Positions 1 through 64,000 of a DNA stretch of 64,000 nt are shown here, piece by piece. Below the pieces are notes generated by a model. It was not told the origin of the DNA, made no database searches, and saw only the letters and a program-made list of their open reading frames with translations. How positions within the stretch are numbered: the first letter of the stretch is position 1; the number at the start of each line of letters is the position of its first letter. Origin of the DNA: an uncultured Chitinophagales bacterium (lineage in GTDB: Bacteria; Bacteroidota; Bacteroidia; Chitinophagales; S012-47); assembly GCA_964422925.1 (NCBI GenBank), contig CAYRDC010000006.1:8854-72853 (forward strand). Direction: 5' to 3'. The position numbers were made by a program, and so were the translations under genes.

Positions 1-263
1 ATCCGTTCGCGCTGCATCCGGTTTTGCTGATCCAAACGGTTAAAGTCAGATTGCAAGGTTTTGTACATAGCCTGGAGCTTTTCGATTGGCACAGGCTCGA
101 ACGAACCCGTATTTTCAGGCTTTTTGTTTAATTCTAAGACCGGGGCGTCAAGCCCGGACAAGGAATCATTGGCTGAGAGCGGCCGGCTTGGTGAGAATAG
201 TATAATGAGAAGAACCCCTATTATGAAATTTATGGTACCATTTTTCCGTATTTGTGCAAACAT
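1..263 (-). CDS. hypothetical membrane-anchored protein, N-terminal part (gene continues past the left edge)
   Basis: My own minus-strand translation from CAT at 261-263 gives MFAQIRKNGTINFIIGVLLIILFSPSRPLSANDS..., and the frame stays open to position 1. The N-terminus is hydrophobic. The gene is missing from the ORF track because it is truncated. It competes with + ORF 61-279, which looks like a shadow. Confidence 0.35.
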   Translation of the reverse strand, partial: MFAQIRKNGTINFIIGVLLIILFSPSRPLSANDSLSGLDAPVLELNKKPENTGSFEPVPIEKLQAMYKTLQSDFNRLDQQNRMQRER

Positions 264-411
264 ATTTTCAAAGGGTTGACTACGAACATTAAAATACGAT
301 TAAAAGACGTTGAATCCAACGGAATTCCATAAAAATCATCAAGCTTCAGGAACAATTTCTTGAAACGGTAAGTATAAGTTTACATTCGTTTAGAAAAAGC
401 CGTAACATTAC

Positions 412-801
412 ATGAAAAGATTACTTTATTTACTCCTTATTGCCCCTATGCTTTTACCATCCTGCCGTAAAGCGCCCGGACCGGGAGGGACCTCCTCTAT
501 TACAGGAAAAGTGTATGTTAAAGATTACAACGCAAACGGTACGGTATTGCTGGGCGAGTATTACGGTCCGGAAATCAAAGTTTATATTATTTACGGTGAC
601 CATCAGGTATATGATGACTGGATGCGGACCAATTATGACGGGGCATACTTGTTCGATTACCTGAACCCGGGTTCTTACACGGTTTTCACTTATTCCAGGT
701 GTGATTCCTGCCCCAGCGGTGTGGAACCAGTAAAAACAACGGTTCAGATCACAGGTGCTCACCAAGTGGTTGAAGTACCGGACCTTGTAATAAAAAACTG
801 A
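412..801 (+). CDS. small lipoprotein with CarboxypepD_reg-like beta-sandwich pattern
   Basis: Signal peptide ending in a lipobox-like LLPSC. The GKVY...DGAYLFDYLNPGSYTV pattern is typical of carboxypeptidase-regulatory-like folds. The stop lies 3 nt before the next start. Confidence 0.6.
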   Translation: MKRLLYLLLIAPMLLPSCRKAPGPGGTSSITGKVYVKDYNANGTVLLGEYYGPEIKVYIIYGDHQVYDDWMRTNYDGAYLFDYLNPGSYTVFTYSRCDSCPSGVEPVKTTVQITGAHQVVEVPDLVIKN

Positions 802-804
802 TTC

Positions 805-1578
805 TTGAAAGACCTTGGACATATATTGCAACAGTTTGACCCTATCACCCTGAAGGAGATGGATGCGGTTTCATTGATGAACCGCCATGATTCCAAGTTT
901 GTCTTTCACAGGAATTTACTGTTGTCTGTACTGGAAGAACTGCAATCTGATTACAGAATCCTCGAAGTAAAAGGAAACCGGTTAAGCCGGTACGAAACCA
1001 TTTACTTTGACACGGAAGATTTCCTGTTTTACCACTTGCATCATAACGGGAAGCGCAACCGGCTCAAAGTCCGGATAAGGCAATATGTAGATATCGGACT
1101 GACCTTTATGGAAATCAAGAAGAAGAATAACAAATCAAGAACGGTTAAAAAAAGGATAAAAGTCGGCAAGCTTAGTCAGCAGTTTGACCAGCAAGGGCTG
1201 GCTTTGCTTAAGGCCTATACCGACCTCGACCCTAAATCCATCCGTCCAACCCTTCACGTAAATTTCAAACGGATTACCTTGGTTTGCAGGGATATGAGCG
1301 AAAGGTTGACCATTGACATAGACTTGGTTACTTCCAATTCTACCCGGCAAAAAGATTTCCGCAATATTGTGATTGCAGAGGTAAAACAGGATGGCAAGAA
1401 TTTACATTCGCCTTTTTTCAAGGTAATGCGCAAGTACCGGATTCATGAAAACCGGTTCAGCAAGTATTGCATGGGCATTATCTATACCCATCCGGGAATA
1501 AAGATCAACCGGTTTAAACCAAGGATTCTAAAATTAAACAAGATCACGAATGGAACATTTGGCTTACGAAGTGCTTAA
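805..1578 (+). CDS. VTC domain-containing protein (triphosphate-tunnel, polyphosphate-polymerase-like)
   Basis: TTG start directly after the upstream stop. Alternating charged beta-strand motifs of a tunnel fold are present: RYETIYFDT, RLKVRIRQY, FMEIKKK, RLTIDIDL, VIAEVKQ. Confidence 0.75.
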   Translation: MKDLGHILQQFDPITLKEMDAVSLMNRHDSKFVFHRNLLLSVLEELQSDYRILEVKGNRLSRYETIYFDTEDFLFYHLHHNGKRNRLKVRIRQYVDIGLTFMEIKKKNNKSRTVKKRIKVGKLSQQFDQQGLALLKAYTDLDPKSIRPTLHVNFKRITLVCRDMSERLTIDIDLVTSNSTRQKDFRNIVIAEVKQDGKNLHSPFFKVMRKYRIHENRFSKYCMGIIYTHPGIKINRFKPRILKLNKITNGTFGLRSA

Positions 1579-2260
1579 CCTGCCTGTTCTGGCGGTAAAA
1601 TTTCTGGGTATAAAGCTATATGATAAAGATTTGTGGGAGTTGATTCTCAGATTTTCCTTCAACCTGTTGGTCACTGCTATCATCATCCGGGGGATTTACT
1701 TTCGCTATCGTAAAGACAGCGAATACTATTTCGCATATTTCATGTTCAGCATTATTATTTTCTTTGTTATTTTTCTTTTAAATAATGTAAAACTAAGTAT
1801 TGGCTTTGCCTTTGGCTTGTTTGCTGTTTTTGCCATTCTTCGTTACCGCACCGCCACCATTCCAATCCGTGAAATGACTTACCTGTTTGTGGTAATTACA
1901 GTGGCCTTGCTTAATGCATTGGCCAATAAAAAAGTAACCTACGCGGAATTGTTGTTCACTAACCTGGCTATCGTGTCGGCTATCTACCTAATGGAAAAGG
2001 CCAATTTCCGCAAGCAAATGATGTCGATGTACGTCAATTATGAAAAAATCGAAAACATTAAACCCCAACGGCATCAGGAATTGCTCAAAGACCTGAAAGA
2101 AAGGACCGGGCTTGACATTGTACGATTAGATATTCTCAGAGTGAATTTTATGACGGATACCGCCCGCATTAAAATATTCTATAAATCGGGCAGTAGTTCT
2201 ACGTTCCTCACCGATAATGAAGTACAGGACCTGAATTATGATTCGGAAGATAACGGCTAG
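1550..2260 (+). CDS. DUF4956-like multi-pass membrane protein
   Basis: Overlaps the VTC gene by 29 nt. It has several hydrophobic helices followed by a soluble tail (IENIKPQRHQELLKDLKERTGLDIVRLDI). It matches my recollection of DUF4956, the usual partner of bacterial VTC genes. Confidence 0.65.
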   Translation: MEHLAYEVLNLPVLAVKFLGIKLYDKDLWELILRFSFNLLVTAIIIRGIYFRYRKDSEYYFAYFMFSIIIFFVIFLLNNVKLSIGFAFGLFAVFAILRYRTATIPIREMTYLFVVITVALLNALANKKVTYAELLFTNLAIVSAIYLMEKANFRKQMMSMYVNYEKIENIKPQRHQELLKDLKERTGLDIVRLDILRVNFMTDTARIKIFYKSGSSSTFLTDNEVQDLNYDSEDNG

Positions 2261-2885
2261 CCTTTGGGTTTTGGTGGTATGGCTTTTATTCCCTTCCCTG
2301 GTCCGCGCCCAAACGAGTGATGTGGAAACATGGGCAGGGACTGTAGTAATATTTGATTTGCCAAAGGGCTTTGATATATCCATGGAAGAGCAACTGAGGC
2401 TAAATCAGAATGCTTCCAGTCTGAAATCTTTACTGACTGAAGTGGAAGCGGGATGGAAAATGAACAAGTATCTGAGTTTCGGAGCCTCCTACCGATTTGT
2501 TTACCGCCCGACCTTTAACAGGAACCGCTACAGCCTGATTACGAAGCAGCGCTACCGTTCCAAACCTTTTACTTTCAAAAACCGGATCAAATACGAATAT
2601 GAAACCGAAGTGGCCCATACACCCGGCAGCCGGATCAGGGACCGGATAGCTATTGACTGGAAAACAAGCAAATTACTGACGCTGAGCATTAATAATGAAT
2701 GGTTTTACCCGCTCGGGGCCAAAGGCGGTTTTTTCGACCAGTACCGTATCGGGGCCAGGGTTGATTTCAAGCTTAACAAGAGAAACCATATCCGGGCAGG
2801 CTATATCTATGAGCAGCAGATTCAGCAGCCCAATCCCGCCACTTCCCATATTTTCCGGGTACGGTACCTGGTGACCCTGTTTTAA
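2238..2885 (+). CDS. DUF2490-like predicted outer-membrane beta-barrel protein
   Basis: Overlaps the upstream gene by 23 nt. It has a signal peptide (LFPSLVRAQ), alternating amphipathic strands and a terminal aromatic residue (VTLF). Confidence 0.5.
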   Translation: MIRKITASLWVLVVWLLFPSLVRAQTSDVETWAGTVVIFDLPKGFDISMEEQLRLNQNASSLKSLLTEVEAGWKMNKYLSFGASYRFVYRPTFNRNRYSLITKQRYRSKPFTFKNRIKYEYETEVAHTPGSRIRDRIAIDWKTSKLLTLSINNEWFYPLGAKGGFFDQYRIGARVDFKLNKRNHIRAGYIYEQQIQQPNPATSHIFRVRYLVTLF

Positions 2886-2886
2886 C

Positions 2887-4305
2887 TTACCGGACGATCA
2901 GGGGCCGGATGCTGGTCCTGTCAGCACTTTGAAACCGGACCAGGTAGTATCCTGAGGCAAATCCATCGAGCGGAAAGAGGAATTGTTGTTCTCCCCCAGA
3001 CAAACGGCCCGTGGCGATTGTATTCCCCTCCAAATCAGTAAGTGTAAGAAAAACAGGAGCGGTTGCGGGATGGTCCAGGACAATCCTGGCAGATGCTGAA
3101 GCCGGATTCGGGTAAATTCGCCAATCCGGATTTTCTGAAATATCCGTTATACCAACCAATGGATTAATGGTAAAATGCCGGGTATAGGTCTTCCCGTTAT
3201 AATCCGCCTCAAAGGTCCACTGCCCAGTGGGTTCTCCCGTTCCGGCTACCATCCACCAATAAGCATAAGCGGCCACATAAAACGGCCAGGGTGAATTCCA
3301 TGACCAGGTGTTCCATACCGAATTGTTCGGCCTCCGGATGGTAATATTGACCAGGTCATTGGTATTCAAATTCCGGAAATGGATATCGAGGTAAATGGTA
3401 TCCAGGGGTGAAAACGCGCCTTTTTCGTGAGGGATCTCCTGGGCCGGGCAAGCCGGAATTTCAGGGGGCGCGTAACCGGTAGCCAGGCGATTGATGCCTT
3501 TTTCCAGGTAAGGGAGCTGGTTGTTCCACCAGCTTGAATTGTTGAATATGTTGCATGAGCCGTAAAACGGATCAATCAATCGCTGGGAAGCATCGTACAC
3601 TTCAAAATGCAAGTGAGGACCCGTGCTGTTGCCGGAGGAGCCGGCAATACCCAAGTATTCCCCGGCATTTACCGACTGTCCCACCCCTTTGGAAGTCAGA
3701 CTACCGTTTTTCATATGGCCGTACCAGGCTATGGAACCATCACTGTGTTGAATATAGACAGCATTCCACAGGTTGTTGTTAGTGGTACAGCTGTGGTCAT
3801 ATTCTCCATCATTTTTGTACAGGACCACCCCGGGAGCAGCTGCTACCACCTCCACATAGCCGGAATCCATTTTCAACCACGGATAAGGCCAAAGGTAAAA
3901 ATCCGTACCCCGGTGATTATAGCCATTCTGTGTATCGTAGGTAAGCTGTCCGCAATGGTAATCCAACAGATGATTCGGGTAGGTGGTGTCATTATCGACA
4001 TATCCTGTAATGGTGAAAAAACCGGGATCAGACAATCCGCTTTTTAACCGGAGCGGTAAATTGAACAAAACCTGCAGCGTTCCATCCGCGGCAGGCAGGA
4101 GCCCTTCCGATTGTAACATCTCCCGGTTTCGGTTAATCTGCTCCCAAATCATGACCCGCTGTTCGGGTGTCGGGCCGTCCGGCCCCGGAACAGGAGCCGG
4201 CCGGAACACAGGTTCCGGGCCGGAAAAATCCGGTGAAACATTTTGTCCGTTAACAACAAAACCGGCTGCCAATAAGCAGGTGATAGTTATTAAAATCTGT
4301 TTCAT
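2887..4305 (-). CDS. M23/LytM family metallopeptidase with T9SS type A C-terminal sorting domain
   Basis: Signal peptide. M23 signature region NHRGTDF ... GNSTGPHLHFEVY. The last ~80 aa (IYPNPASASARIVL...GYYLVRFQSADRTSIRPLIVR) look like a Por/T9SS type A CTD. Confidence 0.85.
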   Translation of the reverse strand: MKQILITITCLLAAGFVVNGQNVSPDFSGPEPVFRPAPVPGPDGPTPEQRVMIWEQINRNREMLQSEGLLPAADGTLQVLFNLPLRLKSGLSDPGFFTITGYVDNDTTYPNHLLDYHCGQLTYDTQNGYNHRGTDFYLWPYPWLKMDSGYVEVVAAAPGVVLYKNDGEYDHSCTTNNNLWNAVYIQHSDGSIAWYGHMKNGSLTSKGVGQSVNAGEYLGIAGSSGNSTGPHLHFEVYDASQRLIDPFYGSCNIFNNSSWWNNQLPYLEKGINRLATGYAPPEIPACPAQEIPHEKGAFSPLDTIYLDIHFRNLNTNDLVNITIRRPNNSVWNTWSWNSPWPFYVAAYAYWWMVAGTGEPTGQWTFEADYNGKTYTRHFTINPLVGITDISENPDWRIYPNPASASARIVLDHPATAPVFLTLTDLEGNTIATGRLSGGEQQFLFPLDGFASGYYLVRFQSADRTSIRPLIVR

Positions 4306-4349
4306 TTATTCAGCATTTTAAGTTTCCGTTTCATCAGGCGGCAAGCGGT

Positions 4350-6260
4350 TCAAACCGGATCGGTCATGGCCCCACCCGGGTAAATCTGTTGCCGGTACTT
4401 CCGGCTGGGGGATTCAATCAAAGGCCCCAGCCCCAGGGTGGGCCACTTGGCATCCACGCTGTCCATGGTTTCCATATCGGCACAAATAATATTGGGCCAG
4501 TCCCTGTCAAACCCATCGTCTTTCCGGGTTTTCCGGGTTCCGTCAATGCCCGCGTGCGAAGGCCCTGTGCCATCGGAAGGAACCAGGAAAACATCCCGGC
4601 CGGGATCCATGTTGTTGGTAACCCGCCAAATTATATCGTGCAGGCTGCCGATATCGGTGACCGGTTCGCAATATAAAATCCATTTGACCAGTCTGAGCCC
4701 GTCCAAGCGGAACAGCCGCTCGTTCAAATGGCGGATAAAGCCGGGGCCCGATTTTTCGACTGCCACGGCCACCACAGAAATGCCCCGGGCGAGCAGCGAG
4801 TCGTTATGGCCGGTAATAGCCGGAAAATCTTTCTTCACCTGGTCCCAGTCAATCCGGATTTCCCGTGGATCGGGATTCACTGCCCCGCCAGGCCGTATTT
4901 CTTCCGGGAGTTTTTTCGTGGCGTCAATAAACATTTTACCACCAAAGGCAAAGTGGCTGCAACTGTGATCCAGCACATCCATTGGGCCCTTGCCGAAAAT
5001 GATATCCGAGGCAGGGTTTACATTTTCAGATACATGCCGGGCCAGGGCCTCGTAATCATGAATATTCAACCCATCGTCCACCGCAACCAGTATCTTGTTA
5101 AACATCATCTGCCCGGCTCCCCACATGGCATTCTTTACCTTATAGGCATGTCCGGGATATTCTTTTTTCAGGCTGGTTATCGTAAGATTGTGGAACACTC
5201 CTTCCACGGGCATATCCATGTCGGATAATTCCGGGAGCAATGTCATGCGGATCGGTGCCAGGAAAATCCGTTCGGTGGCTTTCCCGATCCAGGCGTCTTC
5301 CTGGGGTGGTATGCCTACGATGGTGGAGGGATAGATCGCCTCTCTCCGGTGCGTGACGGCTGTGACATGAAACCGCGGGTAATAATCGGCCAGGCTGTAA
5401 TAGCCTGTATGGTCTCCGAACGGGCCTTCCAGGATCAGCTCTTCTTCCGGGTCAACATAACCTTCAATGATGATATCGGCTTCAGCCGGGACCCAGATAT
5501 CCTGGGTGAGGCATTTGACAAGCTCCACTCTTTTTTTCCGGATGAACCCGGCCAGGATGTATTCATCCACATTGGGCGGCAGGGGCGCGGTGGCGCTGTA
5601 TGCCAGTACCGGGTCTCCTCCCAGGGCAACGGCCACCGGCATTTTTTTGCCCAGTTGCTGAAATTTCCTGAAATGCCCGGCTGACACTTTGTGCTTATGC
5701 CAGTGCATTCCCGTCAGGTCCGGGCCAAAAACCTGCATCCGGTACATGCCCACGTTCCGGGTACCCGTTTCCGGGTCCTGCGTGTGAATGACCGGCAGGG
5801 TAATGAACGGCCCGCCATCTTGGGGCCAGCAGGTCATTACAGGAAAACGGGTGAGGTCTGGCGGGTCCATCACCACCTGCTGGCACGCGCCCCGTCCTTT
5901 GCGCTTCCTGGGCATCCAGGAGGCAATACGCCCAAGCCGGGGTAACATTCTTAACTGATCCATAATCTGGCTGCCCGGCTTCATAAACACCTGGAAAAGC
6001 GACTCCACCTCACGGGCAATATCATCCAGGTTTTCAACCCCGAGGGCCAGGCACATCCTACGGTAGGAACCCAACGCATTGATCAGGAGCGGGAATTCCG
6101 TACCGGTATTTTCGAACAGCAGGGCCGGGCCATTGCTCTTGGATACACGGTCTGTGATATCCGCAATTTCCAGGTGGGGATTAACGTATTCATGGATCCT
6201 TACCAATTCCCCCGCTTCTTCCAGGGCTTGTACAAATGCATGCAGGCTGCTGTAAGCCAT
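4350..6260 (-). CDS. UbiD family decarboxylase (menaquinone/ubiquinone-type prenylated-FMN decarboxylase)
   Basis: UbiD-like sequence throughout (VFGPDLTGMHWHKHK, GPFGDHTGYY). I prefer the ATG at 6260 (MAYSSLHAFVQALEEAGELVRI) over the track start at 6302, which abuts the upstream terminator. Confidence 0.85.
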   Translation of the reverse strand: MAYSSLHAFVQALEEAGELVRIHEYVNPHLEIADITDRVSKSNGPALLFENTGTEFPLLINALGSYRRMCLALGVENLDDIAREVESLFQVFMKPGSQIMDQLRMLPRLGRIASWMPRKRKGRGACQQVVMDPPDLTRFPVMTCWPQDGGPFITLPVIHTQDPETGTRNVGMYRMQVFGPDLTGMHWHKHKVSAGHFRKFQQLGKKMPVAVALGGDPVLAYSATAPLPPNVDEYILAGFIRKKRVELVKCLTQDIWVPAEADIIIEGYVDPEEELILEGPFGDHTGYYSLADYYPRFHVTAVTHRREAIYPSTIVGIPPQEDAWIGKATERIFLAPIRMTLLPELSDMDMPVEGVFHNLTITSLKKEYPGHAYKVKNAMWGAGQMMFNKILVAVDDGLNIHDYEALARHVSENVNPASDIIFGKGPMDVLDHSCSHFAFGGKMFIDATKKLPEEIRPGGAVNPDPREIRIDWDQVKKDFPAITGHNDSLLARGISVVAVAVEKSGPGFIRHLNERLFRLDGLRLVKWILYCEPVTDIGSLHDIIWRVTNNMDPGRDVFLVPSDGTGPSHAGIDGTRKTRKDDGFDRDWPNIICADMETMDSVDAKWPTLGLGPLIESPSRKYRQQIYPGGAMTDPV

Positions 6261-6304
6261 ATCGGAGCTTTGCCATAAAATTAAGAAAGCGTTTGCTTGC
6301 AAGC

Positions 6305-6336
6305 AGAAAAAAAGGGGGCTGCCATCGACAGCCCCG
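6305..6336 (-). terminator. rho-independent terminator after the barrel gene
   Basis: On the minus strand: GGGGCTG-TCGATGG-CAGCCCC, a perfect 7-bp stem (6315-6335), followed by CTTTTTTTCTG. Confidence 0.6.
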
Positions 6337-6358
6337 GGACACTGACATGATCCAATAA

Positions 6359-7858
6359 CTAAAACCGGAGACCAAAAGTGAACAAAATATTGGAGGAAGC
6401 ATTGGTTAAAACGGCTCCTCCGACTGTTTCATTTGGATCGCTTAGTGTGTAAGGCACATCCATTGAAGTGGAACTGGCGCTCACGTAGGTCAGGTCCATA
6501 AAATAGTTCTTGTCGTGTAAACCGCCTCCGAGTGAGAAAGCAGCCCGGCTCAGGTCAGCATCCTGAACCGCCACGCCCGGCTGGAACGGAGAACCGGAAT
6601 AATTTATTCCACCCCGGATGATGAAAACCCCGAACCGGTATTCTCCGCCAAGCCGGAGGGATCCCGAGGGGCCGTATTTGTCACGGATGGTTTGGTTCAG
6701 CTGGCTTTCAAAGGCCTGTTCTGAAGTGGCAAACCCGAAAAAGGTATTGCTGTAATCCAGCCATTCGTAATCGACCGAAATCAAGCCTCTGGTTTTAAAC
6801 AAAACGGCCCCGCTGATCACAGCTCGCCAGGGGGTAGTCAGGTTGTACTTGAAAGTGCCGTCCGGGCTGTCCCATTGGTAATTGCCCGTACTCTCCAAGT
6901 CAGAACTCATGGTAGAGGAATAATCGTCCCGCAGGGAAAGGAAGGAAGGACTGTGCAATGCACCGCCTACGCGGATATAGGGCGTAATGCGGTAAATCAG
7001 CCCAAGCCGGAAGTTAACCCCTGAGCCAGTTGTTTTCAGGTAGTCGGTTTTCGTAAAACTTTTGAATCCCGCAATGGTATCATTTACATCCTCTTCATGA
7101 TAAGAAGATTCTTCCGTATACCGAATCCGGGGCATCCCGATCGTAACACCGATTTGTATCTTGTTGTCATAATTACCAGCAATCGAAAAAAGATATTCAT
7201 CAAAACCGCCCCGGGTTGAAATTTTACGCGATTGCTCCACCCCGCCATACGGTACTTTGGATGCATAATGCATGGTATCGGTCAGGATGGGATCTATCAG
7301 GTAGGTTTGGTAAGCCAGCCCCGCGTCAAAGGGGTAGCGGTCGGTTATTTCCGATGGAGCCACCCCGCTGCCGCTGTTGGCAATTTCCAGAAACTTGTCG
7401 ATCATCGAATTATCCGGGTTGAAGCCGTTGTAATAAACATCCCGGTTGTAATTGGCCAGGCGGTTGATCCCAAAGGCATAGCTCACCGATTTCCAGCCCG
7501 GGACTTCCTCCCCGTTAACCCGTTTGCTGTAGGTATTGGTAATTACCATCCCCAGGTTGCTGATATTGAAATTGTATTTAAGGTCAGTTTGCGGATTATC
7601 CCAGAAGCTGGATTGTGTACTGGCCGTAAAGATTGAAGGGGTTATCATGATTTCCGATTTACGGTAGGTGGCCAAGCCGGCAGGATTGGTAATAATAGCC
7701 CCAAAATCGCCTCCCAGAGCTCCCATGGCGCCACCCAGCCCGGTAAACCGGGCTGTGCCCCAATAATCCTGCATCGAATATCTCAAGGCATCCACATCAC
7801 TTTGCCCATAGGACTGGAAGGACACAAAAAGGGCTGTGAGGAAGAAAATTTTCTTCAT
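6359..7858 (-). CDS. FadL/TodX/PorV-like outer-membrane beta-barrel protein
   Basis: Signal peptide (FQSYGQ). The N-terminal motif GTARFTGLGGAMGALGGDFGAIITNPAGLA is typical of this barrel family. The protein ends FGLRF. It starts 23 nt after the upstream gene. Confidence 0.65.
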   Translation of the reverse strand: MKKIFFLTALFVSFQSYGQSDVDALRYSMQDYWGTARFTGLGGAMGALGGDFGAIITNPAGLATYRKSEIMITPSIFTASTQSSFWDNPQTDLKYNFNISNLGMVITNTYSKRVNGEEVPGWKSVSYAFGINRLANYNRDVYYNGFNPDNSMIDKFLEIANSGSGVAPSEITDRYPFDAGLAYQTYLIDPILTDTMHYASKVPYGGVEQSRKISTRGGFDEYLFSIAGNYDNKIQIGVTIGMPRIRYTEESSYHEEDVNDTIAGFKSFTKTDYLKTTGSGVNFRLGLIYRITPYIRVGGALHSPSFLSLRDDYSSTMSSDLESTGNYQWDSPDGTFKYNLTTPWRAVISGAVLFKTRGLISVDYEWLDYSNTFFGFATSEQAFESQLNQTIRDKYGPSGSLRLGGEYRFGVFIIRGGINYSGSPFQPGVAVQDADLSRAAFSLGGGLHDKNYFMDLTYVSASSTSMDVPYTLSDPNETVGGAVLTNASSNILFTFGLRF

Positions 7859-7881
7859 GGTTCAATGAATTTATTATTGGT

Positions 7882-9444
7882 TTATCGCGGGGTTCTTCCG
7901 GAAGAGCCACTGCTTCGTCCGCTGCTCCTGGATCCTCCTGACCGGGAACCGGATGAATAGGATCCTGAATGCGATCCCCGGCTATACGATCCGGAACCGG
8001 AATGATAACTCCGGCCTCCTGAACTGCGGCTATATCCCTGGTTACCCGAAGAATGGTTGCCGCGTCCGCTGTAAGAGGATGAAGAACCGCGAGACCGGCT
8101 CCTTGACCCGGAATTCCGGGAATATGACCTGGAATTGCTGTTACCTTTCGAATAACTCCGGCTATTTTGATGTTTGTTGGACCCCCGGTAACCTGACGAC
8201 CGGTTCTCACTGGAATTATTTCTCACCCGCGGAGGTCGGGATTGATTCCGCGGAGTTTGGTTTTGTTGATTTGTCCTTGGACCCGGTTGGCTGCTCCGGG
8301 GCGGGTTATAATTATGCCGGTCATTACCCTGTGCGGGAGTGCTGTATGAATTCCGGCCCGGTTGGTTGATGCGGTTCCTGTCATCCGGAATTCGGTCAGC
8401 CGGTTTTTCATTGGTACGCACCGGTTGGGAAATATGGTGATCGTTGTCAGGTTCCCCGAGCGGTTTATTCATTTCCGAGGTGGAAAGATGCTCATTCCGG
8501 CCCTCGGTACGGTTATATTCTGTCTGATTCCTGAATTCCCGGTTGGTGGAAGACGGATCGGTACCTGTTCCATTCGTGTTTCCATTTACTACGCCTTCCC
8601 GCACATTGCCTGAAGCATTTTCAAACGGATCTGCACTTCCGCCCTTTTCCATAATCCCTGAACGGCCAGCCCCGATATCTGACTGGCTGCCACCGGAAGT
8701 TTTTCCATATTTAATCTGCGATTGCCCCGTAGTTCTTCCCCCTCCGGTATTGGATCCTAATGAATGACGTGGTCCGTAATAAGTATTTCCGGGTGTTGAA
8801 GTAGTGTTATAATAGCTCCAATTGTAGTTCCCATATCCTGAATTGTAATATCCGTCCCAGTAACCATTGTTATATCCATTCCAATATCCCCAGCCATAGG
8901 AATAATAGGGTGAATACCAAGGGTAATAATAGGAGCTGTACCATCCATAATCATACCATGGCGAGTACCAACCGCCATAATAAGGATAATACCAGCTATA
9001 ATAATATGGTCTGTAATACCACGGTGTGCCCCAGCCGATATAAATGTTCCATCCTGAATACCAGGGATCGTAAGTGTACCAGTAATAATCCGTATAGCAG
9101 CCGCTGTAAAAACTGAATCCTACATAAGGCCTGTGGAACCTGCGGATCCGGGAAGTGTAGTAGAAGTCATAATCATCAAACCAGTCGTCATCGTCATAAT
9201 CGTAATAATTCTCAATGTATGTGTCGCCACCGCCTTGATACGTGTCATCCGCGTCATAATAATCACCAGTCGCATCGGATTCCACAACATCCAGATCATC
9301 TGTAATCACTACATCATCTGCTATATTTTCGTCCGGCACATAATATACATCATCGTAATAAACAGTGCGCCCCTGGTAATAAGTGGTTGTACAGGCGCTG
9401 GTCAGCAGAAGTGCGAGGGCTGAAAGGTAATAAATGGTTTTCAT
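7882..9444 (-). CDS. low-complexity lipoprotein (acidic/Tyr block, Tyr/Trp block, polar linker, Ser/Arg/Gly tail)
   Basis: Uninterrupted 520-codon ORF. It has a signal peptide plus Cys (LLLTSAC). It is the first gene of a two-gene unit closed by a terminator. Competing plus-strand ORFs are short low-complexity mirrors. Confidence 0.7.
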   Translation of the reverse strand: MKTIYYLSALALLLTSACTTTYYQGRTVYYDDVYYVPDENIADDVVITDDLDVVESDATGDYYDADDTYQGGGDTYIENYYDYDDDDWFDDYDFYYTSRIRRFHRPYVGFSFYSGCYTDYYWYTYDPWYSGWNIYIGWGTPWYYRPYYYSWYYPYYGGWYSPWYDYGWYSSYYYPWYSPYYSYGWGYWNGYNNGYWDGYYNSGYGNYNWSYYNTTSTPGNTYYGPRHSLGSNTGGGRTTGQSQIKYGKTSGGSQSDIGAGRSGIMEKGGSADPFENASGNVREGVVNGNTNGTGTDPSSTNREFRNQTEYNRTEGRNEHLSTSEMNKPLGEPDNDHHISQPVRTNEKPADRIPDDRNRINQPGRNSYSTPAQGNDRHNYNPPRSSQPGPRTNQQNQTPRNQSRPPRVRNNSSENRSSGYRGSNKHQNSRSYSKGNSNSRSYSRNSGSRSRSRGSSSSYSGRGNHSSGNQGYSRSSGGRSYHSGSGSYSRGSHSGSYSSGSRSGGSRSSGRSSGSSGRTPR

Positions 9445-9550
9445 CTTACGACTCCTTTTTCTTATGTAATTTTGCCCGTTGGATTCAGGAACGGGGCAGT
9501 TGGTTTAACTGTCATGAATGATTTAGCAAGAACTATTCCAAATTTATAGC

Positions 9551-11026
9551 ATGGCCAAGGAAATCACAAGCAGAGCGGAAGACTATTCCCAGTGGTACAA
9601 TGATTTGGTTATAAAAAGCGGGTTGGCAGACTATTCGGCTGTAAGGGGTTGTATGGTGATAAAACCGCACGGATATGCGATCTGGGAAAAAATGACCCAA
9701 ATCCTGGACAAGAAATTTAAGGAAACAGGACATCAAAACGCGGCTTTCCCCCTGTTCATTCCCAAAAGTTTCCTAAGCAAGGAGGCAGAACACGTAGAAG
9801 GATTTGCCAAAGAATGTGCCGTAGTGACTCATTACCGTTTGAAATATGATGCAAAGAAAAAAGAATTGATCGTAGACCCGGAGGCAAAACTGGAAGAAGA
9901 GCTAATCGTTCGCCCAACATCCGAGACCATCATCTGGAACACTTATAAAAACTGGATCCAATCATACCGAGACCTGCCGTTGCTAATCAACCAGTGGGCC
10001 AATGTGGTTCGCTGGGAGATGCGTACCCGGTTATTCCTGAGAACTTCAGAATTTTTCTGGCAGGAAGGGCATACGGCTCATGCCACCCGGAAAGAAGCGG
10101 AAGAGGAAGCAAAACTTATCCTGAACATTTATTCCGATTTTATTGAAAATCACCTGGCCATTCCCGTGACCAAGGGAATAAAAACACCAAACGAGCGGTT
10201 TGCCGGGGCGGTAGACACCTATACCGTGGAGAGCCTGATGCAGGACGGCAAGGCCCTGCAAATGGGTACATCGCATTTCCTGGGACAGAATTTCGCCAAG
10301 GCTTTTGACGTACAGTTTTTAAGTAAGGAAGGTAAGCTGGAATATGTTTGGGCCACCTCATGGGGGGTATCCACACGGCTGATGGGCGCTTTGGTTATGG
10401 CCCATTCCGATGATGACGGATTGATACTGCCTCCAAAGCTTGCGCCTTACCAGGTAGTCATAGTCCCGATTTACAAGAAAGAAGAACAACTGGGTCAAAT
10501 CCGGGAAAAAGCCGCAGAAATCAGCACGGCCCTGGAAGATAAGGGAATCACGGTCCGGTTTGACGGGGATGACAGCAAAAAACCCGGATGGAAATTTGCC
10601 GAGCATGAATTAAAGGGCGTACCGGTACGCATTGCCATCGGACCCCGTGACCTGGAACAGGGCACCGTGGAAATAGCCCGTAGGGACACCCGTGAAAAAG
10701 CTGTTTACAACCTGGAAGGCCTGGCCGAAAGAATCGAACACTTGTTGAGCGATATACAGGATACCATGTTCCAGAAGGCAAAGGCGTATCGCGATCAGGC
10801 AACTTACCAGGCGGATGACTTTGATACCTTCCGGGAAATCCTGGAAGAAAAAGGCGGTTTTGTATACGCGCATTGGGATGGCAGTACCGAAACTGAACTG
10901 AAAATTAAGGAATTAACCAAGGCTACTATTCGTTGCATTCCCCTGGATGGCGAAGCGGAACCCGGACAATGCATTCTGACAGGCCGACCGTCTGCCAGGC
11001 GCGTGCTGTTTGCCAGGGCATACTAA
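9551..11026 (+). CDS. proS: proline--tRNA ligase (class II, archaeal/eukaryote-like type)
   Basis: Full-length match to my memory of ProRS: N-terminal [35 protein letters not shown], class II motifs, and a C-terminal zinc-type domain ending ARAY. Confidence 0.95.
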
Positions 11027-11044
11027 CCAATCAAACCTGCCAAT

Positions 11045-11746
11045 ATGAAAAAGCAAATAGTCGATTCAGGCTCCGAACTCATTACTGAAGCCCTGAAAGA
11101 AAAAGCCTGCCTCAAGCAATCGGTTTACAACAATACCCTTCAGATTTTCGGGGAATTCAAGAAGGCCATGCAGTTAATTGTCCAGGAGCAGCGTGAAAAA
11201 ATCAACCAAATCGACCAGCGGGTGGAAGTGTCTTACCAGGCCAGTGGAGATTTTGAAGCCCAGATTAAGATGGGCGGGGATGTTCTCATCTTCAGCATGC
11301 ACACCAACGTGTTCAATTTTGATGAAAATCATGCTGTCCACAACATGAAATATGTAAAAGACAACCCACTGAATGCCTATTGCGGGATGATCAATATTTA
11401 CAATTTCCTGGCTGACTCCTTTAAATACAACCGGCTGAATGACCTGGGTTATCTTATTGCCCGTATTTTTGTGAACCGGGAAAACCATTTTTTCGTGGAA
11501 GGGAAGCGGCAATTAGGATTCCTCTATAACGATTTTGCTAACGCGGTGATAAATTCCGTGTATGTAAAGGCCATTATCGAATCAGCTATTTTGTACGCCC
11601 TCGAATTTGATCTGCTGGTGCCGCCTTATGATGAGATCAAGGAGATTTCGCTGGGCAATAAACTGCAGCAAAGCGGTTCGGCTATATATAAAACCGGCAA
11701 ACGGCTGGGATTCCATTTCAAAAATGACAACCTCGATATAGGCTGA
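11045..11746 (+). CDS. hypothetical protein (follows proS)
   Basis: 233-aa ORF with ordinary amino-acid composition, starting 18 nt after proS. I recognise no family. Confidence 0.55.
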   Translation: MKKQIVDSGSELITEALKEKACLKQSVYNNTLQIFGEFKKAMQLIVQEQREKINQIDQRVEVSYQASGDFEAQIKMGGDVLIFSMHTNVFNFDENHAVHNMKYVKDNPLNAYCGMINIYNFLADSFKYNRLNDLGYLIARIFVNRENHFFVEGKRQLGFLYNDFANAVINSVYVKAIIESAILYALEFDLLVPPYDEIKEISLGNKLQQSGSAIYKTGKRLGFHFKNDNLDIG

Positions 11747-11747
11747 T

Positions 11748-12260
11748 TCAGAACTTCACCGGCCGGCTTTTCCGTTCGTAAGTCACAAAGGTTATGTCCC
11801 AGGCGTTTTTATCATCCACGGGGAAGAAGTTTTTTTCCCGTGCCAGCCAGTCTTTTTCATCCAGCTTCGGAAAAGTGACATTACCCCCTTTAAAACCGTG
11901 ATGAATATGGGTCAGATATACTTTATGGGCAAAAGGCAGGCCGAGGCGGTAAATCTGCCCGCCCCCGATGATGAAAGCCTCCTCTTCCCCATTCTTTTCG
12001 GCCAGCTTCAATGCTTCCCTCAGAGAGCTTATGACCGTGCATCCTTCCGCTTTGTAATCCGGGTTCCTCGTAATGATTACATTTTTCCGGCCGGGCAAAG
12101 GCTTGCCGAAAGCTTCAAAGGTCTTGCGCCCCTGGATCACATAGTGCCCCATAGTGGTTTTTTTAAAGAACTTCAGGTCGCGGGGCAAATGCCATAGCAT
12201 ATCATAATCCCTGCCCAGGGTGAGGTTTTCATCAACGGCTGCTATCATGCTGACGATCAT
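11748..12260 (-). CDS. folA: dihydrofolate reductase
   Basis: MIVSMIAAVDENLTLGRDYDMLWHLPRDLKFFKKTT ... IIGGGQIY is the classic DHFR pattern. It overlaps the upstream gene by 4 nt. Confidence 0.9.
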   Translation of the reverse strand: MIVSMIAAVDENLTLGRDYDMLWHLPRDLKFFKKTTMGHYVIQGRKTFEAFGKPLPGRKNVIITRNPDYKAEGCTVISSLREALKLAEKNGEEEAFIIGGGQIYRLGLPFAHKVYLTHIHHGFKGGNVTFPKLDEKDWLAREKNFFPVDDKNAWDITFVTYERKSRPVKF

Positions 12261-13639
12261 GGCAATTTCGATTTTGGGAACGGCACGACAAAAGCTTCGC
12301 TGACGCCCTGTGCCTGCAGGACCTTCCGGAACGCAGCGGCAATTTCACGGTTAAGATAAGGCCCAATGATGTAACGATACAGGCCATCATCTCCCCGCAC
12401 GATATTCAGCCGGTTGTTCCATTCGGGCAGGACGACATCCCCGCGGTCCGGTTGGGTGGAAGCAAAAACCTGCACCCCGTAAAGGGTTTTGGCTTTTTTC
12501 CGATCCGGCTTCTTTACCAGCCGGGAAACCGGCAAAACCTGCACCCCCCGGTTATATTTTCCGAGCAGCTGCCTGCTGTCGGTGAAAAATTCAAGGCTTT
12601 TTGCAGCGGCTTCCTCCGGCAGGGCCAGGCTATCGGCTACCACCGGGAAGCTGTCGCCAGGCATGATGTAATAATTCATCTTCCCGTCCCGGTTGTCAAC
12701 AAACACCCAGGTAAGCAGGTACCGGGCATCGGTAAGTTCTACCCGGTCACCGTTTTTCCGGAATTCCACCCAGGCCATTGCCCCTCCGTTGGTGTAGCGC
12801 CTCCGCTGGTTGCTGATGAAATTGCCCAGAGAATAATACACCGCTACTTCCTTTTCTTTCTCCCGGTACCGTACTGTTTTGCGTTCCATCGGCTGGATGA
12901 CATGCGGGTGAGAGCCGATCACCAGGTCCGCTCCGCAAGCAAAGCAAAAATCAGCCAGTTCTTTTTGCTCCGCTGACGGCAGGCGCTGGTACTCCACGCC
13001 CCAGTGCATGGTAACAATGATCAGGTCAGGATCCAGGGCCCTGGCTTTGGCGAGGTCAGCCGCTATTTGTGCCGTATCGATCAGGTTAACAATGGCCGGA
13101 GCCGGCACGGGGTTCCCGTTGATGCCATAGGTATAATTCAGTAAGGCCAACGAAAAGCCGTTTTTGTGCAGGAGCAACGGATAGGCCGTATCCCGTTCAG
13201 CCCGGCTATGGAAAGTGCCCGTATGCGCGATGCCCAGGTCGTCCAGCACATCAAGGGTGCGGATAATGCCTTTGAGCCCCTTGTCGCAGCTGTGGTTATT
13301 GGCAGTGATCAGCAGGTCAAAACCGGCCCGCAGGGCTTCCCGGGCGAATTCATCCGGGGCGCAAAAGTGGGGGTAACCGGTGTATGGCTTCCCAGCCAGG
13401 GTTACTTCCAGGTTGGCCACGGCAATATCGGCCTGTTCTATGAGTGGTTGTACGTATTGGTAATAAGTGGAGTAATCGTAGCTGCCCGTAGCCGGGTTAT
13501 AGGCGGCTTTCAGTTGGGTTTCGTGCTGCATCAGGTCACCTGCAAACAAAAGTCGGAGGGTTTGCACCGAATCCTGCGCCCCGAGCGGGAGGCAGTAAAT
13601 CAACACCCCCAGCAACCATATTTTTCTCACCGGTTTCAT
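12257..13639 (-). CDS. CapA/PGA_cap family metallophosphoesterase-like protein with C-terminal SPOR domain
   Basis: CapA-type motifs: FAGDLMQHE, TANNHSCDKG, VTMHWGVEYQ, IGSHPHVIQP. The last ~75 aa (YGVQVFAST...YRYIIGPYLNREIAAAFRKVLQAQGVSEAFVVPF) look like a SPOR peptidoglycan-binding domain. Confidence 0.8.
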   Translation of the reverse strand: MKPVRKIWLLGVLIYCLPLGAQDSVQTLRLLFAGDLMQHETQLKAAYNPATGSYDYSTYYQYVQPLIEQADIAVANLEVTLAGKPYTGYPHFCAPDEFAREALRAGFDLLITANNHSCDKGLKGIIRTLDVLDDLGIAHTGTFHSRAERDTAYPLLLHKNGFSLALLNYTYGINGNPVPAPAIVNLIDTAQIAADLAKARALDPDLIIVTMHWGVEYQRLPSAEQKELADFCFACGADLVIGSHPHVIQPMERKTVRYREKEKEVAVYYSLGNFISNQRRRYTNGGAMAWVEFRKNGDRVELTDARYLLTWVFVDNRDGKMNYYIMPGDSFPVVADSLALPEEAAAKSLEFFTDSRQLLGKYNRGVQVLPVSRLVKKPDRKKAKTLYGVQVFASTQPDRGDVVLPEWNNRLNIVRGDDGLYRYIIGPYLNREIAAAFRKVLQAQGVSEAFVVPFPKSKLP

Positions 13640-13683
13640 TCCAATGTTTCAAAAATAAGGAATAAGCAACGAGCTGTACGGCA

Positions 13684-14478
13684 TTAAACGGCTATCTGCG
13701 CTTTAATATGCGGCCAGGGATCATAATGCATCAGCTTGAAATCCTCGTACCGGAAACTGAACAATTCTTTTACCTTCGGGTTAATCCACATCGTGGGCAA
13801 TGGCCGGGGGGTGCGGGTAAGCTGCAGCCGGGCCTGCTCCAGGTGGTTCAGGTACAGATGTACATCCCCGAAGGTATGCACAAACTCACCGGGCTTCAGC
13901 CCGGTTACCTGGGCCACCATCATGGTTAGCAACGAATAGGAAGCGATGTTGAAAGGAACACCCAGGAAAGTGTCGGCACTGCGCTGGTACAACTGGCAAC
14001 TCAATTTCCCGTCATTCACATAAAACTGGAACAGGGTATGGCAAGGCGGCAGGGCCATTTTATCGATATCGGCCACATTCCATGCGCTGACGATCATTCT
14101 GCGTGAATGCGGTTTGTTCCGGATCAGGTCAAGCACCCGGCTGATCTGGTCTATGGTGCGCCCGTCCGGAGCCGGCCAGCTCCGCCACTGATGGCCGTAA
14201 ACCGGCCCGAGATTACCTTCTTCATCAGCCCATTCATCCCAGATACTGACGCCATGCTCGTTCAGGAATTTAACATTCGTATCCCCCCGGAGAAACCAAA
14301 GCAATTCGTAGATAATGGACCGGAGGTGAAGCTTTTTGGTAGTGAGGCAGGGAAAACCTTTTGAGAGATCGAACCGCATCTGGTAGCCGAAAAGGCTTAA
14401 CGTGCCGGTACCGGTACGATCTTCCTTGCGGGATCCTTTTTCCAGGATGGTTTCCAGTAACTCAAGATATTGCTGCAT
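13684..14478 (-). CDS. thyA: thymidylate synthase
   Basis: [38 protein letters not shown] ... [13 protein letters not shown] ... is canonical ThyA. Confidence 0.97.
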
Positions 14479-14574
14479 ACTTCAAAAGTATTGAATGATG
14501 CGGTTTACCATAAGGAAAGGCTCACGTGGAAATGTTCAAATTGGGATCCCTGCCGCTGAACCCTTTCAATTCGT

Positions 14575-14582
14575 TAGATTTG
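14575..14582 (+). promoter_or_regulatory. Bacteroidota -7 box match (TAGATTTG) upstream of the MMPL gene
   Basis: Exact TAnnTTTG match ending 5 nt before the ATG at 14587. I found no good -33 TTTG. Confidence 0.3.
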
Positions 14583-14586
14583 CCTT

Positions 14587-16854
14587 ATGGAGGTGAAGAG
14601 ACGAAGGCGCTGGGTGGCCGGCCTGTATGCAATGCTGATTGGATTGTCGCTGCTTTCGGTTCTGAATATTCGGTTTGACTTTGATTTTGAAGCATTCCTG
14701 GCTGCCAACGACCCGGACCGGGATTATTATGTAACCTTCAAAAACCAGTTTGAACCCGATGACAACCAAACCCTGGTAGCGCTTGAAAACCACTCCGGGA
14801 TTTTCGATACTGCTTTCCTGGAAAAAGTTGACCGTTTCACCAAGGATTGTCTGGACCTGCCTTATGTGGAAAAGAGTTTTTCGTTAACCAACCTGAAGCG
14901 CCCCCGGATGATAGGCGGGCTTATGGGCACAGTGCCCTATCTGCATATCCGGGGCAGCCGGGAACAAATCCAGCGCGACAGCGTCCGGATTATGTCTGAT
15001 CCCACCCTGCCGGGCCGGTTTGTCAGCTATGACGCCCGTTCTTTAACCGTAGTGTTCAAAACCAAAAACACCCTGAATGCCGGACAATCCGTGGAACTCG
15101 AAGACGCGCTGGCGGATTTATTGAACCGGTATTCATTTGACAACTACCATGTAGCTTCCCGGGCGCATTACCAGGTTTTATTTATCCGGAAAGAAACCCG
15201 CGACTTTTTTCTGTATTCCGGCCTGGCTACCCTGATCATTATCATCATTCTCAGCCTGTCATTCCGCAGGGTCATGGGCGTAGTGATTGCTGTCGGATCC
15301 GTCATTGTCGGAATGATCTTGTTTATGGGATTTTTGGGCGTGGCACAGCCTGTGCTGGACCCGATGAGCACGCTTTTCCCTATCCTGATGGTCATTGTGG
15401 GCATGAGCGATGTAGTGCACATTATGTCCAAATACGTGGAAGAGCTGGACCGCGGGCTGGAATCCCGGCAAGCTATGCGCGTCACCATACGGGAAATCGG
15501 AATGGCCACGCTGCTCACTTCCCTGACCACCGCAGTAGGGTTTACTTCCCTGCTTTCCTCGAACATCCTGCCTATCCGTAAATTCGGTTTGACGGCTGCC
15601 GCGGGAGTTATTATCGCTTTTATTACGGTTATCACGCTGACCACCACCCTGCTTACCTGGTTTAGCCGCGATCAACTCATAAGCCTGAAGCACAGCCAAA
15701 ATAATTGGAAAAAGCTTACCGGTTGGATCCACCGGTTTACCCTTACCAATGTCCGGGGCATCGGAATAGGAACGTTGCTTCTGCTGGTTCTTTGCATTGT
15801 CGGAGTCATGCGTATCAGCGGCAACATACACATGGAGAACAGTTTCCCGAAAATGGAAAAGGTTCACCGGGATTTCCGGTTTTTTGAACACCATATGGGC
15901 GGAATCAGGCCATTTGAAATGGCCGCTTTGGCCAAAGGCAGGTACAGTATGGACGATTATGAGCTGATGCGCGATATGGACCGGCTGCAAACTTTCCTGG
16001 AAAAAGAAACCGAATTGAATTCCGTTATTTCCCCGGCTGTGCTGTACCGTACCCTGAATTGCGGGCTCCATGGGGATAATCCGGAATATTACAAATTCCC
16101 GGAAAGCCAGGTCGAATTTGAAAAATACCGGAAACTGCTAAAGCGGGCGCCTTTTACGCAATTAAATGTTTTGCTAAACGAAAAACACACCATGGGGCGC
16201 ATTACCGCCCGTTACCTGGACCACGGATCGGATGCCGGCTTTGCCCTGCGCGACAGCATCAACCGATGGGTTCATAAAAACCTGGACACGCGGAAAGCAG
16301 AATACCGCCACACCGGCATTTCCCTGCTACTCGACAAAAACGGGGTGAATATCCGGTACAATATGTTCCGCGGCCTGGCCATTGCTTTCCTGGCTGTCAG
16401 CCTGATTATGGCCTTGCTGTTCCGTGACCTAAAAATGGTACTCATATCCCTGATTCCCAACATTATTCCCATACTTATTGGCGGAGCCGTAGTTGGGTTT
16501 TTCAATATCGAGATGGATGCCCCCGCTTCCATCAATTTTGCCGTGGCTTTTGGCATCGCAGTGGATGATACCATTCATTTCCTCACCAGGTACCGACTCG
16601 AAAAACGAAAGGGAAAATCAAATATCGAAGCTATAGAAATCACTTTCCGCGAAACAGGCAAAGCCATCATTTTAACTTCCATCATCCTGTTTTTCGGGTT
16701 TGGCATATTGATCACTTCCAATTACCCGCCCACCTACACCATCGGGCTACTGATAACCATTACCCTGTCGAGTGCTCTGGTGGCAGACCTGCTGCTGACC
16801 CCGGTTTTGATTTATGCCCTGAAAGGGAAAAACGGAAAGAAGAAAACGGCCTGA
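14587..16854 (+). CDS. MMPL/RND-superfamily transporter (two 6-TM bundles, SSD-like)
   Basis: 755 aa with two hydrophobic blocks separated by a soluble loop. FPILMVIVGMSDVVHI and AFGIAVDDTIHFLTRY are typical of MMPL/HpnN-like exporters. Confidence 0.85.
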   Translation: MEVKRRRRWVAGLYAMLIGLSLLSVLNIRFDFDFEAFLAANDPDRDYYVTFKNQFEPDDNQTLVALENHSGIFDTAFLEKVDRFTKDCLDLPYVEKSFSLTNLKRPRMIGGLMGTVPYLHIRGSREQIQRDSVRIMSDPTLPGRFVSYDARSLTVVFKTKNTLNAGQSVELEDALADLLNRYSFDNYHVASRAHYQVLFIRKETRDFFLYSGLATLIIIIILSLSFRRVMGVVIAVGSVIVGMILFMGFLGVAQPVLDPMSTLFPILMVIVGMSDVVHIMSKYVEELDRGLESRQAMRVTIREIGMATLLTSLTTAVGFTSLLSSNILPIRKFGLTAAAGVIIAFITVITLTTTLLTWFSRDQLISLKHSQNNWKKLTGWIHRFTLTNVRGIGIGTLLLLVLCIVGVMRISGNIHMENSFPKMEKVHRDFRFFEHHMGGIRPFEMAALAKGRYSMDDYELMRDMDRLQTFLEKETELNSVISPAVLYRTLNCGLHGDNPEYYKFPESQVEFEKYRKLLKRAPFTQLNVLLNEKHTMGRITARYLDHGSDAGFALRDSINRWVHKNLDTRKAEYRHTGISLLLDKNGVNIRYNMFRGLAIAFLAVSLIMALLFRDLKMVLISLIPNIIPILIGGAVVGFFNIEMDAPASINFAVAFGIAVDDTIHFLTRYRLEKRKGKSNIEAIEITFRETGKAIILTSIILFFGFGILITSNYPPTYTIGLLITITLSSALVADLLLTPVLIYALKGKNGKKKTA

Positions 16855-16859
16855 CGGTT

Positions 16860-18038
16860 TTATACCAGGCCCCTGCGTTTCAGTTCGGTGGAAACCAATT
16901 GCAGTTCCCGGCTCATCTGGCCGGCCACAGAAGTATTTTCCTTGGCCCGTCTGATCAGGTAAGGCAAGACTTCCTTAACCGGACCGTATGGCAAATATTT
17001 CCCCGCACGGAATCCGGCCCGGGCCAGGTTGTAAGTGATATGGTCGCTCATACCGTAAAGCTGGGCGAAGGTAACATGCGGGTGGTCGCGCGGGATGCCG
17101 CGCTCATGCAGGAGCCGGGCCTGCAAAGCCGAGCTTTTCTCGTTATGGGTGGCCGCGCAAACCGCCACCCGGTCGATGTGATCAATGCAAAATCGTATGG
17201 CCTCATTGAAATCCAGGTCGGTGTCTTCCTTGGTAGCATGAATCGGGTCGGGGTATCCGTTTTTGGCGGCCCGTTCTCTTTCCTTGTCCATGTAAGCGCC
17301 CCGCACAAGCTTGATGCCATAGAAATACCCCGCCTTCTCCGCTTCCTCCACCGACTGGCGCAAAAACTCCAGCCGGTCGGTGCGATACAGCTGCACCGTA
17401 TTGAAAATCAACGGCTTTTCACAGTTGAATTTGACCATCATTTCGTGCACAATGTCGTCAATCGGCTGTTGTATCCAGGTTTCCTCGGCATCGACAAACA
17501 AGGCTGTGTTCTCTTCAAAGGCCTTTTGGCAAATTTTTTCAAACCGGTCGTGAAACCGCTGCCATTCTTCCTGTTCTGCAGGAGTAAGTTCCAGGCCCGC
17601 ATGGATTTTTTCCAGCAATCCGAACCGGGCCAACCCGGTAAGCTTGCAACTGATAAAGGGGATGTAGGTATTGGATTTGGCAAATTCCAGGTTCCGGATC
17701 ATAACTTCCGCAGTATGTTCAAAATCTGACTCCCGGTCTTTGCCTTCCACTCCGTAATCCAGTGCGGTGAAAACCTTATGTTCTGCCATTTTCTGTATAA
17801 CAGGTATGCTTTCCTGCAGGGTTTCCCCTCCGCAAAACTGCCGGAAAATAAAGCGTTTGATAAGCCCTTCAACCGGCAGCCCGGCTTTCAGGGCCAGTTT
17901 GGTGAAAAATGCACCGATACTCTGCAGGGCAGGACGGTTGATCATCCGGTACATACGCTGGGCATGCAGCAAATCTTCATCTGACAGGTGGGAAAAAGCA
18001 ATCTCGGTATTGTCGAAAGACAGTTCAAACGGCTCCAT
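16860..18038 (-). CDS. proline dehydrogenase (monofunctional PutA-like)
   Basis: PRODH TIM-barrel sequence (VKLVRGAYMDKERERA, ATHNEKS, FAQLYGMSDHITYNLA). I prefer the ATG at 18038 because the track TTG at 18062 overlaps the -7 box. Confidence 0.85.
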   Translation of the reverse strand: MEPFELSFDNTEIAFSHLSDEDLLHAQRMYRMINRPALQSIGAFFTKLALKAGLPVEGLIKRFIFRQFCGGETLQESIPVIQKMAEHKVFTALDYGVEGKDRESDFEHTAEVMIRNLEFAKSNTYIPFISCKLTGLARFGLLEKIHAGLELTPAEQEEWQRFHDRFEKICQKAFEENTALFVDAEETWIQQPIDDIVHEMMVKFNCEKPLIFNTVQLYRTDRLEFLRQSVEEAEKAGYFYGIKLVRGAYMDKERERAAKNGYPDPIHATKEDTDLDFNEAIRFCIDHIDRVAVCAATHNEKSSALQARLLHERGIPRDHPHVTFAQLYGMSDHITYNLARAGFRAGKYLPYGPVKEVLPYLIRRAKENTSVAGQMSRELQLVSTELKRRGLV

Positions 18039-18059
18039 AGTGCTCCATACTGTTGGAAG

Positions 18060-18067
18060 CAAAGATA
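18060..18067 (-). promoter_or_regulatory. Bacteroidota -7 box match (TATCTTTG) upstream of proline dehydrogenase
   Basis: The minus strand reads aaTATCTTTGcttccaacagtatggagcactATG. The motif ends 21 nt before the ATG at 18038. Confidence 0.4.
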
Positions 18068-18158
18068 TTAAAGCAGCGTATGAAAAAGGAGGAGAAAAAA
18101 TATTTTTTCCGGCAGGAATTGTGGAAATTTATGATTCATTTACCAAAAATTTCAAACT

Positions 18159-19499
18159 ATGCTGGAATATCTCATTTTCCTTGCGGTGGGCCTGGCGGCC
18201 GGTTTCGCAGCCGGTTGGTTTGCCGCCCGGCAGAGCCGTAAAACGGCCCCGGCAGACCAATCCATGGCCCTCGACCTGCTGACTGCTGAAAAAGAAAATC
18301 TTGAAAAAAAACTGGAAGAAGCGAGGGTGCAAATCAACAGCCTTACCGCGGAATTGTCGGCTGCCCGCGAAAACAACCGCAACCTCAACGAGCGGCTCGA
18401 TCAGCAGCTGAAACAATATGAAGAACTGCAGAAACAACTGACCGCCCAGTTTGAAAACATTGCTTCGAAAATCCTCGACAGCAACACCCGGAAACTCACC
18501 GAACAAAACCGCGAAAAAGTGGAAGAACTGCTCAAACCGGTACAGGATAAGTTGCATGAATTCAACAAAACCGTCCAGGAAACCTATACCCAAAACACCC
18601 GGGAACGCTCTGCCCTGATGCAGCAGGTAAAATCCCTGATGGAAATGAGCCGGAAAATATCAGAAGATGCCGGCAACCTCGCCAAAGCGCTGAAAGGGGA
18701 AAGCAAAACGCAGGGAAACTTCGGGGAAATGCAGCTGGAACTGTTGCTGGAGCGCTCGGGGCTGCAGGAAGGCATCGAATATTCCAAACAGGAAAGCCTG
18801 ACTACCACAGACGGCCGCAGGTTGCAGCCAGACTTTATCGTCCACCTGCCGGATAAGAAAGACATAGTCATTGATGCCAAGGTTTCACTGACGGCTTATG
18901 AACGATTTGTCAATGAAGAAAACCCGGAAAAGAAGAAAGAGTATTTAAAAGAGCATATACGTTCGGTCAGGAACCACATCAAGGAGCTAAGTGAAAAAAA
19001 CTATCAGAACCTCTATCAACTGCAGAGCCTCGATTTCGTACTGCTTTACCTGCCGGTGGAAGGGGCTTTCGCGCTGGCAGTGACCAATGACAATGACCTG
19101 TTCAGTTTCGCCTATGACAGGAACATTGTGCTGGTATCGAGTTCCACCCTGCTGGCCACCCTGAAAACAATAGCTTCCATCTGGCGCACCGAAAAGCAGA
19201 ACCGCAATGCCGTGGAAATTGCCCGGAAGGCAGGCGCCCTGTACGACAAATTTGCCAATTTCGTCAAGGACATGTTGAGACTGGGCGCACAAATGGAAAC
19301 CGCCCGGAGCACGTATGACAGCGCGATGAAAAAGCTGAAAACCGGGACCGGGAACCTGGTAAGAAGAGCCGAAGAGCTTAAAAAGCTGGGGGCCAAAACC
19401 ACCAGGCAATTGCCGGAAAACTTTGAAGCGGAGGATGAAGCGGAAAACGGGCAAGAGGATGTGCCTGCCAAACCGGAGCTGCCTTTTCAGAAAGACTGA
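18159..19499 (+). CDS. rmuC: DNA recombination protein RmuC
   Basis: N-terminal TM helix, a long coiled coil, then the RmuC nuclease-like core (GNFGEMQLELLLERSGL, PDFIVHLPDKKDIVIDAKVSL). Confidence 0.9.
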   Translation: MLEYLIFLAVGLAAGFAAGWFAARQSRKTAPADQSMALDLLTAEKENLEKKLEEARVQINSLTAELSAARENNRNLNERLDQQLKQYEELQKQLTAQFENIASKILDSNTRKLTEQNREKVEELLKPVQDKLHEFNKTVQETYTQNTRERSALMQQVKSLMEMSRKISEDAGNLAKALKGESKTQGNFGEMQLELLLERSGLQEGIEYSKQESLTTTDGRRLQPDFIVHLPDKKDIVIDAKVSLTAYERFVNEENPEKKKEYLKEHIRSVRNHIKELSEKNYQNLYQLQSLDFVLLYLPVEGAFALAVTNDNDLFSFAYDRNIVLVSSSTLLATLKTIASIWRTEKQNRNAVEIARKAGALYDKFANFVKDMLRLGAQMETARSTYDSAMKKLKTGTGNLVRRAEELKKLGAKTTRQLPENFEAEDEAENGQEDVPAKPELPFQKD

Positions 19500-20215
19500 C
19501 CGGTCCAGATCAGCCAGCTCAATTCCGCCTGCGCGTACAGCATTTCCAGCCCGTTTTTGACAGTGGCCCCGCGGGCCAGCCCCCTGGCCAGGAAGACCGT
19601 GCGCTCCGGGTTATAAACCAGGTCGTACAAAAAGTGGTTATCCCCGATGGCTTCATAGGGCAGGTCCGGGAAAGTGTTCACGTCCGGGTACATACCCAGT
19701 GGCGTGGCATTAATGATCAGCATATGCTGCCGGATGATTTCCGGGGTTAAATCCCCGTAAGTCAGGTTTTCAGGCTCCGGGTTCCGGGAAACAAAGCGGA
19801 AGGGGATGCCCCTTTCCCGCAGAACCCAGGTAACGGCCCTGGCGGCCCCGCCAGTGCCGAGCACCAGGGCCGGGCCTTCCACGCTCTCCGGCAGGGTATT
19901 GTCAAAGGCCGGGGCATCGGTGTTGAACCCCGTGGTGTGGCTGTCCCGGATCAGAATGCAGTTCACAGCCCCGATTTCTGCGGCCCGCGGGTCCATGTGG
20001 TCGAGGAGCGGCCTAACGCTTTGCTTGTGCGGAATGGTCACATTCAGCCCGGCCAGGTCTGGATGTGCCTTGAGCAGCGCAGGCAATTCCTCAATACTTT
20101 TCATCGGGAACAGGTCATAGACCAGCCCATGAATTCCTTCCCGGTAAGCCTTTTCGGTAAACCAGGCCTGCGACCAGCTGTGCCCAAGCGGATAACCTAT
20201 CAGTCCAAGGTGCAT
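19487..20215 (-). CDS. aroE: shikimate dehydrogenase
   Basis: MHLGLIGYPLGHSWSQAWF ... NVTIPHKQ ... GTGGAARAV ... NATPLGM. The start is set at CAT 20213-20215, because the longer track ORF runs into tRNA-Ser. Confidence 0.85.
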   Translation of the reverse strand: MHLGLIGYPLGHSWSQAWFTEKAYREGIHGLVYDLFPMKSIEELPALLKAHPDLAGLNVTIPHKQSVRPLLDHMDPRAAEIGAVNCILIRDSHTTGFNTDAPAFDNTLPESVEGPALVLGTGGAARAVTWVLRERGIPFRFVSRNPEPENLTYGDLTPEIIRQHMLIINATPLGMYPDVNTFPDLPYEAIGDNHFLYDLVYNPERTVFLARGLARGATVKNGLEMLYAQAELSWLIWTGQSF

Positions 20216-20289
20216 AATGCAAAGTAAACGAAAAGGGATTTGAACAGCCGTAGCCTGCCGGCAGTACAGCACTAATTTACATCGGGGTG

Positions 20290-20339
20290 ATAAAAAAGAA
20301 ATGCCTGCCTTCGTCCCGCGAGGCGGGACTTCGGCAGGC
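20290..20339 (-). terminator. rho-independent terminator after tRNA-Ser
   Basis: On the minus strand: GCCTGCCGAAGTCCCGCCTCGCGGGACGAAGGCAGGC, a long hairpin (20303-20339), followed by ATTTCTTTTTTA. Confidence 0.6.
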
Positions 20340-20344
20340 GAAGG

Positions 20345-20432
20345 CGGAGAGAGAGGGATTCGAACCCTCGGTCCCGCGTAGCAGGACAACGGTTTTCGAG
20401 ACCGCCCCGTTCGACCGCTCCGGCATCTCTCC
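20345..20432 (-). tRNA. tRNA-Ser (anticodon CGA)
   Basis: Hand-folded: acceptor GGAGAGA/TCTCTCC, D arm GCCGGAGCGGTCGAACGG, anticodon stem-loop GCGGT-CTCGAAA-ACCGT, a long variable arm, and T arm CGAGGGTTCGAATCCCTC. No encoded CCA. Confidence 0.9.
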
Positions 20433-20444
20433 GGGTCAGCAAAT

Positions 20445-21380
20445 TTACAACGAATCCTTTGAACCGGCAGGTCCGCGTTTGCCCAGGCGTTCCAGCGCTA
20501 CGAGCAGTAACATGCCTGCCAGCACGAATCCAAAAGCCCAAAAGGTTTCGGAGGTGGCACCGGGCCAGTGGTAACTGTACCCGCTGATTATTTTTTCCCC
20601 TTTCCGAAGCACCGGTTCACCCTCCGGGCCCAGCAGGAAACGGGCTTCCTTCCAGGGCCAAAGCAAAGCCAGCGATCCGGCTACAAAGCCCGTCAACAGG
20701 GCCGTGGTCAGGTCGTGATAATGACGGAAAATCCAGCCCAGGAACCGTGCGAACGCCAGCAAGCCCACCACCACTCCGGCCAACACAGGCACTAACAGCG
20801 CCCATTTCAGGTTTGCCACTGCCTCGAGCAGCAAGACGTAATTGCCCATGATAATCAGCATAAAGGAACCTGAAAGGCCGGGCAGTATCATACTGCAAAT
20901 GGCCACCACCCCGCAAAGGAACAGGTAGGCCATCCCACTGTTCTCGGAGGCGGGGCTGAACAAAACCAGGCTGGCTGCCAGTGCCATTCCCACGATCAGC
21001 GCAAACACCGCTCCCGGGCTCCAGTACCTGATCTGGCGGCCTACATAAAACACCGAAGCGAGGATCAGCCCCAGGAAAAAGGACCAAAGCCAGACCGGGT
21101 AATGTTCAAACACCCAGGCCAGGGATTTGGCCAGGGTGAATACGCTGGCCAGGATACCCGCGGCCAGCAACAACAGAAATTGAAAATCGATATGGCGGGC
21201 CAGCTGACGGAGTTGACCCCGGAACAACAGTCGAAGCGCTTCCAGGTCAAAAGCGCGCAGGGCATTGATTAGCCGCTCGTAAATACCCGTAATGAAGGCA
21301 ATGGTTCCACCAGATACCCCGGGAATCACATTGGCCGCTCCCATGGCAAATCCTTTCAAAAACCAGTTGAGCACCTTCAT
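20445..21380 (-). CDS. DUF368 family membrane protein (PopT-like polyprenyl-phosphate transporter family)
   Basis: The N-terminus GFAMGAANVIPGVSGGTIAFITGIYERL and the internal repeat LPGLSGSFMLIIMG are the duplicated DUF368 signature. Confidence 0.85.
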   Translation of the reverse strand: MKVLNWFLKGFAMGAANVIPGVSGGTIAFITGIYERLINALRAFDLEALRLLFRGQLRQLARHIDFQFLLLLAAGILASVFTLAKSLAWVFEHYPVWLWSFFLGLILASVFYVGRQIRYWSPGAVFALIVGMALAASLVLFSPASENSGMAYLFLCGVVAICSMILPGLSGSFMLIIMGNYVLLLEAVANLKWALLVPVLAGVVVGLLAFARFLGWIFRHYHDLTTALLTGFVAGSLALLWPWKEARFLLGPEGEPVLRKGEKIISGYSYHWPGATSETFWAFGFVLAGMLLLVALERLGKRGPAGSKDSL

Positions 21381-21398
21381 AAAAAGACATTTGGTACG

Positions 21399-22172
21399 CT
21401 ACGCCCGGGTCCGGTTATCCAGGAATTCAAAAAAGGTATCGCCCCGCAGCCCGATACGAAGGGTTTCCAGCGGGAGTACTTCATTGGGCGCTATATTGCC
21501 CAAGTTTACATTCGGCCCCAGCAGTTTGATAAACCAAACCTGCTGCGCTTTCTTGGGCGCTTCCCAAATGATCATGTCTTCCGGGATCTGCGTCAGTATT
21601 TCATCCACCAGCCCCTGGCGCACTTCCCCGGTTCCGCGGTATATACCGACATTACCGCTTTCCCGGGCTTCGGCAATTACCTTAAACACCCCGGCTTCGA
21701 TCTCGGCTTTCATCAGTTCTATCCACTGGTAAGGCGCGAAAATCTTTTCCGCATCCTTGGAGCCGACTTCCGAAATCACCGTCACGTGCTCTGCCAGCCT
21801 ACGGATATACTCGCATTTCTGGCCATGCTCAATTTCCAAACTCCCGTCCGATACCTCGGCATATTGCATCTTGAATTTGTCCAATATTCGCAGGTAATCC
21901 TCGAACTGGTCGCGGGCAACAAATGCTTCGAACAAAGTGCCTCCGAAAAAAACCGGCATGTCGGCTTCATGATAAACTTTCAGTTTTTCTTCCAGCCGGG
22001 GAGTAACGTAGGAAGTGCCGAAACCAAGCTTAACCACGTCAGTGTAGGGTTCGGCAATGCTTAAAAAATCTTCCACCTGACGAATGCTCAACCCCTTGTC
22101 CATTACCATGGTCAGGCCTTTTTGGCGGGGTTTTGCCGTCCTTTCCGGAATTTGGGTTAATGTGTAGTTCAT
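21399..22172 (-). CDS. phosphosulfolactate synthase (ComA family)
   Basis: ERTAKPRQKGLTMVMDKGLSIRQVEDFLSIAEPYTDVVKLGFGTSYV ... YAEVSDGSLEI matches the ComA TIM-barrel family. Confidence 0.85.
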   Translation of the reverse strand: MNYTLTQIPERTAKPRQKGLTMVMDKGLSIRQVEDFLSIAEPYTDVVKLGFGTSYVTPRLEEKLKVYHEADMPVFFGGTLFEAFVARDQFEDYLRILDKFKMQYAEVSDGSLEIEHGQKCEYIRRLAEHVTVISEVGSKDAEKIFAPYQWIELMKAEIEAGVFKVIAEARESGNVGIYRGTGEVRQGLVDEILTQIPEDMIIWEAPKKAQQVWFIKLLGPNVNLGNIAPNEVLPLETLRIGLRGDTFFEFLDNRTRA

Positions 22173-23590
22173 AAATCAGGATTGTATTGTTCGATAAGGC
22201 GATCAATTTCCTGGCTGCCTTCCAGTCCGGGCAGGGCTCTGAACAGGCGCTGCCGGTTGGCATAGTCGGATTGCAGGGCCTTGGAAAGCCAATGCTGGCC
22301 GTCCCGGGTATGTCCGCTGCCCAGCAGATAGGCCGCGTAAGTGTACAATAAATCACTCTGGTAGCCACAATGTTTCAGCCCGTTTCGCAAGGTTTCCAGG
22401 GCCTGTTCCTGCTGCCCTTTTTGGTAATACACTTCAGCCAGTTCGACCCAGGTTTCCGCTACGGTGGGTTTCAGGCGCAGGGCTTCTTCATACTGGTGGA
22501 TAGCGCTCAACTGGTCGCCCGATTCCAGCAAGGCGCTGGCATAAGCTACCAGGTAATCAAAATTTTGGTCGTTCAGGCGCAAGGCTTTCCGGAAGGTATG
22601 CAGTGCGCGGTCCAGTTTCCCGGATTTCCGGTAGTTCAATCCCAGTTTGTAATAGGCTTCATGAAAATAGGGATCCAGCAAAATCGCTTTCCGGTAATAC
22701 TGCCTGGCCCGCCCCGGTTTATCCAGCTTTTCATAACAAAGGGCTATGGTAAAATACCATTCCTCATACGGCTCAAATAGGTCCAGCGCCTGCTCCAGCA
22801 CTTTTATGGCTTCCTCGCAGGAACCCAGGCGGTAGAGCGCCTCGGCCCGGTCGCGGTAAGCCATTTCAAACTCTTCATTGATCAGGATCACATACTCAAA
22901 CGCCTCGGCTGCCTCTTCGTACTGTTCCAGGCCGAAATAGGCATGCCCCAGGTTGTACCATGCCAGGAAATTGTACGGGTCCTTGTCAATGAGTTCCTTG
23001 TGCAGTTCCACACTTTCTTCATAGTGTTCACCCAAGTCCACCAGGAACCAGATTTTATACAGCACTTCCTCGTTGGAAGGATCCAGGTTTAGGGCCTGGC
23101 GCAGGCAAAACAAAGCTTTGTCAAACTGTTCCCAGGCATCGTACACCTCAGACATGGCATTGTAGAGCATCACCCGTTCTTCCTTATTAGCAAATTCCAT
23201 CCCTTTCAGCAGAGTAGCCACGGCCATGCGGTATTTTTCCAGCAGCGTGAGCACCTCGCCCCGCAACAGGTAAATTTCCACTTCCCCCGGGTCCAGGATT
23301 TCCGCCATCTCCAGCGTGTCCAGGGCCTGGGTATATTGTTTCAGGTCTGTCAGGTACTGGGCTTTCCGCACCAGGAACCAGGCATTGAACTGATAACGGG
23401 AAATGGCAAGTTCAGTAGCTTCCAGGGCTTTGGCGAGCTCATTGCGCCCTTCAAAGTAATCCAGGATGTCTTCAAATTCCTCTTCGTCAAAGAATTCGGC
23501 AGATTGGTGCCGTAACATCCGTTCGTAGCGTTCAACCAGTTGCCGTAAGTATTCGTCTTTCAGATTATCGTCAAAATCACGTTCAGCCAT
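22169..23590 (-). CDS. tetratricopeptide-repeat protein
   Basis: About a dozen 34-aa TPR-like units (W-x2-LG-x2-Y ... A-x3-F/Y ... P pattern). It overlaps the ComA gene start by 4 nt. Confidence 0.8.
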   Translation of the reverse strand: MAERDFDDNLKDEYLRQLVERYERMLRHQSAEFFDEEEFEDILDYFEGRNELAKALEATELAISRYQFNAWFLVRKAQYLTDLKQYTQALDTLEMAEILDPGEVEIYLLRGEVLTLLEKYRMAVATLLKGMEFANKEERVMLYNAMSEVYDAWEQFDKALFCLRQALNLDPSNEEVLYKIWFLVDLGEHYEESVELHKELIDKDPYNFLAWYNLGHAYFGLEQYEEAAEAFEYVILINEEFEMAYRDRAEALYRLGSCEEAIKVLEQALDLFEPYEEWYFTIALCYEKLDKPGRARQYYRKAILLDPYFHEAYYKLGLNYRKSGKLDRALHTFRKALRLNDQNFDYLVAYASALLESGDQLSAIHQYEEALRLKPTVAETWVELAEVYYQKGQQEQALETLRNGLKHCGYQSDLLYTYAAYLLGSGHTRDGQHWLSKALQSDYANRQRLFRALPGLEGSQEIDRLIEQYNPDL

Positions 23591-23718
23591 TCAGGCAATC
23601 CTCCATATTGCTTGCAAAGTTAGTGAAAGATACGCGATCGGTAAGCTCATTGTAAATATCATTTTGCACAAATCATAAATTAATTCCGGACAATAAATCC
23701 ATACTGGGACGTTTATAG

Positions 23719-26700
23719 ATGAAAAAGGTAATTTCGTCCGGCAGGAACCCTGATACTCCGGCCATGAGAAATTTTATCATCAGCTTATTGATTGCCGGCA
23801 CAGCCTGGCCGGCCTCCGCCCAGGATTACTGGCAGCAACGCGTTGATTACACCATCACCGTTACCCTCAACGACACCCTTCATGAGCTTACCGGGTACGT
23901 AAGCATGAAATATTTCAATCGCTCGCCTTACCCGCTCGATTCGGTGATGATGCATTTATGGCCCAATGCCTACCGCGATCATTCCACGGCTTTCGCCCGC
24001 CAGCAACTCGAAAACGGCAGCACGGATTTTTATTATTCCCGGAAGGAAGACCGCGGCTACATTAACGGCCTGGCCTTTACCGGCAACAACGAACCGCTCC
24101 GCTGGCAGGAATGGCACCACAACCCGGATATAGCCGTAGTTTACCTGAACCATACCCTGGCCCCGGGCGACAGCCTGATTATTGAAACCCCGTTTCATGT
24201 CAAGATTCCCAAGCTGTTCAGCCGCATGGGCCATGAAGGGCAGGCTTACATGATCAGCCAGTGGTACCCGAAACCGGCCGTATTCGACCGGGAAGGCTGG
24301 CATCCCATGCCTTATCTTGACCAGGGCGAATTTTACAGCGAATTCGGGAATTACGATGTGTACATCACCCTGCCGGCCAATTACGTGGTGGCCGCCTCGG
24401 GCGACCTGCTGACCCTGAAGGAAAAGAAATGGCTTGAAACCCTGGTTACCACCACGCGCAGCTACCTGCTGCTCGATTCCATCCCCAATGCCTCGGACAC
24501 CTTCCCGCCCTCGGCCCCGCAGGCCAAGACCCTGCATTACCGCCTGGAAAACGCCCACGATTTTGCCTGGTTTGCCGACAAGCGCTGGCTGGTGCTGCAC
24601 GACAAAGCCCACCTCCCCTCCGACCGCGAGGTGGATGTCTGGTCCATGTTCCTGCCATCGCATGATGAAACCTGGAAACGTTCGCTGAACCACATCATCA
24701 ACACCCTGCAGCTGTATTCGGGTTGGGTGGGCGAATATGCCTGGAACCAGGCCACCGCGGTGGACGGCAGCCTTGCCGCGGGTGGCGGCATGGAATATCC
24801 CACGGTGACCGTCATTGCCAGGGCCGAATCGAACGAATCGCTGCAGACCGTCATAGCCCACGAAGTGGGGCACAACTGGTTTTACGGCATGCTGGGCTTT
24901 AACGAACGCGACCACCCGTGGATGGACGAAGGCATCAACAGCTTCTACGAGCAGCGCTTCACCAACCTGATGAACCCCTACACCACCAAGACCGGCAAGA
25001 AAACGATTTCCGGCCTTTCGGCTTTCACGGAACTGCTGGGACCCCTGGCCATCCGCCAGCAGGACATTCTCGGCAACAGCCAGCCTGTGGGCAGCCCTTC
25101 AGAAGCTTTCACCAAAGGCAATTATTTCCTGATGGTGTATGCCAAAACCCCGCTGCTGCTGAAGTACCTTGAGGCATACCTCGGCCGGCCGGCTTTCGAT
25201 GAGGCCATGCAGGCTTTTTTCAGGGAATGGAGCGGCCGCCACCCAGGCCCTGATGACATGAAAAACACCTTTGAAGCCGTCACCGGGCAGGACCTCGGAT
25301 GGTTTTTTGACAGGCTCATCCAGCAGGGAGGCCGCCAGGATGTGGCCGTGCGCTCGCTCCGCCAGCCGGCAAAGGCCAAAGCCGCCCTCTTGGAACTGGA
25401 AAACAAAGGCCCGCACGCCCTGGCCGTGCCGGTGCAGGTGATGCAGGGCGATAGCGTGCTGCAAACCGAATGGGTGCCTCCTTTCCGCGGCAGGACTACC
25501 GTGGAACTCACCCTCCCTGCAGGAGCCGACCGCATCTGGGTGGACCGCGACCGCATGATTACGGATGTCCGCAGCAACAACCAGATCATCCGACTAAAGG
25601 GGATGTTTCCCAAATGGGAAAAACCCCAGCTGAAATCCCTCTTTGGCCTCGACCGGGCCGACCGTTCGCAGCTGTATTTCGCCCCGCTGGTGGCCTGGAA
25701 CACCTACGACCGGTTTATGGCCGGGCTGGCATTGTACAACAGCATCTACCCTTCCAAAAACCTGGAATTCGTGCTGGCCCCCATGATAAGCACCCGCTTC
25801 ATTGCCCCGGCCGGGGTGGCGCGGGTAAAATACTACTGGTACCCTGAAAACGGGTTCCTGAAACAATTGGACGCGGGCATCGAAGGCATGCTCTTCCAGT
25901 ACGATAACTACGAACTCACCAACGACTGGTACGGGAAACTGTCGCTGCGGCTCCACGCCCGCCTGCGGCCAGGGGAATACCGCTCACCCAACCGGGATGA
26001 CTTCGAATACCGGTTTATCGCCACCGAGGAACGCGACCTGATTTATATCCAGGACAACCAAATCATTGCCCCGCCCCGGACGAATTACCACGAATTCATC
26101 TACCGGCACGCCCGCAGCACGGTCATTAACCCGTGGGACATGACCGCCAAAATGCTGTTTGGCGACCAGTTCGGGCGCTTGTCGCTCGAAACCAATTACG
26201 GCTTCAGCGTGAACGGCCTTCGGCACCCCATCGAAATGCGCTTATTCGGGGGCTGGATGATGTATAATAACAACTTGTTCGGCCGGCAATTCGGATTTAA
26301 CCTTTCGGGCATGAACGGGGCCCACGATTTCCTGATGGACCATTTCTGGTTCGGACGCTATGCGTATTCTGGTTGGGCTTACCAACAAACCTACATTACG
26401 GAAGGCGGCTTTAAGGTCAGAACCGATAAATTCCCGTTTGGCACTTCGGAACAATGGCTGGCATCCCTGAACCTGAACATTCCGCTCCCGCTGCCGGTAC
26501 CGGTCAGCATTTTTGCCGATGCGGCCACCTATGCCGGGGCCGGGGAAGGCCTGAGCGAAACGGTAATCGCGGAAGCCGGCTTCACCCTGGCTCCCCTGCG
26601 GGGCATCCTGGAAATTTACTTCCCGGTCATTATGAGCCGCGATATACGCCAGGCCTTCGTGGAATCGGGCGACAATTATTTCCAGAGGATCACCTTTATG

Positions 26701-26754
26701 ATCAACTTCAACAAGCTCGATCCGTTCCGGGCCATCCGCGAAATCCATATTTAA
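23719..26754 (+). CDS. M1 family metallopeptidase with long C-terminal extension
   Basis: GGMEYP exopeptidase-type motif and HEVGHNWFYG-x18-WMDEGINSFYE zinc site. A signal-like segment follows the internal Met at 23764 (MRNFIISLLIAGTAWPASAQ), which may be the true start. Confidence 0.85.
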   Translation: MKKVISSGRNPDTPAMRNFIISLLIAGTAWPASAQDYWQQRVDYTITVTLNDTLHELTGYVSMKYFNRSPYPLDSVMMHLWPNAYRDHSTAFARQQLENGSTDFYYSRKEDRGYINGLAFTGNNEPLRWQEWHHNPDIAVVYLNHTLAPGDSLIIETPFHVKIPKLFSRMGHEGQAYMISQWYPKPAVFDREGWHPMPYLDQGEFYSEFGNYDVYITLPANYVVAASGDLLTLKEKKWLETLVTTTRSYLLLDSIPNASDTFPPSAPQAKTLHYRLENAHDFAWFADKRWLVLHDKAHLPSDREVDVWSMFLPSHDETWKRSLNHIINTLQLYSGWVGEYAWNQATAVDGSLAAGGGMEYPTVTVIARAESNESLQTVIAHEVGHNWFYGMLGFNERDHPWMDEGINSFYEQRFTNLMNPYTTKTGKKTISGLSAFTELLGPLAIRQQDILGNSQPVGSPSEAFTKGNYFLMVYAKTPLLLKYLEAYLGRPAFDEAMQAFFREWSGRHPGPDDMKNTFEAVTGQDLGWFFDRLIQQGGRQDVAVRSLRQPAKAKAALLELENKGPHALAVPVQVMQGDSVLQTEWVPPFRGRTTVELTLPAGADRIWVDRDRMITDVRSNNQIIRLKGMFPKWEKPQLKSLFGLDRADRSQLYFAPLVAWNTYDRFMAGLALYNSIYPSKNLEFVLAPMISTRFIAPAGVARVKYYWYPENGFLKQLDAGIEGMLFQYDNYELTNDWYGKLSLRLHARLRPGEYRSPNRDDFEYRFIATEERDLIYIQDNQIIAPPRTNYHEFIYRHARSTVINPWDMTAKMLFGDQFGRLSLETNYGFSVNGLRHPIEMRLFGGWMMYNNNLFGRQFGFNLSGMNGAHDFLMDHFWFGRYAYSGWAYQQTYITEGGFKVRTDKFPFGTSEQWLASLNLNIPLPLPVPVSIFADAATYAGAGEGLSETVIAEAGFTLAPLRGILEIYFPVIMSRDIRQAFVESGDNYFQRITFMINFNKLDPFRAIREIHI

Positions 26755-26766
26755 GCTAGGGAAAAA

Positions 26767-26797
26767 TTGCCCATTCCTGCGGTTCCCTGTAACTTTG
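26767..26797 (+). promoter_or_regulatory. Bacteroidota promoter match (-33 TTG, -7 TAACTTTG) for the ALDH gene
   Basis: TTG at 26767-26769, a 20-nt spacer, then TAACTTTG at 26790-26797. The ATG is at 26835. Confidence 0.4.
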
Positions 26798-26834
26798 AAC
26801 CCCAATTTATTTGAGTCACCAAAGCGCAAGCCTT

Positions 26835-28379
26835 ATGCAAGCTACAAACACCGATCTTTCTTTCCTGGAAACCCTGAATATTCAATCCATGAACCCGGGC
26901 GGTTCCACCGGCAGCACCTGGTATGACGGCTCAGGGGATGAAGTGGTATCCTATACCCCGATTGACGGCAGTGAAATAGGCCGTTTCCATATGGTGAGTC
27001 GGGAGGAATACGACCGCATTGTGGACCAGTCGGCCCGGGCTTTTAAGGAATGGCGAAAATGGCCGGCTCCCAAACGGGGCGAGGTCGTCCGGCAGATCGG
27101 AGAAGAATTGCGCAAGTATAAAAATGCCCTGGGCGCCCTGGTTTCCTATGAAATGGGCAAAAGCCTGCAGGAAGGCCTTGGCGAGGTGCAGGAAATGATC
27201 GATATCTGTGATTTTGCCGTGGGCCTCTCGCGGCAGCTGTACGGCCTGACCATCGCCAGCGAAAGACCTGACCACCGGATGTTCGAACAATGGCATCCGC
27301 TGGGGCCCGTGGGGATTATTTCTGCCTTCAACTTCCCGGTGGCCGTTTGGGCCTGGAACAGCATGATTGCCTGGGTGTGCGGTGACACCTGCGTGTGGAA
27401 ACCTTCCGAAAAATCCACGCTGAATGCCATAGCCGTACAGCAGATTGTAAACCGGGTGTTCGAACGCAACGGGGTGCCCGAAGGAGTTTCCTGCGTGATA
27501 GCCGGTGATTACCGGGTCGGGGAAATGATGACAGCCGATAAACGCCTGCCGCTGATCTCGGCCACGGGTTCGGTGCGCATGGGCCGCAAGGTAGGCGCTG
27601 CCGTGGCCGCCCGGCTGGGCAAAACCCTGCTCGAGCTGGGCGGAAACAACGCCATCATCATCACCGAGGATGCCGACCTCGACATGACCCTGCGGGCCGT
27701 GCTCTTCGGGGCGGTGGGCACCTGCGGACAGCGCTGCACCACCACGCGCAGGCTAATCATCCACGAAAGCATTTTCGATGACTTTACCGGACGGCTGGCA
27801 AAAGCCTATGGCCAGCTCCGCATAGGCAACCCGTTGGACGAATCGAACCACGTGGGCCCGCTGATCGACCGCGATGCCGTGAAAAAATACCTGGAAGCCA
27901 TTGAACGCGTCAAGGCCGAAGGCGGAAGGTTTATCGTGGAAGGCGGGGTGCTGGAAGACCCCGGCTACGAAAGCGGCTGCTATGTGAAACCCTGCATCGC
28001 TGAAGTGAAAAACGAATACAGCATAGTGCAGGAAGAAACCTTCGCTCCTATCCTGTACGTGATGAAATACAAAACCCTGGAGGAAGCCATTGCCTTGCAA
28101 AACGGGGTGGACCAGGGCCTGAGCAGCGCCATCATGACCACCAACATGCGCAGCATGGAGCGCTTCCTCTCATGCGAAGGCAGTGACTGCGGCATTGCCA
28201 ACGTGAACATAGGAACCTCAGGCGCGGAGATCGGGGGCGCCTTCGGAGGCGAAAAAGACACCGGTGGCGGCCGCGAGTCCGGCTCCGATGCCTGGAAAGC
28301 CTACATGCGCAGGCAAACCAATACCATAAATTACGGCACGAACCTCCCGCTGGCGCAAGGCATCAAGTTCGAGCTATAG
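26835..28379 (+). CDS. aldehyde dehydrogenase, ALDH7 (aminoadipate-semialdehyde dehydrogenase)-like
   Basis: EMGKSLQEGLGEVQEMIDICDFAVGLSRQLYG ... ISAFNFPVAVWAWN ... ELGGNNA ... GTCGQRCTT closely parallels ALDH7/antiquitin. I use the ATG at 26835 rather than the TTG at 26811. Confidence 0.9.
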   Translation: MQATNTDLSFLETLNIQSMNPGGSTGSTWYDGSGDEVVSYTPIDGSEIGRFHMVSREEYDRIVDQSARAFKEWRKWPAPKRGEVVRQIGEELRKYKNALGALVSYEMGKSLQEGLGEVQEMIDICDFAVGLSRQLYGLTIASERPDHRMFEQWHPLGPVGIISAFNFPVAVWAWNSMIAWVCGDTCVWKPSEKSTLNAIAVQQIVNRVFERNGVPEGVSCVIAGDYRVGEMMTADKRLPLISATGSVRMGRKVGAAVAARLGKTLLELGGNNAIIITEDADLDMTLRAVLFGAVGTCGQRCTTTRRLIIHESIFDDFTGRLAKAYGQLRIGNPLDESNHVGPLIDRDAVKKYLEAIERVKAEGGRFIVEGGVLEDPGYESGCYVKPCIAEVKNEYSIVQEETFAPILYVMKYKTLEEAIALQNGVDQGLSSAIMTTNMRSMERFLSCEGSDCGIANVNIGTSGAEIGGAFGGEKDTGGGRESGSDAWKAYMRRQTNTINYGTNLPLAQGIKFEL

Positions 28380-28395
28380 CAGAAACAACGCCTGT

Positions 28396-29397
28396 CTAAT
28401 ACAGCCGGGCGGGATAATACCGGAGGTAAAACCGGTACATCCGGTTGAACAGGTACCGGCTCATGTTTTCCCCGCGGGCTCGTTTCCATGAAGACCCCTT
28501 TGGCTCCATGACCGGGTAATCGAAATCCTGGAACACAAACGAAAAGGCTTTGTTCAGATAAGCAACCTCCATGGGGTGAATGGCTGATTTCCACCGGTCG
28601 AGGTTGGATGCGTCAATCCCCGAAAACCTTGTACCGAACACACTGTTGCCGCCCCAGGGCCGGCCCCCGATGCTTGGATTCAGCAGAACCGGGTCGAAAC
28701 CGATCCCAAGGAATTCGCAGGCTTTCCGCAGGGTGCTTTCCGGGTCGCGCACCAGGTCTTCATAACGCATGACAAAGTAGCCGGGAATCAGCGCCCGGTT
28801 ATAGTACAGGAAATAGTAGTTGTTGTAAAAAGTCCGGATCATCCGGTTTATCAAAGGGTACGGTCCGTTGACGCTCCGGAATTTGCGCAGGGACACAAAG
28901 TTGGCATATGGGTTCCGGATTACGTGGATGAATTTCGCCTCCGGGAACCAGCTTTTCAGCAGGGGGACGAATTCCGCGTTTTCGACCGATTTTTCGACAA
29001 AGCGGCTTCCCTTGCTGTCAAACTTTGCCGCGTGCCGGATGCAGTCAAAATACAGGCGCATCAATTCCGGCCCGGCCCGGAAATCAGCCAATGACTCAGG
29101 CCGGAATTTCTCCTGAAAGGCTTCAGGATCGACTAACCCCGAGGCAAAATTGTCGGCATAGGCGTTTTCCTCGGAGGCTGCTTTCCGGATGAATCGGGTA
29201 AACCGTCCGGCCAGGGTTTCCGGATCGTACTTTTGCGGAAGGGAAAACCGGTATTCGTTGTCCACCCAGAAACCGGCCAGTTGAAAGAAATGACTTTCGA
29301 AAGGGATAACAAACAACTCCGGATGCCCGTCCAGCAATGAGCGCATCAAGGTCGTGCCTGACTTATGAACACCTGTTATAAAAATCGGGGCCTGCAT
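28396..29397 (-). CDS. PAPS-dependent sulfotransferase family protein
   Basis: 5'-PSB-like loop GVHKSGTTLMRSLL and 3'-PB-like VIRNPYANFVSL. Size and layout match bacterial Sulfotransfer-type enzymes. Confidence 0.8.
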   Translation of the reverse strand: MQAPIFITGVHKSGTTLMRSLLDGHPELFVIPFESHFFQLAGFWVDNEYRFSLPQKYDPETLAGRFTRFIRKAASEENAYADNFASGLVDPEAFQEKFRPESLADFRAGPELMRLYFDCIRHAAKFDSKGSRFVEKSVENAEFVPLLKSWFPEAKFIHVIRNPYANFVSLRKFRSVNGPYPLINRMIRTFYNNYYFLYYNRALIPGYFVMRYEDLVRDPESTLRKACEFLGIGFDPVLLNPSIGGRPWGGNSVFGTRFSGIDASNLDRWKSAIHPMEVAYLNKAFSFVFQDFDYPVMEPKGSSWKRARGENMSRYLFNRMYRFYLRYYPARLY

Positions 29398-29411
29398 TGG
29401 AAGCCGGAAAT

Positions 29412-29419
29412 TAGTTTTG
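29412..29419 (+). promoter_or_regulatory. Bacteroidota -7 box match (TAGTTTTG) upstream of GT4 gene
   Basis: Exact TAnnTTTG match ending 20 nt before the TTG start at 29440. Confidence 0.35.
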
Positions 29420-29439
29420 AAGCAGTTAATTGATCGACT

Positions 29440-30615
29440 TTGACGCAGCGAAAATTACGCATTTTATTTGTCCCAAGCTGGTACCCGGAACCCGGTTATC
29501 CCATCCGGGGCATTTTTATTAAGAACCATGCCCAGTGCCTGAAAGAGGATGCCGACCTGCAGGTATTGTATGCCTGGGGCGGCCCGGGCTTGGACTTCCG
29601 GATTGAAACCAAAACGGATGACGGGATTCCCACTACTTATGTGACCTTTCCTTTCAACGGGAAAAGTAAAACCAGCATTGGCTATATCATTCGCTATCTG
29701 CGTGCCATTCGGAAAGGTTATAAAACCATTATCCAACAGGATTGGGAACCCGATCTGTTCCATGCCCATGTAGCCTACCCGGCCGCCCTGTTCTGCGCCT
29801 GGCAGGCCCGAAAGGAGAAAAAACCCTTCGGCATTACCGAACACCTCGACCTCTACCTCCGCGAAATGCATGGTCTGCAAAAACCGCCCGCATTGGGCAA
29901 ATGGGTGCGGAAAAAACTGGCCGAAAAAGCCGCTTTCATGACCGTGTGCTCCACTTCCATGAAGAAAGCCTATGAATGGATTGGCGTGAAACGCGAAGTC
30001 AGCGTGGTACCGAACAGCATCAATTTCGCAACACCCCCTTCCCCCGGTTTCAGTCAAAAAGAAAAAAAGCAGCTCCTGCACATCTCCACCCTGCGCGACC
30101 ACCAGAAAAATGTGAGCGGCCTGTTGCGCGGCATACACCGCCTGGTGCAGCAGGGCAGAACCGATTTTGAAATGCATATTCTCGGTTCCGGGGATGAGAT
30201 GGAACAGAGGAAACAGCTGGCCCGGGAACTCGGCCTGCTCGGCACTATCGTGTTTTTCCACGGTTTCGTGCCTGAAGAAGAAAAGCAGCGGTTCCTCCGC
30301 GACAGTCATGTGTACGTGATGTTCAGCAATTATGAGGGTTTTTCCGTGGTTACGGCCGAGGCTATCAGTAGCGGCTTACCGGTTATTACCACCCGCTGCG
30401 GAGGCCCGGATGATTTTGTTACGGAAGAAAACGGTTTGGTCATCTCCGTGGGCGATGAAGAAGCCCTGGCCCGGGCCATCAACTACATGCTGGACAACTA
30501 CGAAAAATACGCCCGGATCAAAATGCACGAAGACATGCAGCAACGGTTTGGATGCAAGGCTATAAGCAGGATGTTTATGGAGCTTTATAGGAAAGCTTTA
30601 CCGGAAATTACTTGA
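29440..30615 (+). CDS. glycosyltransferase family 4 (GT-B, group 1)
   Basis: N-terminus LRILFVPSWYPEP. C-terminal half has HGFVPEEE...YVMFSNYEGFSVVTAEAISSGLPVITTRCGGPDDFV (EX7E-type motif). Confidence 0.85.
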   Translation: MTQRKLRILFVPSWYPEPGYPIRGIFIKNHAQCLKEDADLQVLYAWGGPGLDFRIETKTDDGIPTTYVTFPFNGKSKTSIGYIIRYLRAIRKGYKTIIQQDWEPDLFHAHVAYPAALFCAWQARKEKKPFGITEHLDLYLREMHGLQKPPALGKWVRKKLAEKAAFMTVCSTSMKKAYEWIGVKREVSVVPNSINFATPPSPGFSQKEKKQLLHISTLRDHQKNVSGLLRGIHRLVQQGRTDFEMHILGSGDEMEQRKQLARELGLLGTIVFFHGFVPEEEKQRFLRDSHVYVMFSNYEGFSVVTAEAISSGLPVITTRCGGPDDFVTEENGLVISVGDEEALARAINYMLDNYEKYARIKMHEDMQQRFGCKAISRMFMELYRKALPEIT

Positions 30616-31537
30616 TGTAACCGTATTTTCTGAGATTCTTCTCCATGCCCCGCAGGATAACCTGCCGGTAGTATTGTGGCAGATCGGTTTCCCATTTACC
30701 GACAGAAGCCGTGGAAACCGGGTTTTTCAGGTTCTCAAAGGCCTTCATTTTCCCGCGGGAGCCCATTTTTTCAAGGTATTCTGCTTGTTTATCCAATACA
30801 GGTTCAGGGTTTACATCTAAAAAGCGGCAAATGATATCAAGGGTTTTCTCCGGTTCGCTTACAAGGTCCTCGTACTTAACGAGCAGAAAACTGTCTTCCG
30901 AAGTTTTTCTCCGGACCATTTCAATCATCTTCAGGCTGTAATTCCATTTCCTGAGCACATAACGGGTATCTGCCTGTTCATTTTTTTTGAATATGGAAGC
31001 GGCCACATCTCGCCCATCCCGGATCAGCGCGATAAACCGGGCATCCGGGAACACAGGAAATATATACTTGAAATAATCGGTGTTTTTAGGGCTTTTATCT
31101 CCCCATGTAGTGAAGGAAAAACCATGCTGCTTACCATAAGCGGTATAAATATGATCCAGGATGACCCGGAGACTCCGTTGGTTTTTTGGAAGACGGAAAA
31201 GCTCCTCTATTATTTCCCCGGCATTGAGATTCCATTCCATGGTAGCACTTGTCCGGCTAAATTCTCCCACAATAATACTGACCAGGTCTAACCATTCCAG
31301 GTAATTATACAACCGGTATTTGACAATGGTATTGGCCAAGACAAATTGTTCCGGAGGCACCAATAATTGACTGTGCTGGTCGAGCAAAGCTGCCAACAAG
31401 GTTGTACCACTGCGTCCTGAACTCAAAATAAAAAACGGACGGCACGATAATTCTTCATCACGGGCTTGCACAAGATGCCGTTTGGGTAACAAACGGCTAA
31501 TTTGAGTTATAACAGGCAGGAATTTCTCTAGTCTCAT
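30608..31537 (-). CDS. PAPS-dependent sulfotransferase family protein
   Basis: 5'-PSB-like FILSSGRSGTTLLAALL and 3'-PB-like LIRDGRDVAASI. Its 3' end overlaps the convergent GT4 gene by 8 nt. Confidence 0.8.
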   Translation of the reverse strand: MRLEKFLPVITQISRLLPKRHLVQARDEELSCRPFFILSSGRSGTTLLAALLDQHSQLLVPPEQFVLANTIVKYRLYNYLEWLDLVSIIVGEFSRTSATMEWNLNAGEIIEELFRLPKNQRSLRVILDHIYTAYGKQHGFSFTTWGDKSPKNTDYFKYIFPVFPDARFIALIRDGRDVAASIFKKNEQADTRYVLRKWNYSLKMIEMVRRKTSEDSFLLVKYEDLVSEPEKTLDIICRFLDVNPEPVLDKQAEYLEKMGSRGKMKAFENLKNPVSTASVGKWETDLPQYYRQVILRGMEKNLRKYGYIK

Positions 31538-31900
31538 GGAATTACTGATTGTAATGGGGGCGGTGGCAATTCAGTCCTCACCATTTCTAACAATATATTT
31601 TCTACATCACCTTCCGATACCATCAAAAATAAGATTCTCTGGCCTTCGCAAATAATTAGCGGATATTTTGCCGTCTGTCTATAAACAGATTTTTACCTCC
31701 TATTATATATTTAATTGGTTTTTACCTGTCGGACAGCCATCAGAATATCCACAGCAATGAAACACTTAATACACTTTCGGTTTTTTAGATCTGCTTCACC
31801 TTTTCTCGAAAAAGCAACACTGACTCAGTGTGCCATTAACAAAATCTTTATTATTTTTAATCATTAAGTTCCAACCCCTAACTAGCTGCACCTCATTAAT

Positions 31901-34900
31901 ATGAAAAAAATATTCCTGATCCTTCCGTTGCTGTTGCTTCCTCATTTTCTCCTTTCGCAAACTCCATTTATTCGAATTTTTGGTGGACCTGGAACCGATA
32001 TCGGCAATGGAGTGATTCAGGCCTATGATGGCGGATATTGGGTAGTTGGCAGAACTAATTCTTTTGGCGCTGGTGGAACGGATATCATTGTTCTGAAATT
32101 AAACACATCCGGGGTAATTGAATGGGAAAAAACCTATGGCGGTGTGAACAATGAAGGAGGAATCTATGGTGTTTTTGCCACGGAAACCCAAGACCACGGA
32201 CTGGCTGTTGCCTGTGAAACCAAGAGCTTCAATGCCACGCAAAATGATGCATATCTGATCAAAATTGACAGTGTTGGCAATGTACTTTGGGATGCAAGAT
32301 ACGATGCCGGACCCGGAACTTCAGGAGGTGATTACTTCCGGGGCATTAAAGAATTAAGCACAGGAGAACTGCTGTTGACTGGCTCAATCAACAGTGGAGT
32401 TCTTGGACTCTCAGATGCTTTAATCATGAAATTCACTGCATCAGGCAATCTGATATGGAAGAAAATTATTGGCGGTATTTACGTAGATCACATCTACGAT
32501 GTGATCGAATTACCCAATGGCGATTACGCCTTTTTCGGTAATACAGGCACATGGGGCAACGGCTCAAACAATGCCTGGGTTATTAGAACAGATACAAGTG
32601 CAAATCTGGGCTGGGCGAAAGTTTATGCAGGGTCAGGAATTGATAACTTTTCAGAAGGAATACTGACTTCTGACGGTGGATTATTGCTGGGAGGCATTAC
32701 TTCTTCCTACGGTTCCGGGAATTTCGACATTTATCTTGTCAAACTTAGCATTGACGGTACGCTTCAATGGGCAAAAACCTATGGTGGATCAAATCTCGAA
32801 TGGCTGAATGGATTGCAGGAGCTACCTTCGGGCGGGTACTTGTTGAGAGTATATTCAAAATCGTATGGGCCCGGTGAGGATATTTTGCTAATCAGCATCG
32901 ACACTACCGGCAATATTACCTGGAGCAAATCCTATAAAATAATTCAAAGTGGTAGTTCAGGATCCCTGGTAAAAATCAAAGGTGCAATCGATGTAACCAA
33001 TGATGGAGGGTTTATTTTCACCGGATGGGTTATTGACAGCAGTGGATTTGGCGGAAAGGATATCCTTGTATTCAAGTCAGATTCGAGTGCTTATGCTTTG
33101 TGCGACACAGTACTTGTCACAAGCACAACACCGACCGTGCAACCTATTAATGCAAGTCCTTCTTTTACCAATGTAGGGGCAATTCATGATCCATTGACAA
33201 TACATACTTCTCCGACAGTATCCGACACAGCCTCTTGTCCGTGTTTTCAGGTTTCCTCTGCTTTAATCTCCAACGACACCACCATTTGCCAGGGAGACAG
33301 CATTCCTTTGCAGGCTACCGGAGGAACAACTTACAATTGGTCGCCTGCATCGGGATTAAGTTGCAACACTTGCTCCAACCCGGTGGCCAGCCCAAATGTC
33401 ACCACCACCTACACAGTTACCTTTGACCAGGGGCAGGTTTGCGAATCCCAGGACAGCATCACAGTATTTGTACACGTGCCTCCTTCCATCAACTTGGGGG
33501 CTGACACCACCATTTGCTCTTACGACCAGCTCGTACTGGATGCCGGAACGGGTTTTTCCTCTTACCTCTGGGAAGACTCATCCACCACCCAGACGCATAC
33601 CGTGTCGTGGTCCGGTGATACTACAATGATGTTTTATGTAACTGCTACGGATTCCATCGGATGTGCTTCCGCTGATACCATACTGGTCACTTTTGACAAG
33701 CCACCGGTTATTGACCTCGGGCCTGATACCTTGCTGTGTGCGGGCACTCAGTATCTGCTGGATGCGGGACCGGGGTTTGCCAGCTATGTCTGGCAGGATA
33801 AATCAAGCGGGCAGACCTACATGGCTTCCGCGCTGAACGATACGACCATTTTATACACAGTTACCGGAAAGGATTATATAGGTTGTATTTCTTCCGATTC
33901 TGTTTGGATCACCTTTCACAAGCCACCTGTCATCCAACTCGGGCCCGACACGGTGATTTGTTCCGGTGCACAACTGTTGCTGGATGCCGGGCCGGGATTT
34001 GTTTCCTACCTGTGGGAAGACCAATCGACCGGGCAAATCCATATCGTTTCCGCATCCAACGATACTTCCCTGCTATATTACGTGACCGGTACTGATTCGC
34101 AGGGATGCGTTTCTTCGGATACCATCCAGGTTGGATTCCATGTTCCGCCAGCCATAGACCTGGGGCCTGATACTTTGCTTTGCCAGGCTGACACAATACT
34201 GCTGGATGCCGGGCCCGGGTTTACCACATACCTTTGGGAAGACCAGTCAACCGGGCAAACACACCTGGTGTCCAGCACAGCCGACACCGTGCTTCTGTAT
34301 CATGTGACTGCCACGGATAGCCTCGGCTGCACATCTGCAGATTCCATCAGCATTCACTTTCACAATACCCCGTCAATCGACCTCGGGCCCGACACCGTAT
34401 TGTGCGATGGTGGTCAAATCCTGCTGGATGCCGGGCCGGGGTTCAGCCAATACACCTGGCAGGATCAGTCCAGCGGGCAGTTTTTCACCGCTTCAGCCTC
34501 TGGTGACACTACCATCCTGTTTTATGTGACTGCCACGGATAGTCTCGGCTGTACTTCTGCCGACAGTATTGAAGTTTACTTCCATCTTCTTACAGCCATT
34601 CATCTCGGGAATGACACCCTGCTTTGTGCCGGTGAACAATTGCTGCTGGATGCCGGGCCGGGGTTCGCTTCATATGTTTGGGAAGACCAGTCCACCGGGC
34701 AAACCCATATCGCTTCCGCGTCAAACGATACCTCCCTGCTATATTACGTGACCGGTACTGATACGCAGGGATGCGTTTCTTCGGATACTATCCAGGTTGG
34801 ATTCCACGTTCCGCCCGCCATAAACCTGGGGCCTGATACTTTGCTTTGCCAGGCTGACACAATACTGCTGGATGCCGGGCCCGGGTTTACCACATACCTT

Positions 34901-36622
34901 TGGGAAGACCAGTCAACCGGGCAAACACACCTGGTGTCCAGCACAGCCGACACCGTGCTTCTGTATCATGTGACTGCCACGGATAGCCTCGGCTGCACAT
35001 CTGCAGATTCCATCAGCATTCACTTTCACAATACCCCGTCAATCGACCTCGGGCCCGACACCGTATTGTGCGATGGTGGTCAAATCCTGCTGGATGCCGG
35101 GCCGGGGTTCAGCCAATACACCTGGCAGGATCAGTCCAGCGGGCAGTTTTTCACAACTACGGCCACTGGCGACACTTCCATCCTGTATTTTGTTACCGCC
35201 ATGGACAGCCTCGGCTGTACCGCTGCCGACAGTATAGAAGTTCACTTCCATCTTCTTACTGCCATTCATCTCGGGAATGATACCCTGCTGTGTGCCGGTG
35301 AACAATTGCTGCTGGATGCCGGGTCGGGGTTTACTTCTTATGTCTGGGAAGACCAGGCCACCGGGCAAACCCATATTGCCTCGGTTACAGGCGATACCAC
35401 CATGGTTTATTTCGTGATAGCCACAGATTCCGTGGGATGCCAGTCATCAGACACCATCCAGGTCAGCTTCCACCAGGCGCCTGTAATTGACCTCGGGCCC
35501 GACACAACAGCCTGTGCATTGGGGCAGCTGGTATTGGACGCGGGGCCCGGGTTTGTATCTTACGTATGGGAGCACCAGTCCACCGGGCAAACGCATACCG
35601 TGTCAGGACAAAACGGCACCACCAGCACTTATTATGTAACCGCACTGGACTCTTTCGGATGCCTGTCCACAGACACCATTACTGTTTCTTACCTGACCGC
35701 TATCCCGATTAACCTGGGCCCGGACACAATCGTTTGCGGAAACGCTCAATTACTGCTCGATGCCGGACCTGGATTTGCTTCCTACATCTGGGAGGATCAA
35801 TCCACCGGGCAAACGCATCTCGCATACGGTCAGCCCGGAACCATTAACACATATTACGTGACCGCCACTACCCAGGACGGATGCGTGTCAACCGATACCA
35901 TTGTGGTGGAATTCATGGATTACTTATCCATTCACCTGGGACCGGACACCACCATTTGTGAGAACACCCACTTCTACCTGAACGCGGGACCCGGGTTTGT
36001 CTCCTATGTCTGGAATGACCAGACCACCGGGCAAAAGCATCTCGTTACAGGTCAGGGGGGAACTACCACTTTCTATTCTGTGCATGCCATCGATCCAAAT
36101 GGCTGCGAGGCATCAGACAGTATCCTGATTCATTTTCTGACAGTGAATGAAGTCGACCTCGGCCCCGATACCACGATTTGCAATAATGCCTCTTTGGTAC
36201 TGGATGCCGGGCCGGGTTACACGGCCTACCATTGGTCAAACGGAAGCCAGGCCCAGACCATCACCTTCCAGGACACGCTGGGCACCTACACCGTGTACGT
36301 GGATGTGATTGACTCCAACGGCTGCGCGTCTTCCGATACCATTGTGATTACGGTTGACCGTTGCATCGGCCTGGAAACCCCTGCCCTGAACCCGCTGCTT
36401 GACATTTATCCGAACCCGGCTGAAAACCTTCTGTACATCCGGACCGGACGGCCCTGCCGGCTGGAGGTCTGCAATGCCCTCGGGGAAACCGTCCTTCCGC
36501 CTGTTGAACTGGCCGCTGGAACCCGCCAGATGGATATTTCAATGCTGCCGGCCGGCATGTACCTGCTCCGGTTCTCCGGCAAACGGTTCAATGCCACGCA
36601 CAAGCTCATCAAGGAAAAATAA
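31901..36622 (+). CDS. 1573-aa secreted repeat protein (putative adhesin) with T9SS type A C-terminal sorting domain
   Basis: Signal peptide. About 7-8 propeller-like ~50-aa repeats (WEKTYGG, WAKTYGG, WSKSYK) lie in aa 20-440. One divergent unit plus 13 regular 74-aa Cys-pair repeats follow. The last ~75 aa (LDIYPNPAENLLYIRT...GMYLLRFSGKRFNATHKLIKEK) form a type A CTD. Confidence 0.9.
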   Translation: MKKIFLILPLLLLPHFLLSQTPFIRIFGGPGTDIGNGVIQAYDGGYWVVGRTNSFGAGGTDIIVLKLNTSGVIEWEKTYGGVNNEGGIYGVFATETQDHGLAVACETKSFNATQNDAYLIKIDSVGNVLWDARYDAGPGTSGGDYFRGIKELSTGELLLTGSINSGVLGLSDALIMKFTASGNLIWKKIIGGIYVDHIYDVIELPNGDYAFFGNTGTWGNGSNNAWVIRTDTSANLGWAKVYAGSGIDNFSEGILTSDGGLLLGGITSSYGSGNFDIYLVKLSIDGTLQWAKTYGGSNLEWLNGLQELPSGGYLLRVYSKSYGPGEDILLISIDTTGNITWSKSYKIIQSGSSGSLVKIKGAIDVTNDGGFIFTGWVIDSSGFGGKDILVFKSDSSAYALCDTVLVTSTTPTVQPINASPSFTNVGAIHDPLTIHTSPTVSDTASCPCFQVSSALISNDTTICQGDSIPLQATGGTTYNWSPASGLSCNTCSNPVASPNVTTTYTVTFDQGQVCESQDSITVFVHVPPSINLGADTTICSYDQLVLDAGTGFSSYLWEDSSTTQTHTVSWSGDTTMMFYVTATDSIGCASADTILVTFDKPPVIDLGPDTLLCAGTQYLLDAGPGFASYVWQDKSSGQTYMASALNDTTILYTVTGKDYIGCISSDSVWITFHKPPVIQLGPDTVICSGAQLLLDAGPGFVSYLWEDQSTGQIHIVSASNDTSLLYYVTGTDSQGCVSSDTIQVGFHVPPAIDLGPDTLLCQADTILLDAGPGFTTYLWEDQSTGQTHLVSSTADTVLLYHVTATDSLGCTSADSISIHFHNTPSIDLGPDTVLCDGGQILLDAGPGFSQYTWQDQSSGQFFTASASGDTTILFYVTATDSLGCTSADSIEVYFHLLTAIHLGNDTLLCAGEQLLLDAGPGFASYVWEDQSTGQTHIASASNDTSLLYYVTGTDTQGCVSSDTIQVGFHVPPAINLGPDTLLCQADTILLDAGPGFTTYLWEDQSTGQTHLVSSTADTVLLYHVTATDSLGCTSADSISIHFHNTPSIDLGPDTVLCDGGQILLDAGPGFSQYTWQDQSSGQFFTTTATGDTSILYFVTAMDSLGCTAADSIEVHFHLLTAIHLGNDTLLCAGEQLLLDAGSGFTSYVWEDQATGQTHIASVTGDTTMVYFVIATDSVGCQSSDTIQVSFHQAPVIDLGPDTTACALGQLVLDAGPGFVSYVWEHQSTGQTHTVSGQNGTTSTYYVTALDSFGCLSTDTITVSYLTAIPINLGPDTIVCGNAQLLLDAGPGFASYIWEDQSTGQTHLAYGQPGTINTYYVTATTQDGCVSTDTIVVEFMDYLSIHLGPDTTICENTHFYLNAGPGFVSYVWNDQTTGQKHLVTGQGGTTTFYSVHAIDPNGCEASDSILIHFLTVNEVDLGPDTTICNNASLVLDAGPGYTAYHWSNGSQAQTITFQDTLGTYTVYVDVIDSNGCASSDTIVITVDRCIGLETPALNPLLDIYPNPAENLLYIRTGRPCRLEVCNALGETVLPPVELAAGTRQMDISMLPAGMYLLRFSGKRFNATHKLIKEK
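33480..36360 (+). repeat. 13 tandem 222-bp (74-codon) coding repeats
   Basis: Each unit reads roughly I-D-L-G-P-D-T-x-x-C-x(4)-L-L-D-A-G-P-G-F-x-S-Y-x-W-E-D-Q-S-T-G-Q-T-H ... Y-Y-V-T-x-T-D-S-x-G-C-x-S-x-D-T-I-x-V-x-F. The period was counted from the translation. Confidence 0.85.
34070..35386 (+). repeat. higher-order 666-bp (three-unit) tandem duplication inside the repeat array
   Basis: 34158-34488 is base-for-base identical to 34824-35154 (331 bp, compared line by line). The flanks diverge gradually. Antisense shadow ORFs 34078-34287 and 34744-34953 are near-identical for the same reason. Confidence 0.9.
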
Positions 36623-36650
36623 GCCGGGCGGGAACCACCCCGTCTGATTC

Positions 36651-38144
36651 TTACTTGTTCAGGAACCGCAGCATTTTGCGGAAGGCTCCGTCCACCACCT
36701 GGTTCACATCTTCCGACACGTTCCAGAAATATATCCCCGGCACGTACAGCAAAAGGATGACCACCGACCGGATGAATATATCGAGAACTACCGGATGGAA
36801 ACGGGGCAAAACAGTGGCAGCTGCAAAAGCGGCCAGGGCCACCAGCAGGGCTTTCAGGGTTCCCGGGCTGAAGGGTTGTATCCGCCACCGGGTCAGGATA
36901 AAAAGAAATTTCACAAGATTAAAGAGGCTGATCGAAAGCGCGGAAGCCATGGCAGCCCCGGTAATGCCCCAGCGCGGGATGAAAAGGTAATTGGTCAGTA
37001 CGGTCACCCCGGCCAGCATCAGCACCGCGTAAAAGTTGAACCGGTAATGCCGGCTGTTCACGATAATTTCACTGTTGTTCCCTGCCATCATATTGACCAG
37101 TTTTCCCAGGGCAATGAATAACACCACGTATTTCCCGGCCATGTATACCGACCCATTGGGAATCAGCGAAAAGATAGCGTCTATATTGCACCAGATGCCC
37201 AGGAAAAACAGCAGCCCGGCCACGGTTTGGTTCAGGGATGCTTTTTGATAGATGGTTCGGATCGTGGCGAGGTCCTGTTTAGCCCAAGCCCGGGCAATCA
37301 GGGGTGTCGTGATCTGGCTGATGGACCTGCGGGGCAGCTCAATGGCCAGGCCCAGGAAAAAAGCCACGCTGTAAATACCGGTTTTAGCCAGTCCGGCCAG
37401 GGCGCTGAGCATTACCGTATCAATGGTGCCCACAATGAAATTGCCGGTGCTGGACAGCATGGAAAACAAACCGAACCACGTCATATCCCTTCGCATGGAC
37501 GGTTTAGCCAATCCACGCGGCCAGGCAAAACGCAAAGGCCGGGAAGCATGGGTATATGCCAGCAGTAATGCCGTAATCAGGCCATAGGCTCCGGCATACA
37601 GCAGCAGCAAGCGGTCAAAGCCGATCAACGAGAAATAGAACAACAGCAGCGCCAGCATGATGAACAGGCGGAGGAAAAACTCCCGGAGCAGGTTGGGCAC
37701 CACAATGCGCAGCAACGTACGGTCATAGGCGGCCAGCACCGCGTTGTACATCATAAAAAAAGTCAGCGGAACCAGCCAGTGATAATATTGCAGGATCAGT
37801 GGAGATTTTTCGCGGAACAGTTCCAGCAGTTCCCCCCGGAACAACCAGAGCAGCCCGAATAAAACGGCAAAGGAAACGAGTGGGACAAACAATACGGTAA
37901 AAAGGAATTTCCTGCCGGCTTCCTGCTCCTGGAAATAGGGATGGAACCGGATAATGATATTGGTCATGCCCATCTGTGCGAAGGGAACCAGGAGGGCGGC
38001 TGTGCTCAACAGGAAGCGCACGAGTCCGAATTGTTCGGGCTTCAGCGCCATGGGCATGAAGATTACCGCGTTCAGGTAACCGAGGGCAACCCCGAGGTAC
38101 AGGATGATGGTTGCAGGAATGGATTGCCGCTTTACAATGCCCAT
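36651..38144 (-). CDS. oligosaccharide flippase (Wzx/MOP-type polysaccharide biosynthesis protein)
   Basis: About 12-14 TM helices. MGIVKRQSIPATIILYLGVALGYLNAVIF is a typical N-terminus. I use the ATG at 38144 rather than the track start at 38207. Confidence 0.8.
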   Translation of the reverse strand: MGIVKRQSIPATIILYLGVALGYLNAVIFMPMALKPEQFGLVRFLLSTAALLVPFAQMGMTNIIIRFHPYFQEQEAGRKFLFTVLFVPLVSFAVLFGLLWLFRGELLELFREKSPLILQYYHWLVPLTFFMMYNAVLAAYDRTLLRIVVPNLLREFFLRLFIMLALLLFYFSLIGFDRLLLLYAGAYGLITALLLAYTHASRPLRFAWPRGLAKPSMRRDMTWFGLFSMLSSTGNFIVGTIDTVMLSALAGLAKTGIYSVAFFLGLAIELPRRSISQITTPLIARAWAKQDLATIRTIYQKASLNQTVAGLLFFLGIWCNIDAIFSLIPNGSVYMAGKYVVLFIALGKLVNMMAGNNSEIIVNSRHYRFNFYAVLMLAGVTVLTNYLFIPRWGITGAAMASALSISLFNLVKFLFILTRWRIQPFSPGTLKALLVALAAFAAATVLPRFHPVVLDIFIRSVVILLLYVPGIYFWNVSEDVNQVVDGAFRKMLRFLNK

Positions 38145-38261
38145 AAGCCAAGGGTATGGCGGCAAATTTACCACAAAAGTGCTGCGGCAGTGGAATGATT
38201 TAAGCACAGCTTTTCATAATCAGCCGGATTTGATTAACATTGTGCAAACACTTTAAGCGGT

Positions 38262-38900
38262 ATGCAACTGCCTGACCTGAACCATGTATTGCTGCTGGCC
38301 CCCCACCCGGATGACGGGGAATTCGGCTGCGGGGCTACCCTGAAAAAGCTTACTGACCAAGGTACAACCGTGCATTACGCAGCCTTTTCGCCCTGCATCA
38401 AATCCCTCCCGGAAGGGCTGCCGGAAGACACTTTGTTTACCGAGCTTAACAAAGCGACCCAATGGCTGGGTATCCCGGAAAAGCAAATCATAACCTATCG
38501 GTTCCCGGTCAGGGAATTCCCCGCCCACCGGCAGGAAATCCTCGAAACCCTGATTAACCTGCGCAAACAGATAAACCCCGGGCTGGTGTTGCTTCCGAAT
38601 ACGAAGGACATCCACCAGGACCACCAGGTGATCAGCCGGGAAGGTATCCGGGCTTTCAAGCAAACCCGGATACTCGGGTATGAATTGCCCTGGAACAGCT
38701 TTACATTTACCAATACCTGCCATTCCGTAGTGGAGCGAAGCCATATCGAAGCCAAAATGGCCGCTCTCAAGGAGTATCATTCCCAGGAGTTCCGGTCATA
38801 CCACGATGAAGAATTCTTTTTCGGCCTGGCCCGTACCCGCGGTACGCAGATCGGGGTGCGCTATGCCGAGGCCTTTGAAGTGATCCGCTGGATTCTTTAG
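38262..38900 (+). CDS. PIG-L/LmbE family deacetylase
   Basis: VLLLAPHPDDGEFGCGATL plus a downstream HQDH motif (DIHQDHQV) form the zinc-site signature of PIG-L deacetylases. Confidence 0.85.
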   Translation: MQLPDLNHVLLLAPHPDDGEFGCGATLKKLTDQGTTVHYAAFSPCIKSLPEGLPEDTLFTELNKATQWLGIPEKQIITYRFPVREFPAHRQEILETLINLRKQINPGLVLLPNTKDIHQDHQVISREGIRAFKQTRILGYELPWNSFTFTNTCHSVVERSHIEAKMAALKEYHSQEFRSYHDEEFFFGLARTRGTQIGVRYAEAFEVIRWIL

Positions 38901-40009
38901 CCCAAAGCGCGAAGCTGATCGCTCACTTCCTTTGTCAATGATCCATGTGCCATATCCTGAATAGCCCAGTTTTCCGGGAAGGAAATCGTATCGCGCAGGC
39001 CCTGTTTGGGATCGATAATGTGGAAGGCCGTACGATTGGTGTCGATGGCCAGAACCAGGGAGCCCAAGGGAATGGCATTCTGAAGCCATTCCATGTCTTG
39101 CAATGCCTCCGGTTTGCCGGGTAAGGCAGAAAAATCATACCGGGTTTCTTCCTGCAAACCCAGCACCATTATTTCTCCGGAAGCCGTGCTGGTGGCCATA
39201 TACCCGTCCAGGTAAACCCGGCCACCGTGGGGATTCTTCAGGCCGGTGATCAGCGGAGTGGCTACTCCGGCCACGGGATTGATACGGTAAACCGCCCCTT
39301 CATGAAAGAAAGTGGCCAGCCAGTAAGCCGGGTCATGCCCGTCATATACCACGGAATTGATAAAAGCCGCCCGCTGGGCCGTGGGAAGAACCTGTTTCTC
39401 CGGTTCCTGGATCAAGCGGCAGGCTATGCCGTCTTCCTCAAACTGTTTTGCCCGGAGCGGATTGCGTGTCAGCTTCAGCGGTTCTCCGGTCTCCGGGTCC
39501 ACAGCCGTGTCGAATCCGTAGTCCCAGGCAAACCATTCGTGCCGAACCGCGTGTTCCACCATCGACCAGTCAAAAATGGCATCAAAACCGGAAGAGGAAA
39601 TGAGAATATGGTGCCCGCCCCGGCTGATGGCCACGGTATGGATATAGCTGAACCAGGGATGTTCTATGGTCTCGGTTCGCTCCCCGTCCAGTACATACAC
39701 CTTGTTTTCCGCGGCCAGGGCCAGCCAGCCTCCCCTGATATCGATACCACGAGGCTCCTGCAGTTTGCAAAGCACTTCCTGCTCCGTGAGCCGGCCGTTT
39801 TCCAGCACCACCCGGGCAATGCCCCCCGTGGCAGTAGGCCTGCGTTCCACGCTCCCCGCCCGACCGGATTTATTGGCCCGGCTGGCCAGGTAACGCTCGC
39901 GGATAGCCTCCAAATCAAAACTCTTTATGGTCAGCATCAGCTCGATGCGGCCGTAAAAGCCGTGCGATTCAAGGAATGTGGCAATATCGATATGCTTGGT
40001 TGAATTCAT
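38897..40009 (-). CDS. hypothetical protein, last gene of the YfhO-GT4 operon
   Basis: 370-aa ORF with ordinary composition. It shares 4-nt start/stop overlaps with the GT4 gene upstream and with the convergent PIG-L gene. The competing + ORF 39227-40003 is R/G/P/H-rich, as shadow ORFs are. Confidence 0.6.
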   Translation of the reverse strand: MNSTKHIDIATFLESHGFYGRIELMLTIKSFDLEAIRERYLASRANKSGRAGSVERRPTATGGIARVVLENGRLTEQEVLCKLQEPRGIDIRGGWLALAAENKVYVLDGERTETIEHPWFSYIHTVAISRGGHHILISSSGFDAIFDWSMVEHAVRHEWFAWDYGFDTAVDPETGEPLKLTRNPLRAKQFEEDGIACRLIQEPEKQVLPTAQRAAFINSVVYDGHDPAYWLATFFHEGAVYRINPVAGVATPLITGLKNPHGGRVYLDGYMATSTASGEIMVLGLQEETRYDFSALPGKPEALQDMEWLQNAIPLGSLVLAIDTNRTAFHIIDPKQGLRDTISFPENWAIQDMAHGSLTKEVSDQLRALG

Positions 40010-41304
40010 CGGGACAGTTTATCCAGTATGCCCGCCAGCTTTCCGGTCATGGCTTTGCGGCTGAATTGCCGGTAGCCTTCCCCTTCATAAGCCGGGACCA
40101 GGCCCCCATTGGCTTTCCAGAGTTCAAAACTACGGAGTATAAATTCCCGGATGGCTTCCCGGCCAAAATAATCCATCATAGGGTCGCAGCCAGCCTGCTC
40201 AAGCAGCCTGGCAGCATCGCCACCCGAAGGGCCGAGGGCCAGTATCCGGCTCCCGGAAGCCATATACTCAAATATTTTTCCGGTCAGAATAAGGTGGTTG
40301 TTTTCCGCTTGCGGCACGATAAACAGCAAGAGATCTGCTGCCTGCATCCGGGCTACCGCTTCCTGGTGCGGCACGAAAGGTTCTGTGACAACATATTTTC
40401 CGAGCCCGGCTGAATTAATGGACTGTAAAATGCCCGGGTCTACGATGCCCGTAAACCGTAGTTCCAGCTTTCCGGCAAACTCCGGATCCTTCTTTGCCAC
40501 CCCGGCCAGGATTTCCCACAACACCGGCACGTCCTGATTCGGTTTGTAATTGCCAGTATAGGTGATCCGGAATTTTTCATGAGGTTTCTTTTCAGGCGGC
40601 TGAAAATCGGCTTCGTCATACCCGTTAAAAATGAGTTCGACCTGCCGGCTCCGCCCATGGAATTCTTCCAGCAGGCCGGGGCTGATGACAGTAACGGCAT
40701 CCGCACCGGCCAACACGCTGTTTTCCAGTCGCTGGTCTTTCGTCCGGGTTCGTTCAGACCGCGGGAAATAGGCATTGTAATACACGGTGGTCCAGGGATC
40801 GCGGAAATCGGCCACCCATGGCATGCCCAGCTTCTTCAGGCGCAGGCCCGCCAGATGGGTGCTGTGGGGCGGCCCGGTGGTGATGACAGCATCCGCCCCG
40901 TTTTCCCGGATAAATCGTTTGGCAGCCCGGTAAGCATAGGGCATCCAACCCTTCCGCGCGTCCGGCACAAAGAAATTCGCACGGATATACCGGGCAAGGT
41001 ATTGCACGGGCGAACGGCTGTCGCGGTAGCCTATCATACCTACCGAAACCGATTTCCCCTTCTTCCCGGTCAGGCGGTTATAGAGTGTGTAGGGTTCAAA
41101 GGTTTTGGTTTTGATCACATTCACCCCTTCGGGGATATCCTCCTCGAGCGTAGGGTCGAGGTAGGGATAAGAGCCCCTTGCCGGAGTGATTACCACGGGT
41201 TCCCAGCCAAACCCGCGCAGGTATTTGCAGAATTTCAGGAATCGCTGCACGCCCGGCCCTCCGGCAGGAGGCCAGTAATATGTCAGGATGAGCACTTTTT
41301 TCAT
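40006..41304 (-). CDS. glycosyltransferase (GT4-like, GT-B fold)
   Basis: MKKVLILTYYWPPAGGPGVQRFLKF is a typical N-terminus. The C-terminal half has LLFIVPQAENNHLILTGKIFEYMASGSRILALGP. It has 4-nt overlaps on both sides. Confidence 0.8.
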   Translation of the reverse strand: MKKVLILTYYWPPAGGPGVQRFLKFCKYLRGFGWEPVVITPARGSYPYLDPTLEEDIPEGVNVIKTKTFEPYTLYNRLTGKKGKSVSVGMIGYRDSRSPVQYLARYIRANFFVPDARKGWMPYAYRAAKRFIRENGADAVITTGPPHSTHLAGLRLKKLGMPWVADFRDPWTTVYYNAYFPRSERTRTKDQRLENSVLAGADAVTVISPGLLEEFHGRSRQVELIFNGYDEADFQPPEKKPHEKFRITYTGNYKPNQDVPVLWEILAGVAKKDPEFAGKLELRFTGIVDPGILQSINSAGLGKYVVTEPFVPHQEAVARMQAADLLLFIVPQAENNHLILTGKIFEYMASGSRILALGPSGGDAARLLEQAGCDPMMDYFGREAIREFILRSFELWKANGGLVPAYEGEGYRQFSRKAMTGKLAGILDKLSR

Positions 41305-43994
41305 TCCGCAGCTTCTTCAGGCTCCGTGGCCGGCCGCATTCGGCATTGCCTGATTTTCCAGCCGATAACCCCGAAAAACAGCAACAGGATCAAAACGGAA
41401 GCAGCCAGGGATATCTTCTCGCCCTTGTAGTATGAACCCGGCTCAAACCGGAACTCGATGGTATGTTCCCCGGCCGGGATACGCATGGCCCGCAGCACAT
41501 AATTCACCCGGATATGGGGTACAGGTTTCCCGTCTAAGTAAGCTTTCCAGCCTTTGTGGTCGTTGTAATAAATTTCAGAAAATACGGCAAACTGCTCGGT
41601 GGCAGCCCGGCTCTGGTAAATGAGCCGGTTGGGCGCATAATCGCTCAGGGTGATAGAGGCCGTGCTGTCGGGCTGATACGTCCAGCCCTGCAAGTAATCC
41701 GCAAACGGGGGTTCCACCACGGCCACCCGCTCCAGGGGAAGCGTACCCAGGGTGTCGAGCGCCTGGTCGGGGCCGTCAACCAGCAGCAATTCCCTGATAA
41801 ACCATGCATTGCCCAGGTGCCGGCTCATGGGCAGTACGCCCTGTTCCGATGCCTGGAATATGAGGTATTTGGTGTTGAGCATGCGCAGCACCGGTGAATT
41901 GAGCAGCATGTCTATCCCGGTTTCTGACCGGCTCGCCTGGTTCACCACCGGGATTACCCAGCGGTCGTACAGCTCCTGGTAACGCTGCATTTTGGCACCA
42001 TGGTAACCGCCTATGGATTTGTGGTAATAAGAGGTGGTCGCATCGTTAAACGGGCTAACCGACAGGTTATACACCCGGAAATCTGTGTGCATGTTCAGCA
42101 CTTTAAATTTCAGATCAGTAAGTTCCCGCGCGCTTAACCTGGGCGCCACGTGGCGGTAACGCCTCGGGTTTTCAGCTTTCAATTCTTCCTGCCGGGCTTT
42201 CACCGCTTCGTTAAAGGCGGGTTGCAGATCCGGATGCAGCGTGTACTCCGCGTTCAGGATGGTCATATCAGCCCCGGTAGGTGCGAGGGCTTTTTCCAGG
42301 AAATCCTTTTCATAACTGTCATTATTCAAAAACCGTTTGTCCACGCCCCACAGGTCGATAAGGATGAGGGCTCCGGCCAGGGCCAGGATGATTTTGCGCG
42401 AGATTTTCTGCTTCAAGTACAGGAACAATCCCCCCGCGCCCAGCAGTACAAACACCAGCGATCTTAACGCGTCTATACGGACAAGCCGCGCGCGGTCGGC
42501 ATGAATGGCATTGAGCAGGGTATCGGCCTGCTGCGGCAGGGCCGAATAAATGACATTATCCGCATCGGTTTTTATTCCCGCGATGCCGGGAAACAGTACG
42601 AGGAGCAGCAGGATGCCACCTGTCACCCCACCGGCTATTTTCAGGGCTTTCAGTGCTCGTTTCCGGTCGAGCCGGCCATGGATCAGTTCCGCCAGCCCCA
42701 GCGCGGCCAGCAGCGGGAACAGCAACTGGGCAATTACCAGGATCATAGACACCGTCCGGAATTTCTTGTACAGCGGGAAATAATCAAAAAACAAGTTCGT
42801 GAGGGGCTCAAAGTTTTTCCCCCAGGCCAGCATGATCGAAAGGATTACGGCAGCCAGAATGCCCCACCGCAGGGCATTGTCGCGCAGGACAAACAGGCTG
42901 AAAAGGAACAGGAAGCAGACAAGCGCCCCGAAATACACGGGCCCGCTGGTAAAGGGCTGGGGGCCCCAGTAACTTCCGAGGTTTTGCATAACCGCCTGGG
43001 CAGCCTGCGGGTTTTCTTTCTGTACCTTTCCGAAATTAATCTGCCGCAATGCCTGCAGGGTGCGGCTGCCTTCTTTATACAAGGCCTGCATGCTCGAGCC
43101 GCCTGCGAAATTCGGCACCAGGAGGGTCATGGTTTCGCCCTTGCCGTAGCTCCAGGCCAGGGCATAATCCTTGTCCAGTCCGCCTTTTTTCTCCTTATCC
43201 GGGTTTTTCAGTTCGGTGCCCCCACGGATGGACACTTTGCTGTATTCATAGGTAGTCCACAGCCGGGTTGTATTGGCCCCGGCTGCCAGCAATAGAGCCA
43301 GCGCGAACAAGCCGGCCCGGTAGGCAAAAGCGGGTAGCTGCCGTTGGTTCCAGGCTCTGACCAGTTCGGCAATGCCAAGCACCAGCAGCATGATCATGGT
43401 GTAATAGAATATTTGCGGGTGATTGGTATATAATTGAAGGCCCATAGCCAGCGCGGCCAGGGATGCCCCGATCCACCGGTTCCCCCGGAAGGTAAGCACA
43501 AAGCCCGCCAGCACCAGGGGCATATAAGCTATAGCGGCCGCCTTGGTGTTGTGCCCCGCTTCAATATTGATTATCTCGTAGGATGACAAGGCAAAGGCCA
43601 CTGCCCCCACCAGGCTTATCCAGGGATCTACCCGGAAGGCCAGCATCAGGATAAAAAAGGACACCATACCGATAAACAGCGTTCGTGCCGGCCCCGGCAG
43701 AAAACCGAGCGAAGCCAGCTTATGAACATTGCGCAGGAGATTGCCATGCGTGATCATGGAAATCTGGTAGGCCGGCATACCGGAAAAGGCCCGGTTGGTC
43801 CAGAGGGCTTCCTTGCCGGTGTCGTGGCGGTAGTCCACGATTTCCTTGGACATGCCGCGGCTCTGCTTCACGTCCTGCTGCTTCAGCGATTTTCCCTCAA
43901 ACAGCGGGCGGAACATAAAAAAGGTAATCAGCACAAAAACGGCCAGTGCCGCCACGTACGGCAGGGCCTTTTTCAGTCGGCTCACAGGATTCAT
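41301..43994 (-). CDS. YfhO family membrane protein (GT-C-type glycosyltransferase candidate)
   Basis: 897 aa. The N-terminal region QQDVKQSRGMSKEIVDYRHDTGKEALWTNRAFSGMPAYQI and the many TM helices match Bacteroidota YfhO proteins. It has a large C-terminal soluble domain and a final TM helix. Confidence 0.85.
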   Translation of the reverse strand: MNPVSRLKKALPYVAALAVFVLITFFMFRPLFEGKSLKQQDVKQSRGMSKEIVDYRHDTGKEALWTNRAFSGMPAYQISMITHGNLLRNVHKLASLGFLPGPARTLFIGMVSFFILMLAFRVDPWISLVGAVAFALSSYEIINIEAGHNTKAAAIAYMPLVLAGFVLTFRGNRWIGASLAALAMGLQLYTNHPQIFYYTMIMLLVLGIAELVRAWNQRQLPAFAYRAGLFALALLLAAGANTTRLWTTYEYSKVSIRGGTELKNPDKEKKGGLDKDYALAWSYGKGETMTLLVPNFAGGSSMQALYKEGSRTLQALRQINFGKVQKENPQAAQAVMQNLGSYWGPQPFTSGPVYFGALVCFLFLFSLFVLRDNALRWGILAAVILSIMLAWGKNFEPLTNLFFDYFPLYKKFRTVSMILVIAQLLFPLLAALGLAELIHGRLDRKRALKALKIAGGVTGGILLLLVLFPGIAGIKTDADNVIYSALPQQADTLLNAIHADRARLVRIDALRSLVFVLLGAGGLFLYLKQKISRKIILALAGALILIDLWGVDKRFLNNDSYEKDFLEKALAPTGADMTILNAEYTLHPDLQPAFNEAVKARQEELKAENPRRYRHVAPRLSARELTDLKFKVLNMHTDFRVYNLSVSPFNDATTSYYHKSIGGYHGAKMQRYQELYDRWVIPVVNQASRSETGIDMLLNSPVLRMLNTKYLIFQASEQGVLPMSRHLGNAWFIRELLLVDGPDQALDTLGTLPLERVAVVEPPFADYLQGWTYQPDSTASITLSDYAPNRLIYQSRAATEQFAVFSEIYYNDHKGWKAYLDGKPVPHIRVNYVLRAMRIPAGEHTIEFRFEPGSYYKGEKISLAASVLILLLFFGVIGWKIRQCRMRPATEPEEAAE

Positions 43995-44040
43995 CAGGTC
44001 AGGTTTTGATGAAGGTAAAAGTAAAAAGAAATTGGCACGG

Positions 44041-44865
44041 CTATGACCCCTTGTTCGGGGTTTCGGCCACCACGATCAAACCGGTTCCCGTGCGGTGGTT
44101 GCCCAGCACGTCAAACCGGTTGAGAACCCATGCCACCGGGTAGGTGAGCAGGTAGTACAGGGGCAGCACCACGAAGAAGGCTTTGGAGCGGTTGAGCATC
44201 AGCAAAGGATATTTCATGGACAGGCGCCAGCTTACCTGGCCCGGCCTGCCGTAGCTGTAACGCACCCTGACATCGGAAAAGCCGGCCCTGAGCAGCTTGT
44301 CGCGGATTTCTTCGCGCCCGTAGCCGTCACGCACATGCTCCCCGATGAAGGATTCTTCATGATCGTCATGCACATCGCTGCCGCCCTGGTCGGACGGTGT
44401 GCTGATAATAAGGCGGCCACCGGGTTTCAGCGAGGCGGCAAAATGGCGGAACACCCCGACATCGTCTTCGATGTGCTCCATGACATCCACCGAAAGGATG
44501 AGGTCGAAACTGCCGGGTTGCTCAAAGCGGGTGAGGTCTTCCACGCGGAATTCCACGTTACTGCGGCCGGTGCTGCGGAAAAACCGGTTGCAGTCTTCCA
44601 CCTGGTCTTCCTTCACATCCACGGCCAGGATTTCCCAGCGGGGGTTCATGCGGCTGAGGTACCAGGTGTACTGGCCGAAACCGCTGCCCGCGTCCAGGAT
44701 GCGGGCGGGCTGGTACCTGCGGCCCCTGGCCCACTGGCGCAGCTCGCGGTGCACGTGCCAGGCACGCAGCAGCAGCAGGTCCAGCAAACGGTAAAACAAT
44801 TTCCGCAAAAAAGGCGAGCGGTTGAACGCCCTGCCCAGCACTCTTTTAATCGGGTCGTATTGCAT
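44041..44865 (-). CDS. class I SAM-dependent methyltransferase
   Basis: Motif I ILDAGSGFGQYTWYL, plus post-I/II features (ILAVDV, DLILSVDVMEHI). I use the ATG at 44865 (MQYDPIKRVLG). Confidence 0.8.
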   Translation of the reverse strand: MQYDPIKRVLGRAFNRSPFLRKLFYRLLDLLLLRAWHVHRELRQWARGRRYQPARILDAGSGFGQYTWYLSRMNPRWEILAVDVKEDQVEDCNRFFRSTGRSNVEFRVEDLTRFEQPGSFDLILSVDVMEHIEDDVGVFRHFAASLKPGGRLIISTPSDQGGSDVHDDHEESFIGEHVRDGYGREEIRDKLLRAGFSDVRVRYSYGRPGQVSWRLSMKYPLLMLNRSKAFFVVLPLYYLLTYPVAWVLNRFDVLGNHRTGTGLIVVAETPNKGS

Positions 44866-44960
44866 AAACGCGCCTTTTCGGGCAAGCGGCACAAAAGTAA
44901 TGGATTTAGGGAAACCCGCCTGCCCGGCACGGGGTCATTTTCAAATGTCGGGGCAAGTCT

Positions 44961-44968
44961 TAATTTTG
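44961..44968 (+). promoter_or_regulatory. Bacteroidota -7 box match (TAATTTTG) upstream of the tdh-like gene
   Basis: Exact TAnnTTTG match ending 21 nt before the ATG at 44990. Confidence 0.4.
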
Positions 44969-44989
44969 GGCTTTTACAAGCGAAACGGT

Positions 44990-45946
44990 ATGAGCAAGGA
45001 TCCGCGCATTATGGTAATCGGAGCCAACGGCCAGATCGGAACTGAACTGGTGGCCGCCCTCCGGGAGCGGTACGGCAGCGATAAGGTGCTGGCCACCGAT
45101 ATCAAACCAGCCAATCCCCGCCTTGAAGGCACAGGCCCCTTCGAACAACTGGATGTGCTGGATGCGCAGAAACTGGAATCGCTGGTGCGCCATTACAATG
45201 TGGGGGTTATTTACCACCTGGCAGCCCTGCTTTCAGCCACAGCGGAACAAAAACCCATGGCCGGCTGGCGCCTGAACATGGACGGCCTGCATAATGTGCT
45301 GAACCTTGCCCGCGACCTGGAACTGGAAAAGGTATTCTGGCCCAGCTCCATAGCCGCCTTCGGGCCGCATTCCCCCAAAGACCACACTCCGCAATGGACG
45401 GTTATGGATCCCAACTCGGTGTACGGCATCAGCAAGCTGGCCGGGGAAGGATGGTGCCGCTATTATTTTGAAAAATACGGGCTGGACGTGCGCAGCGTGC
45501 GCTATCCCGGGCTCATCAGCTACAAAACCCCGCCCGGAGGGGGCACCACAGACTACGCGGTGGATATTTTTCACCAGGCCCTGAAAGAAGGGCAATACAC
45601 CTGTTTCCTGGCCGCAGACACGCGCCTGCCCATGATGTACATGCCCGATGCCATCCGCGGCACCATAGAACTGATGGAAGCCCCGGCCGACAGGATCACC
45701 GTGCGCACCAGCTACAATTTCTCCGCCCTGGATTTCACCCCGGAAGAGCTGGCCGCAGCCATCCGGCAGCATATTCCCTCCTTCCGGGTGGACTATGCCC
45801 CGGATTACCGCCAGCAACTGGCTGCCTCCTGGCCGGACAGCATTGACGACACTCCCGCCCGCCACGACTGGAACTGGCAGCACGAATACATCCTCGAAAA
45901 AATGACAGCCGATATGCTGGAACACCTGGCAGTGGCCAGAGATTAA
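44990..45946 (+). CDS. tdh: NAD-dependent epimerase/dehydratase-fold L-threonine 3-dehydrogenase-like protein
   Basis: IMVIGANGQIGTELVAALRERYGSDKVLATDIKP and YGISK closely resemble the short-chain TDH of Flavobacteria. The upstream track extension (44822) is antisense to the methyltransferase gene. Confidence 0.75.
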   Translation: MSKDPRIMVIGANGQIGTELVAALRERYGSDKVLATDIKPANPRLEGTGPFEQLDVLDAQKLESLVRHYNVGVIYHLAALLSATAEQKPMAGWRLNMDGLHNVLNLARDLELEKVFWPSSIAAFGPHSPKDHTPQWTVMDPNSVYGISKLAGEGWCRYYFEKYGLDVRSVRYPGLISYKTPPGGGTTDYAVDIFHQALKEGQYTCFLAADTRLPMMYMPDAIRGTIELMEAPADRITVRTSYNFSALDFTPEELAAAIRQHIPSFRVDYAPDYRQQLAASWPDSIDDTPARHDWNWQHEYILEKMTADMLEHLAVARD

Positions 45947-46200
45947 ACTGCAAGGCCTTTATATTCCCCGTAATCAATATTCAAATCAGCCGTATAGCCG
46001 CTGAAGGAAACCCTAAAATGCACAGGTTCCCCGCAATGCGGGCATTCCGGGCAATCCAATTCGCTCATCAGGGTATGCTGTGGTACCTTGATTCCCTTGT
46101 TAATCACATCCCAGTTTTCGACCAGTGAAAACAGGCGGGTAAACTCTTCACTGTCTTCCGGGTTATTCAGCAACTCCTGAATTTTTTGGTTCAGATCCAT
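45943..46200 (-). CDS. small hypothetical protein with CPECPHC motif
   Basis: 85-aa ORF with natural composition, downstream of rlmB on the same strand. Its stop region overlaps the convergent tdh stop by 4 nt. Confidence 0.45.
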   Translation of the reverse strand: MDLNQKIQELLNNPEDSEEFTRLFSLVENWDVINKGIKVPQHTLMSELDCPECPHCGEPVHFRVSFSGYTADLNIDYGEYKGLAV

Positions 46201-46269
46201 TAATATGGTTTTCAGGTCGGGAAATCAATCTAATATAAGGTAAAACCCGGAGCTCCCGGATGAAGGAGC

Positions 46270-47004
46270 CTACCCCCGCTGCCGCATGGCTTCATAGAGC
46301 AGCATGGCAGCAGCCACGGAAACGTTGTAAGATTCAATGCCGGGCCGCATGGGCAGCTTCACCAGCTCATCGGCCAGGCGGAGCAATGCGTCAGACACGC
46401 CCCGGTCCTCGGCACCCATAACAAGGGCCAACGGTACTGTCATGTCCGTGGCGGAGGGATATATGTTTCCCCTGCTGTCGGCTGCCAGAATGCGCAGGCC
46501 CGATTCCCTGAAGAATTTCACGGTGGCCGGCAGGTTCTGTGAGCGGCAGAGGGTGATTTTCCTCAGCGCTCCCGCTGAAGATTTTACGGCCGCTGGGGTA
46601 ACCTGGGCCGATTCGGCCGTGCCCCATACCAGGGCATGCACCCCGGTTCCGAGGGCTGTGCGGGCTATTGCCCCGAGGTTGCGCACATCGGTGATGCCGT
46701 CCAGCACCAGAATCAGGGGCACCTCGCCTTTTTCGAAAATGCCGGGCAATACGTCTTCCGGAAGGTAATAGCTGACCGCGGCTGTGATGGCCACCACGCC
46801 CTGGTGGTTGCCGCGGGTGAGGCGGTTGAGCCGCTGGATGGGCACCCTTGCCAGGGGCACCGACATGGCCCGGCAGGCCGATTCCACTTCCCGGGCCCAG
46901 TCAGCGCGCAGGTCGCGCTGCAGGTAAACCTTTTCAATGGAGGCCCCCGGACGGAGTGCTTCCGTTACCGGATGCCGGCCGTATATCAGCTCCGATTGTG
47001 CCAC
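46270..47004 (-). CDS. rlmB: 23S rRNA (guanosine-2'-O)-methyltransferase RlmB (SpoU/TrmH family)
   Basis: IYGRHPVTEAL substrate-binding N-domain plus SPOUT motifs (LDGITDVRNLGAIARTA, LVMGAEDRGVS, PMRPGIESYNVSVAAAMLLYE). Confidence 0.85.
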   Translation of the reverse strand: MAQSELIYGRHPVTEALRPGASIEKVYLQRDLRADWAREVESACRAMSVPLARVPIQRLNRLTRGNHQGVVAITAAVSYYLPEDVLPGIFEKGEVPLILVLDGITDVRNLGAIARTALGTGVHALVWGTAESAQVTPAAVKSSAGALRKITLCRSQNLPATVKFFRESGLRILAADSRGNIYPSATDMTVPLALVMGAEDRGVSDALLRLADELVKLPMRPGIESYNVSVAAAMLLYEAMRQRG

Positions 47005-47015
47005 GCACAGCGGGT

Positions 47016-50000
47016 TTAGTTCCCGAAGAAACTCATCGGGTCAGTTACATTGTTCTGCTGCTGGAACAGCTCCAGCCGCTGCTGTATGTCGGAGGCCATG
47101 GCCGTGTCACCGCCCTGCCCTGCCAGGCTCACCAGTGATCCGTACATGCTGAAATCCTGGAACAGGTTCCGGATGGCGTACGGCACCTGTTCCGGGTTTT
47201 TCGACAGGTATTCCCGCAGGAAATCCGGCCGGTTGCCGGAAGCCTTGCGCATCCGGTCGACCCGCTCGCTGGCCAGCCAGAATTCCATATCCTCTTCAAT
47301 CAGGTCAATCAGCTGCATCACAATGGGTGCGGCCTTGTCGGGCGCTTTGCACCGGTAATAGGTTCCCACCACCGGGTACAATTGCTGCGGATCATAGAAA
47401 GGCACATTCTCCTGTTTGAAAGCCTCAAAGCATTTTTCGAGCACCGCCACCGCTTTGTCGAATTCCCCATTGTTGGCCAGGGTCTGCGCCAGGAACAACA
47501 GGTTAGACCGCAGCATCTGGGCCGTGCGCATACCGGTTTCATTCAGGTAAATATGGTTGGTATCGGCCCCGCCCCAATGCCACTTATTCATGATGTTGTC
47601 ATACATGATATCCGTATTGGTCCATTCATTGGTAGGCAATTCCACCGGAACCAGGCGGTAGGCCAGCCCTTCGCGCTGCAGGTATTTATGCAGGCCGAGG
47701 TGTTTGTTTTCGGGCACCGTGATGGCAAAGTAAATCGGACGTTCCCAGTTATTGCTGGCAATGATATCCATAATGATCAGTTCATCCCGGATCAGGCTGC
47801 GCTTGCCCTTACCCAGTTTCATGGTTATGCGGGGCTTTATCATTTTGGCAAACCGCGGGTCCACCGTACCGTTGGCAATCACCTTGGCGGTATCCACCGG
47901 GATGGTTATAGTACGCGTGGGCAGGTAATCCGTGGCGTAACCCCGGATATTCAGCTTGGTGTTGGGATTGTCGCTTTTGATGAAATCCAGTACGGTATTG
48001 ATATCATTCCCGTACCTGGCAACAAATTTCTTGTCTTCCTTGATATCAATAACCTGCCGCTTGTCGCCCAGGTAATCCTTCAGCTTGAAGCGCAGCTTAA
48101 CGGGATCTGAGTTGTTGATTTTGTACGTAAGTTGATTGATATACCAATCCACCGCCAGCAGGCTGAGGTTGATGACGCGGACATCATTCCGGATGCCTTC
48201 CACTTCCTGGGCATACCAGAGGGGATAGGTATCGTTATCGCCCTGCGTAAACAGGATGGCATTCGGGGCGCAGGATTCCAGGTAATCGCGGGCTGAATCC
48301 AGGGCCATATAGCTGCCGGAACGGTCGTGATCGTCCCATTCCTGGGAAATCAGCAGCACGGGACTAACCAGTCCTGCCACCAGCGCCAGCGAAAGCGCAA
48401 GGCGCTTTTGCATTTTCCGCGACAACCATTGATATATGGCCAACACCGCAAATCCGATCCACATGGCATAGGAATAAAATGATATGGCCAGGGCATAATC
48501 CCGTTCGCGCGGTTCAAAAGGCGGTTCATTGGCATTAACAATATTCATGATCCCGGTCCAGAAGAAAAGCATAAAAATGATCCAGGCTCCCTTTTTGTCT
48601 TCTTTGTAATGATAAAACAAGCCGATCAGCCCGAGCAGGAAGGGGATCATGTACATTTGGTTCCTGGCTTTGTTGTAGCGGGATTCACTGCGGTTGTATT
48701 CCGGGCCTATGCGCGCTTCATCAATAGCAGGAATGCCGGTCAGCCAGTTTCCATTATTTCGCCCCCGTTGAATATGGCCCTGCATATCATCTTGTCTTCC
48801 GCTGAAATTCCAGAAGAAATAGCGCCAGTACATGTAGCCGATCTGGTATTTGAAGAAATAGCGCAGGTTATCTCCAAAATCAGGTACGGCATTCTGGCTC
48901 ATATTCAGCCAGGCCCGGTAGGCATCCGCATGTTCCGGGTTGCCAATGGAACCCATCCTTGGAAAGAGGGTCATTTTGTTTGTCCGGGCAATTTCGGCTT
49001 TAATTTGTTGAATTTGGGCTTCGGGATATCCCTGCTGGCGATACATATCTTCCAGCTTGCGGGAAAAAGTGAATACGTATTCGGTTTGCTTGCCCGCTTC
49101 GATATACTTCGGGTTTCCCTTGTCATCGGTTCCTTTCATATAGCGGGTCCGAATCACCTTAGTATCAATCGGCTGGGCGGTGAAATACGGGCCATACAGC
49201 AGGGGACGGTGGCCATACTGATCCCGCTTCAGATATGAGTGCAGGGTATAAATATCGGAGGGGTCGTTCATGTTGATGGGCGGATTGGCATTGGCCCGGA
49301 TAATTACCGTGACAAAAGAGGAAATCCCGATTACGATCATTACGAAGGACAGCACCGCGGTCCGGATCCACCATTTCCGGGTATTGCCGGCATAAAGCCA
49401 TGCCAGCACCAGAAGGCCCGACAGTAATATTCCGAAAAAGATCACCCCGCTCCAGAAAGGCAGGCCCATGCCGTTGACAAATTGCAGGTCAAACCAGGCG
49501 GCAATGCGGATCAGGTAATCCAGCACCCCAAACAATACAAAAGCCGTCAGGCCAAACCCAACGAAAAAAGTCACGATCATTCCCTTCCAGGTGACTTTTT
49601 CCCATTTCCGGAAATAGTAAATGTAGGCCATAGCCGGCAGGGCCAGTAAATGCAGCAGGTGCACCCCGGTCCCCAGGCCGACCAACAGGGCAATCAACAC
49701 GATCCAACGGTCACTGTGCAGGTCATCGGCCCTGCGGTCCCATTTCAGCATACACCAGAAAATCAGTATGGTAAAGAAACTGCTTGTGGCATACACTTCT
49801 CCTTCCACGGCCGAAAACCAAAAAGAATCCAGGAAAGCACCGCTCAGCGCTCCGACTATCCCGGCTCCTAAGAGGGCAATGATATTGCCCTGGTTCAGTT
49901 CAATCTGGCGCTTTTCGTACAGCTTCAATCCCAGCATGGTAATGCTCCAATACAGGAACAACATACTCAGCGCGCTGGTGAGCCCGGAAAGGAAGTTGAT

Positions 50001-50231
50001 CATCACCGCCTTGTGGGCAATATCTGCCGCAAAGAGACTGAAAATACGCCCCAGCAAAAGGAAAAGCGGAGCTCCTGGCGGGTGGACGACTTCCTGGTTC
50101 ACCGCAGCGGAAATAAATTCACCGCAATCCCAAAAACTCACCGTAGGTTCCAGCGTCAGGGTGTAAACGATGAGCGTGATGAGAAACACGCCCAGTCCGG
50201 CCAGGTTATTCAGCCTGTTAAATTGCTTCAT
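47016..50231 (-). CDS. DUF2723 domain-containing membrane protein (TMEM260-like GT-C candidate) with TPR-like C-terminus
   Basis: 1071 aa. The N-terminal signature TVSFWDCGEFISAAVNQEVVHPPGAPLFLLLGRIF, the many TM helices, and the large soluble C-terminal half all match the family. Confidence 0.85.
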   Translation of the reverse strand: MKQFNRLNNLAGLGVFLITLIVYTLTLEPTVSFWDCGEFISAAVNQEVVHPPGAPLFLLLGRIFSLFAADIAHKAVMINFLSGLTSALSMLFLYWSITMLGLKLYEKRQIELNQGNIIALLGAGIVGALSGAFLDSFWFSAVEGEVYATSSFFTILIFWCMLKWDRRADDLHSDRWIVLIALLVGLGTGVHLLHLLALPAMAYIYYFRKWEKVTWKGMIVTFFVGFGLTAFVLFGVLDYLIRIAAWFDLQFVNGMGLPFWSGVIFFGILLSGLLVLAWLYAGNTRKWWIRTAVLSFVMIVIGISSFVTVIIRANANPPINMNDPSDIYTLHSYLKRDQYGHRPLLYGPYFTAQPIDTKVIRTRYMKGTDDKGNPKYIEAGKQTEYVFTFSRKLEDMYRQQGYPEAQIQQIKAEIARTNKMTLFPRMGSIGNPEHADAYRAWLNMSQNAVPDFGDNLRYFFKYQIGYMYWRYFFWNFSGRQDDMQGHIQRGRNNGNWLTGIPAIDEARIGPEYNRSESRYNKARNQMYMIPFLLGLIGLFYHYKEDKKGAWIIFMLFFWTGIMNIVNANEPPFEPRERDYALAISFYSYAMWIGFAVLAIYQWLSRKMQKRLALSLALVAGLVSPVLLISQEWDDHDRSGSYMALDSARDYLESCAPNAILFTQGDNDTYPLWYAQEVEGIRNDVRVINLSLLAVDWYINQLTYKINNSDPVKLRFKLKDYLGDKRQVIDIKEDKKFVARYGNDINTVLDFIKSDNPNTKLNIRGYATDYLPTRTITIPVDTAKVIANGTVDPRFAKMIKPRITMKLGKGKRSLIRDELIIMDIIASNNWERPIYFAITVPENKHLGLHKYLQREGLAYRLVPVELPTNEWTNTDIMYDNIMNKWHWGGADTNHIYLNETGMRTAQMLRSNLLFLAQTLANNGEFDKAVAVLEKCFEAFKQENVPFYDPQQLYPVVGTYYRCKAPDKAAPIVMQLIDLIEEDMEFWLASERVDRMRKASGNRPDFLREYLSKNPEQVPYAIRNLFQDFSMYGSLVSLAGQGGDTAMASDIQQRLELFQQQNNVTDPMSFFGN

Positions 50232-50360
50232 GCAGACAATATTTTAGGTTTCCGGTATGAATGGTCAAAAATAAGAAAATCGGGACAGGGCACAGGCCTG
50301 AACCGATAATTCCCGCGGAGGAAACCAAAAACCCGGAATATGCATTCAGGCTATAGATGT

Positions 50361-50392
50361 TTTGGAATGAAAACAGGAAGTCGTTAACTTTG
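50361..50392 (+). promoter_or_regulatory. Bacteroidota promoter match (-33 TTTG, -7 TAACTTTG) for tRNA-Gln
   Basis: TTTG at 50361-50364, a 20-nt spacer, then TAACTTTG at 50385-50392. The mature tRNA 5' end is at 50406. Confidence 0.5.
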
Positions 50393-50405
50393 CATCCACT
50401 GTGAT

Positions 50406-50478
50406 TGGCCGGTGGTGTAACAGGCAACACATCTGATTTTGGTTCAGAAGAGTCCAGGTTCGAGCCCTGGCCGGCCAG
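50406..50478 (+). tRNA. tRNA-Gln (anticodon TTG)
   Basis: Hand-folded 73 nt: acceptor TGGCCGG/CCGGCCA, D stem GTGT/ACAC, anticodon stem-loop TCTGA-TTTTGGT-TCAGA, T arm CCAGG-TTCGAGC-CCTGG, discriminator G. Confidence 0.9.
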
Positions 50479-50484
50479 CTATTG

Positions 50485-50514
50485 AAGGCTTCCCGTTTCG
50501 GGAGGCCTTTTTTT
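50485..50514 (+). terminator. rho-independent terminator after tRNA-Gln
   Basis: GGCTTCCC-GTTTC-GGGAGGCC hairpin (one G-U pair) followed by TTTTTTT. Confidence 0.6.
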
Positions 50515-50560
50515 ATGTAGTGACTCAGGAAAAAAACCAAAATCACCAGGCCAGCTATTG

Positions 50561-50590
50561 AAAGGCTTCCCGTTCATGGAAGCCTTTTTT
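50561..50590 (+). terminator. second, paralogous terminator-like hairpin
   Basis: GGCTTCC-CGTTCAT-GGAAGCC followed by TTTTTT. It is preceded by a copy of the tRNA 3' end (GGCCAGCTATTGAA). Confidence 0.45.
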
Positions 50591-50728
50591 ATTTTATTGA
50601 TCCCCGGAGCTGTCCCGGTGCATTCGTAATGCACCATTCCCCCACAACCCATGGGCATCTCCCTGAAAAAGAATAAAAAACCTTTCATGAAGGTCTGTGG
50701 ATCATTCGGCAATGCGCATTTTATTTTC

Positions 50729-50736
50729 TAATTTTG
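50729..50736 (+). promoter_or_regulatory. Bacteroidota -7 box match (TAATTTTG) upstream of prs
   Basis: Exact TAnnTTTG match ending 19 nt before the GTG start at 50756. Confidence 0.35.
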
Positions 50737-50755
50737 TGCCTCCAAATCGGCAAAG

Positions 50756-51703
50756 GTGATTATCAACGAGGAAGTTTCCATTTTATCGGGCACCAATTCG
50801 CAATACCTGGCGGAAAAAATAGCCGACTTGTATGGCCAGCCCCTTGGGAAAGTAACCATCCAACGGTTTAGTGACGGGGAATATCAACCCAACATTCAGG
50901 AATCCGTTCGGGGAAAGTACGTATTCCTGATCCAGTCGACCAACGCACCGTTTGACAACATGATGGAACTACTGTTGCTGATCGATGCAGCCAGGCGGGC
51001 TTCGGCCGGGTACATTGCCGCGGTAATCCCATATTTCGGGGGCGCGCGTCAGGACCGGAAAGACAAACCCCGGGTATCGATCGGTGCCAAACTGTTTGCC
51101 AACCTGCTGACAGCCGCGGGCGCCAACCGGGTGGTTACCATGGATCTGCATGCTGACCAGATACAGGGATTTTTCGATATACCGGTCGACCACCTGACCA
51201 GTACCGCTATCTTTGCCCCGGAACTGCAGAAAACCGATACGTCCAACCTGGTTTTTGCCGCTCCGGATGTGGGAAGCACCAAAAGGGCCCGTGCCTATGC
51301 CCAGTATTTCAATACGGGGATGGTAGTCTGCGACAAGTACCGGAAAAAAGCCAATGAGGTGGCTGAAATGACAGTTATCGGCAACGTGGAAGATAAAGAT
51401 GTGATCCTTGTGGATGACATTATTGATACGGCAAACACCCTGTGCATGGCCGCGGATAAGATTATGGAAAAAGGGGCCCGCTCCGTAAAGAGCATGGTCA
51501 CCCATCCTGTCTTGTCCGGTAATGCCATCGAAAAAATAGAAGCATCCAAAATGGATGAAATCTGGGTATGCGATACCATACCGGTTAAAAGAAAATCCGA
51601 TAAAATCCGGGTATTCTCGGTAGCCGAATTGTTCGCCACGGCCATTCGCAACACCCATGAGCAAAAGTCCATTAGTTCACTGTTTATTGAAGGATTGATC
51701 TAA
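50756..51703 (+). CDS. prs: ribose-phosphate pyrophosphokinase
   Basis: SILSGTNSQYLAEKIA, RFSDGE, YFGGARQDRK, TMDLHADQIQGFF and VILVDDIIDTANT are canonical PRPP synthetase motifs. Confidence 0.92.
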   Translation: MIINEEVSILSGTNSQYLAEKIADLYGQPLGKVTIQRFSDGEYQPNIQESVRGKYVFLIQSTNAPFDNMMELLLLIDAARRASAGYIAAVIPYFGGARQDRKDKPRVSIGAKLFANLLTAAGANRVVTMDLHADQIQGFFDIPVDHLTSTAIFAPELQKTDTSNLVFAAPDVGSTKRARAYAQYFNTGMVVCDKYRKKANEVAEMTVIGNVEDKDVILVDDIIDTANTLCMAADKIMEKGARSVKSMVTHPVLSGNAIEKIEASKMDEIWVCDTIPVKRKSDKIRVFSVAELFATAIRNTHEQKSISSLFIEGLI

Positions 51704-51719
51704 AAAAAAAGAAAGAGAA

Positions 51720-52388
51720 ATGCAAACCGTAACATTGGAAGCCCGGGAAAAAAGCACGAACGGAACCGGTTCAGCAAGGCAATTAAGAAGGGAAGGGCTG
51801 GTACCCTGCATATTGTACGGAAGGGATATCAATATACCTTTCAGCGCCCCGATCAGCGCGTTTAACGATCTGATTTATAAGCCAGGTCTGCACAAAGCAG
51901 TTATAAAACTGGGTGACAAGCAATACGAAGCTGTTGTAAAGGAAATTCAGTTTCACCCGGTGAATGACCGACTGATGCATGTAGATTTCGAGGTGCTTGA
52001 ACCAGGCAAAAAAATAACCACTGAGATCCCCGTGACGCTTACCGGAAGGCCGGCAGGGATAGCCATGGGGGGCAAGCTGTTTACCAAAATGCGGAAAGTG
52101 ACCGTTAAGGCGACCCCTGAACATTTGATTGATTTCCTGGAAGTGGACGTAAGCCACCTGCAAATCAATATGAGCGTACGGGTCAGTGATCTCAAGGCTT
52201 TGTATCCTGAAATGGATTTTTTGCAAAAAGGCTCTACCCCGGTAGCCACGGTCGGCACCACGCGTGCGGCCAAAGCGCTGGAAGCCGCCCTCGAAGGCAC
52301 GGGTGAAGAAGAAGCTGGTGAAGCTCCGGCTGAAGAAGGCGGTGAAAGCAGTAAAGGTGGCGAAGCTGCACCGGAAGGCCAGGAATAA
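51720..52388 (+). CDS. rplY: 50S ribosomal protein L25/general stress protein Ctc
   Basis: GSARQLRREGLVPCILYG N-terminus, two-domain length, and an acidic/Ala-Glu-Gly-rich tail typical of the Ctc form. Confidence 0.9.
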   Translation: MQTVTLEAREKSTNGTGSARQLRREGLVPCILYGRDINIPFSAPISAFNDLIYKPGLHKAVIKLGDKQYEAVVKEIQFHPVNDRLMHVDFEVLEPGKKITTEIPVTLTGRPAGIAMGGKLFTKMRKVTVKATPEHLIDFLEVDVSHLQINMSVRVSDLKALYPEMDFLQKGSTPVATVGTTRAAKALEAALEGTGEEEAGEAPAEEGGESSKGGEAAPEGQE

Positions 52389-52405
52389 CCTAAAACCACA
52401 GGCTG

Positions 52406-52981
52406 TTGAAATACCTGATCGTAGGATTAGGCAACATTGGTCAGGAATACGAACATACCCGGCACAACATAGGATTTGAAGTTCTTGATCACCTTGCCAG
52501 CGAGAACGGGCTCCAGTTTTCGGCCGGGCGGCTGGCATATACCGCGCATTTCAGCAGCAAAGGAAGGCAGTTTTACCTGGTCAAACCTACAACTTACATG
52601 AACCTCAGCGGAAAGGCTACGCGTTACTGGCTGAACAAATTGAAACTTACCCCCGACCGGCTCCTGGTCATTGTGGATGATGTTAACCTTCCGCTCGGCC
52701 ACCTGCGCCTGAAACCGCGCGGCAGCGATGGGGGCCATAACGGTTTGAAAGATATCCAGGCCCTGCTGGGCACTATGGAATATCCAAGGCTGCGATTTGG
52801 TATTGGGAATGATTTTCCAAAGGGACAACAGGTTGATTATGTGTTGGGCAAATGGACTCCGGAAGAATGGGAACAAATTCAACCGGGAATTAAAACAGCC
52901 GCAAAAATTGTTTTAAATTTCGGATGGGTGGGCATTGAGCGCACCATGAATCAGTTCAACACAAAAACAAAAACCTCATGA
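52406..52981 (+). CDS. pth: peptidyl-tRNA hydrolase
   Basis: TTG start. KYLIVGLGNIGQEYEHTRHNIGF ... GHNGLKDI is canonical Pth. Confidence 0.9.
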   Translation: MKYLIVGLGNIGQEYEHTRHNIGFEVLDHLASENGLQFSAGRLAYTAHFSSKGRQFYLVKPTTYMNLSGKATRYWLNKLKLTPDRLLVIVDDVNLPLGHLRLKPRGSDGGHNGLKDIQALLGTMEYPRLRFGIGNDFPKGQQVDYVLGKWTPEEWEQIQPGIKTAAKIVLNFGWVGIERTMNQFNTKTKTS

Positions 52982-53658
52982 AGATCATTGCCATCGGAAG
53001 GAACTACAAAGCACACGCTGAAGAAATGGGCAACCAGGTTCCGGACGAACCATTGATTTTCTTTAAACCGCAAACTGCCCTGTTAAAAAATAAAATGCCG
53101 TTTATTCTGCCTAGCCATTCCCGACAGGTAGAATATGAAGTGGAGATTGTATTGCGGGTTTGCCGCAACGGCCGGCACATCCAAAAGGAAGATGCCCCGA
53201 AATATTACAATGAAATTGGCATTGGCATTGACTTTACGGCCCGCGACATCCAGCAGAAATGCAAGGAAAACGGATGGCCCTGGGAAATCGCCAAATCCTT
53301 TGACGGTTCGGCTCCCGTGAGCCCCATGTACCCGCTGGATGAATTTGATGATATTTTTAATCTTCCCTTCAGCCTGAAAAAAAACGGGGAAATTGTGCAG
53401 GAAGGAAATACGGCCGATATGCTTTACGATTTCAACGCGCTGATCAGCCATATTTCCAACTATTTTACCCTGAATATTGGCGACCTTATCTTTACCGGAA
53501 CCCCGGAGGGAGTTGGCCCGGTGAAAAGCGGAGACGTTTTGGAAGCCTTTATCGGAACCCGCAGCATGATGACTTGCCTGGTAAGAAGCCCGGATGAGCA
53601 GCAAAAAAGAAAATACCGAAACCGAGAAGCCCGGACAGGCCAGCATTCGTCTTCCTAA
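52978..53658 (+). CDS. fumarylacetoacetate hydrolase (FAH) family protein
   Basis: KIIAIGRNYKAHAEEMG ... EVEIVL ... DFTARDIQ ... GDLIFTGTPEGVG matches the FAH fold. The last ~20 aa are an unusual basic tail that overlaps the next gene. Confidence 0.8.
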   Translation: MKIIAIGRNYKAHAEEMGNQVPDEPLIFFKPQTALLKNKMPFILPSHSRQVEYEVEIVLRVCRNGRHIQKEDAPKYYNEIGIGIDFTARDIQQKCKENGWPWEIAKSFDGSAPVSPMYPLDEFDDIFNLPFSLKKNGEIVQEGNTADMLYDFNALISHISNYFTLNIGDLIFTGTPEGVGPVKSGDVLEAFIGTRSMMTCLVRSPDEQQKRKYRNREARTGQHSSS

Positions 53659-55699
53659 AAAAGACATATTGCTGAAGGCTTACCGGTTGATGGCATTAGC
53701 CAACCGGATGGCCAGTCTGTACGATGAAAACCGGGAGATCACCCGCTACGTGCACAGTACCAGTCGCGGGCATGAAGCCATACAACTGGCCGCGGCTTTC
53801 CAACTGAAACCCTGGGATTACGCTTCCCTGTATTACCGCGATGAATCCCTGCTGATCGGTCTGGGGTTCAGTCCTTATGAATTGATGCTGCAGCTGCTGG
53901 GCAAAGCGGAGGATCCCTTCAGCGGTGGCCGCCTGTATTACAGCCACCCGAGCGTACGCAGAGAGGACATGCCCCTGATCCCCCATCAGTCAAGCGCCAC
54001 GGGCATGCAGGCCATTTCCGCCACGGGTATGGCACAAGGGATCGCCTACCTGGAGAAACAAGGCCTGTTGCAGGCCAAGGAACCCCCGGTGGTTTTATGT
54101 TCGCTGGGAGACGGTTCGGTGACCGAAGGAGAAGTGGCTGAAGCCTGGCAATTTGCCGTTTTGCACCGCCTGCCTATCATTTACCTGGTGCAGGACAACG
54201 GCTGGGGCATATCGGTAACAGCCGGGGAAGCCCGCGCCATGGATGCCTATGAATACGCGGCTGGTTTCAAGGGGATGAAGCGCATGCGCGTGGACGGCAG
54301 CCTGTTCCCCGAATCCTGGAATACCATGCAGGAAGCTTTTGACTATGTCCGCACCAAACGCAAACCGGTGCTTGTGCATGCCCGGGTTCCCTTGCTGGGT
54401 CACCATACCTCCGGAGTGCGCAAGGAATGGTACCGGAGCCCTGAAGACCTGGAGCGCCACCAAAAGGATGACCCCTTACCGAAACTGTACCAGCTGTTGC
54501 GGTCAACGGGTGTGCCCGAATCTGAACTCCAGGCTTTGCAAACCCAGGCAAAAAACCAGGCGGAAGAAGATTTTCAACGGGCAGTGAAAGCACCCGATCC
54601 ACCTCCGGAAAGCCTTTATGATCATGAATTTGCCCCGACCCCCGTCACACACGAGGCAGGTCAGCGTAACGGTGGAGGCGAACCAGTGGTCATGGTGGAT
54701 GCCGCCTTACATGCCATGGACGAAATCCTGGCGGAATACCCGGAAGCAATTTTTTTCGGCCAGGATGTAGGCAAACGGCTGGGCGGGGTTTTCCGCGAAG
54801 CGGCTACCCTGGGTGATAAATATGGTGATGAACGGGTGTTCAATACAGCCATCCAGGAAGCCTACATCATTGGCAGCACGGCCGGATTGTCAGCCGTGGG
54901 CGTTAAGCCAATCGTAGAGCTTCAGTTCGCGGATTACATCTGGCCGGGCATTAACCAGCTGGTTACGGAACTGGCCAAATCCTGCTACCTGACAGCCGGC
55001 AAATTTCCGGTGCAGGCGCTGATCAGAATCCCGACCGGTGCTTATGGCGGGGGCGGGCCGTACCATTCAGCCAGTGTGGAATCTTCCCTGCTGCCCATCC
55101 GGGGTTTGAAAATCGTTTACCCCTCCAACGCTGCTGACATGAAAGGTCTGATGAAAGCGGCCTTCCTCGATCCCAACCCGGTCATCATGCTGGAGCATAA
55201 AGGCCTGTACTGGTCCAGGGTGCCGGGAACCCGGGAAGCCCGCATGCCGGACCCCGGCAGGGATTATATCATCCCGCTGGGAAAAGCCAATACTGTCCAG
55301 CAGGCGGATAAGGAAAAAACCGGGAACGGGGAAACCCTGTGCGTGATAACTTACGGGATGGGTGTGCACTGGACCCGGAATGCTTCCAAAGACTTCCCCG
55401 GACAGGTGGAAATCGTTGACCTCCGCACATTGAACCCGCTCGATGAAGAATTGGTTTATGAAAGCGTCAGGCGGCACGGCAAATGCCTGGTACTGACCGA
55501 AGACACCTGGCTTAACAGTTTTGCTGAAAGCCTGGCCGGCCGCATCAGCCGGGAATGTTTTACGGGCCTGGATGCCCCGGTCGAGGTGCTGGGCTCGGAA
55601 AATGTCCCGGCCGTACCGTTGAATATACAATTGGAAAACACCATGCTCCCGGGCGTGAAAAAAACCCGGGAAGCCATTCAAAAATTGCTGGAGTACTAA
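53594..55699 (+). CDS. 2-oxoacid dehydrogenase E1 component, fused alpha/beta subunits
   Basis: The alpha part has a ThDP motif region (LGDGSVTEGEVAEAWQFA, YLVQDNGWGIS). The beta part has FGQDVG...GGVFR, NTAIQEAYIIG and EHKGLY. An alternative non-overlapping start is the ATG at 53690. Confidence 0.85.
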   Translation: MSSKKENTETEKPGQASIRLPKKDILLKAYRLMALANRMASLYDENREITRYVHSTSRGHEAIQLAAAFQLKPWDYASLYYRDESLLIGLGFSPYELMLQLLGKAEDPFSGGRLYYSHPSVRREDMPLIPHQSSATGMQAISATGMAQGIAYLEKQGLLQAKEPPVVLCSLGDGSVTEGEVAEAWQFAVLHRLPIIYLVQDNGWGISVTAGEARAMDAYEYAAGFKGMKRMRVDGSLFPESWNTMQEAFDYVRTKRKPVLVHARVPLLGHHTSGVRKEWYRSPEDLERHQKDDPLPKLYQLLRSTGVPESELQALQTQAKNQAEEDFQRAVKAPDPPPESLYDHEFAPTPVTHEAGQRNGGGEPVVMVDAALHAMDEILAEYPEAIFFGQDVGKRLGGVFREAATLGDKYGDERVFNTAIQEAYIIGSTAGLSAVGVKPIVELQFADYIWPGINQLVTELAKSCYLTAGKFPVQALIRIPTGAYGGGGPYHSASVESSLLPIRGLKIVYPSNAADMKGLMKAAFLDPNPVIMLEHKGLYWSRVPGTREARMPDPGRDYIIPLGKANTVQQADKEKTGNGETLCVITYGMGVHWTRNASKDFPGQVEIVDLRTLNPLDEELVYESVRRHGKCLVLTEDTWLNSFAESLAGRISRECFTGLDAPVEVLGSENVPAVPLNIQLENTMLPGVKKTREAIQKLLEY

Positions 55700-55769
55700 A
55701 CCGTATTCTTCCGGCAATGATTAATTTAGCGGCAAAAATTTTTAACCCTTTATTTGATAAGAACACTTC

Positions 55770-57032
55770 ATGCCTCGAACATTCACATCCGAATCGGTTT
55801 CTGAAGGGCACCCGGACAAGGTGGCCGACCAGATATCCGATGCCATACTCGATCATTTCCTGGTGCAGGACCCCAACGCGAAAGTGGCCTGCGAAACCTT
55901 GGTTACCAAGGATTTTGTGGTGATCAGCGGTGAAACCAAAAGCACTGCCAACGTGGATATTCCGGCCATAGCCCGGGAAGTGATCCGGAAAATCGGCTAT
56001 ACCAACGGTACGAAAGATTTTGATGCCGATACCTGCAGCATTATGAACCTGCTGCATGAACAATCCAGTGATATCCGGCAGGGAGTGGAAAAAGGCACAG
56101 GCTTGCATAAGGAGCAGGGGGCCGGAGACCAGGGCATGATGTTCGGCTACGCCTGTAATGAAACGGAAAATTACATGCCCCTGACGCTCGATATGGCTCA
56201 CCTCATCCTCCTGGAACTGGCCCGGGTAAGGAAAGAAACTGATCTGATGCCATATCTTGGCCCGGATGCCAAGTCGCAGGTTACGGTTCGCTACAACGGA
56301 CAGGGACAAGCCGAAGGTATTGAAAACATCGTCATCTCCACCCAGCATGAAGAAATTTACAAGGGGGATGACGACCGGACACGGGAAAAAATCCGGGAAG
56401 ACATCGAGCAGATCATTTTCCCGCGCATCCTTAATCAGCTGCCGGAACGCCTGCAGCCTGTATTTGAGAATTACGGGAACCTGCTGGTCAACCCTACCGG
56501 TCGCTTTGTGGAAGGCGGACCGGGCGCTGACACCGGGCTAACAGGCCGGAAAATCATTGTAGACACCTACGGGGGCAAGGGCGCCCATGGCGGGGGAGCG
56601 TTTTCCGGTAAAGACCCCTCCAAAGTGGACCGCTCCGCTGCGTACGCGGCCCGGCACATCGCCAAAAACCTGGTGGCTTCAGGTGTAGCAGACGAGGCAC
56701 TTGTGCAGGTTGCTTACGCTATCGGTTATCCCGAACCCGTGGGATTTTATGTCAACACCTACGGCTCCTGCCACACAGGCCATAGCGATGAAGAAATCGA
56801 AAACATCCTCAAAGGGCTTTTCGATATGCGGCCCGCTGCCATTATTGAACGGCTTAAGCTCAAAGAACCCATTTATTTCCGGACCGCTTCCTACGGTCAC
56901 ATGGGGCGCCAGCCCCGCATGGCCGAAATGACCTTCCACGTAAACGGCCAGACCGTGCAGAAACAGGTTGAACTGTTTACCTGGGAAAAACTGGATATGG
57001 TGGATGAAATCCGGAAGGCTTTCGGACTGTAG
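55770..57032 (+). CDS. metK: S-adenosylmethionine synthetase
   Basis: FTSESVSEGHPDKVADQISDAILD, GAGDQGMMFGYA, DAKSQVT and GGGAFSGKDPSKVDRSAAY are canonical MetK motifs. Confidence 0.96.
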   Translation: MPRTFTSESVSEGHPDKVADQISDAILDHFLVQDPNAKVACETLVTKDFVVISGETKSTANVDIPAIAREVIRKIGYTNGTKDFDADTCSIMNLLHEQSSDIRQGVEKGTGLHKEQGAGDQGMMFGYACNETENYMPLTLDMAHLILLELARVRKETDLMPYLGPDAKSQVTVRYNGQGQAEGIENIVISTQHEEIYKGDDDRTREKIREDIEQIIFPRILNQLPERLQPVFENYGNLLVNPTGRFVEGGPGADTGLTGRKIIVDTYGGKGAHGGGAFSGKDPSKVDRSAAYAARHIAKNLVASGVADEALVQVAYAIGYPEPVGFYVNTYGSCHTGHSDEEIENILKGLFDMRPAAIIERLKLKEPIYFRTASYGHMGRQPRMAEMTFHVNGQTVQKQVELFTWEKLDMVDEIRKAFGL

Positions 57033-57043
57033 AACGCCCCGGT

Positions 57044-59713
57044 TCAGCGCAGCAGGGTTACATTGCCTTTCTTCTGAACTTCCTCGTTATTTAGTGGAAA
57101 CCGTATGGTCAGCGTAAAAGCGTAAGTGCCCACGGGCTGGGGTTTTCCGTTTAGGGTACCGTCCCAGGGACCGGTTCCGTCATACAACAACTCTCCCCAG
57201 CGGTTGAATATCTGCAGCCGTAATATTTCGTACGGGCCGGAGGGAACAAAAAACACATCATTTCTCCCGTCCCCATTGGGACTGAACGCGTTGGGCACCG
57301 GCAAATCCAGGTCAGGCAGCACGATGATGGTTACCGTATCGGTATCCGCGCAACCGGCATTTTTCGTGGACACCACAACCACCGTGTAGGTAGTGGTGGT
57401 ATCGGGCGTGGCCACGGGTGAGGGAGAATTCGGATTGTCCAACCCTGTTGGCGGTGACCAGGTGTAGGTATAGCTGCCCGGGGGCGAAACGTTGACATTC
57501 AGGTTCACCGAAGATCCGATGATAATGACCTGCTGCGTTCCGGCATCTATGACCACTGCGGGGTCTTCCGCCACGGTGACGGTCAGGGTATTCACGCAGC
57601 CCAGGTTATCGGTCACGGTTACCGTATAGGTTCCCGGACCGAGGTTCTGTGGATCTTCCACGGTGGCCCCGTTGGACCAATTGAAAGTATACGGAGGCTG
57701 TCCTGTATCCACGTTCAGGTCGATCCAGCCGTCCCCCGCCCCGGGGCAGGTGGCATTGTGAGGCGTGGCAGAAAGCGCCAGGACATTGTCCACCCCGACA
57801 AACACTGAATCCCTGCTGATGCAGCCGTTCGCATCCGTGACAATCACCTTGTACCAGCCGGACGACAGGTTGGTGGCAGTGGGGGTAAACTGCAGGGGGT
57901 TGGTATCCCACTCATAAGTATATGGGGGCAGCCCCCCGCTCACAGATACGGTGGCCGACCCATCGGAGCCTCCCGTACAGAAAGCATTCACCGCTGACAG
58001 GAACAACACCGGGAGCGGGTTTACGGTAATTGTCCCGGTTGACTGGGAAGATTCCCCGCAGGTGTCGGTTACGGTGCAAGTGTAGGTAGTGGTGGATGAC
58101 GGAGAAACGGTAATGGATTTCGTGGTCTGCCCTCCGGGCGCCCAGGAATAGGTATAGGGCGGTACGCCCCAGTAGCCGAAAGCCGTCAGCGTGGCACTGT
58201 CGCCCAGGCACACAGAGGTGGAACCCGTTACATTGCTTTCGATGGTGCGTGCCTCAATGGTAATCCGCCAGGTACCGATGCGCATCACATGGCAGGCCGT
58301 GTCGCAACCCGTCAGGTTGCAGGAGCAATGCGCGTTGCGCATCTCAAAACTGATGACATGGTCCGGGCAACTGGGCGGCAGGCAGTTGATGGTATTGAAC
58401 ATGGGAATGGTATCGCCATAGCAGGTGCCCGGCAGGTCGCTTTGCGGTGGCGTGGTGCACGACCAGTAACCCGTGGCGCTCGGACTGGTTCCGCAGGGGC
58501 CTACGATCCGGAACCAGGCTTCTTTCTTTATACAATTGGCATTAAACCCGCAGCCGTTGATCTTACTGACAAACCGGGCATCAAAATAAGCATTGGTCAG
58601 GGTCGATTTGCCCGGCACAGTAACCACCAGCGTGTACGGGCAATAATTGGTGAGATTATAGCATGTGGTATTGAATCTGAATCCCATGTTGCCGGATGAA
58701 AAAGTGTCCGTGCCGATCACCAGCGGATCTACCGTAACCGGGTACGCCCGGTCCGGTTCATTCATCCAGGCCGTATTCACTTTCAGCCGGAACCGGTAAT
58801 GCCGTGCATCTGCCCGGATAAGTTCGTATCCGATATGGTTCGGCCCGTGGTCGAAGAGGCTGTCGCGCAGGTCAGGCGCCTTAATGGTAAGCCAGGTCTT
58901 CCGGTGGCTGTCCCGGAGCAGCAGGTCCCCGTTCCAGGTGTCGTCCATCGTGTAAAACCCGTTGCTGCTATCCTTTTCCAGGGTGTAACCGGCCGGTACT
59001 TCAAGGGTTTCTTCCCAGACAAGCCACCCCTGCCCGGCAGGAAGTTTCAGCGGTTTGCTAATAATGTAATCGGTTTCCACCTCGCCCTGTTGCACCAGTT
59101 CCCTCCGGTAAATCCCGTCCCAGGCCGATACATTCACCAGCCCGTCCGTCCCCGCGTGGTAACTGGAAAGGTCGGCAGGACCGAAATCCTTCCGGCCGGT
59201 TTCCCATTCAAAATACAGTTGTGTATCCTGGTTAAACCGGAATTCATGCCCATCCTGCAACACCATAGCAGTGTATCCCCGGTTCAAATCGATTTTTACG
59301 GGAACCGGTTGATTGGGCGCGGCAAAAACACCCGACTGCCCGGGCACGGGCCGAAGGTGGGGATCAATGGTTATCCACTGCCCCGCATGGTTCAGGTAAT
59401 GCATGGGACCGTAGGACTTCTGCACATAAAAAACCTTTCCCCCCGTGCCGTTTTTAATAAAATACCGGCTGTCCGCGGTTCTTTTCTGGATCAGCTCGCT
59501 GCAATCGCTGCATTGGGCATTCCAGGGCTTTTTCCCGTATTCCGGGTGACTCTGAAAATCCCTGGGCGTCAGTTCATTTAATTCAGGCGTGATGCGGGCG
59601 GGTTCTTCCGGTTCAAAGTACCAGAAATTATAGTCGTAATCCGACAGGCTTTGCTGCGCAAAACCTGTCGCGGCCGGCAACAGGAAACATATGGAAAGGG
59701 CCAAAAATCTCAT
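57044..59713 (-). CDS. T9SS type B (gliding-motility-associated) C-terminal-domain cargo protein with SprB-type repeats
   Basis: Signal peptide. SprB-like repeats: FCTGGSDGSATVSVSGGLPPYTYEWD and TCPGAGDGWIDLNVDTGQPPYTFNWS. The C-terminus is PNAFSPNGDGRNDVFFV...LQIFNRWGELLY...WDGTLNGKPQPVGTYAF...KGNVTLLR. Confidence 0.85.
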   Translation of the reverse strand: MRFLALSICFLLPAATGFAQQSLSDYDYNFWYFEPEEPARITPELNELTPRDFQSHPEYGKKPWNAQCSDCSELIQKRTADSRYFIKNGTGGKVFYVQKSYGPMHYLNHAGQWITIDPHLRPVPGQSGVFAAPNQPVPVKIDLNRGYTAMVLQDGHEFRFNQDTQLYFEWETGRKDFGPADLSSYHAGTDGLVNVSAWDGIYRRELVQQGEVETDYIISKPLKLPAGQGWLVWEETLEVPAGYTLEKDSSNGFYTMDDTWNGDLLLRDSHRKTWLTIKAPDLRDSLFDHGPNHIGYELIRADARHYRFRLKVNTAWMNEPDRAYPVTVDPLVIGTDTFSSGNMGFRFNTTCYNLTNYCPYTLVVTVPGKSTLTNAYFDARFVSKINGCGFNANCIKKEAWFRIVGPCGTSPSATGYWSCTTPPQSDLPGTCYGDTIPMFNTINCLPPSCPDHVISFEMRNAHCSCNLTGCDTACHVMRIGTWRITIEARTIESNVTGSTSVCLGDSATLTAFGYWGVPPYTYSWAPGGQTTKSITVSPSSTTTYTCTVTDTCGESSQSTGTITVNPLPVLFLSAVNAFCTGGSDGSATVSVSGGLPPYTYEWDTNPLQFTPTATNLSSGWYKVIVTDANGCISRDSVFVGVDNVLALSATPHNATCPGAGDGWIDLNVDTGQPPYTFNWSNGATVEDPQNLGPGTYTVTVTDNLGCVNTLTVTVAEDPAVVIDAGTQQVIIIGSSVNLNVNVSPPGSYTYTWSPPTGLDNPNSPSPVATPDTTTTYTVVVVSTKNAGCADTDTVTIIVLPDLDLPVPNAFSPNGDGRNDVFFVPSGPYEILRLQIFNRWGELLYDGTGPWDGTLNGKPQPVGTYAFTLTIRFPLNNEEVQKKGNVTLLR

Positions 59714-59726
59714 CAGGGTGTCGTGC

Positions 59727-62639
59727 TTATCTGATCAGCGTAACATTGCCGTATTTCTGTACTACCTGCCCGTCCAGCGATGCCCCCCGGACATAAAAAG
59801 TGTAGCTGCCCATGACCTGGGGCTCGCCTTTGTAAGTGCCATCCCAACCCTGCTGCAGGTCGTTTAAGATGGACGGGTCATCAGAATAGTATATTTCTTC
59901 GCCCCAGCGGTTGTAGATATGCACTTCCAGGGTTACGATATTGCCGGAACCAAAAATGTTCAACACATCATTCAGGCCGTCCCCGTTGGGTGTGAAGGCA
60001 TTGGGCACCTCAACCCACACACCGCATTCCTTTCCATTGACATCGAAATGATGCTCATCATTGCAAATTTTAGACGGATCCAGGATAGTAACCGTGTAAA
60101 ACCCGGTGTCGCTGACGGTAATGATCCGTGTGGTTTCCCCGGTGCTCCATAAATAATCCAGGTTTTCCGGTCCGGCATCCAGCTGAACACTTTCCCCGGG
60201 GCAGATCTCCAGGGTATCCTCCAGGATTTGCGGGTACTCCACAAAAACGGTAACCGTGTCGCGGCTGCGGCAATTTCCCTGGTTGTTGACATTGATATGG
60301 TAAGTAGTCGTCTGGTCCGGATGCACCACGAGACTGTCCTTCAGCCCCAGTGTGAACCCACCGCTCGACCATTGGTAAAAGCCCTGTCCGGGAATGGTAT
60401 GCAGCGTAATTTCATCGCCCACGCAAATGGTGGTGTCATTGCCGGCATCCACCAGTGGAAAATCATACACGGTAATTTCCTTGTACCCGTTGTCCAACCC
60501 GCACTGGTTCAGGGCGGTAATGCTGATGATATAGGTTCCCGCGGTATCCCAAACCATGGAGGCCACATTGTTGGACGTATCGGCCAGGGTACCGCCACCG
60601 GCATCCCATTGATAATAGGTTTCATCCTGGAAGGGGACGTGGAAATTTATAGTATCCCCCACGCAAACCCGTATCGGACCGATGATATTCACATTGGGCG
60701 GGGTCAGGATATCGATGGTGACCGCATCGGACCACGGCCCGTAACAGCCGAAATTGATCTCCCGTACCTTGGCGGTAAACGGCCCGGCATACCCCGTGAA
60801 ATCTATGTATATCGGGTCAGACGGCCAGATGAACGGGTTATTGTTATTGAACTGCCATTCATACTGCGACTGGTTATTGTATGGCAGGAATAATATGTTT
60901 CCGATATCCCCGGAACACAGCGCTGAATCCGAAGGAATGAGTATTGGCGGGTTTTCGCTCGGGGCCCCTATGGTCAGGCGCACAAGGGACCCGAGCAGGT
61001 CGAAGGGCATGGAAGAACTGTCGGCTATGATACGGATATAATACATGCCCGGGACAATGCCCATAGCCAGCAATTGCGGCAGCGGAGGCGCGTAAACAGT
61101 GAAACTGGTGGAAGCCGTGTCGAACGTGGCGCCCAGACCGCCTGTATTCACCACTGCGAAGGTCTGGCTGTTATGCACTTCTACGCTGAACTGGTTGCCC
61201 TGGTAATACTGGGCGTTGTTATTCCAGGTGTTAATATCCACATCAATCGTAGCCGAGTCTCCGTTGGATTCATTGATACACAAGTGGATATCCTGCATTT
61301 TGTTGGTGGTGATATCACATTCCTTGATGCAGAACGGGCCCCAGACCGAACCAATGGCAGGCGGACTGGAAGAAACCACCCGGATATAATAATTGCAACC
61401 GGGCGGAACCACCGGAATCAGGCCGCTGACGCTTCCGGGCGGCATGCCAGGGTAAGCATTCGGATCCGGCACACTCCCGATAATGTATGGGTTCGCGAAA
61501 CTCCCTGAAGAGTCAGACAGTTCGGCTGTATAAACATTATTGGCATTGTACACACCCGTGGAATTAAACGGCACGTCAATCACACTGTGGATACAGACAG
61601 AATCCGTCCCGATCATGGTGACCACCGGCTGGTGGGTGGTGATGATATTCGGGCAATCAATAACTTCGAAACAGGCGCTCTCAATGCCGAAAATAGCCGG
61701 AGGCGGAGACACCCGGTTCATCCGGATTTTGTAGCAGGTATCGGCTACCACTGTGGAGGGGATGCCAACCAGCACAGCCCCGCTGGTCAGGTACGTGTTA
61801 AAAGTAATGACCCCGAGGTTGGTTGGGTTGCTGAAAGAGCCGCCCGGGCCGGATAATTCATATTCGTAGGTTCCGTAGCAAAGCGTGTCGGATATATTGA
61901 AAAACACAATCAGGTTGCTGCCGCGGCACACCGGGTTGGGCGACACGTTGGTAATGGTAATGTCCACCGGGTGGTTCACCGGGTCGTAGGAACCGACTAC
62001 AATGATATCGTCAATGGAAAAGGAAGTGCTGGCCTGCCCCCCCACACCGGTATTTACCCAGCGAAACCCGAAACGGAGGTCTTCCACATTGTCAAAAGCC
62101 GGGTTCTGGATCACTTCATACTTCCAGTGATCCTGGTTGAAATACTTGTTGGCCCCGGTTTTGGTCCAGGGACCTCCGTTAACGCTGTAATACACTTCCC
62201 CGTAGGCATTGGGATTTCCCTCGCACAGAAAGAAAAAAGTAAGTTTCACATCGTAAATGGCCTTGGTGCAAATACCGGAAGTTAGTTCCACAAACCGGTC
62301 GGAAGGGGAAGTTGGGTCATAATTGGCATTGGCGATGGAATTGTTCTGAGCCGCCACCACGTCATGGATGTGCAGATACTGGGAAAAAGGTGCGTTGGCA
62401 ATGGTGCCGCTTACCGTGCTGTCCTGGGAAATGGTATTGGAATACAGGGGGGCCCCGATATACTCGTTATTGATTACCCACTGATTATTGCCAATGGAAG
62501 TACCGACTGAACCGCTGTTCAGGGTGAATGTACTGCCGCCCTGGTCGAAGGTTTCCGCAAAGAGTTGGATATTCTGGCTGTAGCCGTTGTAGGTCATTCC
62601 AATAGCCAGCCACAGGGCGATTGCGTAAATAATCCTCAT
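59727..62639 (-). CDS. T9SS type B C-terminal-domain cargo protein (MAM/choice-of-anchor-like N-domain, Ig-like repeats)
   Basis: I use the ATG at 62639 (MRIIYAIALWLAIGMTYNGYSQ). The C-terminus is VPNAFTPNGDGLNDVLNIFG...VHIYNRWGEEIY...WDGTYKGEPQVMGSYTF...YGNVTLIR. It lies 13 nt upstream of the previous cargo gene. Confidence 0.85.
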   Translation of the reverse strand: MRIIYAIALWLAIGMTYNGYSQNIQLFAETFDQGGSTFTLNSGSVGTSIGNNQWVINNEYIGAPLYSNTISQDSTVSGTIANAPFSQYLHIHDVVAAQNNSIANANYDPTSPSDRFVELTSGICTKAIYDVKLTFFFLCEGNPNAYGEVYYSVNGGPWTKTGANKYFNQDHWKYEVIQNPAFDNVEDLRFGFRWVNTGVGGQASTSFSIDDIIVVGSYDPVNHPVDITITNVSPNPVCRGSNLIVFFNISDTLCYGTYEYELSGPGGSFSNPTNLGVITFNTYLTSGAVLVGIPSTVVADTCYKIRMNRVSPPPAIFGIESACFEVIDCPNIITTHQPVVTMIGTDSVCIHSVIDVPFNSTGVYNANNVYTAELSDSSGSFANPYIIGSVPDPNAYPGMPPGSVSGLIPVVPPGCNYYIRVVSSSPPAIGSVWGPFCIKECDITTNKMQDIHLCINESNGDSATIDVDINTWNNNAQYYQGNQFSVEVHNSQTFAVVNTGGLGATFDTASTSFTVYAPPLPQLLAMGIVPGMYYIRIIADSSSMPFDLLGSLVRLTIGAPSENPPILIPSDSALCSGDIGNILFLPYNNQSQYEWQFNNNNPFIWPSDPIYIDFTGYAGPFTAKVREINFGCYGPWSDAVTIDILTPPNVNIIGPIRVCVGDTINFHVPFQDETYYQWDAGGGTLADTSNNVASMVWDTAGTYIISITALNQCGLDNGYKEITVYDFPLVDAGNDTTICVGDEITLHTIPGQGFYQWSSGGFTLGLKDSLVVHPDQTTTYHINVNNQGNCRSRDTVTVFVEYPQILEDTLEICPGESVQLDAGPENLDYLWSTGETTRIITVSDTGFYTVTILDPSKICNDEHHFDVNGKECGVWVEVPNAFTPNGDGLNDVLNIFGSGNIVTLEVHIYNRWGEEIYYSDDPSILNDLQQGWDGTYKGEPQVMGSYTFYVRGASLDGQVVQKYGNVTLIR

Positions 62640-62762
62640 GTACCAAACTTTAAAAGAATCCCACACGGTATTTAACAGACAGGATTGTAATATTAGGGAA
62701 ATTCTCCCGTACATAAAAATGAATTTTGTTAAGAATGCAACCCCCGCTGAAGGTTAATCCGG

Positions 62763-63683
62763 TCAATCATGGTTTGAAACCGCTGCGAAATGTACATACG
62801 TAGCGAGGATTTCATCCGCGGGAATGCGCTGGAAAGAAGCGTGAACCGGTGTTTTTTCCAAAATTTCTTCAGGAGCCCTTTGTACGGCTTCGTCCAGGAT
62901 TTTAAACCCGCTGCCTCGGATCAGAGCGCGGTAATCCGGCAGGCGCCAGCGGTTCATGGGCTGAATGGAATTGTCGATCCAGCGCCAGGCTCGCGGGGAA
63001 TATTTCAGGAAATGCAATACGGTGATCCGGGGGTCCAGGTGCGCGTAATGGTCAGTCATGTCAATAAAATGGCTCATAATCCCCTGCGGAGAGATCAGCC
63101 GGCTGAATTCCCGGAATATGGCATACAGGTCATCCGGATAGATATGCTCCAGCGTGTTGTTAGAGGTGATCAAATGAACGCTGTTATCTTCCACGGGCAG
63201 CCGGCCGGAACTACCGGTCAGTTGGCGAATACAGGTTTCACGGTAGAACGCGGACAAACCGGAATCCGGCAGCGCCAGCCACTGTTTCAGGGTTTCCAGG
63301 CGTTCAGGTATTACTGGCAAAGGAAACCTATCCGTCCTGATGTATTGCACCAGTTTCAGTACGGTTTCCCGTATCCTGGACAGCTTGAAATGATTATGCA
63401 GGTCAGTGGTGATAATCTCCCCCGCACCGGCCAGGAATAAACTCAAAGGCACCACCGGATACCAGCCGCTGCCGAGTTCAAGCACCCGCTGCGGAGGACC
63501 TCCCGCACCGTACTTTTCCCAGGCGTGCCAGTGATTGGCGGCATGGCGCAGCCGGTCTTCAAAAAAAGCATCCGTCAACCGCAGGCCTTTGGTTACGTAC
63601 TTCTGAAAAAAGGCATTGATCCGGAATTTCCCCGGCAGAAAGGAAATGGTTTTCTGGGTAATTGCTTTGAGCCACCAGCGCAT
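62763..63683 (-). CDS. class I SAM-dependent methyltransferase
   Basis: Motif I RVLELGSGWYPVVPL and later TSNNTLEHIYPDDL. I use the ATG at 63683 (MRWWLKAITQK). Confidence 0.7.
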   Translation of the reverse strand: MRWWLKAITQKTISFLPGKFRINAFFQKYVTKGLRLTDAFFEDRLRHAANHWHAWEKYGAGGPPQRVLELGSGWYPVVPLSLFLAGAGEIITTDLHNHFKLSRIRETVLKLVQYIRTDRFPLPVIPERLETLKQWLALPDSGLSAFYRETCIRQLTGSSGRLPVEDNSVHLITSNNTLEHIYPDDLYAIFREFSRLISPQGIMSHFIDMTDHYAHLDPRITVLHFLKYSPRAWRWIDNSIQPMNRWRLPDYRALIRGSGFKILDEAVQRAPEEILEKTPVHASFQRIPADEILATYVHFAAVSNHD

Positions 63684-63689
63684 GGGGGG

Positions 63690-63697
63690 CAAAAATA
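63690..63697 (-). promoter_or_regulatory. Bacteroidota -7 box match (TATTTTTG) upstream of the methyltransferase
   Basis: The minus strand reads ggattcTTATTTTTGccccccATG. The motif ends 6 nt before the ATG at 63683. Confidence 0.3.
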
Positions 63698-63855
63698 AGA
63701 ATCCGGGAGGGAGTAATTTTTTATTGAAGTACCCAACGATGATAAGAACCACATTACCAGATAAAATGACAGAAAGTGAAGCCTTCAACTATCTGCAATA
63801 CAACCAAATATTATAGCGAACAATATAACTTCCCAATTCTTTTGCTTTTTTCCAC

Positions 63856-64000
63856 TCATTCATTATCATTTCCCTTTATTCGGTTCAATATATCTAAAGC
63901 AGCTATGTCTATTTTAGAAAAAGCGAACCATTTTTTGCCCAAATCCTTCAGCGAGGCGCCAAAATGGTAAACGTCTTTGTCGTCTATTATTAAAAAGCGG
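63856..64000 (-). CDS. C-terminal fragment of an unidentified protein (gene begins beyond the right edge)
   Basis: My own minus-strand translation gives ...RFLIIDDKDVYHFGASLKDLGKKWFAFSKIDIAALDILNRIKGNDNE*, with the stop TGA at 63856-63858. The composition is natural. The + ORF 63776-63970 is rejected. Confidence 0.4.
   Translation of the reverse strand, partial: RFLIIDDKDVYHFGASLKDLGKKWFAFSKIDIAALDILNRIKGNDNE

What the first reader, a model, noticed from the sequence alone, without database searches (positions are those of the whole stretch)
412..2885. Overlapped lipoprotein-VTC-DUF4956-DUF2490 operon: candidate envelope polyphosphate polymerase/translocation module
Seen in the sequence: four same-strand genes are packed with a 3-nt gap, then 29-nt and 23-nt overlaps. 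Gene 2 shows the alternating basic/acidic beta-strand pattern of a triphosphate-tunnel (VTC/CYTH-like) domain. Established: in yeast, the Vtc4 tunnel domain is the polyP polymerase and threads the chain through the membrane subunits of the VTC complex. Here the soluble tunnel protein is split from a multi-pass membrane protein (DUF4956-like). It is followed by a signal-peptide barrel-like protein (DUF2490-like) and preceded by a lipoprotein, which gives roughly one component per envelope layer. To my knowledge no bacterial VTC/DUF4956 pair has been characterised, and PPK1/PPK2 are the accepted bacterial polyP enzymes. Inference: this is a PPK-independent system that couples synthesis of polyP (or another NTP-derived polymer) to export into the periplasm or onto the surface.
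Basis: partly seen in the sequence, partly recalled or inferred. Interest (0 to 1): 0.6.

Follow-up and report, generated by a model that had tools for sequence, protein, structure and literature searches.

The report
Bacterial VTC-like polyphosphate export operon candidate
A tightly packed four-gene operon in a Bacteroidota genome pairs a yeast-Vtc4-like polyphosphate-polymerase enzyme with an unstudied inner-membrane protein, an arginine-lined outer-membrane barrel and a lipoprotein; the pairing is conserved across several bacterial phyla, so it is a credible but biochemically untested candidate for a second bacterial route that makes polyphosphate and moves it out of the cytoplasm.

Summary
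Four same-strand ORFs lie at 412-801, 805-1578, 1550-2260 and 2238-2885, with a 3-nt gap and 29- and 23-nt overlaps. Genes 2-4 match Pfam VTC (E 2.7e-27), DUF4956 (1.4e-49) and DUF2490 (1.4e-22).

The VTC protein models confidently (pLDDT 93.6). Its 13 best solved-structure matches are all yeast Vtc4/Vtc3/Vtc2 tunnel domains. Vtc4 residues K200, R264, R266, K281, R361 and R373 have equivalents that are conserved across phyla.

VTC sits next to DUF4956 in 76 of 81 Bacteroidota-type loci. The pair also occurs in Deinococcota, Alpha- and Gammaproteobacteria and Actinomycetota, sometimes in reversed order. DUF2490 follows in about 68 of 81 loci and the lipoprotein precedes in 36.

New here:
- Secreted CotH kinases flank the module in 17-20 of 81 loci.
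- Two other barrel families lie beside the pair: a phosphate-selective porin O/P in DUF2490's position, and a TPR-YaiO barrel upstream of VTC.
- The conserved DUF2490 residues are mostly arginines.

DUF4956 shows no detectable similarity to the yeast VTC membrane subunits. It has 4-5 TM helices plus a cytoplasmic ACT-like domain.

Synthesis and export of polyphosphate remain inferred (about 0.45). Published work notes the Gram-positive CotH-VTC-DUF4956 trio and tests it only with deletion mutants in one streptococcus. I rate it a new variant of a known kind, interest about 0.65.

The parts
412..801 (+). Gene 1: small lipoprotein (129 aa), single transthyretin/CarboxypepD_reg-like beta-sandwich, predicted periplasmic
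   Evidence: ORF. The signal MKRLLYLLLIAPMLLPSC carries a lipobox-like LPSC. Pfam gives weak SdrD_B, E 4e-5. Longer orthologues hit CarboxypepD_reg, fn3_3, SpaA and NOMO transthyretin-like domains. A homologue lies upstream of VTC in 36 of 81 loci, and 20 of those 36 have a recognisable lipobox.
805..1578 (+). Gene 2: soluble VTC-domain triphosphate-tunnel enzyme (257 aa), Vtc4-like, no SPX and no TM domain
   Evidence: Pfam VTC, E 2.7e-27. AF2 model pLDDT 93.6, pTM 0.90. Foldseek top 13 hits are yeast Vtc4/3/2 (E 3e-13 to 1e-10); YgiF is next at 5.7e-9. R27/K31, R90/R92, E103/K105, R156, R167 and D171 align to Vtc4 R196/K200, R264/R266, E279/K281, R361, R373 and D377. All but K31 (90% or more) are invariant across four phyla. 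Net charge is +24.
1550..2260 (+). Gene 3: DUF4956 inner-membrane protein (236 aa), 4-5 TM helices plus a cytoplasmic beta-alpha-beta-beta ACT-like domain; proposed membrane partner or conduit of the VTC enzyme
   Evidence: Pfam DUF4956, E 1.4e-49. AF2 model pLDDT 80. K/R-rich loops at 47-58, 98-108 and 150-160 are predicted cytoplasmic. The invariant core is GFAFGLFA..LRYRT..P..EMTYLF. There is no significant PDB fold match and no match to VTC TM chains. It lies next to VTC in 76 of 81 loci and in 16 of 17 plasmid or chromid records.
2238..2885 (+). Gene 4: DUF2490 predicted outer-membrane beta-barrel (215 aa) with a Sec signal and an arginine-rich polar face
   Evidence: Pfam DUF2490, E 1.4e-22. 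The family is TC 1.B.81, a putative porin (PMC4827864). Conserved columns in 60 operon-linked orthologues are R54, R86, R97, R116, R134, R136, R170, K77 and K181, against only D28, E68 and E154. The mature protein has net charge +13. It follows DUF4956 in about 68 of 81 loci. In one lineage it is read as a single ORF with DUF4956 (36 members).
280..411 (.). AT-rich intergenic region upstream of gene 1, the likely promoter region shared with a divergent two-component system that lies outside the window
   Evidence: Sequence. There is no exact Bacteroidota -7 motif on the + strand. The source contig L001 shows a divergent HisKA_3 kinase and a LuxR-type response regulator upstream. Promoter function is not established.

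Best explanation
This is a four-gene operon for an envelope-spanning, VTC-like polyphosphate system.

Proposed mechanism:
1. The cytoplasmic tunnel enzyme (gene 2) uses ATP to extend a polyP chain, as Vtc4 does.
2. It docks on the basic cytoplasmic face of an oligomer of the DUF4956 membrane protein (gene 3), which passes the chain across the inner membrane.
3. The arginine-lined DUF2490 barrel (gene 4) lets the chain, or phosphate anions derived from it, cross the outer membrane.
4. The beta-sandwich lipoprotein (gene 1) is a periplasmic accessory.

Shown here:
- Operon structure.
- Family membership.
- A Vtc4-like fold and Vtc4-like residues.
- Strong conservation of VTC-DUF4956 adjacency across phyla.
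- An extracytoplasmic context: signal peptides, barrels and secreted CotH partners.

Inferred:
- Polymerase rather than hydrolase activity.
- Physical coupling of VTC to DUF4956.
- Translocation, and its direction.
For: (1) Enzyme. Pfam VTC, not generic CYTH. The high-confidence model is closest to Vtc4/3/2 and ahead of TTM hydrolases. The equivalents of K200, R264, R266, K281, R361 and R373 are conserved from Bacteroidota to Actinomycetota: K31 in at least 90% of the sequences, the rest invariant. R264A/R266A/E426N is the accepted dead mutant in yeast (PMC9911596).

(2) Coupling.
- VTC is immediately upstream of DUF4956 in 76 of 81 loci.
- 16 of 17 plasmid or chromid records with VTC have DUF4956 adjacent.
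- Gene order is inverted in Aminobacter, Nitratireductor, Nonomuraea and Streptomyces, yet adjacency and overlap are kept.
- One VTC::DUF4956 fused ORF exists.

(3) Extracytoplasmic destination.
- DUF2490 follows in about 68 of 81 loci.
- In Pseudoalteromonas its position is taken by a phosphate-selective porin O/P (E 2e-47).
- In L093 a TPR-YaiO barrel, with an architecture like polymer-export porins, lies immediately upstream of VTC.
- The two Actinomycetota loci examined have no adjacent DUF2490 hit (a neighbouring ORF in each is unassigned), and the published Gram-positive clusters list none.
- The DUF4956::DUF2490 single ORF (36 members) and DUF4956::CotH carry an internal Sec or lipoprotein signal directly after the ACT-like domain. 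This fits a cytoplasmic C-terminus followed by an exported partner.

(4) Anion chemistry.
- Conserved DUF2490 positions are mostly Arg on the polar face of amphipathic strands, and net charge is +13.
- DUF4956 has invariant R98/R100 and K/R-rich cytoplasmic loops. This parallels the positive belt from the Vtc4 tunnel exit to the channel entrance in yeast (PMC9911596).

(5) Context.
- Secreted CotH kinases with T9SS tails or lipoboxes occur in 17-20 of 81 loci, in Deinococcus, and as four tandem copies in L093.
- Phosphate genes are adjacent elsewhere: PiT, phytase-like esterase, phnDCE and acid phosphatase.
Against: - No biochemistry exists for any bacterial member.
- DUF4956 has no detectable sequence or fold similarity to Vtc1-type TM subunits or to any solved channel. 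Its channel role is therefore pure inference.
- The bacterial enzymes carry R-x-D/E-x-K where Vtc4 has R-x-T-x-K and hydrolases have E-x-E-x-K. A hydrolytic or other TTM activity is not excluded.
- The C-terminal catalytic residues (Vtc4 E426, S457, K458) could not be mapped by sequence.
- DUF2490 is a small barrel of about 190 residues. A preprint finds a buried salt-bridge network in a subset of DUF2490 models, which could mean a closed lumen.
- Alphaproteobacterial and Deinococcus loci have no adjacent barrel.
- Three Bacteroidota loci have DUF4956-DUF2490 without a nearby VTC.
- The S. intermedius VTC deletion had no aggregation phenotype (PMC12345266).
- The VTC::DUF4956 fusion is a single sequence and could be an assembly error.
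- No complex model could be computed.
Confidence: 0.45

Rival explanations
1. Cytoplasmic or regulatory reading. The VTC-domain protein is a membrane-tethered TTM enzyme, either a tripolyphosphatase/polyphosphatase or a maker of cytoplasmic polyP. DUF4956 only anchors and regulates it through its ACT-like ligand-binding domain. The barrel and lipoprotein are co-regulated phosphate-related envelope proteins, not a conduit for the product.
For: - Most characterised TTM enzymes are hydrolases. YgiF and other CYTH proteins are significant structural matches.
- The D/E at position 29 recalls the metal-binding Glu of hydrolases.
- DUF4956 ends in an ACT-like fold typical of small-molecule sensors.
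- The S. intermedius authors suggested that the polyP may stay in the cytoplasm.
- Many loci lack a barrel.
Against: - Vtc4/3/2 rank clearly above the hydrolases, and the protein matches Pfam VTC rather than CYTH.
- This reading does not explain why an OM barrel, from three different families, lies beside the pair (downstream for DUF2490 and porin O/P, upstream for TPR-YaiO).
- It does not explain why exported partners are sometimes read in one ORF with DUF4956.
- It does not explain why secreted CotH kinases travel with the pair.
Confidence: 0.2
2. Import or scavenging reading. The system takes up external polyP, pyrophosphate or phosphate. An anion-selective OM barrel (DUF2490 or porin O/P) admits it and DUF4956 conducts it across the inner membrane. 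The tunnel enzyme then binds and cleaves, or otherwise pulls in, the chain on the cytoplasmic side.
For: - Phosphate-acquisition genes are adjacent in other phyla: PiT, a phytase-like esterase, phnDCE, acid phosphatase and porin O/P, which is classically an uptake porin.
- The barrel is Arg-rich.
- Two-component systems lie next to several loci.
Against: - There is no precedent for a VTC-family enzyme acting in import.
- The association with secreted kinases and with a TPR-barrel typical of polymer export fits export better.
- In yeast, VTC genes also belong to the phosphate-starvation regulon although they export polyP from the cytosol (my own knowledge). A phosphate-gene neighbourhood therefore does not discriminate between the two directions.
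Confidence: 0.15
3. Different-product reading. The tunnel enzyme and DUF4956 deliver some other phosphoanhydride to the cell surface. Candidates are a nucleotide, tripolyphosphate, or a phosphate transferred onto a lipid or glycan carrier. The product would feed CotH-family enzymes or modify exopolysaccharide such as Pel, rather than form long-chain polyP.
For: - The CotH-VTC-DUF4956 trio is attached to pel operons in Gram-positives.
- DUF4956 and CotH deletions change Pel levels in opposite directions.
- Carbohydrate-binding domains (LTD, CBM-like, F5/8-C, Cthe_2159) occur in the neighbouring secreted proteins.
- The TTM superfamily is chemically versatile, on established knowledge.
Against: - The window operon and most Bacteroidota loci have no pel or other glycosyltransferase genes nearby.
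- The residue pattern is that of Vtc4.
Confidence: 0.1

Closest known systems
Yeast/eukaryotic VTC complex (Vtc4 catalytic TTM domain with Vtc1/Vtc3 membrane subunits; PDB 3G3Q, 7YTJ, 8I6V)
   Same: Gene 2 belongs to the same Pfam family. Its closest structural neighbours are the Vtc4/3/2 tunnel domains, and it keeps the basic tunnel residues. In both cases the enzyme is genetically tied to a small multi-pass membrane protein with a basic cytoplasmic face.
   Different: The window protein has no SPX sensor domain and no covalently attached TM domain. The membrane partner, DUF4956 (4-5 TM plus an ACT-like domain), is not detectably homologous to the 3-TM Vtc1-type subunits. The destination would be the periplasm or cell surface across two membranes, not a vacuole. 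The bacterial system adds an OM barrel, a lipoprotein and, in many relatives, secreted CotH kinases.
Gram-positive pel-associated accessory genes CotH / 'polyphosphate polymerase' / DUF4956 (S. intermedius SIR_1594-1592; Whitfield et al. 2019/2020; PMC12345266)
   Same: It has the same VTC-DUF4956 pair. The same link to a secreted CotH kinase is seen in 17-20 of 81 relatives of the window locus.
   Different: The window operon is not next to pel genes and has no CotH within 64 kb. It adds diderm-specific parts, DUF2490 and the lipoprotein. The published work stated that the trio was not found outside pel loci, and the loci examined here show otherwise. The published work proposes no translocation role for DUF4956.
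Phosphate/pyrophosphate-selective porins OprP/OprO (Pfam Porin_O_P)
   Same: A Porin_O_P member occupies the position of DUF2490 after DUF4956 in Pseudoalteromonas. DUF2490 likewise shows conserved arginines on the polar face of its strands. From my own knowledge, this recalls the arginine ladder of OprP.
   Different: DUF2490 is a different and much smaller barrel family, about 190 residues against about 400. No conductance data exist for it. The Pseudoalteromonas locus has only a truncated VTC.
Synthase-dependent exopolymer secretion systems (Pel, PNAG, cellulose, alginate: a cytoplasmic-face polymerase, an IM conduit and a TPR-barrel OM porin)
   Same: The overall logic is a polymerase at the cytoplasmic face coupled to IM passage and an OM barrel. 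In locus L093 a TPR-YaiO barrel precedes VTC-DUF4956.
   Different: The polymer would be inorganic, and none of the proteins is homologous to the glycosyltransferase synthases. No c-di-GMP receptor is evident.
MgtC family (5 TM plus a C-terminal ACT-like domain)
   Same: The architecture is similar, as noted by the S. intermedius authors.
   Different: None of the 40 DUF4956 sequences gives a Pfam MgtC hit, and hhalign against E. coli YhiD finds nothing. Relatedness is not supported by these limited tests.

Membership tests
VTC / Vtc4-type triphosphate tunnel polyP polymerase (PF09359) | Matches the VTC profile above the curated threshold | tested here: met
   96.3 bits against a cut-off of 23, E 2.7e-27, covering profile positions 1-233 of 235.
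VTC / Vtc4-type triphosphate tunnel polyP polymerase (PF09359) | Closed beta-barrel tunnel fold, closest to Vtc4 among solved structures | tested here: met
   AF2 pLDDT 93.6. The Foldseek top 13 hits are Vtc4/Vtc3/Vtc2 (E 3e-13 to 1e-10, TM about 0.59). Hydrolase TTMs rank lower.
VTC / Vtc4-type triphosphate tunnel polyP polymerase (PF09359) | Tunnel residues equivalent to Vtc4 K200, R264, R266, K281, R361 and R373 | tested here: met
   K31, R90, R92, K105, R156 and R167 align to these residues. Across four phyla five are invariant and K31 is kept in at least 90% of sequences. The window has F154 where Vtc4 has Y359.
VTC / Vtc4-type triphosphate tunnel polyP polymerase (PF09359) | C-terminal catalytic residues (Vtc4 E426, S457/K458) | tested here: inconclusive
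   Invariant E192/K194 and S219/K220 exist. A profile of the C-terminal part found no Vtc4 alignment. The correspondence rests only on Pfam and Foldseek coverage.
VTC / Vtc4-type triphosphate tunnel polyP polymerase (PF09359) | Synthesises polyP from ATP | not testable with these tools
   This needs an enzyme assay.
Eukaryotic VTC complex architecture | SPX sensor domain and a C-terminal 3-TM domain on the catalytic subunit, with Vtc1-type partners | tested here: not met
   Gene 2 is 257 aa and consists of the VTC domain only. DUF4956 has no Pfam hit other than its own family, and no Foldseek hit to the 7YTJ or 8I6V membrane chains.
DUF4956 (PF16316) | Matches the profile; multi-pass TM plus a C-terminal soluble domain | tested here: met
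   E 1.4e-49. The model has 5 hydrophobic helices and a beta-alpha-beta-beta domain.
MgtC family (PF02308) | Sequence or profile similarity to MgtC/YhiD | tested here: not met
   There is no MgtC hit for any of the 40 members at E<=5. hhalign against YhiD gives a probability of 0.2%. This is a weak test because the template was a single sequence.
DUF2490 (PF10677; TC 1.B.81 putative porin) | Matches the profile; Sec signal; amphipathic strands; aromatic C-terminus | tested here: met
   E 1.4e-22. The signal is ...LVRA|QT and the terminal residue is Phe. The C-terminal residue is F in 22 of 60 orthologues. The barrel fold itself was not modelled here; the literature predicts an OM barrel.
CotH-VTC-DUF4956 module | A CotH kinase gene adjacent to the pair | tested here: not met
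   There is no CotH in the 64-kb window. The one HMM hit, at 31886-36619, is an Ig_7/PKD T9SS cargo that matched through its sorting tail. CotH is adjacent in 17-20 of 81 related loci.

The most novel reading that the evidence does not exclude
The VTC-DUF4956-barrel module exports polyP as an extracytoplasmic energy and phosphoryl currency, and the secreted CotH-family kinases that travel with it use that polyP. They would use it either directly as a phosphoryl donor or by attaching or processing polyP on surface proteins or glycans. This would explain how kinases outside the cell, where there is no ATP pool, can work.
Probability: 0.15. Interest if true: 0.9.

Novelty: new variant of a known kind. 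Interest (0 to 1): 0.65.

Why it matters
PPK1 and PPK2 are the only accepted bacterial polyP synthases, and how polyP reaches the periplasm or cell surface in bacteria is unexplained. This finding points to a widespread family: about 2,100 clusters at 50% identity for DUF4956 alone, spread across several phyla. The family pairs a Vtc4-like enzyme with a dedicated membrane protein, and in diderms with anion-type barrels.

If it works as proposed, it would be a second, PPK-independent and vectorial route to polyP. It would also be a bacterial counterpart of the eukaryotic acidocalcisome/vacuole VTC system, built with a non-homologous membrane part.

The recurrent link to secreted CotH kinases also gives a testable lead on what powers extracellular phosphorylation.

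Homologues exist in tractable organisms. B. thetaiotaomicron BT3498-99 are the DUF4956 and DUF2490 genes, and Deinococcus and Streptococcus carry related loci.

Tried and rejected
- NCBIfam gave no model for any of the four proteins.
- A single-sequence PDB search with the VTC protein found nothing relevant. The profile of A1 found Vtc2 and Vtc4 only weakly (E 1.6e-3 and 0.014).
- A profile of the C-terminal 80 residues, meant to map E426/S457/K458, returned only spurious P230 hits.
- Foldseek of the DUF4956 model against the PDB gave no significant hit (best E 0.13). Only ACT/ferredoxin-like domains matched the C-terminal part, and no VTC membrane chain matched.
- The published MgtC resemblance was tested with Pfam at E<=5 on 40 members and with hhalign against E. 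coli YhiD. Neither supported it.
- An apparent CotH hit in the window (31886-36619) proved to be an Ig_7/PKD T9SS cargo matching through the sorting tail.
- The Bacteroidota -7 promoter motif TAnnTTTG is not enriched in the window and has no exact + strand copy upstream of gene 1.
- A complex prediction of VTC with DUF4956 was not possible with the tools. One VTC::DUF4956 fusion was found, but it is a single sequence on one contig and I treat it as weak evidence.
- DUF4956::DUF2490 as a physical fusion was rejected in favour of a read-through ORF with an internal signal peptide.
- Literature searches for a characterised bacterial VTC enzyme found none.


Full report
**Observation.** The window carries four same-strand ORFs at 412-801, 805-1578, 1550-2260 and 2238-2885. 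The only soft point is the TTG start of gene 2. The JGI call on the source contig starts at ATG 859, giving 239 aa. However, residues 1-18 are conserved in homologues and structured in the model, so I accept 805. A convergent M23 peptidase with a type IX secretion tail ends one base after gene 4. The source contig adds a divergent HisKA_3 / LuxR-type two-component system upstream of the window.

**Family assignments.** All the assignments made by eye are right:
- Gene 2 is Pfam VTC (E 2.7e-27).
- Gene 3 is DUF4956 (E 1.4e-49).
- Gene 4 is DUF2490 (E 1.4e-22).
- Gene 1 has a lipoprotein signal (LLPSC) and a weak transthyretin/SdrD-B-like beta-sandwich signal. This becomes clear in longer orthologues, which hit CarboxypepD_reg, fn3_3 and SpaA.

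NCBIfam has no model for any of them.

**The enzyme.** With 39 homologues, gene 2 models at pLDDT 93.6 and pTM 0.90. The 13 best PDB matches are all yeast Vtc4, Vtc3 or Vtc2 tunnel domains (E 3e-13 to 1e-10). The tripolyphosphatase YgiF and other CYTH proteins follow, from 5.7e-9 downwards.

The profile alignment to Vtc4 gives these correspondences:

| Window protein | Vtc4 |
|---|---|
| R27 / K31 | R196 / K200 |
| R90 / R92 | R264 / R266 |
| E103 / K105 | E279 / K281 |
| R156 | R361 |
| R167 | R373 |
| D171 | D377 |

R264A/R266A/E426N is the standard inactive yeast mutant (PMC9911596). In an alignment spanning Bacteroidota, Deinococcota, Alphaproteobacteria and Actinomycetota, these residues are invariant apart from K31 (90% or more); E192, K194 and K220 are invariant too.

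Two caveats apply. The bacterial motif is R-x-D/E-x-K where Vtc4 has R-x-T-x-K. The C-terminal catalytic residues could not be mapped by sequence. The protein has no SPX and no TM domain.

**The membrane protein.** DUF4956 models at pLDDT 80. It has an N-terminal helix, five hydrophobic helices (about 28-149) and a C-terminal beta-alpha-beta-beta domain.

The K/R-rich segments are 47-58, 98-108 (invariant LRYRT) and 150-160. They define the cytoplasmic face, and the ACT-like domain lies on the same side. Whether the first hydrophobic helix spans the membrane, giving 5 TM rather than 4, is unresolved.

**Conservation of the neighbourhood.** A scan of one genome per species with the DUF4956 alignment returned 80 loci, nearly all Bacteroidota plus Neomarinimicrobiota. 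With the source contig added, the 81 loci show the following:

| Feature | Loci (of 81) |
|---|---|
| VTC directly upstream of DUF4956 | 76 |
| DUF2490 next to the pair | about 68 |
| Lipoprotein upstream | 36 |
| Extra secreted 145-aa protein between lipoprotein and VTC | 18 |

Three complete loci have DUF4956-DUF2490 without a nearby VTC.

In the plasmid/chromid collection, 16 of 17 records with a VTC gene have DUF4956 adjacent:
- Deinococcus: VTC then DUF4956.
- Aminobacter, Shinella, Nitratireductor, Nonomuraea and Streptomyces: DUF4956 then VTC.

Adjacency that survives an inversion of gene order across phyla argues for functional, and probably physical, coupling. The DUF4956 profile finds 2,156 clusters at 50% identity, so the family is large.

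First, CotH kinase genes flank the module.
- They do so in 17-20 of the 81 loci, often carrying lamin-tail and carbohydrate-binding domains and a type IX secretion tail.
- Deinococcus taeanensis has CotH-VTC-DUF4956.
- Locus L093 has VTC, a DUF4956::CotH ORF and three more CotH genes.
- This is the same trio reported next to Gram-positive pel operons. That work reported not finding the arrangement outside pel loci, and the loci examined here show otherwise.

Second, other outer-membrane barrel families lie beside the pair.
- In Pseudoalteromonas a phosphate-selective porin O/P (E 2e-47) follows DUF4956, although VTC is truncated there.
- In L093 a TPR-YaiO barrel lies immediately upstream of VTC.
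- The two Actinomycetota loci examined have no adjacent DUF2490 hit, although a neighbouring ORF in each is unassigned.

Third, the conserved columns of 60 operon-linked DUF2490 proteins are dominated by arginine.
- They are R54, R86, R97, R116, R134, R136 and R170, plus K77 and K181, against three acidic columns.
- They lie on the polar face of amphipathic strands.
- The mature window protein has net charge +13.

In addition, phosphate genes sit next to the pair in other phyla: PiT, phytase-like esterases, phnDCE and acid phosphatase.

**Fused ORFs.** A 460-aa ORF combining DUF4956 and DUF2490 recurs in 36 sequences on many contigs. It carries an internal Sec signal (…MQRTCVLVALMGLFVTVGYA|QQ) directly after the ACT-like domain. 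The DUF4956::CotH ORF carries a lipobox at the same place.

Both fit a cytoplasmic C-terminus of DUF4956 followed by an exported partner, and both underline the tight coupling. A VTC::DUF4956 fusion exists, but only as a single sequence, so it is weak evidence.

**Interpretation.** The best-supported reading (about 0.45) has four steps:
1. A Vtc4-like enzyme makes polyP at the membrane.
2. DUF4956 carries it across the inner membrane.
3. In this Bacteroidota form, an Arg-lined DUF2490 barrel provides the outer-membrane passage.
4. The lipoprotein acts as a periplasmic accessory.

The operon, the enzyme family and residues, the conserved pairing and the extracytoplasmic context are shown. Polymerase activity, the complex, and translocation with its direction are inferred.

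The rivals are:
- a membrane-tethered hydrolase or cytoplasmic polyP enzyme regulated by DUF4956 (0.2);
- an import or scavenging system for external polyP, PPi or Pi (0.15);
- export of a different phosphoanhydride that serves CotH or exopolysaccharide modification (0.1).

Against the main reading:
- There is no homology between DUF4956 and any known channel.
- The D/E at position 29 leaves a hydrolase-like activity open.
- DUF2490 is small, and a buried salt-bridge network is reported in a subset of family models.
- Several diderm loci lack a barrel.
- The streptococcal VTC deletion had no phenotype.

**Novelty.**
- The VTC-domain annotation ('polyphosphate polymerase domain-containing protein') and the CotH-VTC-DUF4956 trio in Gram-positives are already in databases and in two papers.
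- No biochemical characterisation was found in the searchable literature.
- The diderm form with DUF2490 and the lipoprotein, the other barrel families beside the pair, the Arg-rich barrel, the cross-phylum inversion of gene order and the T9SS-secreted CotH partners do not appear in the papers I could search.
- I rate it a new variant of a known kind: a VTC-type polymerase/translocase built with a non-homologous membrane part.
- Interest is about 0.65.
- The most novel reading not excluded is that exported polyP fuels the secreted CotH kinases (probability about 0.15).

Noticed in passing
window 7882-9444 (-): A 520-aa ORF with a lipoprotein-type signal (…LLLTSAC) and extreme composition. The N-terminal half is rich in Tyr, Trp and Asp (YYDYDDDDWFDDYDFYY, WYYRPYYYSWYYPYYGGWY). 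A long Ser/Arg/Gly/Asn-rich tail follows. It has no Pfam match.
   Followed up: partly
window 2887-4305 (-): An M23 peptidase with a type IX secretion C-terminal sorting domain. It is convergent with gene 4, and the two stop codons lie one base apart, leaving no room for a terminator between the two transcription units.
   Followed up: partly
window 31886-36619 (+): A 1578-aa predicted T9SS cargo with many CHU_C-associated Ig_7 repeats and PKD domains. It produced a false CotH hit through its sorting tail.
   Followed up: partly
window 4350-6302 (-) and 6359-7858 (-): A UbiD-family decarboxylase of 650 aa, unusually long, with a C-terminal extension beyond the three UbiD domains. Next to it is a FadL/TodX-like outer-membrane protein.
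   Followed up: no
L001 1864-3549 (source contig, upstream of the window start): A divergent HisKA_3 histidine kinase and a LuxR-type response regulator lie directly upstream of the operon. Other two-component systems (LytS/LytTR in L091, HisKA/OmpR-type in Nonomuraea L088) also lie beside VTC-DUF4956 pairs. This may indicate dedicated regulation.
   Followed up: partly
L093 4036-11919: The locus reads TPR-YaiO outer-membrane barrel, VTC, a DUF4956::CotH single ORF (with a lipobox at the junction), then three further tandem CotH paralogues. This is the densest CotH association seen.
   Followed up: partly
L091 6001-7383 (protein P0275, cluster of 36 members): DUF4956 and DUF2490 are read as one 460-aa ORF in a whole lineage, with an internal Sec signal peptide at the junction. 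Either the barrel is released by signal peptidase from a fusion precursor, or it is translated from the internal start.
   Followed up: partly
L044, L045, L074 (about 5990-7310 in each): DUF4956-DUF2490 pairs occur with no VTC gene within 6 kb upstream (Roseivirga-type and a Flavobacteriaceae genome). L044 and L045 have a convergent CotH-like gene just downstream.
   Followed up: partly
18 loci, e.g. L017 4791-5234, L064 4597-5031: An additional conserved secreted protein of about 145 aa (Sec signal, no Pfam family) sits between the lipoprotein and VTC. It is absent from the window operon.
   Followed up: partly
L083 5646-5966 (Pseudoalteromonas sp. CuT4-3 chromid): The VTC gene is reduced to a fragment of about 104 aa that overlaps an annotated lamin-tail-domain protein. 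DUF4956 and the adjacent porin O/P are intact, so the locus may be decaying or remodelled.
   Followed up: partly
about 10 Flavobacteriales loci, e.g. L067 1968-3275, L038 8015-11905: PorV and a C25-peptidase (PorU-like) type IX secretion gene lie close to the module. This may be mere lineage synteny, or it may be linked to the T9SS-sorted CotH proteins.
   Followed up: no

Follow-up and report, generated by a model that had tools for sequence, protein, structure and literature searches.

An open reading frame on the minus strand of a 64,000-nucleotide stretch of DNA from an uncultured Chitinophagales bacterium (the window) raises the question of what a lipoprotein made of segregated low-complexity blocks could do in a bacterial envelope. 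According to the ORF listing of the window, the frame at 7882..9444 starts with ATG and codes for 520 amino acids. The original prediction had described four blocks behind a lipoprotein-type signal and had suggested a self-associating surface or periplasmic matrix, adhesive or coacervate protein. The gene and its parts are the following:

7882..9444, minus strand: whole gene of the lipoprotein, predicted to be disordered (open reading frame, family HMM, AF2)
9391..9444, minus strand: predicted signal peptide with lipobox, aa 1-18 (...LLLTSA-C18; sequence, AF2 helix at aa 3-17)
9340..9360, minus strand: YYDDVYY motif, aa 29-35 (conservation, spacing to Cys)
9163..9360, minus strand: acidic block, aa 29-94, net charge -25 (composition)
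9034..9183, minus strand: positionally conserved core, aa 88-137, DDYDFYYTSRIRRFHRPYVGFSFYSGCYTDYYWYTYDPWYSGWNIYIGWG (conserved columns, consensus)
8806..9162, minus strand: Tyr/Trp block, aa 95-213, with 40 Tyr and 14 Trp (composition), containing YWxGYxxGYWxGYY at aa ~186-199
8767..8781, minus strand: YYGPR motif, aa 222-226, at the head/tail boundary (conservation, hhalign to a DUF3300-like family)
8248..8805, minus strand: linker of polar residues (G/N/T/S/R/P/Q), aa 214-399, of which only the composition is conserved
7885..8247, minus strand: S/R/G tail, aa 400-520, net charge +21, ending ...GRTPR (composition)

Recomputation bore out most of the earlier description, and its quoted strings and nucleotide coordinates were all correct. 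Residues 1-18, MKTIYYLSALALLLTSAC, match a PROSITE-type lipobox pattern, which confirmed the lipoprotein-type signal: MKTIYYLSALALLLTSA followed by C fits [LIVMFWSTAG]2-[LIVMFYSTAGCQ]-[AGS]-C, with an h-region free of charged residues, and the protein fits a predicted signal peptidase II substrate. The acidic block contains 22 D, 12 Y, 6 V, 4 T, 4 G and 3 E; the residue types had been named properly, while the wording "almost only" was slightly generous for 51 of 66 residues. The hand count for the 119-residue segment (about 40 Tyr, 14 Trp) turned out to be exact. The main constituents of the linker are G (25), N (22), T (19), S (19), R (17), P (16) and Q (11), and the tail consists of 46 S, 21 G, 20 R, 11 N, 8 Y, 4 H, 3 Q, 3 P, 2 K and one each of V, E and T, exactly the residue set given for the last 121 amino acids.

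The segregation is strong in statistical terms. Among the 95 ORFs of at least 150 aa in the window, the best 119-residue segment of this protein has a Tyr+Trp fraction of 0.45 versus 0.15 in the next ORF, and its aromatic block is among the most extreme seen in bacterial proteins. Aromatic clustering in the 520-aa protein gave z = 7.8 against shuffles and charge segregation z = 3.7, the observed value of the latter being reached in none of 500 shuffles (FCR 0.20, kappa 0.26); the mature lipoprotein is nearly exactly neutral (NCPR +0.002). Tandem Repeats Finder (TRF) reported only two trivial arrays in the DNA of the gene (scores 33-37) and no meaningful tandem repeats; thus, the low complexity does not stem from DNA tandem repeats.

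Homologues were found in numbers, with 209 matches in one search and at least 536 clusters at 50% identity in another, and the Tyr/Trp-rich lipoprotein is a member of a large unannotated family of the Bacteroidota. The family HMM matched the window ORF at 1.7e-85, its scores including a large compositional-bias term. The four-block architecture of a block polyampholyte proved to be real and conserved, since the block order was held in 89% of 192 members. The earlier statement that no characterised bacterial envelope protein of this kind was known is in line with the database searches: Pfam and NCBIfam gave no match to the 520-aa protein, Pfam gave nothing but one marginal extensin match for all 87 aligned members, and a PDB sequence search with the lipoprotein gave one chance match (0.26) to the MafB2 toxin. 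In the literature on Tyr-rich Bacteroidota lipoproteins, only the EL3 loop of BamA was found.

Conservation by position was also present, beyond bare composition, and had been missed earlier. In the family alignment D31, D32 and Y34 of the YYDDVYY motif are at least 90% conserved. The DDVYY motif is placed 8-12 residues past the lipid-anchor Cys, or at the mature N-terminus in the non-lipoprotein members, which carry Q(x0-3)DDVYY forms. The core has the consensus YDYxYSSRIRRF...YWY..P...G.SIY.G, with columns D93, Y96, R99, R102, F103, Y117 and G131 at least 90% conserved; G190, Y191 and Y195 are conserved in YWxGYxxGYWxGYY, and Y223 and R226 of YYGPR reach at least 90%. AF2 yielded a mean pLDDT of 46.5 for the lipoprotein despite an alignment of 87 sequences, which amounts to predicted disorder, and the only helices outside the signal were at aa 92-100 and aa 120-124, inside the conserved core. 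The lipoprotein is therefore predicted to be disordered except for a few short conserved motifs.

Further features were located on both sides of the gene:

6315..6335, minus strand: terminator-like G+C hairpin (9-bp stem, 7 GC pairs) followed by a T run, just past the barrel gene
6359..7858, minus strand: partner gene for a 499-aa FadL-family 14-stranded outer-membrane barrel (Pfam, AF2, Foldseek)
9539..9546, minus strand: TAAATTTG, match to a promoter -7-like element, ~95 nt upstream of the ATG (direct reading)
9551..11026, plus strand: divergent proS (prolyl-tRNA synthetase), listed as a conserved neighbour and not as a functional part

The barrel gene begins 23 nt past the stop codon of the lipoprotein gene, on the same strand. 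By barrel alignment alone, 80 genome loci were retrieved, all from MAGs, of which 74 had enough upstream DNA. In 72 of the 74, a Tyr-rich gene was situated directly upstream of the barrel gene in the same orientation; the remaining two loci (L032, L040) contained another secreted protein with the same module of acidic, aromatic, YYGPR-like and basic-end parts. Loss of the frame in close relatives, which the original prediction had named as an outcome that would refute it, was confined to L037, where the gene is split in two pieces; the frame was intact in 71 of 72 loci. Carriers of the pair belong to the Bacteroidales, Saprospiraceae, Flavobacteriales and Chitinophagales; the lipoprotein and barrel genes form a two-gene unit, the end of which is probably marked by the terminator-like hairpin. 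On the other side, the element at 9539..9546 may act as a promoter, to judge from its match to TAnnTTTG, which we take to be the Bacteroidota -7 promoter consensus. A scan for sigma-70 promoters gave matches at or below shuffle expectation, that consensus not being appropriate for Bacteroidota, and an Rfam search of 5800-11500 gave nothing credible. The divergent proS was directly upstream in 58 of 59 loci. The linkage to a barrel is genomic context that was absent from the earlier description.

The barrel was assigned to Toluene_X (PF03349) with 38.5 bits versus a cutoff of 29.7 (E = 6.5e-10), and its AF2 model has a pLDDT of 90.1; the strand count of 14 was assigned by reading the DSSP string. 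The top Foldseek matches were BtBamG, E. coli FadL, FjBamG, PgBamG, TodX and TbuX, with E = 1e-16 to 1e-18 to FadL and BamG. Pfam family, fold, hatch domain and NPA motif are shared with FadL, TodX and TbuX, whereas the barrel described here is ~70-100 residues longer and has an L2 loop of 59 residues. In the barrel alignment the NPA motif (N58, P59, A60) is invariant, and the N-tail (0.69) and the hatch (0.74) are the most conserved regions, versus 0.44 for the loops. The mature N-terminus is highly conserved and ~7 residues longer than that of FadL, a value obtained from NPA at mature positions 40-42 here versus 33-35 in FadL (from mutant names). The periplasmic turns are very short, and the sole long one, T1, is the least conserved region (0.23); thus, a periplasmic docking surface on the barrel is not obvious. 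Equating the barrel with PorF (PG0534) was considered and rejected, since the literature likens PorF to a TonB-dependent receptor.

As regards location, a Cys after a hydrophobic stretch is present at the equivalent position in 126 of 171 family members; the other 45 (26%) are not lipoproteins and have an ordinary signal-peptidase I signal. The export signal of Bacteroidota lipoproteins consists of at least two acidic residues among the six after Cys (PMC12578637). At positions +2 to +7 after Cys, acidic residues numbered zero in 118 of the 126 lipoprotein forms, one in 7 and two in 1, and the 118 forms are therefore without this signal, as is the window protein, which continues as CTTTYYQ from its lipidation site. 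A Sec signal with a lipobox and without a surface-export signal implies the periplasmic leaflet of the outer membrane as default location. Both the lipoprotein forms without this signal and the members that have no lipid anchor speak against the "surface" version of the location that had been suggested.

Our preferred reading, to which we assign a probability of roughly 35%, is that the lipoprotein, anchored in the outer membrane and facing the periplasm, would be a disordered partner dedicated to the barrel, docked by its N-terminal motifs and capable of self-association through Tyr/Trp-Arg contacts and charge pairing. The 23-nt gap and the position of the terminator-like hairpin only after the barrel gene count for a partnership, as does the upstream place of the Tyr-rich gene in nearly all loci, and the charge compensation between head and tail described below counts for self-association. 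The 26% of members without a lipid anchor, the want of an obvious periplasmic docking surface, the identity of only 12% between barrel and BamG, and DUF3300-like proteins with a similar module that mostly lack a neighbouring FadL gene count against this reading. Docking on the barrel could take place via the conserved N-terminal motifs, namely DDVYY beside the lipid anchor and the SRIRRF/YWY core. The Tyr/Trp block, whose computed Wimley-White interfacial free energies add up to -49.6 kcal/mol (the remaining blocks being positive), would sit in the membrane interface next to the barrel. The acidic-aromatic head would complement the Arg/Ser/Gly tail in charge and in cation-pi pairing, and such pairing, within or between molecules, might surround the channel with a tethered network beneath the outer membrane. 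Candidate roles would be (a) handling of the hydrophobic cargo of a FadL-type channel and (b) envelope scaffolding.

A known counterpart is found in the BAM complex of the same phylum, where BamH attaches through its lipidated N-tail to the FadL-like BamG, and where BamG2 and BamH2 are encoded in one operon (PMC12611786, PMC12578637). By analogy, docking of the window protein would resemble that of the lipidated, conserved N-terminus of BamH on BamG. Both systems combine a FadL-family 14-stranded barrel with a lipoprotein, the N-termini of both partners are conserved, that of the barrel being extended with respect to FadL, and the genes for BamG2 and BamH2 are adjacent, as are those of the pair described here. 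BamH, however, is a surface-exposed lipoprotein of two folded domains; it carries an export signal and shows a carbohydrate-binding-like fold, whereas the window protein is predicted to be disordered and has no export signal.

One alternative, which we regard as doubtful, is a surface-located or extracellular self-associating adhesive, coacervate or cross-linked matrix, with the barrel exporting or anchoring the disordered protein. A Tyr-Arg composition grammar is typical of mussel adhesives and of proteins that phase-separate; FUS-type prion-like and RGG proteins and mussel foot protein 3 contain Tyr (and Trp) stickers, Arg-rich partner regions and Gly/Ser/Asn spacers. The lipoprotein would follow this grammar by analogy; the likeness is compositional only and there is no homology, and the aromatics are evenly spread in FUS-type proteins whereas they are concentrated in one block here. 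Phase separation, adhesion or mineral binding, as brought forward in the original prediction, may thus be named as compositional analogy only. In favour of such a material, the compensation of charges between head and tail is conserved: all of 91 members combined a negative head with a positive tail (-24 and +24 in the window protein by this test; family median for the first 110 aa, -9), and the two were anticorrelated over these members with kinship ignored (Spearman rho = -0.42, p = 4e-5). The tails contain repeats of the SYSxPSRS type, and 83% have at least two R/K among the last four residues; the FUS-like Tyr of the tail, on the other hand, is not conserved, the family median being 1 [ST]Y[ST] versus 5 in the window protein.

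An envelope precedent for a surface material would be CsgF, a disordered protein at the outer-membrane channel CsgG, which self-associates via aromatic residues and forms an aromatic-dependent condensate at this curli channel (PMC10133297). CsgF resembles the lipoprotein in predicted disorder and in association with a channel, self-association being a proposal for the latter; it differs in that it is small, surface-located and active in amyloid secretion, and it has no sequence relation to the lipoprotein. No amyloid subunit gene was linked to the lipoprotein-barrel locus. Several columns in the extracellular loops L2 and L5 of the barrel are at least 90% conserved, and FadL-like barrels of the Bacteroidota are able to hold surface proteins (BamG-BamH; PorV), both of which would suit an anchor. 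Barrels of the FadL type are, however, plugged by a hatch, and the highly conserved hatch and NPA are kept here; the export signal is missing in nearly all lipoprotein forms, as given above; and a T9SS C-terminal sorting domain (Por_Secre_tail and related) had no match in Pfam or NCBIfam, the C-terminus being the basic S/G/R tail.

Equally questionable is an accessory of a FadL-type hydrophobic transporter; here the barrel would be a genuine lateral-diffusion channel, and the aromatic lipoprotein would take over hydrophobic or aromatic cargo in the periplasm, enrich it there or pass it on. As in FadL, TodX and TbuX, the barrel has kept its hatch, the invariant NPA and the conserved S3 kink residues N147 and S151; the predicted periplasmic orientation and the strong computed partitioning of the aromatic block to the membrane interface would also be suitable for such a task. 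Against it, no catabolic or uptake genes are linked, proS being the only conserved neighbour, and the long basic tail is left without a role. To our knowledge, no FadL system, including the FadL, TodX and TbuX transporters, has a comparable dedicated disordered lipoprotein partner.

It is unlikely that the pair constitutes a BAM-related module of the BamG2/BamH2 type, in which the barrel would be a BamA-associated paralogue of BamG and the lipoprotein a disordered factor for assembly of outer-membrane proteins. BtBamG (9hiv_F, E = 1e-18) was the top fold match, and FjBamG and PgBamG were among the first six; the operon of BamG2 and BamH2 and the extended, conserved N-terminus of the barrel likewise point in this direction, the extension amounting to ~7 residues, as judged from the NPA position alone, and to a conserved 10-12 residues in BamG, where it passes through the lateral opening. 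BamA of Bacteroidota has a disordered Tyr/Gly/Asn-rich extracellular loop, EL3, of 38 residues, which is also Tyr-rich disorder attached to an outer-membrane barrel of this phylum; it is, however, a loop inside BamA and without charged blocks, whereas a separate protein with charged blocks is present here. BamG, the best structural match, shows no detectable sequence similarity to the barrel: phmmer against PDB gave no match at E ≤ 1, and a profile search of PDB retrieved only TbuX and no BamG chain. Structural alignment with BamG gave 12-14% identity, and the barrel is structurally as close to FadL, with the 12% to BamG being not above the identity to FadL. The lipoprotein, moreover, has neither a BamH fold nor a surface-export signal of the BamH type.

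A bolder reading takes the pair for an outer-membrane device of a type not recognised before: the periplasmic face of a FadL-type lateral-gate channel would be enclosed by a condensate or gel, tethered there and built of Tyr/Trp-Asp heads and Arg-rich tails, the aromatic phase passing or holding hydrophobic or aromatic molecules or lipids in the aqueous periplasm. This we consider improbable; if true, the gel would in effect correspond, in a bacterium, to a selective phase of the FG-nucleoporin kind, and the lipoproteins would be the first family known to be dedicated to phase separation in the periplasm.

A spurious low-complexity frame instead of a gene, for which it could be said that the exact 520-aa protein is missing from a collection of 15 billion proteins in which both neighbouring proteins are present, and that the gene calls of a truncated JGI contig show a 137-aa ORF of a different frame in its place, is in practice refuted by hundreds of homologues that are full-length, comparable in size and share conserved motifs and a conserved gene neighbour, by the frame that is intact in nearly all loci and by DNA without tandem repeats.

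Outer membranes of Bacteroidota are built around complexes of barrels and lipoproteins, such as SusCD, the barrels of the T9SS together with their partner proteins, and BAM, solved recently, which includes the FadL-like BamG. The locus adds a widespread, entirely unannotated pair, in which one partner is a chain of 500 residues that is predicted to be disordered, and not a folded lipoprotein. If the complex exists, disordered partners of outer-membrane barrels could be a common feature of the phylum, bacteria would offer a tractable system in which to study the Tyr/Arg "sticker" grammar beyond the cytoplasm, and the handling of FadL-type cargo after the barrel might be explained. The family merits a name and a profile model. 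Gene callers can mis-call it.

DUF3300-like secreted proteins of Bacteroidota and Aminicenantes, which are related by Pfam to E. coli YacH, resemble the window protein in an aromatic W/Y/P/G block, the string HYYGPRRS, a P/Q/R linker and a basic C-terminus. They differ from it in a helical N-terminal domain of ~250 aa in place of lipobox, DDVYY and acidic block, and the only stretch that aligns with the lipoprotein is YYGPR (hhalign probability 95%, 17 columns). Global homology of the aromatic core to this family was not supported (2.4% in a sub-alignment with hhalign), homology of the lipoprotein to YacH itself was rejected (DUF3300; hhalign probability 0.2%), and a Pfam match to DUF3300 (PF11737) was absent from the window protein and from 87 family members. 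A short DUF3300-like form stands in for the Tyr-rich gene upstream of the barrel in L032 and L040, while the long forms mostly have no adjacent FadL gene. Since the related DUF3300-like proteins are mostly without a neighbouring FadL gene, the module of aromatic block, YYGPR and basic tail can work without a barrel gene next to it.

The gene for the Tyr/Trp-rich lipoprotein (the Y-rich gene) and its downstream neighbour lie in the window as follows:

7882-9444, minus strand: Y-rich open reading frame, ATG start, 520 aa
6359-7858, minus strand: gene for an outer-membrane barrel, 499 aa, starting 23 nt downstream of the Y-rich gene
6335-6315, minus strand: strong, terminator-like hairpin 3' of the barrel gene

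Recounting of each block of the Y-rich protein reproduced the numbers of the original prediction. The signal ends ...LLLTSA directly before C18; residues 29-94 include 22 Asp (net charge -25), residues 95-213 contain exactly 40 Tyr and 14 Trp in 119 positions, and a G/N/T/S/R/P/Q linker of 186 aa (residues 214-399) leads to the last 121 residues (net charge +21), which consist only of S, G, R, N, Y, H, Q, P and K, plus one each of V, E and T. Over the mature chain, positive and negative charges cancel almost completely. This pattern is far from chance: comparisons with shuffles gave z = 7.8 for aromatic clustering and z = 3.7 for charge segregation, and the best 119-aa Y+W fraction was 45%, versus at most 15% elsewhere in the window (ORFs of 150 aa or more). 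DNA repeat expansion was ruled out as the source of the low complexity. The summed Wimley-White interfacial free energy was -49.6 kcal/mol for the Tyr/Trp block and positive for all other blocks.

Searches of Pfam, NCBIfam and PDB with the Y-rich protein gave no match. Protein searches yielded 209 relatives, and exhaustive scanning with HMMER gave 536 clusters (50% identity); nearly all relatives are 450-620 aa long, and all are labelled "hypothetical". Their source names point to MAGs of Bacteroidales, Flavobacteriales, Saprospiraceae, Lentimicrobiaceae and Chitinophagales; no cultured carrier turned up. Pfam domains were found in 0/87 aligned members; the family has no name, profile model or structure, and no mention in the searchable literature. 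The block order, proposed earlier as a point to be checked in homologues, was kept (acidic, aromatic, S/G-rich tail) in 89% of 192 near-full-length members. Median net charges were -9 in the first 110 aa and +12 in the last 120 aa, and 83% of the members have at least two Arg/Lys among the final four residues. The family alignment showed YDDVYY 8-12 residues past the lipobox Cys, a conserved core (YDYxYSSRIRRFHxP..G..YYD..YTN.YWY...P...G.SIY.G), the further positional motifs YWxGYxxGYWxGYY and YYGPR, and SYSxPSRS-like repeats in the tail; columns conserved to at least 90% include D31, D32, Y34, D93, Y96, R99, R102, F103, Y117, G131, G190, Y191, Y195, Y223 and R226. AlphaFold2 with this alignment predicted disorder (mean pLDDT 46.5), the only non-signal helices being residues 92-100 and 120-124, both within the core. 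The protein is therefore predicted to be a disordered chain with a few short linear motifs, which describes it more specifically than the low-complexity blocks proposed earlier.

By profile and model, the barrel is a FadL/Toluene_X family protein. Its Pfam Toluene_X match (6.5e-10) was above the cutoff, the AlphaFold2 model was confident (pLDDT 90.1), and the best PDB matches were BtBamG (9hiv_F, E = 1e-18), E. coli FadL, FjBamG, PgBamG, TodX, TbuX and CymD. Its hatch carries an invariant NPA motif. N-tail and hatch are conserved best: mean top-residue frequencies, based on our reading of strands and loops from the DSSP string, were 0.69 in the N-tail, 0.74 in the hatch, 0.44 in extracellular loops and 0.23 in the one long periplasmic turn.

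Four homologues from different orders have the prolyl-tRNA synthetase gene (proS) in divergent orientation, then the Y-rich gene, then the barrel. A search with the barrel only, using one genome per GTDB species, matched more than 571 loci, and the best 80 were fetched and scanned with HMMs of both families. Among these, the Y-rich gene was directly upstream of the barrel on the same strand in 72/74 loci with enough upstream DNA, and a divergent proS immediately upstream of it in 58/59. The Y-rich gene was intact in 71 of the 72; the sole case of two overlapping frames (L037:3063-4446, a Bacteroidales MAG, UBA5537) reflects either a frameshift or faulty assembly. Two contigs are probably mislabelled MAGs: that of protein P0042, labelled Thiofilum sp. 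and nearly identical to the Saprospiraceae protein P0053, and L063, with the Bacteroidota gene pair under the label Bifidobacterium breve.

The most economical reading is that the Y-rich protein and the barrel would form a complex, since precedents exist in the same phylum: in the Bacteroidota BAM complex the FadL-like BamG grips BamH by its lipidated, conserved N-terminus, within a groove and between the barrels, and the paralogues BamG2 and BamH2 belong to one operon (PMC12611786, PMC12578637). In the present pair, both proteins are most conserved at the N-terminus. NPA is at mature positions 40-42 of the barrel versus 33-35 in FadL (the latter from mutant names), so its N-terminus is about 7 residues longer; the extension in BamG is 10-12 residues. 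The proposal is that DDVYY and SRIRRF would dock on the barrel and that the Tyr/Trp block would occupy the membrane interface, with the acidic-aromatic head pairing with the Arg-rich tail. Such pairing has some support from charge patterns: charges on either side of YYGPR are -24/+24 in the window protein, the head is negative and the tail positive in 91/91 scorable homologues, and across these homologues the tail tends to be more positive where the head is more negative (rho = -0.42, p = 4e-5, kinship among the 91 ignored). The polyampholyte character proposed originally is thus borne out, and seems to have been selected for in the family. The FUS-like Tyr residues of the tail, however, are specific to the window protein. 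A putative condensate would have an envelope precedent in CsgF, which forms one at the curli channel that depends on aromatic residues (PMC10133297). No mechanism for the pair is given a probability above about one third. That a FadL-like barrel goes with a lipoprotein of its own is already known from Bacteroidota as a general pattern; the disordered block-polyampholyte of this pair is without characterised counterpart.

A BamG2/H2-like BAM module fits in part: it agrees with the fold ranking of the barrel and with the presence in BamA of a disordered loop rich in Tyr/Gly/Asn, but sequence-level support for the barrel is absent. An accessory of a real FadL transporter likewise fits in part: both the hatch and the NPA motif are retained in the barrel, yet no genes for uptake or catabolism are linked.

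A surface adhesive or matrix conflicts with the evidence. The barrel is plugged by its hatch, and export of Bacteroidota lipoproteins requires at least two acidic residues at +2 to +7 (PMC12578637), whereas 118 of the 126 lipoproteins among 171 members with recognisable DDVYY have none there. The other 45 have a signal-peptidase I site and a mature N-terminus reading Q(x0-3)DDVYY; the lipid anchor is therefore dispensable, the N-terminal DDVYY not. A T9SS C-terminal domain is absent from the Y-rich protein, which by default would be placed in the periplasm, in most cases anchored to the outer membrane at its inner leaflet.

A spurious ORF is excluded. The exact 520-aa protein is missing from a collection of 15 billion proteins, though both neighbour proteins are present, and gene calling on a JGI contig that is truncated gave a 137-aa ORF of a different frame in its place; this points to fragile annotation and not to absence of the gene. 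The 137-aa ORF (window 7797-8210, minus strand; L085:33-446) overlaps the tail-coding region and the barrel gene start. Judging from sequence comparisons, the Y-rich gene is real and family-defining.

At two loci another upstream gene replaces the Y-rich gene:

L032:3303-4394 and L040:1932-3053: gene for a secreted protein of 364-374 aa

This protein has a weak DUF3300-like helical domain, then DDVYDGDEYD, a W/Y/P/G block (PYPYWAGYPYWYGRNYWYP...), HYNGHRNS and a terminal RGRRK, and may be read as, in effect, a miniature of head, YYGPR motif and basic end. It falls within a family of 87 secreted proteins (P0363-P0449, one from Aminicenantes) with a DUF3300-like helical domain, a Trp/Tyr/Pro block, HYYGPRRS, a P/Q/R-rich linker and a basic C-terminus; the block is strongly conserved (PYPYWFGYPYWY...), with W280, G282, W286, W292, P296, G302 and W324 invariant. 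When its profile was compared with that of the Y-rich family, only 17 columns at YYGPR gave a significant match (95% probability), and the aromatic cores did not align. Some members have long P/Q/R linkers; these stand alone, with no FadL gene beside them. The named DUF3300 protein, YacH of E. coli, is unrelated. For these reasons the two families are treated as having motif and layout in common, homology not being established.

The proS/Y-rich intergenic region (9445-9550) comprises 106 nt. Three features lie on its minus strand: TAAATTTG, a putative -7 box of the TAnnTTTG type that overlaps the start of proS; a hairpin, CCCGTT...AACGGG; and AAGGAG, some 9 nt ahead of the Y-rich ATG. Directly downstream of proS is a 233-aa ORF (11045-11746, plus strand) with no credible Pfam/NCBIfam match; similar-sized proteins without Pfam hit occur at the same position in loci L001 (229 aa) and L004 (232 aa). 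Three consecutive genes at 805-2885 (plus strand; VTC domain, DUF4956, DUF2490) may, on our reading, form a cluster related to polyphosphate, including a putative component of the membrane or outer membrane. An M23 peptidase (2887-4305, minus strand) and a 1573-aa Ig-like/PKD protein (31901-36622, plus strand) both terminate in a T9SS C-terminal sorting domain, which means that the source organism possesses type IX secretion. The gene at 4350-6302 (minus strand) encodes a UbiD-family decarboxylase that belongs to the futalosine pathway to menaquinone (TIGR03701, 9.6e-182); only residues 23-456 of 650 are matched, leaving a C-terminal extension of about 190 aa without assigned domain.

What the first reader, a model, noticed from the sequence alone, without database searches (positions are those of the whole stretch)
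28396..44865. Strand-mosaic glycan-modification locus wrapped around a giant T9SS cargo gene: candidate cargo-dedicated glycosylation/sulfation system
Seen: within 16.5 kb the order is sulfotransferase(-), GT4(+), sulfotransferase(-), 1573-aa T9SS type A cargo(+), Wzx-like flippase(-), PIG-L deacetylase(+), then a minus-strand operon of methyltransferase, YfhO, GT4 and an orphan 370-aa protein joined by 4-nt overlaps. Classical polysaccharide loci are long co-directional operons with Wzy/Wzz or ABC export genes. This locus has no polymerase, chain-length regulator, initiating phosphoglycosyltransferase or nucleotide-sugar synthesis gene that I can recognise, and a secreted repeat protein sits in the middle. 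Established: T9SS type A cargo is attached to an anionic LPS glycan after CTD removal in Porphyromonas, and Bacteroidota O-glycosylate exported proteins. YfhO-type GT-C enzymes transfer sugars from polyprenyl-phosphate donors on the outer face of the membrane. Inference: the locus may build and decorate (sulfate, methyl, de-N-acetylation) a short lipid-linked glycan that is transferred onto this adhesin or its anchor, rather than a capsule.
Basis: partly seen in the sequence, partly recalled or inferred. Interest (0 to 1): 0.7.

Follow-up and report, generated by a model that had tools for sequence, protein, structure and literature searches.

The report
Shared glycan locus, not adhesin-dedicated
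The sugar-building and sulfating genes around this giant secreted adhesin gene are a widely conserved Bacteroidota glycan-transfer module that occurs in about 80 other genomes without the adhesin, so they are a general cell-envelope glycosylation pathway rather than a private system for this one protein.

Summary
The "orphan" 370-aa protein is a strongly conserved beta-propeller, with at least 356 homologues at 45-60% identity.

In 79 other genome loci it lies in a fixed core: YfhO-family GT-C, then GT4, then propeller, with a convergent PIG-L deacetylase. A Wzx flippase is nearby in about half of them.

The nearest relatives keep the whole backbone (TMEM260-like, SpoU, epimerase, methyltransferase, YfhO, GT4, propeller, PIG-L, Wzx, aldehyde dehydrogenase) without the adhesin.

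The sulfotransferase-GT4-sulfotransferase trio is itself a conserved alternating-strand cassette. It is linked to YfhO, PIG-L, Wzx and an AsnB-like gene in four other lineages, again without this adhesin. Relatives of the adhesin's N-terminal domain (80 loci, 399 kb) never carry these enzymes. T9SS cargo genes are not enriched near the core.

The YfhO here belongs to the phylum-wide family that a 2026 preprint predicts, in silico only, to be the missing general O-oligosaccharyltransferase.

Best reading: a general Wzx/GT-C pathway for a de-N-acetylated, sulfated, methylated glycan. The adhesin is a lineage-specific insertion and, with 48 O-glycosylation sequons, a likely client. The acceptor is not established.

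The parts
28396..29397 (-). Sulfotransferase 1 (333 aa, cytoplasmic; PAPS-binding motif at the N-terminus). First gene of the conserved sulfotransferase-GT4-sulfotransferase cassette.
   Evidence: PF13469 at 103.6 bits. No TM segment or signal peptide. Orthologues at 47-50% identity in the same cassette position in L083-L086 and L169.
29440..30615 (+). GT4 glycosyltransferase 'GT4a' (391 aa). Middle gene of the cassette, divergent from sulfotransferase 1 across only 42 nt.
   Evidence: PF00534 at 107.9 bits and PF13439. Orthologues at 32-52% identity in the same position and strand. Spacer sequence read.
30608..31537 (-). Sulfotransferase 2 (309 aa, GC 0.446). Its 3' end overlaps the GT4a 3' end by 8 nt, convergently.
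   Evidence: PF13469 at 111 bits. Homologues at 50-58% identity always in the trio. GC value.
31538..31900 (.). AT-rich divergent intergenic region (GC 0.358) between sulfotransferase 2 and the cargo gene. It contains one Bacteroidota-type TTTG...TAnnTTTG match facing sulfotransferase 2.
   Evidence: The promoter match is not statistically significant (2 found, 1.24 expected).
31901..36622 (+). T9SS type A cargo/adhesin, 1573 aa. Layout: signal peptide; about 400-aa propeller-like N-terminal region (GC 0.438); Ig_7 domain (aa 457-528); 13 tandem 74-aa repeats (aa 532-1494, nt 33494-36382); CTD (aa 1502-1573). It is a lineage-specific insertion and its own transcription unit.
   Evidence: Pfam and NCBIfam. 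Sequence and repeats. 48 D[ST][AILVMT] sequons against 10.5 expected, z=12. No orthologue in the 79 core loci.
33931..35262 (+). Recent tandem duplication of a three-repeat (666-nt) unit inside the cargo gene. A 99%-identical metagenome contig (L001) lacks one copy, giving 1351 aa instead of 1573.
   Evidence: Copies at 33931 and 34597 are 90% identical, against 60-66% for other repeat pairs. Comparison with L001.
36625..36646 (.). GC-rich hairpin with T-runs on both strands, between the convergent stops of the cargo gene and wzx. It looks like a bidirectional terminator.
   Evidence: consensus scan only.
36651..38144 (-). Wzx-type MOP flippase. About 497 aa from the ATG at 38144; the longest ORF runs to 38207.
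   Evidence: PF01943 at 53 bits. About 12 hydrophobic segments. Start taken from the L001 gene call. 55% identical orthologues adjacent in L003 and L004. Present within 10 kb in 19 of 39 well-flanked loci.
38262..38900 (+). LmbE/PIG-L-family GlcNAc de-N-acetylase (212 aa). Convergent with the propeller gene, with a 4-nt overlap. Core module member.
   Evidence: PF02585 at 62.5 bits. H15, D17, D18 and H118-Q-D-H121 are invariant in 30 homologues. Closest solved relatives are diacetylchitobiose deacetylase and BshB. Present in 34 of 39 loci. 3' ends within 50 nt in 49 of 65 loci.
38897..40009 (-). It matches no described family. Core module member.
   Evidence: No Pfam, NCBIfam or PADLOC hit. 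356 homologues. 62 invariant columns in 26 sequences. AlphaFold pLDDT 92.7. Only generic propellers found in the PDB, TM about 0.5. Distant homologous domains are fused to NUDIX, SMODS-associated NUDIX, PRTase or OGFr_N domains.
40006..41304 (-). GT4 glycosyltransferase 'GT4b' (432 aa). Overlaps both neighbours by 4 nt. Core module member.
   Evidence: PF13579 and PF13439. Present in 38 of 39 loci. A 4-nt overlap with the propeller gene in 32 of 63 loci. Weak PDB matches to BshA, 2jjm and 3mbo.
41301..43994 (-). YfhO-family GT-C glycosyltransferase (897 aa): about 13 TM helices, a periplasmic C-terminal domain and a final TM helix. Member of the phylum-wide Bacteroidota YfhO family.
   Evidence: PF09586 at 31 bits here and matched by 31 of 31 homologues. 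5814 homologues. AlphaFold pLDDT 84. Top Foldseek hits are AftD, ArnT, Stt3, AftA, PglB and Pmt4. D41 in the first loop is invariant. Present in 35 of 39 loci.
44041..44865 (-). SAM-dependent methyltransferase (274 aa) with one C-terminal hydrophobic segment, 46 nt upstream of yfhO. Conserved only in the Chitinophagales-type relatives.
   Evidence: PF13847 and PF08242. 63-65% identical in L003 and L083. Absent from most other loci.
44990..45946 (+). NAD-dependent epimerase/dehydratase (318 aa), divergent from the methyltransferase.
   Evidence: PF01370 at 101.6 bits. Syntenic in L003, L016, L051, L052 and L083.
47016..50231 (-). Context only: TMEM260-like (DUF2723) GT-C with a TPR tail (1071 aa). 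A second GT-C about 3 kb from yfhO, syntenic in the closest clade.
   Evidence: PF11028 at 226.8 bits. 70% identical in L003. Also present in L016, L051, L052 and L083.

Best explanation
The interval is a composite of three pieces with different histories.

1. A conserved module built around the phylum-wide Bacteroidota YfhO-family GT-C. The genes yfhO, GT4 and beta-propeller are read together, with 4-nt overlaps. A PIG-L/LmbE deacetylase is convergent on the propeller gene. A Wzx flippase lies nearby. In this clade a methyltransferase and an NAD epimerase are added.

2. A conserved sulfotransferase-GT4-sulfotransferase cassette on alternating strands. In other lineages it sits beside the same YfhO/PIG-L/Wzx genes.

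3. A lineage-specific T9SS adhesin gene inserted between them as an independent transcription unit.

Proposed mechanism (inferred, none of it shown):
- On the cytoplasmic face the GT4 enzymes extend an oligosaccharide on a polyprenyl carrier. The carrier is primed by an enzyme encoded elsewhere.
- A GlcNAc residue is de-N-acetylated by the PIG-L enzyme.
- The two cytoplasmic sulfotransferases (presumably PAPS-dependent) and the methyltransferase decorate the glycan.
- Wzx flips it, and the YfhO GT-C transfers it on the periplasmic face.
- The acceptor is most likely many exported proteins at D(S/T)(A/I/L/V/M/T) sites, that is, the general Bacteroidota O-glycosylation system, not one cargo.
- The adjacent adhesin, with 48 such sites, would be a heavy client but not a dedicated partner.

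Confidence split: about 0.85 that the system is general and the cargo adjacency is incidental; about 0.45 that the acceptor is protein.
For: - Core conservation. Among 39 loci with at least 5 kb on both sides, GT4b is present in 38, YfhO in 35, PIG-L in 34 and Wzx in 19. Gene junctions are conserved.
- Nearest relatives. L003 and L004 (55-80% identical proteins) share the backbone from the TMEM260-like gene to aldehyde dehydrogenase. They carry a GT9-like gene plus a small sulfotransferase-like gene in place of trio plus cargo.
- The trio. It is orthologous (47-58% identity for the sulfotransferases) and keeps its strand pattern in L083, L084/85, L086 and L169. It is next to PIG-L in L083, and within about 9 kb of YfhO and next to AsnB-like and Wzx in the others. 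L171 has YfhO, PIG-L, three sulfotransferases, GT4, AsnB-like and Wzx.
- No cargo linkage. The cargo has no orthologue in any core locus. 80 loci (399 kb) with relatives of its N-terminal domain hold no homologue of any locus enzyme. Type A CTD genes occur at 0.53 per 10 kb within 1 kb of the core and 0.35-0.42 further out.
- GT-C identity. 31 of 31 homologues match PF09586. The model has pLDDT 84, and its best solved-structure matches are AftD, ArnT, Stt3, AftA, PglB and Pmt4. The first-loop Asp is invariant.
- Family breadth. The same YfhO family occurs without the module in Pontibacter and with GT4b only in Lentimicrobium.
- Literature. A 2026 preprint predicts in silico that Bacteroidota YfhO is the missing general O-OTase. 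A 2025 review states that the OTase, the ligase and the core flippase are undiscovered and that O-glycans carry methyl and, rarely, amino groups.
- Variable neighbours in other taxa (NeuB, CMP-sugar synthetase, DegT, AsnB-like, methyltransferases) are typical of outer-glycan loci.
- Sequon density. The cargo has 48 against 10.5 expected, z=12.
- The sulfotransferases and GT4s lack signal peptides and TM segments.
Against: - No experiment links any Bacteroidota YfhO to protein glycosylation; the preprint's case is in silico only.
- That preprint notes YfhO is absent from Porphyromonas gingivalis, which nevertheless has an O-glycoproteome (PMC8729774, listed). YfhO therefore cannot be the universal OTase.
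- Characterised YfhO enzymes of Firmicutes use polyprenyl-phosphate monosaccharide donors made by a GT2. No GT2 and no initiating transferase is in the window.
- The GT4b-propeller-PIG-L set occurs in only a subset of Bacteroidota (115 genome stretches found).
- Sulfate has not been reported on Bacteroidota O-glycans.
- The same gene content would fit an O-antigen-like or other lipid-linked product.
- The role of the propeller is unknown.
- I could not check whether these genomes hold a second YfhO paralogue.
Confidence: 0.45

Rival explanations
1. Envelope glycolipid or LPS reading. The same pathway logic applies (assemble, de-N-acetylate, sulfate, flip, transfer by GT-C). The acceptor, however, is lipid A/core, an O-antigen-like chain or another polysaccharide, giving a charged (amino plus sulfate) surface glycan. 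Protein glycosylation is not involved.
For: - In other taxa the core abuts typical O-antigen/EPS-type genes: UDP-GlcNAc 2-epimerase, DegT, NeuB, hexapeptide acetyltransferases, Bac_transf and Poly_export.
- The GT-C model is structurally closest to lipid- and polysaccharide-modifying enzymes, AftD and ArnT.
- From general knowledge: the order glycosyltransferase, de-N-acylase, flippase, GT-C is that of ArnC/ArnD/ArnT and Bordetella LgmA/LgmC/LgmB, which put amino sugars on lipid A. Firmicute YfhO proteins glycosylate lipoteichoic acid (PMC5836110).
Against: - No Wzy, Wzz, WaaL-like or lipid A genes are in the window.
- The preprint reports that YfhO is conserved phylum-wide and predicted essential in many Bacteroidales. 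That is unusual for an O-antigen decoration enzyme.
- The first enzyme here is a GT4, not the GT2 of the Arn/Lgm/Gtr schemes.
Confidence: 0.25
2. Cytoplasmic small-molecule reading. GT4b, PIG-L and the propeller make a soluble GlcN-containing metabolite, in the manner of the bacillithiol or mycothiol pathways. Their linkage to YfhO, Wzx and the sulfotransferases would then be positional only.
For: - All three proteins lack signal peptides and TM segments.
- A GT4 plus an LmbE/PIG-L deacetylase is the first-two-step pattern of BshA/BshB and MshA/MshB. The nearest solved relatives by sequence are BshA (2jjm, 3mbo) and BshB (6p2t).
- The best NCBIfam hit of PIG-L is BshB1.
- Distant homologues of the propeller domain are fused to nucleotide-handling domains.
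Against: - Scores are far below the equivalog cut-offs: BshB1 61.5 against 182.5, and GT4b has no BshA hit at all. The PDB E-values for GT4b are only about 7e-4.
- No BshC/MshC-like ligase is present.
- yfhO and GT4b are contiguous and co-directional in 35 of 39 loci, often overlapping.
- YfhO-PIG-L adjacency persists in L171 without GT4b or the propeller.
Confidence: 0.1
3. General T9SS-anchor reading. The module builds the anionic glycan or linking sugar to which all type A T9SS cargo are attached after CTD removal, an analogue of P. gingivalis A-LPS. It would serve this adhesin together with every other type A cargo.
For: - In other taxa the core is often flanked by an AsnB-like amidotransferase (WbpS-like), a DegT aminotransferase, an Acetyltransf_6 protein (the Pfam family I take VimA's FemAB-like match to fall in; my inference) and a DUF7033 protein. 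Compare the Wbp/Vim pathway in PMC7468200.
- Sulfation would give an anionic glycan.
- 23 of 79 loci have a type A CTD gene within 10 kb.
Against: - P. gingivalis, the organism where A-LPS anchoring is established, lacks YfhO.
- The window has no Wbp or Vim homologues apart from generic GT4s.
- VimE is a CE4 esterase, not a PIG-L enzyme.
- CTD genes show no enrichment towards the core.
Confidence: 0.07
4. The enzymes form a glycosylation/sulfation system dedicated to the 1573-aa adhesin or its anchor, and have assembled around its gene.
For: - Physical adjacency in this genome.
- Extreme sequon density in the adhesin's repeats: 48 against 10.5 expected.
- From general knowledge: dedicated adhesin glycosylation systems exist elsewhere, such as S. 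mutans Pgf with YfhO-like PgfM1/M2 and S. aureus SdgA/SdgB. NCBIfam gives weak hits to PgfM1/M2 and SdgA/B, far below their cut-offs.
Against: - The enzymes occur without the cargo in every one of 79 other loci and in all other trio contexts.
- Relatives of the cargo never carry the enzymes.
- The CTD protein near the trio in the L084 group is unrelated to this cargo and has 0-1 sequons.
- The cargo is a separate transcription unit with its own AT-rich upstream region and a terminator-like hairpin.
- Its N-terminal half has a different GC content (0.438) from the module (about 0.56).
Confidence: 0.05

Closest known systems
General protein O-glycosylation loci of Bacteroidota (B. fragilis LFG; the Tannerella forsythia O-glycosylation gene cluster)
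   Same: A Wzx flippase plus several cytoplasmic glycosyltransferases and methyltransferases, with a variable species-specific gene set. The glycan is assembled on a lipid carrier and moved to the periplasm. Clients carry D(S/T)(A/I/L/V/M/T) sites, which the adjacent adhesin has in excess.
   Different: - No metG-wzx start and no demonstrated homology to the two conserved LFG glycosyltransferases (not tested).
- A YfhO GT-C lies inside the locus.
- Sulfotransferases, a PIG-L deacetylase and an uncharacterised propeller are present.
- Sulfate is not among the modifications listed for these O-glycans.
YfhO-family GT-C systems of Firmicutes (B. subtilis YfhO and Listeria GtlB for lipoteichoic acid; S. 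mutans PgfM1/PgfM2 for adhesins)
   Same: Pfam family PF09586, a multi-TM GT-C fold with an extracytoplasmic domain, and transfer on the outer face of the membrane (PMC5836110). Knowledge of the Pgf system is my own.
   Different: - Only a distant member: 31 bits, with PgfM1/M2 models at about 20 bits against cut-offs of 1400-1500.
- No GT2 (CsbB/GtrB-type) donor synthase and no GtcA-type flippase.
- Instead paired with Wzx, GT4 and PIG-L.
P. gingivalis A-LPS and the Wbp/Vim linking-sugar pathway for T9SS type A cargo
   Same: It concerns the glycan fate of type A T9SS cargo, and an anionic glycan is involved. Relatives' loci carry AsnB-like, DegT and Acetyltransf_6 genes, like WbpS, PorR and VimA.
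   Different: None of WbpA/B/D/E, VimA or VimE is in the window. VimE is CE4, not PIG-L. P. gingivalis lacks YfhO.
GT4 plus LmbE/PIG-L 'add GlcNAc, then de-N-acetylate' pairs (PIG-A/PIG-L, MshA/MshB, BshA/BshB)
   Same: A GT4 lies close to an LmbE-family deacetylase (one gene, the propeller, lies between them) that has the conserved His/Asp metal site. The nearest solved relatives are BshA and BshB.
   Different: Far below the equivalog thresholds, no third-step ligase, and genetic coupling to a membrane GT-C and a flippase.
Amino-sugar lipid A modification pathways (ArnC/ArnD/ArnT; Bordetella LgmA/LgmC/LgmB). Recalled from general knowledge.
   Same: The same logic: a transferase loads an N-acylated sugar on a lipid carrier, a de-N-acylase unmasks the amine, and a GT-C transfers it in the periplasm. 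ArnT is the second-best structural match of the YfhO model.
   Different: The first enzyme there is GT2 and the deacylase is a different family. No sequence-level membership was found here.

Membership tests
T9SS type A cargo (the 1573-aa protein) | C-terminal type A sorting domain (PF18962 / TIGR04183) at the extreme C-terminus | tested here: met
   PF18962 at 36 bits (cut-off 27) and TIGR04183 at 36.3 bits (cut-off 23), residues 1502-1572 of 1573. Also recovered by my own iterative HMM, E=1.4e-21.
T9SS type A cargo (the 1573-aa protein) | N-terminal Sec signal peptide | tested here: met
   Read from the sequence: MKKIFLILPLLLLPHFLLSQ, a hydrophobic segment at residues 4-22. No dedicated predictor was run.
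T9SS type A cargo (the 1573-aa protein) | T9SS machinery present in the genome | not testable with these tools
   Only 64 kb is available. Three other CTD-bearing genes in the window (one type A, two CHU_C) imply a T9SS.
YfhO-family GT-C glycosyltransferase | Match to PF09586 at or above the gathering score | tested here: met
   31 bits against 28.5, but only the last 47 profile positions. 31 of 31 homologues match, best E 3.8e-18.
YfhO-family GT-C glycosyltransferase | GT-C fold with a conserved acidic residue in the first extracytoplasmic loop | tested here: met
   AlphaFold pLDDT 84.2. Foldseek probability 1.00 to AftD, ArnT, Stt3, AftA and Pmt4, although TM-scores are low at 0.26-0.44. D41 is invariant in two alignments.
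YfhO-family GT-C glycosyltransferase | Uses a polyprenyl-phosphate-linked donor on the outer face of the membrane | not testable with these tools
   Biochemical property. No GT2 donor synthase is in the window.
Wzx/Wzy-dependent polysaccharide (O-antigen or capsule) locus | Wzx flippase | tested here: met
   PF01943 at 53 bits.
Wzx/Wzy-dependent polysaccharide (O-antigen or capsule) locus | Wzy polymerase, Wzz/PCP chain-length regulator and an initiating phosphoglycosyltransferase in the locus | tested here: not met
   None found among all ORFs of at least 150 aa in the 64 kb. No unassigned multi-TM ORF lies in the interval. Wzy proteins are hard to detect by sequence, so the absence is not absolute.
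Bacteroidota general O-glycosylation locus (LFG type) | wzx plus a run of glycosyltransferases, with methyl-type decorations | tested here: met
   Wzx, two GT4s and a methyltransferase. Locus definition from the review.
Bacteroidota general O-glycosylation locus (LFG type) | metG-wzx start and the two terminal glycosyltransferases shared by all LFG loci | tested here: inconclusive
   No metG in the window. Homology of GT4a and GT4b to the conserved LFG transferases could not be tested, because no reference sequences were held.
Bacteroidota general O-glycosylation locus (LFG type) | The glycan is found on many exported proteins at D(S/T)(A/I/L/V/M/T) | not testable with these tools
   Needs glycoproteomics. 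Only sequon density could be measured: 48 against 10.5 in the adhesin.
   The enzymes occur without the adhesin in 79 core loci and in all trio contexts. Adhesin relatives occur without the enzymes in 80 loci.
P. gingivalis Wbp/Vim linking-sugar pathway | WbpA/B/D/E, VimA (FemAB-like acyltransferase) and VimE (CE4 deacetylase) | tested here: not met
   No such domains in the window. Definitions from PMC7468200.
Bacillithiol / mycothiol-type GT4 plus LmbE pathway | Equivalog-level match to BshA/BshB or MshA/MshB, and a third-step ligase | tested here: not met
   BshB1 at 61.5 bits against a cut-off of 182.5. GT4b has no BshA or MshA hit. GT4a scores 83 against 273.7 for BshA. No ligase is present.
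LmbE/PIG-L deacetylase (the 212-aa protein) | PF02585 match with conserved metal-binding His/Asp motifs | tested here: met
   62.5 bits. PHPDD and HQDH are invariant in 30 sequences.

The most novel reading that the evidence does not exclude
This neighbourhood may bring together the still-unidentified machinery of Bacteroidota general protein O-glycosylation. A TMEM260-like protein O-mannosyltransferase homologue (47016-50231) would be the enzyme that starts the mannose-based core on Ser/Thr. The YfhO GT-C (41301-43994) would be the ligase or OTase that adds the Wzx-flipped outer glycan. The GT4-propeller-PIG-L set and the sulfotransferase cassette would make a de-N-acetylated, sulfated outer glycan, a modification type not yet reported for this system. 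The uncharacterised propeller would be a new nucleotide-sugar-handling component.
Probability: 0.2. Interest if true: 0.8.

Novelty: new variant of a known kind. Interest (0 to 1): 0.45.

Why it matters
The identity of the oligosaccharyltransferase and ligase of the phylum-wide Bacteroidota O-glycosylation system is still listed as unknown in a 2025 review (PMC12871550). A 2026 preprint nominates YfhO on in-silico grounds only.

This analysis adds genomic-context evidence. In at least about 80 species the YfhO gene is physically coupled to glycan-assembly genes: a GT4, a PIG-L deacetylase, an undescribed conserved beta-propeller, and often Wzx. In some lineages a conserved sulfation cassette is added.

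That gives concrete, testable partners, and one culturable carrier (Salibacter halophilus KCTC 52047). It also predicts amino- and sulfate-bearing glycans.

More generally, a secreted protein gene sitting inside a glycan locus is not evidence of a dedicated relationship where T9SS cargo genes occur roughly every 16-27 kb.

Tried and rejected
- Tandem Repeats Finder found nothing in the cargo gene. The 222-nt units are only 60-66% identical and the 666-nt duplication exceeds the period limit. The repeat finder and protein-level parsing resolved it.
- Sequence-profile searches of the PDB gave nothing for the propeller or for YfhO.
- PADLOC gave no defence-system match, apart from a generic methyltransferase-domain hit. 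I therefore dropped a conflict-system reading prompted by the GT4-conflict Pfam hit and the NUDIX fusions.
- The sigma-70 promoter scan was uninformative: 15 found against 14.6 expected. The Bacteroidota-type promoter motif was not significant: 2 against 1.24.
- Rfam found only two tRNAs.
- I could not name the source organism.
- I considered bacillithiol or mycothiol synthesis and rejected membership on NCBIfam thresholds.
- I considered that the recurrent CTD genes beside the core (L035/37/38, L070/75/76) signal a real association. I rejected this because their density shows no gradient and the proteins are unrelated to the cargo beyond the CTD or Ig-like parts.

Full report
**1. Observation**

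| Coordinates | Strand | Call |
|---|---|---|
| 28396-29397 | - | Sulfotransfer_3 |
| 29440-30615 | + | GT4 ("GT4a") |
| 30608-31537 | - | Sulfotransfer_3 |
| 31901-36622 | + | 1573-aa protein with Ig_7 and a type A T9SS C-terminal domain |
| 36651-38207 | - | Polysacc_synt/Wzx |
| 38262-38900 | + | PIG-L |
| 38897-40009 | - | 370-aa ORF, no family hit |
| 40006-41304 | - | GT4 N-terminal domains ("GT4b") |
| 41301-43994 | - | Weak YfhO hit (31 bits, cut-off 28.5) |
| 44041-44865 | - | Class I methyltransferase |

- The 4-nt overlaps join YfhO/GT4b and GT4b/370-aa. The methyltransferase is 46 nt away from YfhO.
- PIG-L and the 370-aa gene overlap convergently by 4 nt.
- Just beyond the stated end lie an NAD epimerase/dehydratase (44990-45946, +), a SpoU methylase, and a 1071-aa TMEM260-like (DUF2723) GT-C with a TPR tail (47016-50231, -).
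- The rest of the 64 kb is housekeeping. It holds three more T9SS cargo genes and no Wzy, Wzz or initiating phosphoglycosyltransferase.

**2. The "orphan" is the most conserved gene of the locus**

- The 370-aa protein has 356 homologues among the scored candidates. The listed ones are 45-60% identical over nearly full length. They come from Flavobacteriales, Bacteroidales, Chitinophagales, Cytophagales and Balneolaceae.
- A 26-sequence alignment has 62 invariant columns.
- An exhaustive profile search of 1.84 billion cluster representatives finds 469 at E<=1e-3 and 113 at E<=1e-30.
- AlphaFold gives a confident beta-propeller (pLDDT 92.7). It has only generic propeller neighbours in the PDB (TM about 0.5) and no sequence match to any solved structure.
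- It has no signal peptide.
- More distant homologous domains are embedded in large proteins that also carry NUDIX, SMODS-associated NUDIX, phosphoribosyltransferase or OGFr_N domains. This hints at a nucleotide-derived ligand and is only a lead.

**3. Comparative genomics of the right half**

A scan of one genome per species, using the alignment as query, returned 115 relatives and 80 loci with up to 10 kb of flank. I analysed them by tblastn with the window's proteins and by independent all-against-all clustering of ORFs.

A fixed core emerges: yfhO, GT4b and the propeller on one strand, and PIG-L on the other strand directly after.

| Gene | Present among 39 loci with at least 5 kb on both sides |
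|---|---|
| GT4b | 38 |
| YfhO | 35 |
| PIG-L | 34 |
| Wzx | 19 |

- The junctions are conserved. GT4b and the propeller overlap by 4 nt in 32 of 63 loci.
- The propeller and PIG-L 3' ends lie within 50 nt in 49 of 65 loci.
- None of these loci contains an orthologue of the cargo. Only short 24-36% matches to Ig-like or CTD parts occur.
- The sulfotransferases and GT4a are also missing from nearly all of them.

**4. The closest relatives**

L003 (a Chitinophagales MAG) and L004 have 55-80% identical proteins. In the orientation of the loci, they keep this order: TMEM260-like, SpoU, epimerase, methyltransferase, YfhO, GT4b, propeller, PIG-L, Wzx, (slot), aldehyde dehydrogenase, M1 peptidase.

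In the slot they have a GT9-like gene (55.8 bits) and a 213-aa protein with a sub-threshold sulfotransferase match (19 bits, cut-off 22). The window has sulfotransferase 1, GT4a, sulfotransferase 2 and the cargo gene there.

The slot is therefore a variable region of a conserved backbone. In the relatives it holds glycan enzymes but no cargo.

**5. The left half is a cassette of its own**

- Homologues of sulfotransferase 2 were placed in their contigs. The order sulfotransferase, GT4, sulfotransferase on alternating strands recurs in four other lineages (L083, L084/85, L086, L169/170). The proteins are orthologous: sulfotransferases 47-58% identical, GT4a 32-52%.
- Fine structure is kept too. 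The divergent spacer between sulfotransferase 1 and GT4a is 30-42 nt. The GT4a and sulfotransferase 2 ends overlap by 4-10 nt.
- In L083 the trio sits directly after PIG-L of a complete module (TMEM260-like through PIG-L) and is followed by an AsnB-like amidotransferase and Wzx. No type A CTD gene is found on those 16.8 kb.
- In the L084 group the trio lies next to AsnB-like and Wzx, about 9 kb from YfhO.
- L171 reads YfhO, PIG-L, sulfotransferase, WbqC, two sulfotransferases, GT4, AsnB-like, Wzx.
The sulfation genes belong functionally with the YfhO/PIG-L/Wzx genes.
- The L084 group does have a 726-734-aa type A CTD protein 4.5 kb from the trio. It shows no similarity to the window's cargo (no hit at E<=1e-3) and has 0-1 sequons.

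**6. The cargo gene**

- Layout: signal peptide; a propeller-like N-terminal region of about 400 aa; an Ig_7 domain; thirteen exact-period 74-aa repeats (aa 532-1494); the CTD.
- A three-repeat (666-nt) unit is recently duplicated: 90% identity between the copies against 60-66% for other repeat pairs. A 99%-identical metagenome contig lacks one copy, giving 1351 aa.
- Its N-terminal third has GC 0.438 and the upstream intergenic region 0.358, against about 0.56 for the module.
- A terminator-like hairpin sits between its stop and the convergent wzx stop. It is thus a separate transcription unit.
- Relatives of its N-terminal 460 aa are abundant in metagenomes (385, best 39% identity). The 80 loci retrieved (399 kb; 11 of them at least 8 kb long) contain no homologue of any of the twelve enzymes at E<=1e-5.

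**7. Base rate of cargo genes near the core**

- I built a type A CTD profile iteratively from three seeds. Of its 40 hits, 38 lie at the extreme C-terminus.
- In the 841 kb flanking the core in 79 loci there are 31 such genes, or 1 per 27 kb, in 23 loci.
- Density is 0.53 per 10 kb within 1 kb of the core, and 0.35-0.42 per 10 kb between 1 and 7.5 kb out.
- The window itself has four CTD genes in 64 kb.
- A cargo gene next to the module is therefore what chance gives.

**8. What the module is**

- All 31 aligned homologues of the 897-aa protein match PF09586.
- The AlphaFold model (pLDDT 84) finds GT-C enzymes as its best solved neighbours: AftD, ArnT, Stt3, AftA, PglB and Pmt4, at probability 1.00 but with low TM-scores.
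- An Asp in the first loop (D41) is invariant.
- The family is very large in Bacteroidota: 5814 hits, many named "YfhO family protein".
- In Pontibacter the 43%-identical homologue follows a DUF4834 gene and has none of the partner genes. In Lentimicrobium it is followed by GT4b and then by CMP-sugar synthetase, NeuB and TagF-like genes.
- YfhO is therefore the constant, and its partners vary.
- PIG-L keeps the PHPDD and HQDH motifs. Its nearest solved relatives are diacetylchitobiose deacetylase and BshB.
- GT4b weakly resembles BshA.
- NCBIfam scores are far below the bacillithiol equivalog cut-offs.

**9. Literature**

- A 2025 review states that the OTase, the ligase and the core-glycan flippase of Bacteroidota O-glycosylation are undiscovered. 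It says the core pathway resembles eukaryotic O-mannosylation. It lists glycan decorations as methyl, acetyl and, rarely, phosphate, amino and others; sulfate is not mentioned (PMC12871550).
- A July 2026 preprint predicts, in silico only, that Bacteroidota YfhO is that OTase. It cites HHpred similarity to Pmt, phylum-wide conservation and predicted essentiality, and notes absence in P. gingivalis.
- The A-LPS linking-sugar pathway of P. gingivalis uses Wbp enzymes, VimA, VimE (CE4) and VimF (PMC7468200). None of these is in the window.
- I found no paper describing the YfhO-GT4-propeller-PIG-L module.

**10. Synthesis**

Shown:
- The locus is a composite.
- The core and the trio are conserved, are linked to each other, and are independent of this cargo.
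- The 897-aa protein is a GT-C of the phylum-wide YfhO family.

Inferred:
- Cytoplasmic assembly of a lipid-linked oligosaccharide by the GT4s.
- De-N-acetylation, sulfation and methylation of that glycan.
- Flipping by Wzx and periplasmic transfer by YfhO.

Speculative:
- The acceptor is the general O-glycoproteome. This is my preferred reading at about 0.45, against LPS or another lipid at about 0.25.
- With 48 sequons against 10.5 expected (z=12; 44 of them in the repeats), the adhesin is a plausible heavy client, not a private one.

**11. Verdict**

The dedicated-system interpretation is refuted by its own criterion. What remains is a moderately interesting, undescribed conserved partner set of the Bacteroidota YfhO, with a sulfation cassette. 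This bears on an open question but does not settle it.

Noticed in passing
window 47016-50231 (-): A 1071-aa TMEM260-like (DUF2723, PF11028 at 227 bits) GT-C with a TPR tail lies about 3 kb from yfhO. It is syntenic with SpoU, epimerase, methyltransferase and YfhO in L003, L016, L051, L052 and L083. Human TMEM260 is a protein O-mannosyltransferase for Ig-like IPT domains, and the Bacteroidota O-glycan core pathway is said to resemble O-mannosylation. This bacterial family appears uncharacterised.
   Followed up: partly
window 33931-35262 (cargo gene); L001 12757-16812: The adhesin has 13 repeats in the window, while a 99%-identical JGI contig has 10 (1351 aa). The difference is one 666-nt three-repeat unit that is 90% identical to its neighbour. 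It is either repeat-number variation between strains or an assembly collapse.
   Followed up: partly
window 29397-29440 and 30608-30615; L083, L084, L086, L169: The sulfotransferase-GT4-sulfotransferase cassette keeps a 30-42-nt divergent spacer and a 4-10-nt convergent overlap in five lineages. That spacer is very little room for two promoters. How these three genes are transcribed is unexplained.
   Followed up: partly
Loci L005-L081, downstream of PIG-L: The variable region after the core recurrently holds a DUF7033 protein (18 loci), an AsnB-like amidotransferase (14), a DegT aminotransferase, and an Acetyltransf_6 acyltransferase (the Pfam family I take P. gingivalis VimA's FemAB-like match to fall in). 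In Bacteroidales a glycerol-3-phosphate-dehydrogenase-like gene lies directly after PIG-L (12 loci). The set resembles Wbp/Vim-type sugar tailoring.
   Followed up: partly
Proteins P0404, P0413, P0461, P0470, P0497: Distant homologues of the 370-aa propeller occur as domains inside 750-6000-aa proteins. The ones scanned also carry NUDIX, SMODS-associated NUDIX, phosphoribosyltransferase or OGFr_N domains. This suggests the propeller binds a nucleotide-derived ligand.
   Followed up: partly
window 20445-22172 (-): A DUF368/VCA0040-like protein (undecaprenyl-phosphate translocase-like) lies next to a ComA (2R)-phospho-3-sulfolactate synthase homologue, about 6-8 kb from the locus. They touch carrier-lipid recycling and organosulfur metabolism respectively. 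No link to the locus was tested.
   Followed up: no
window 57044-59713 (-), 59727-62714 (-), 2887-4305 (-): Three further T9SS cargo genes. Two are adjacent large proteins with CHU_C (type B) CTDs: one carries SprB repeats, the other PKD and Ig_7 domains. The third is an M23 peptidase with a type A CTD. That makes four cargo genes in 64 kb.
   Followed up: partly
L010 and P0090: Two homologues of the propeller sit on contigs binned as Phycisphaerae and Limisphaerales, outside Bacteroidota and Balneolaceae. This is probably mis-binning, but horizontal transfer was not excluded.
   Followed up: no
window 805-2885 (+): A co-directional trio of a VTC-domain protein, DUF4956 and DUF2490 lies at the left edge of the window.
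   Followed up: no
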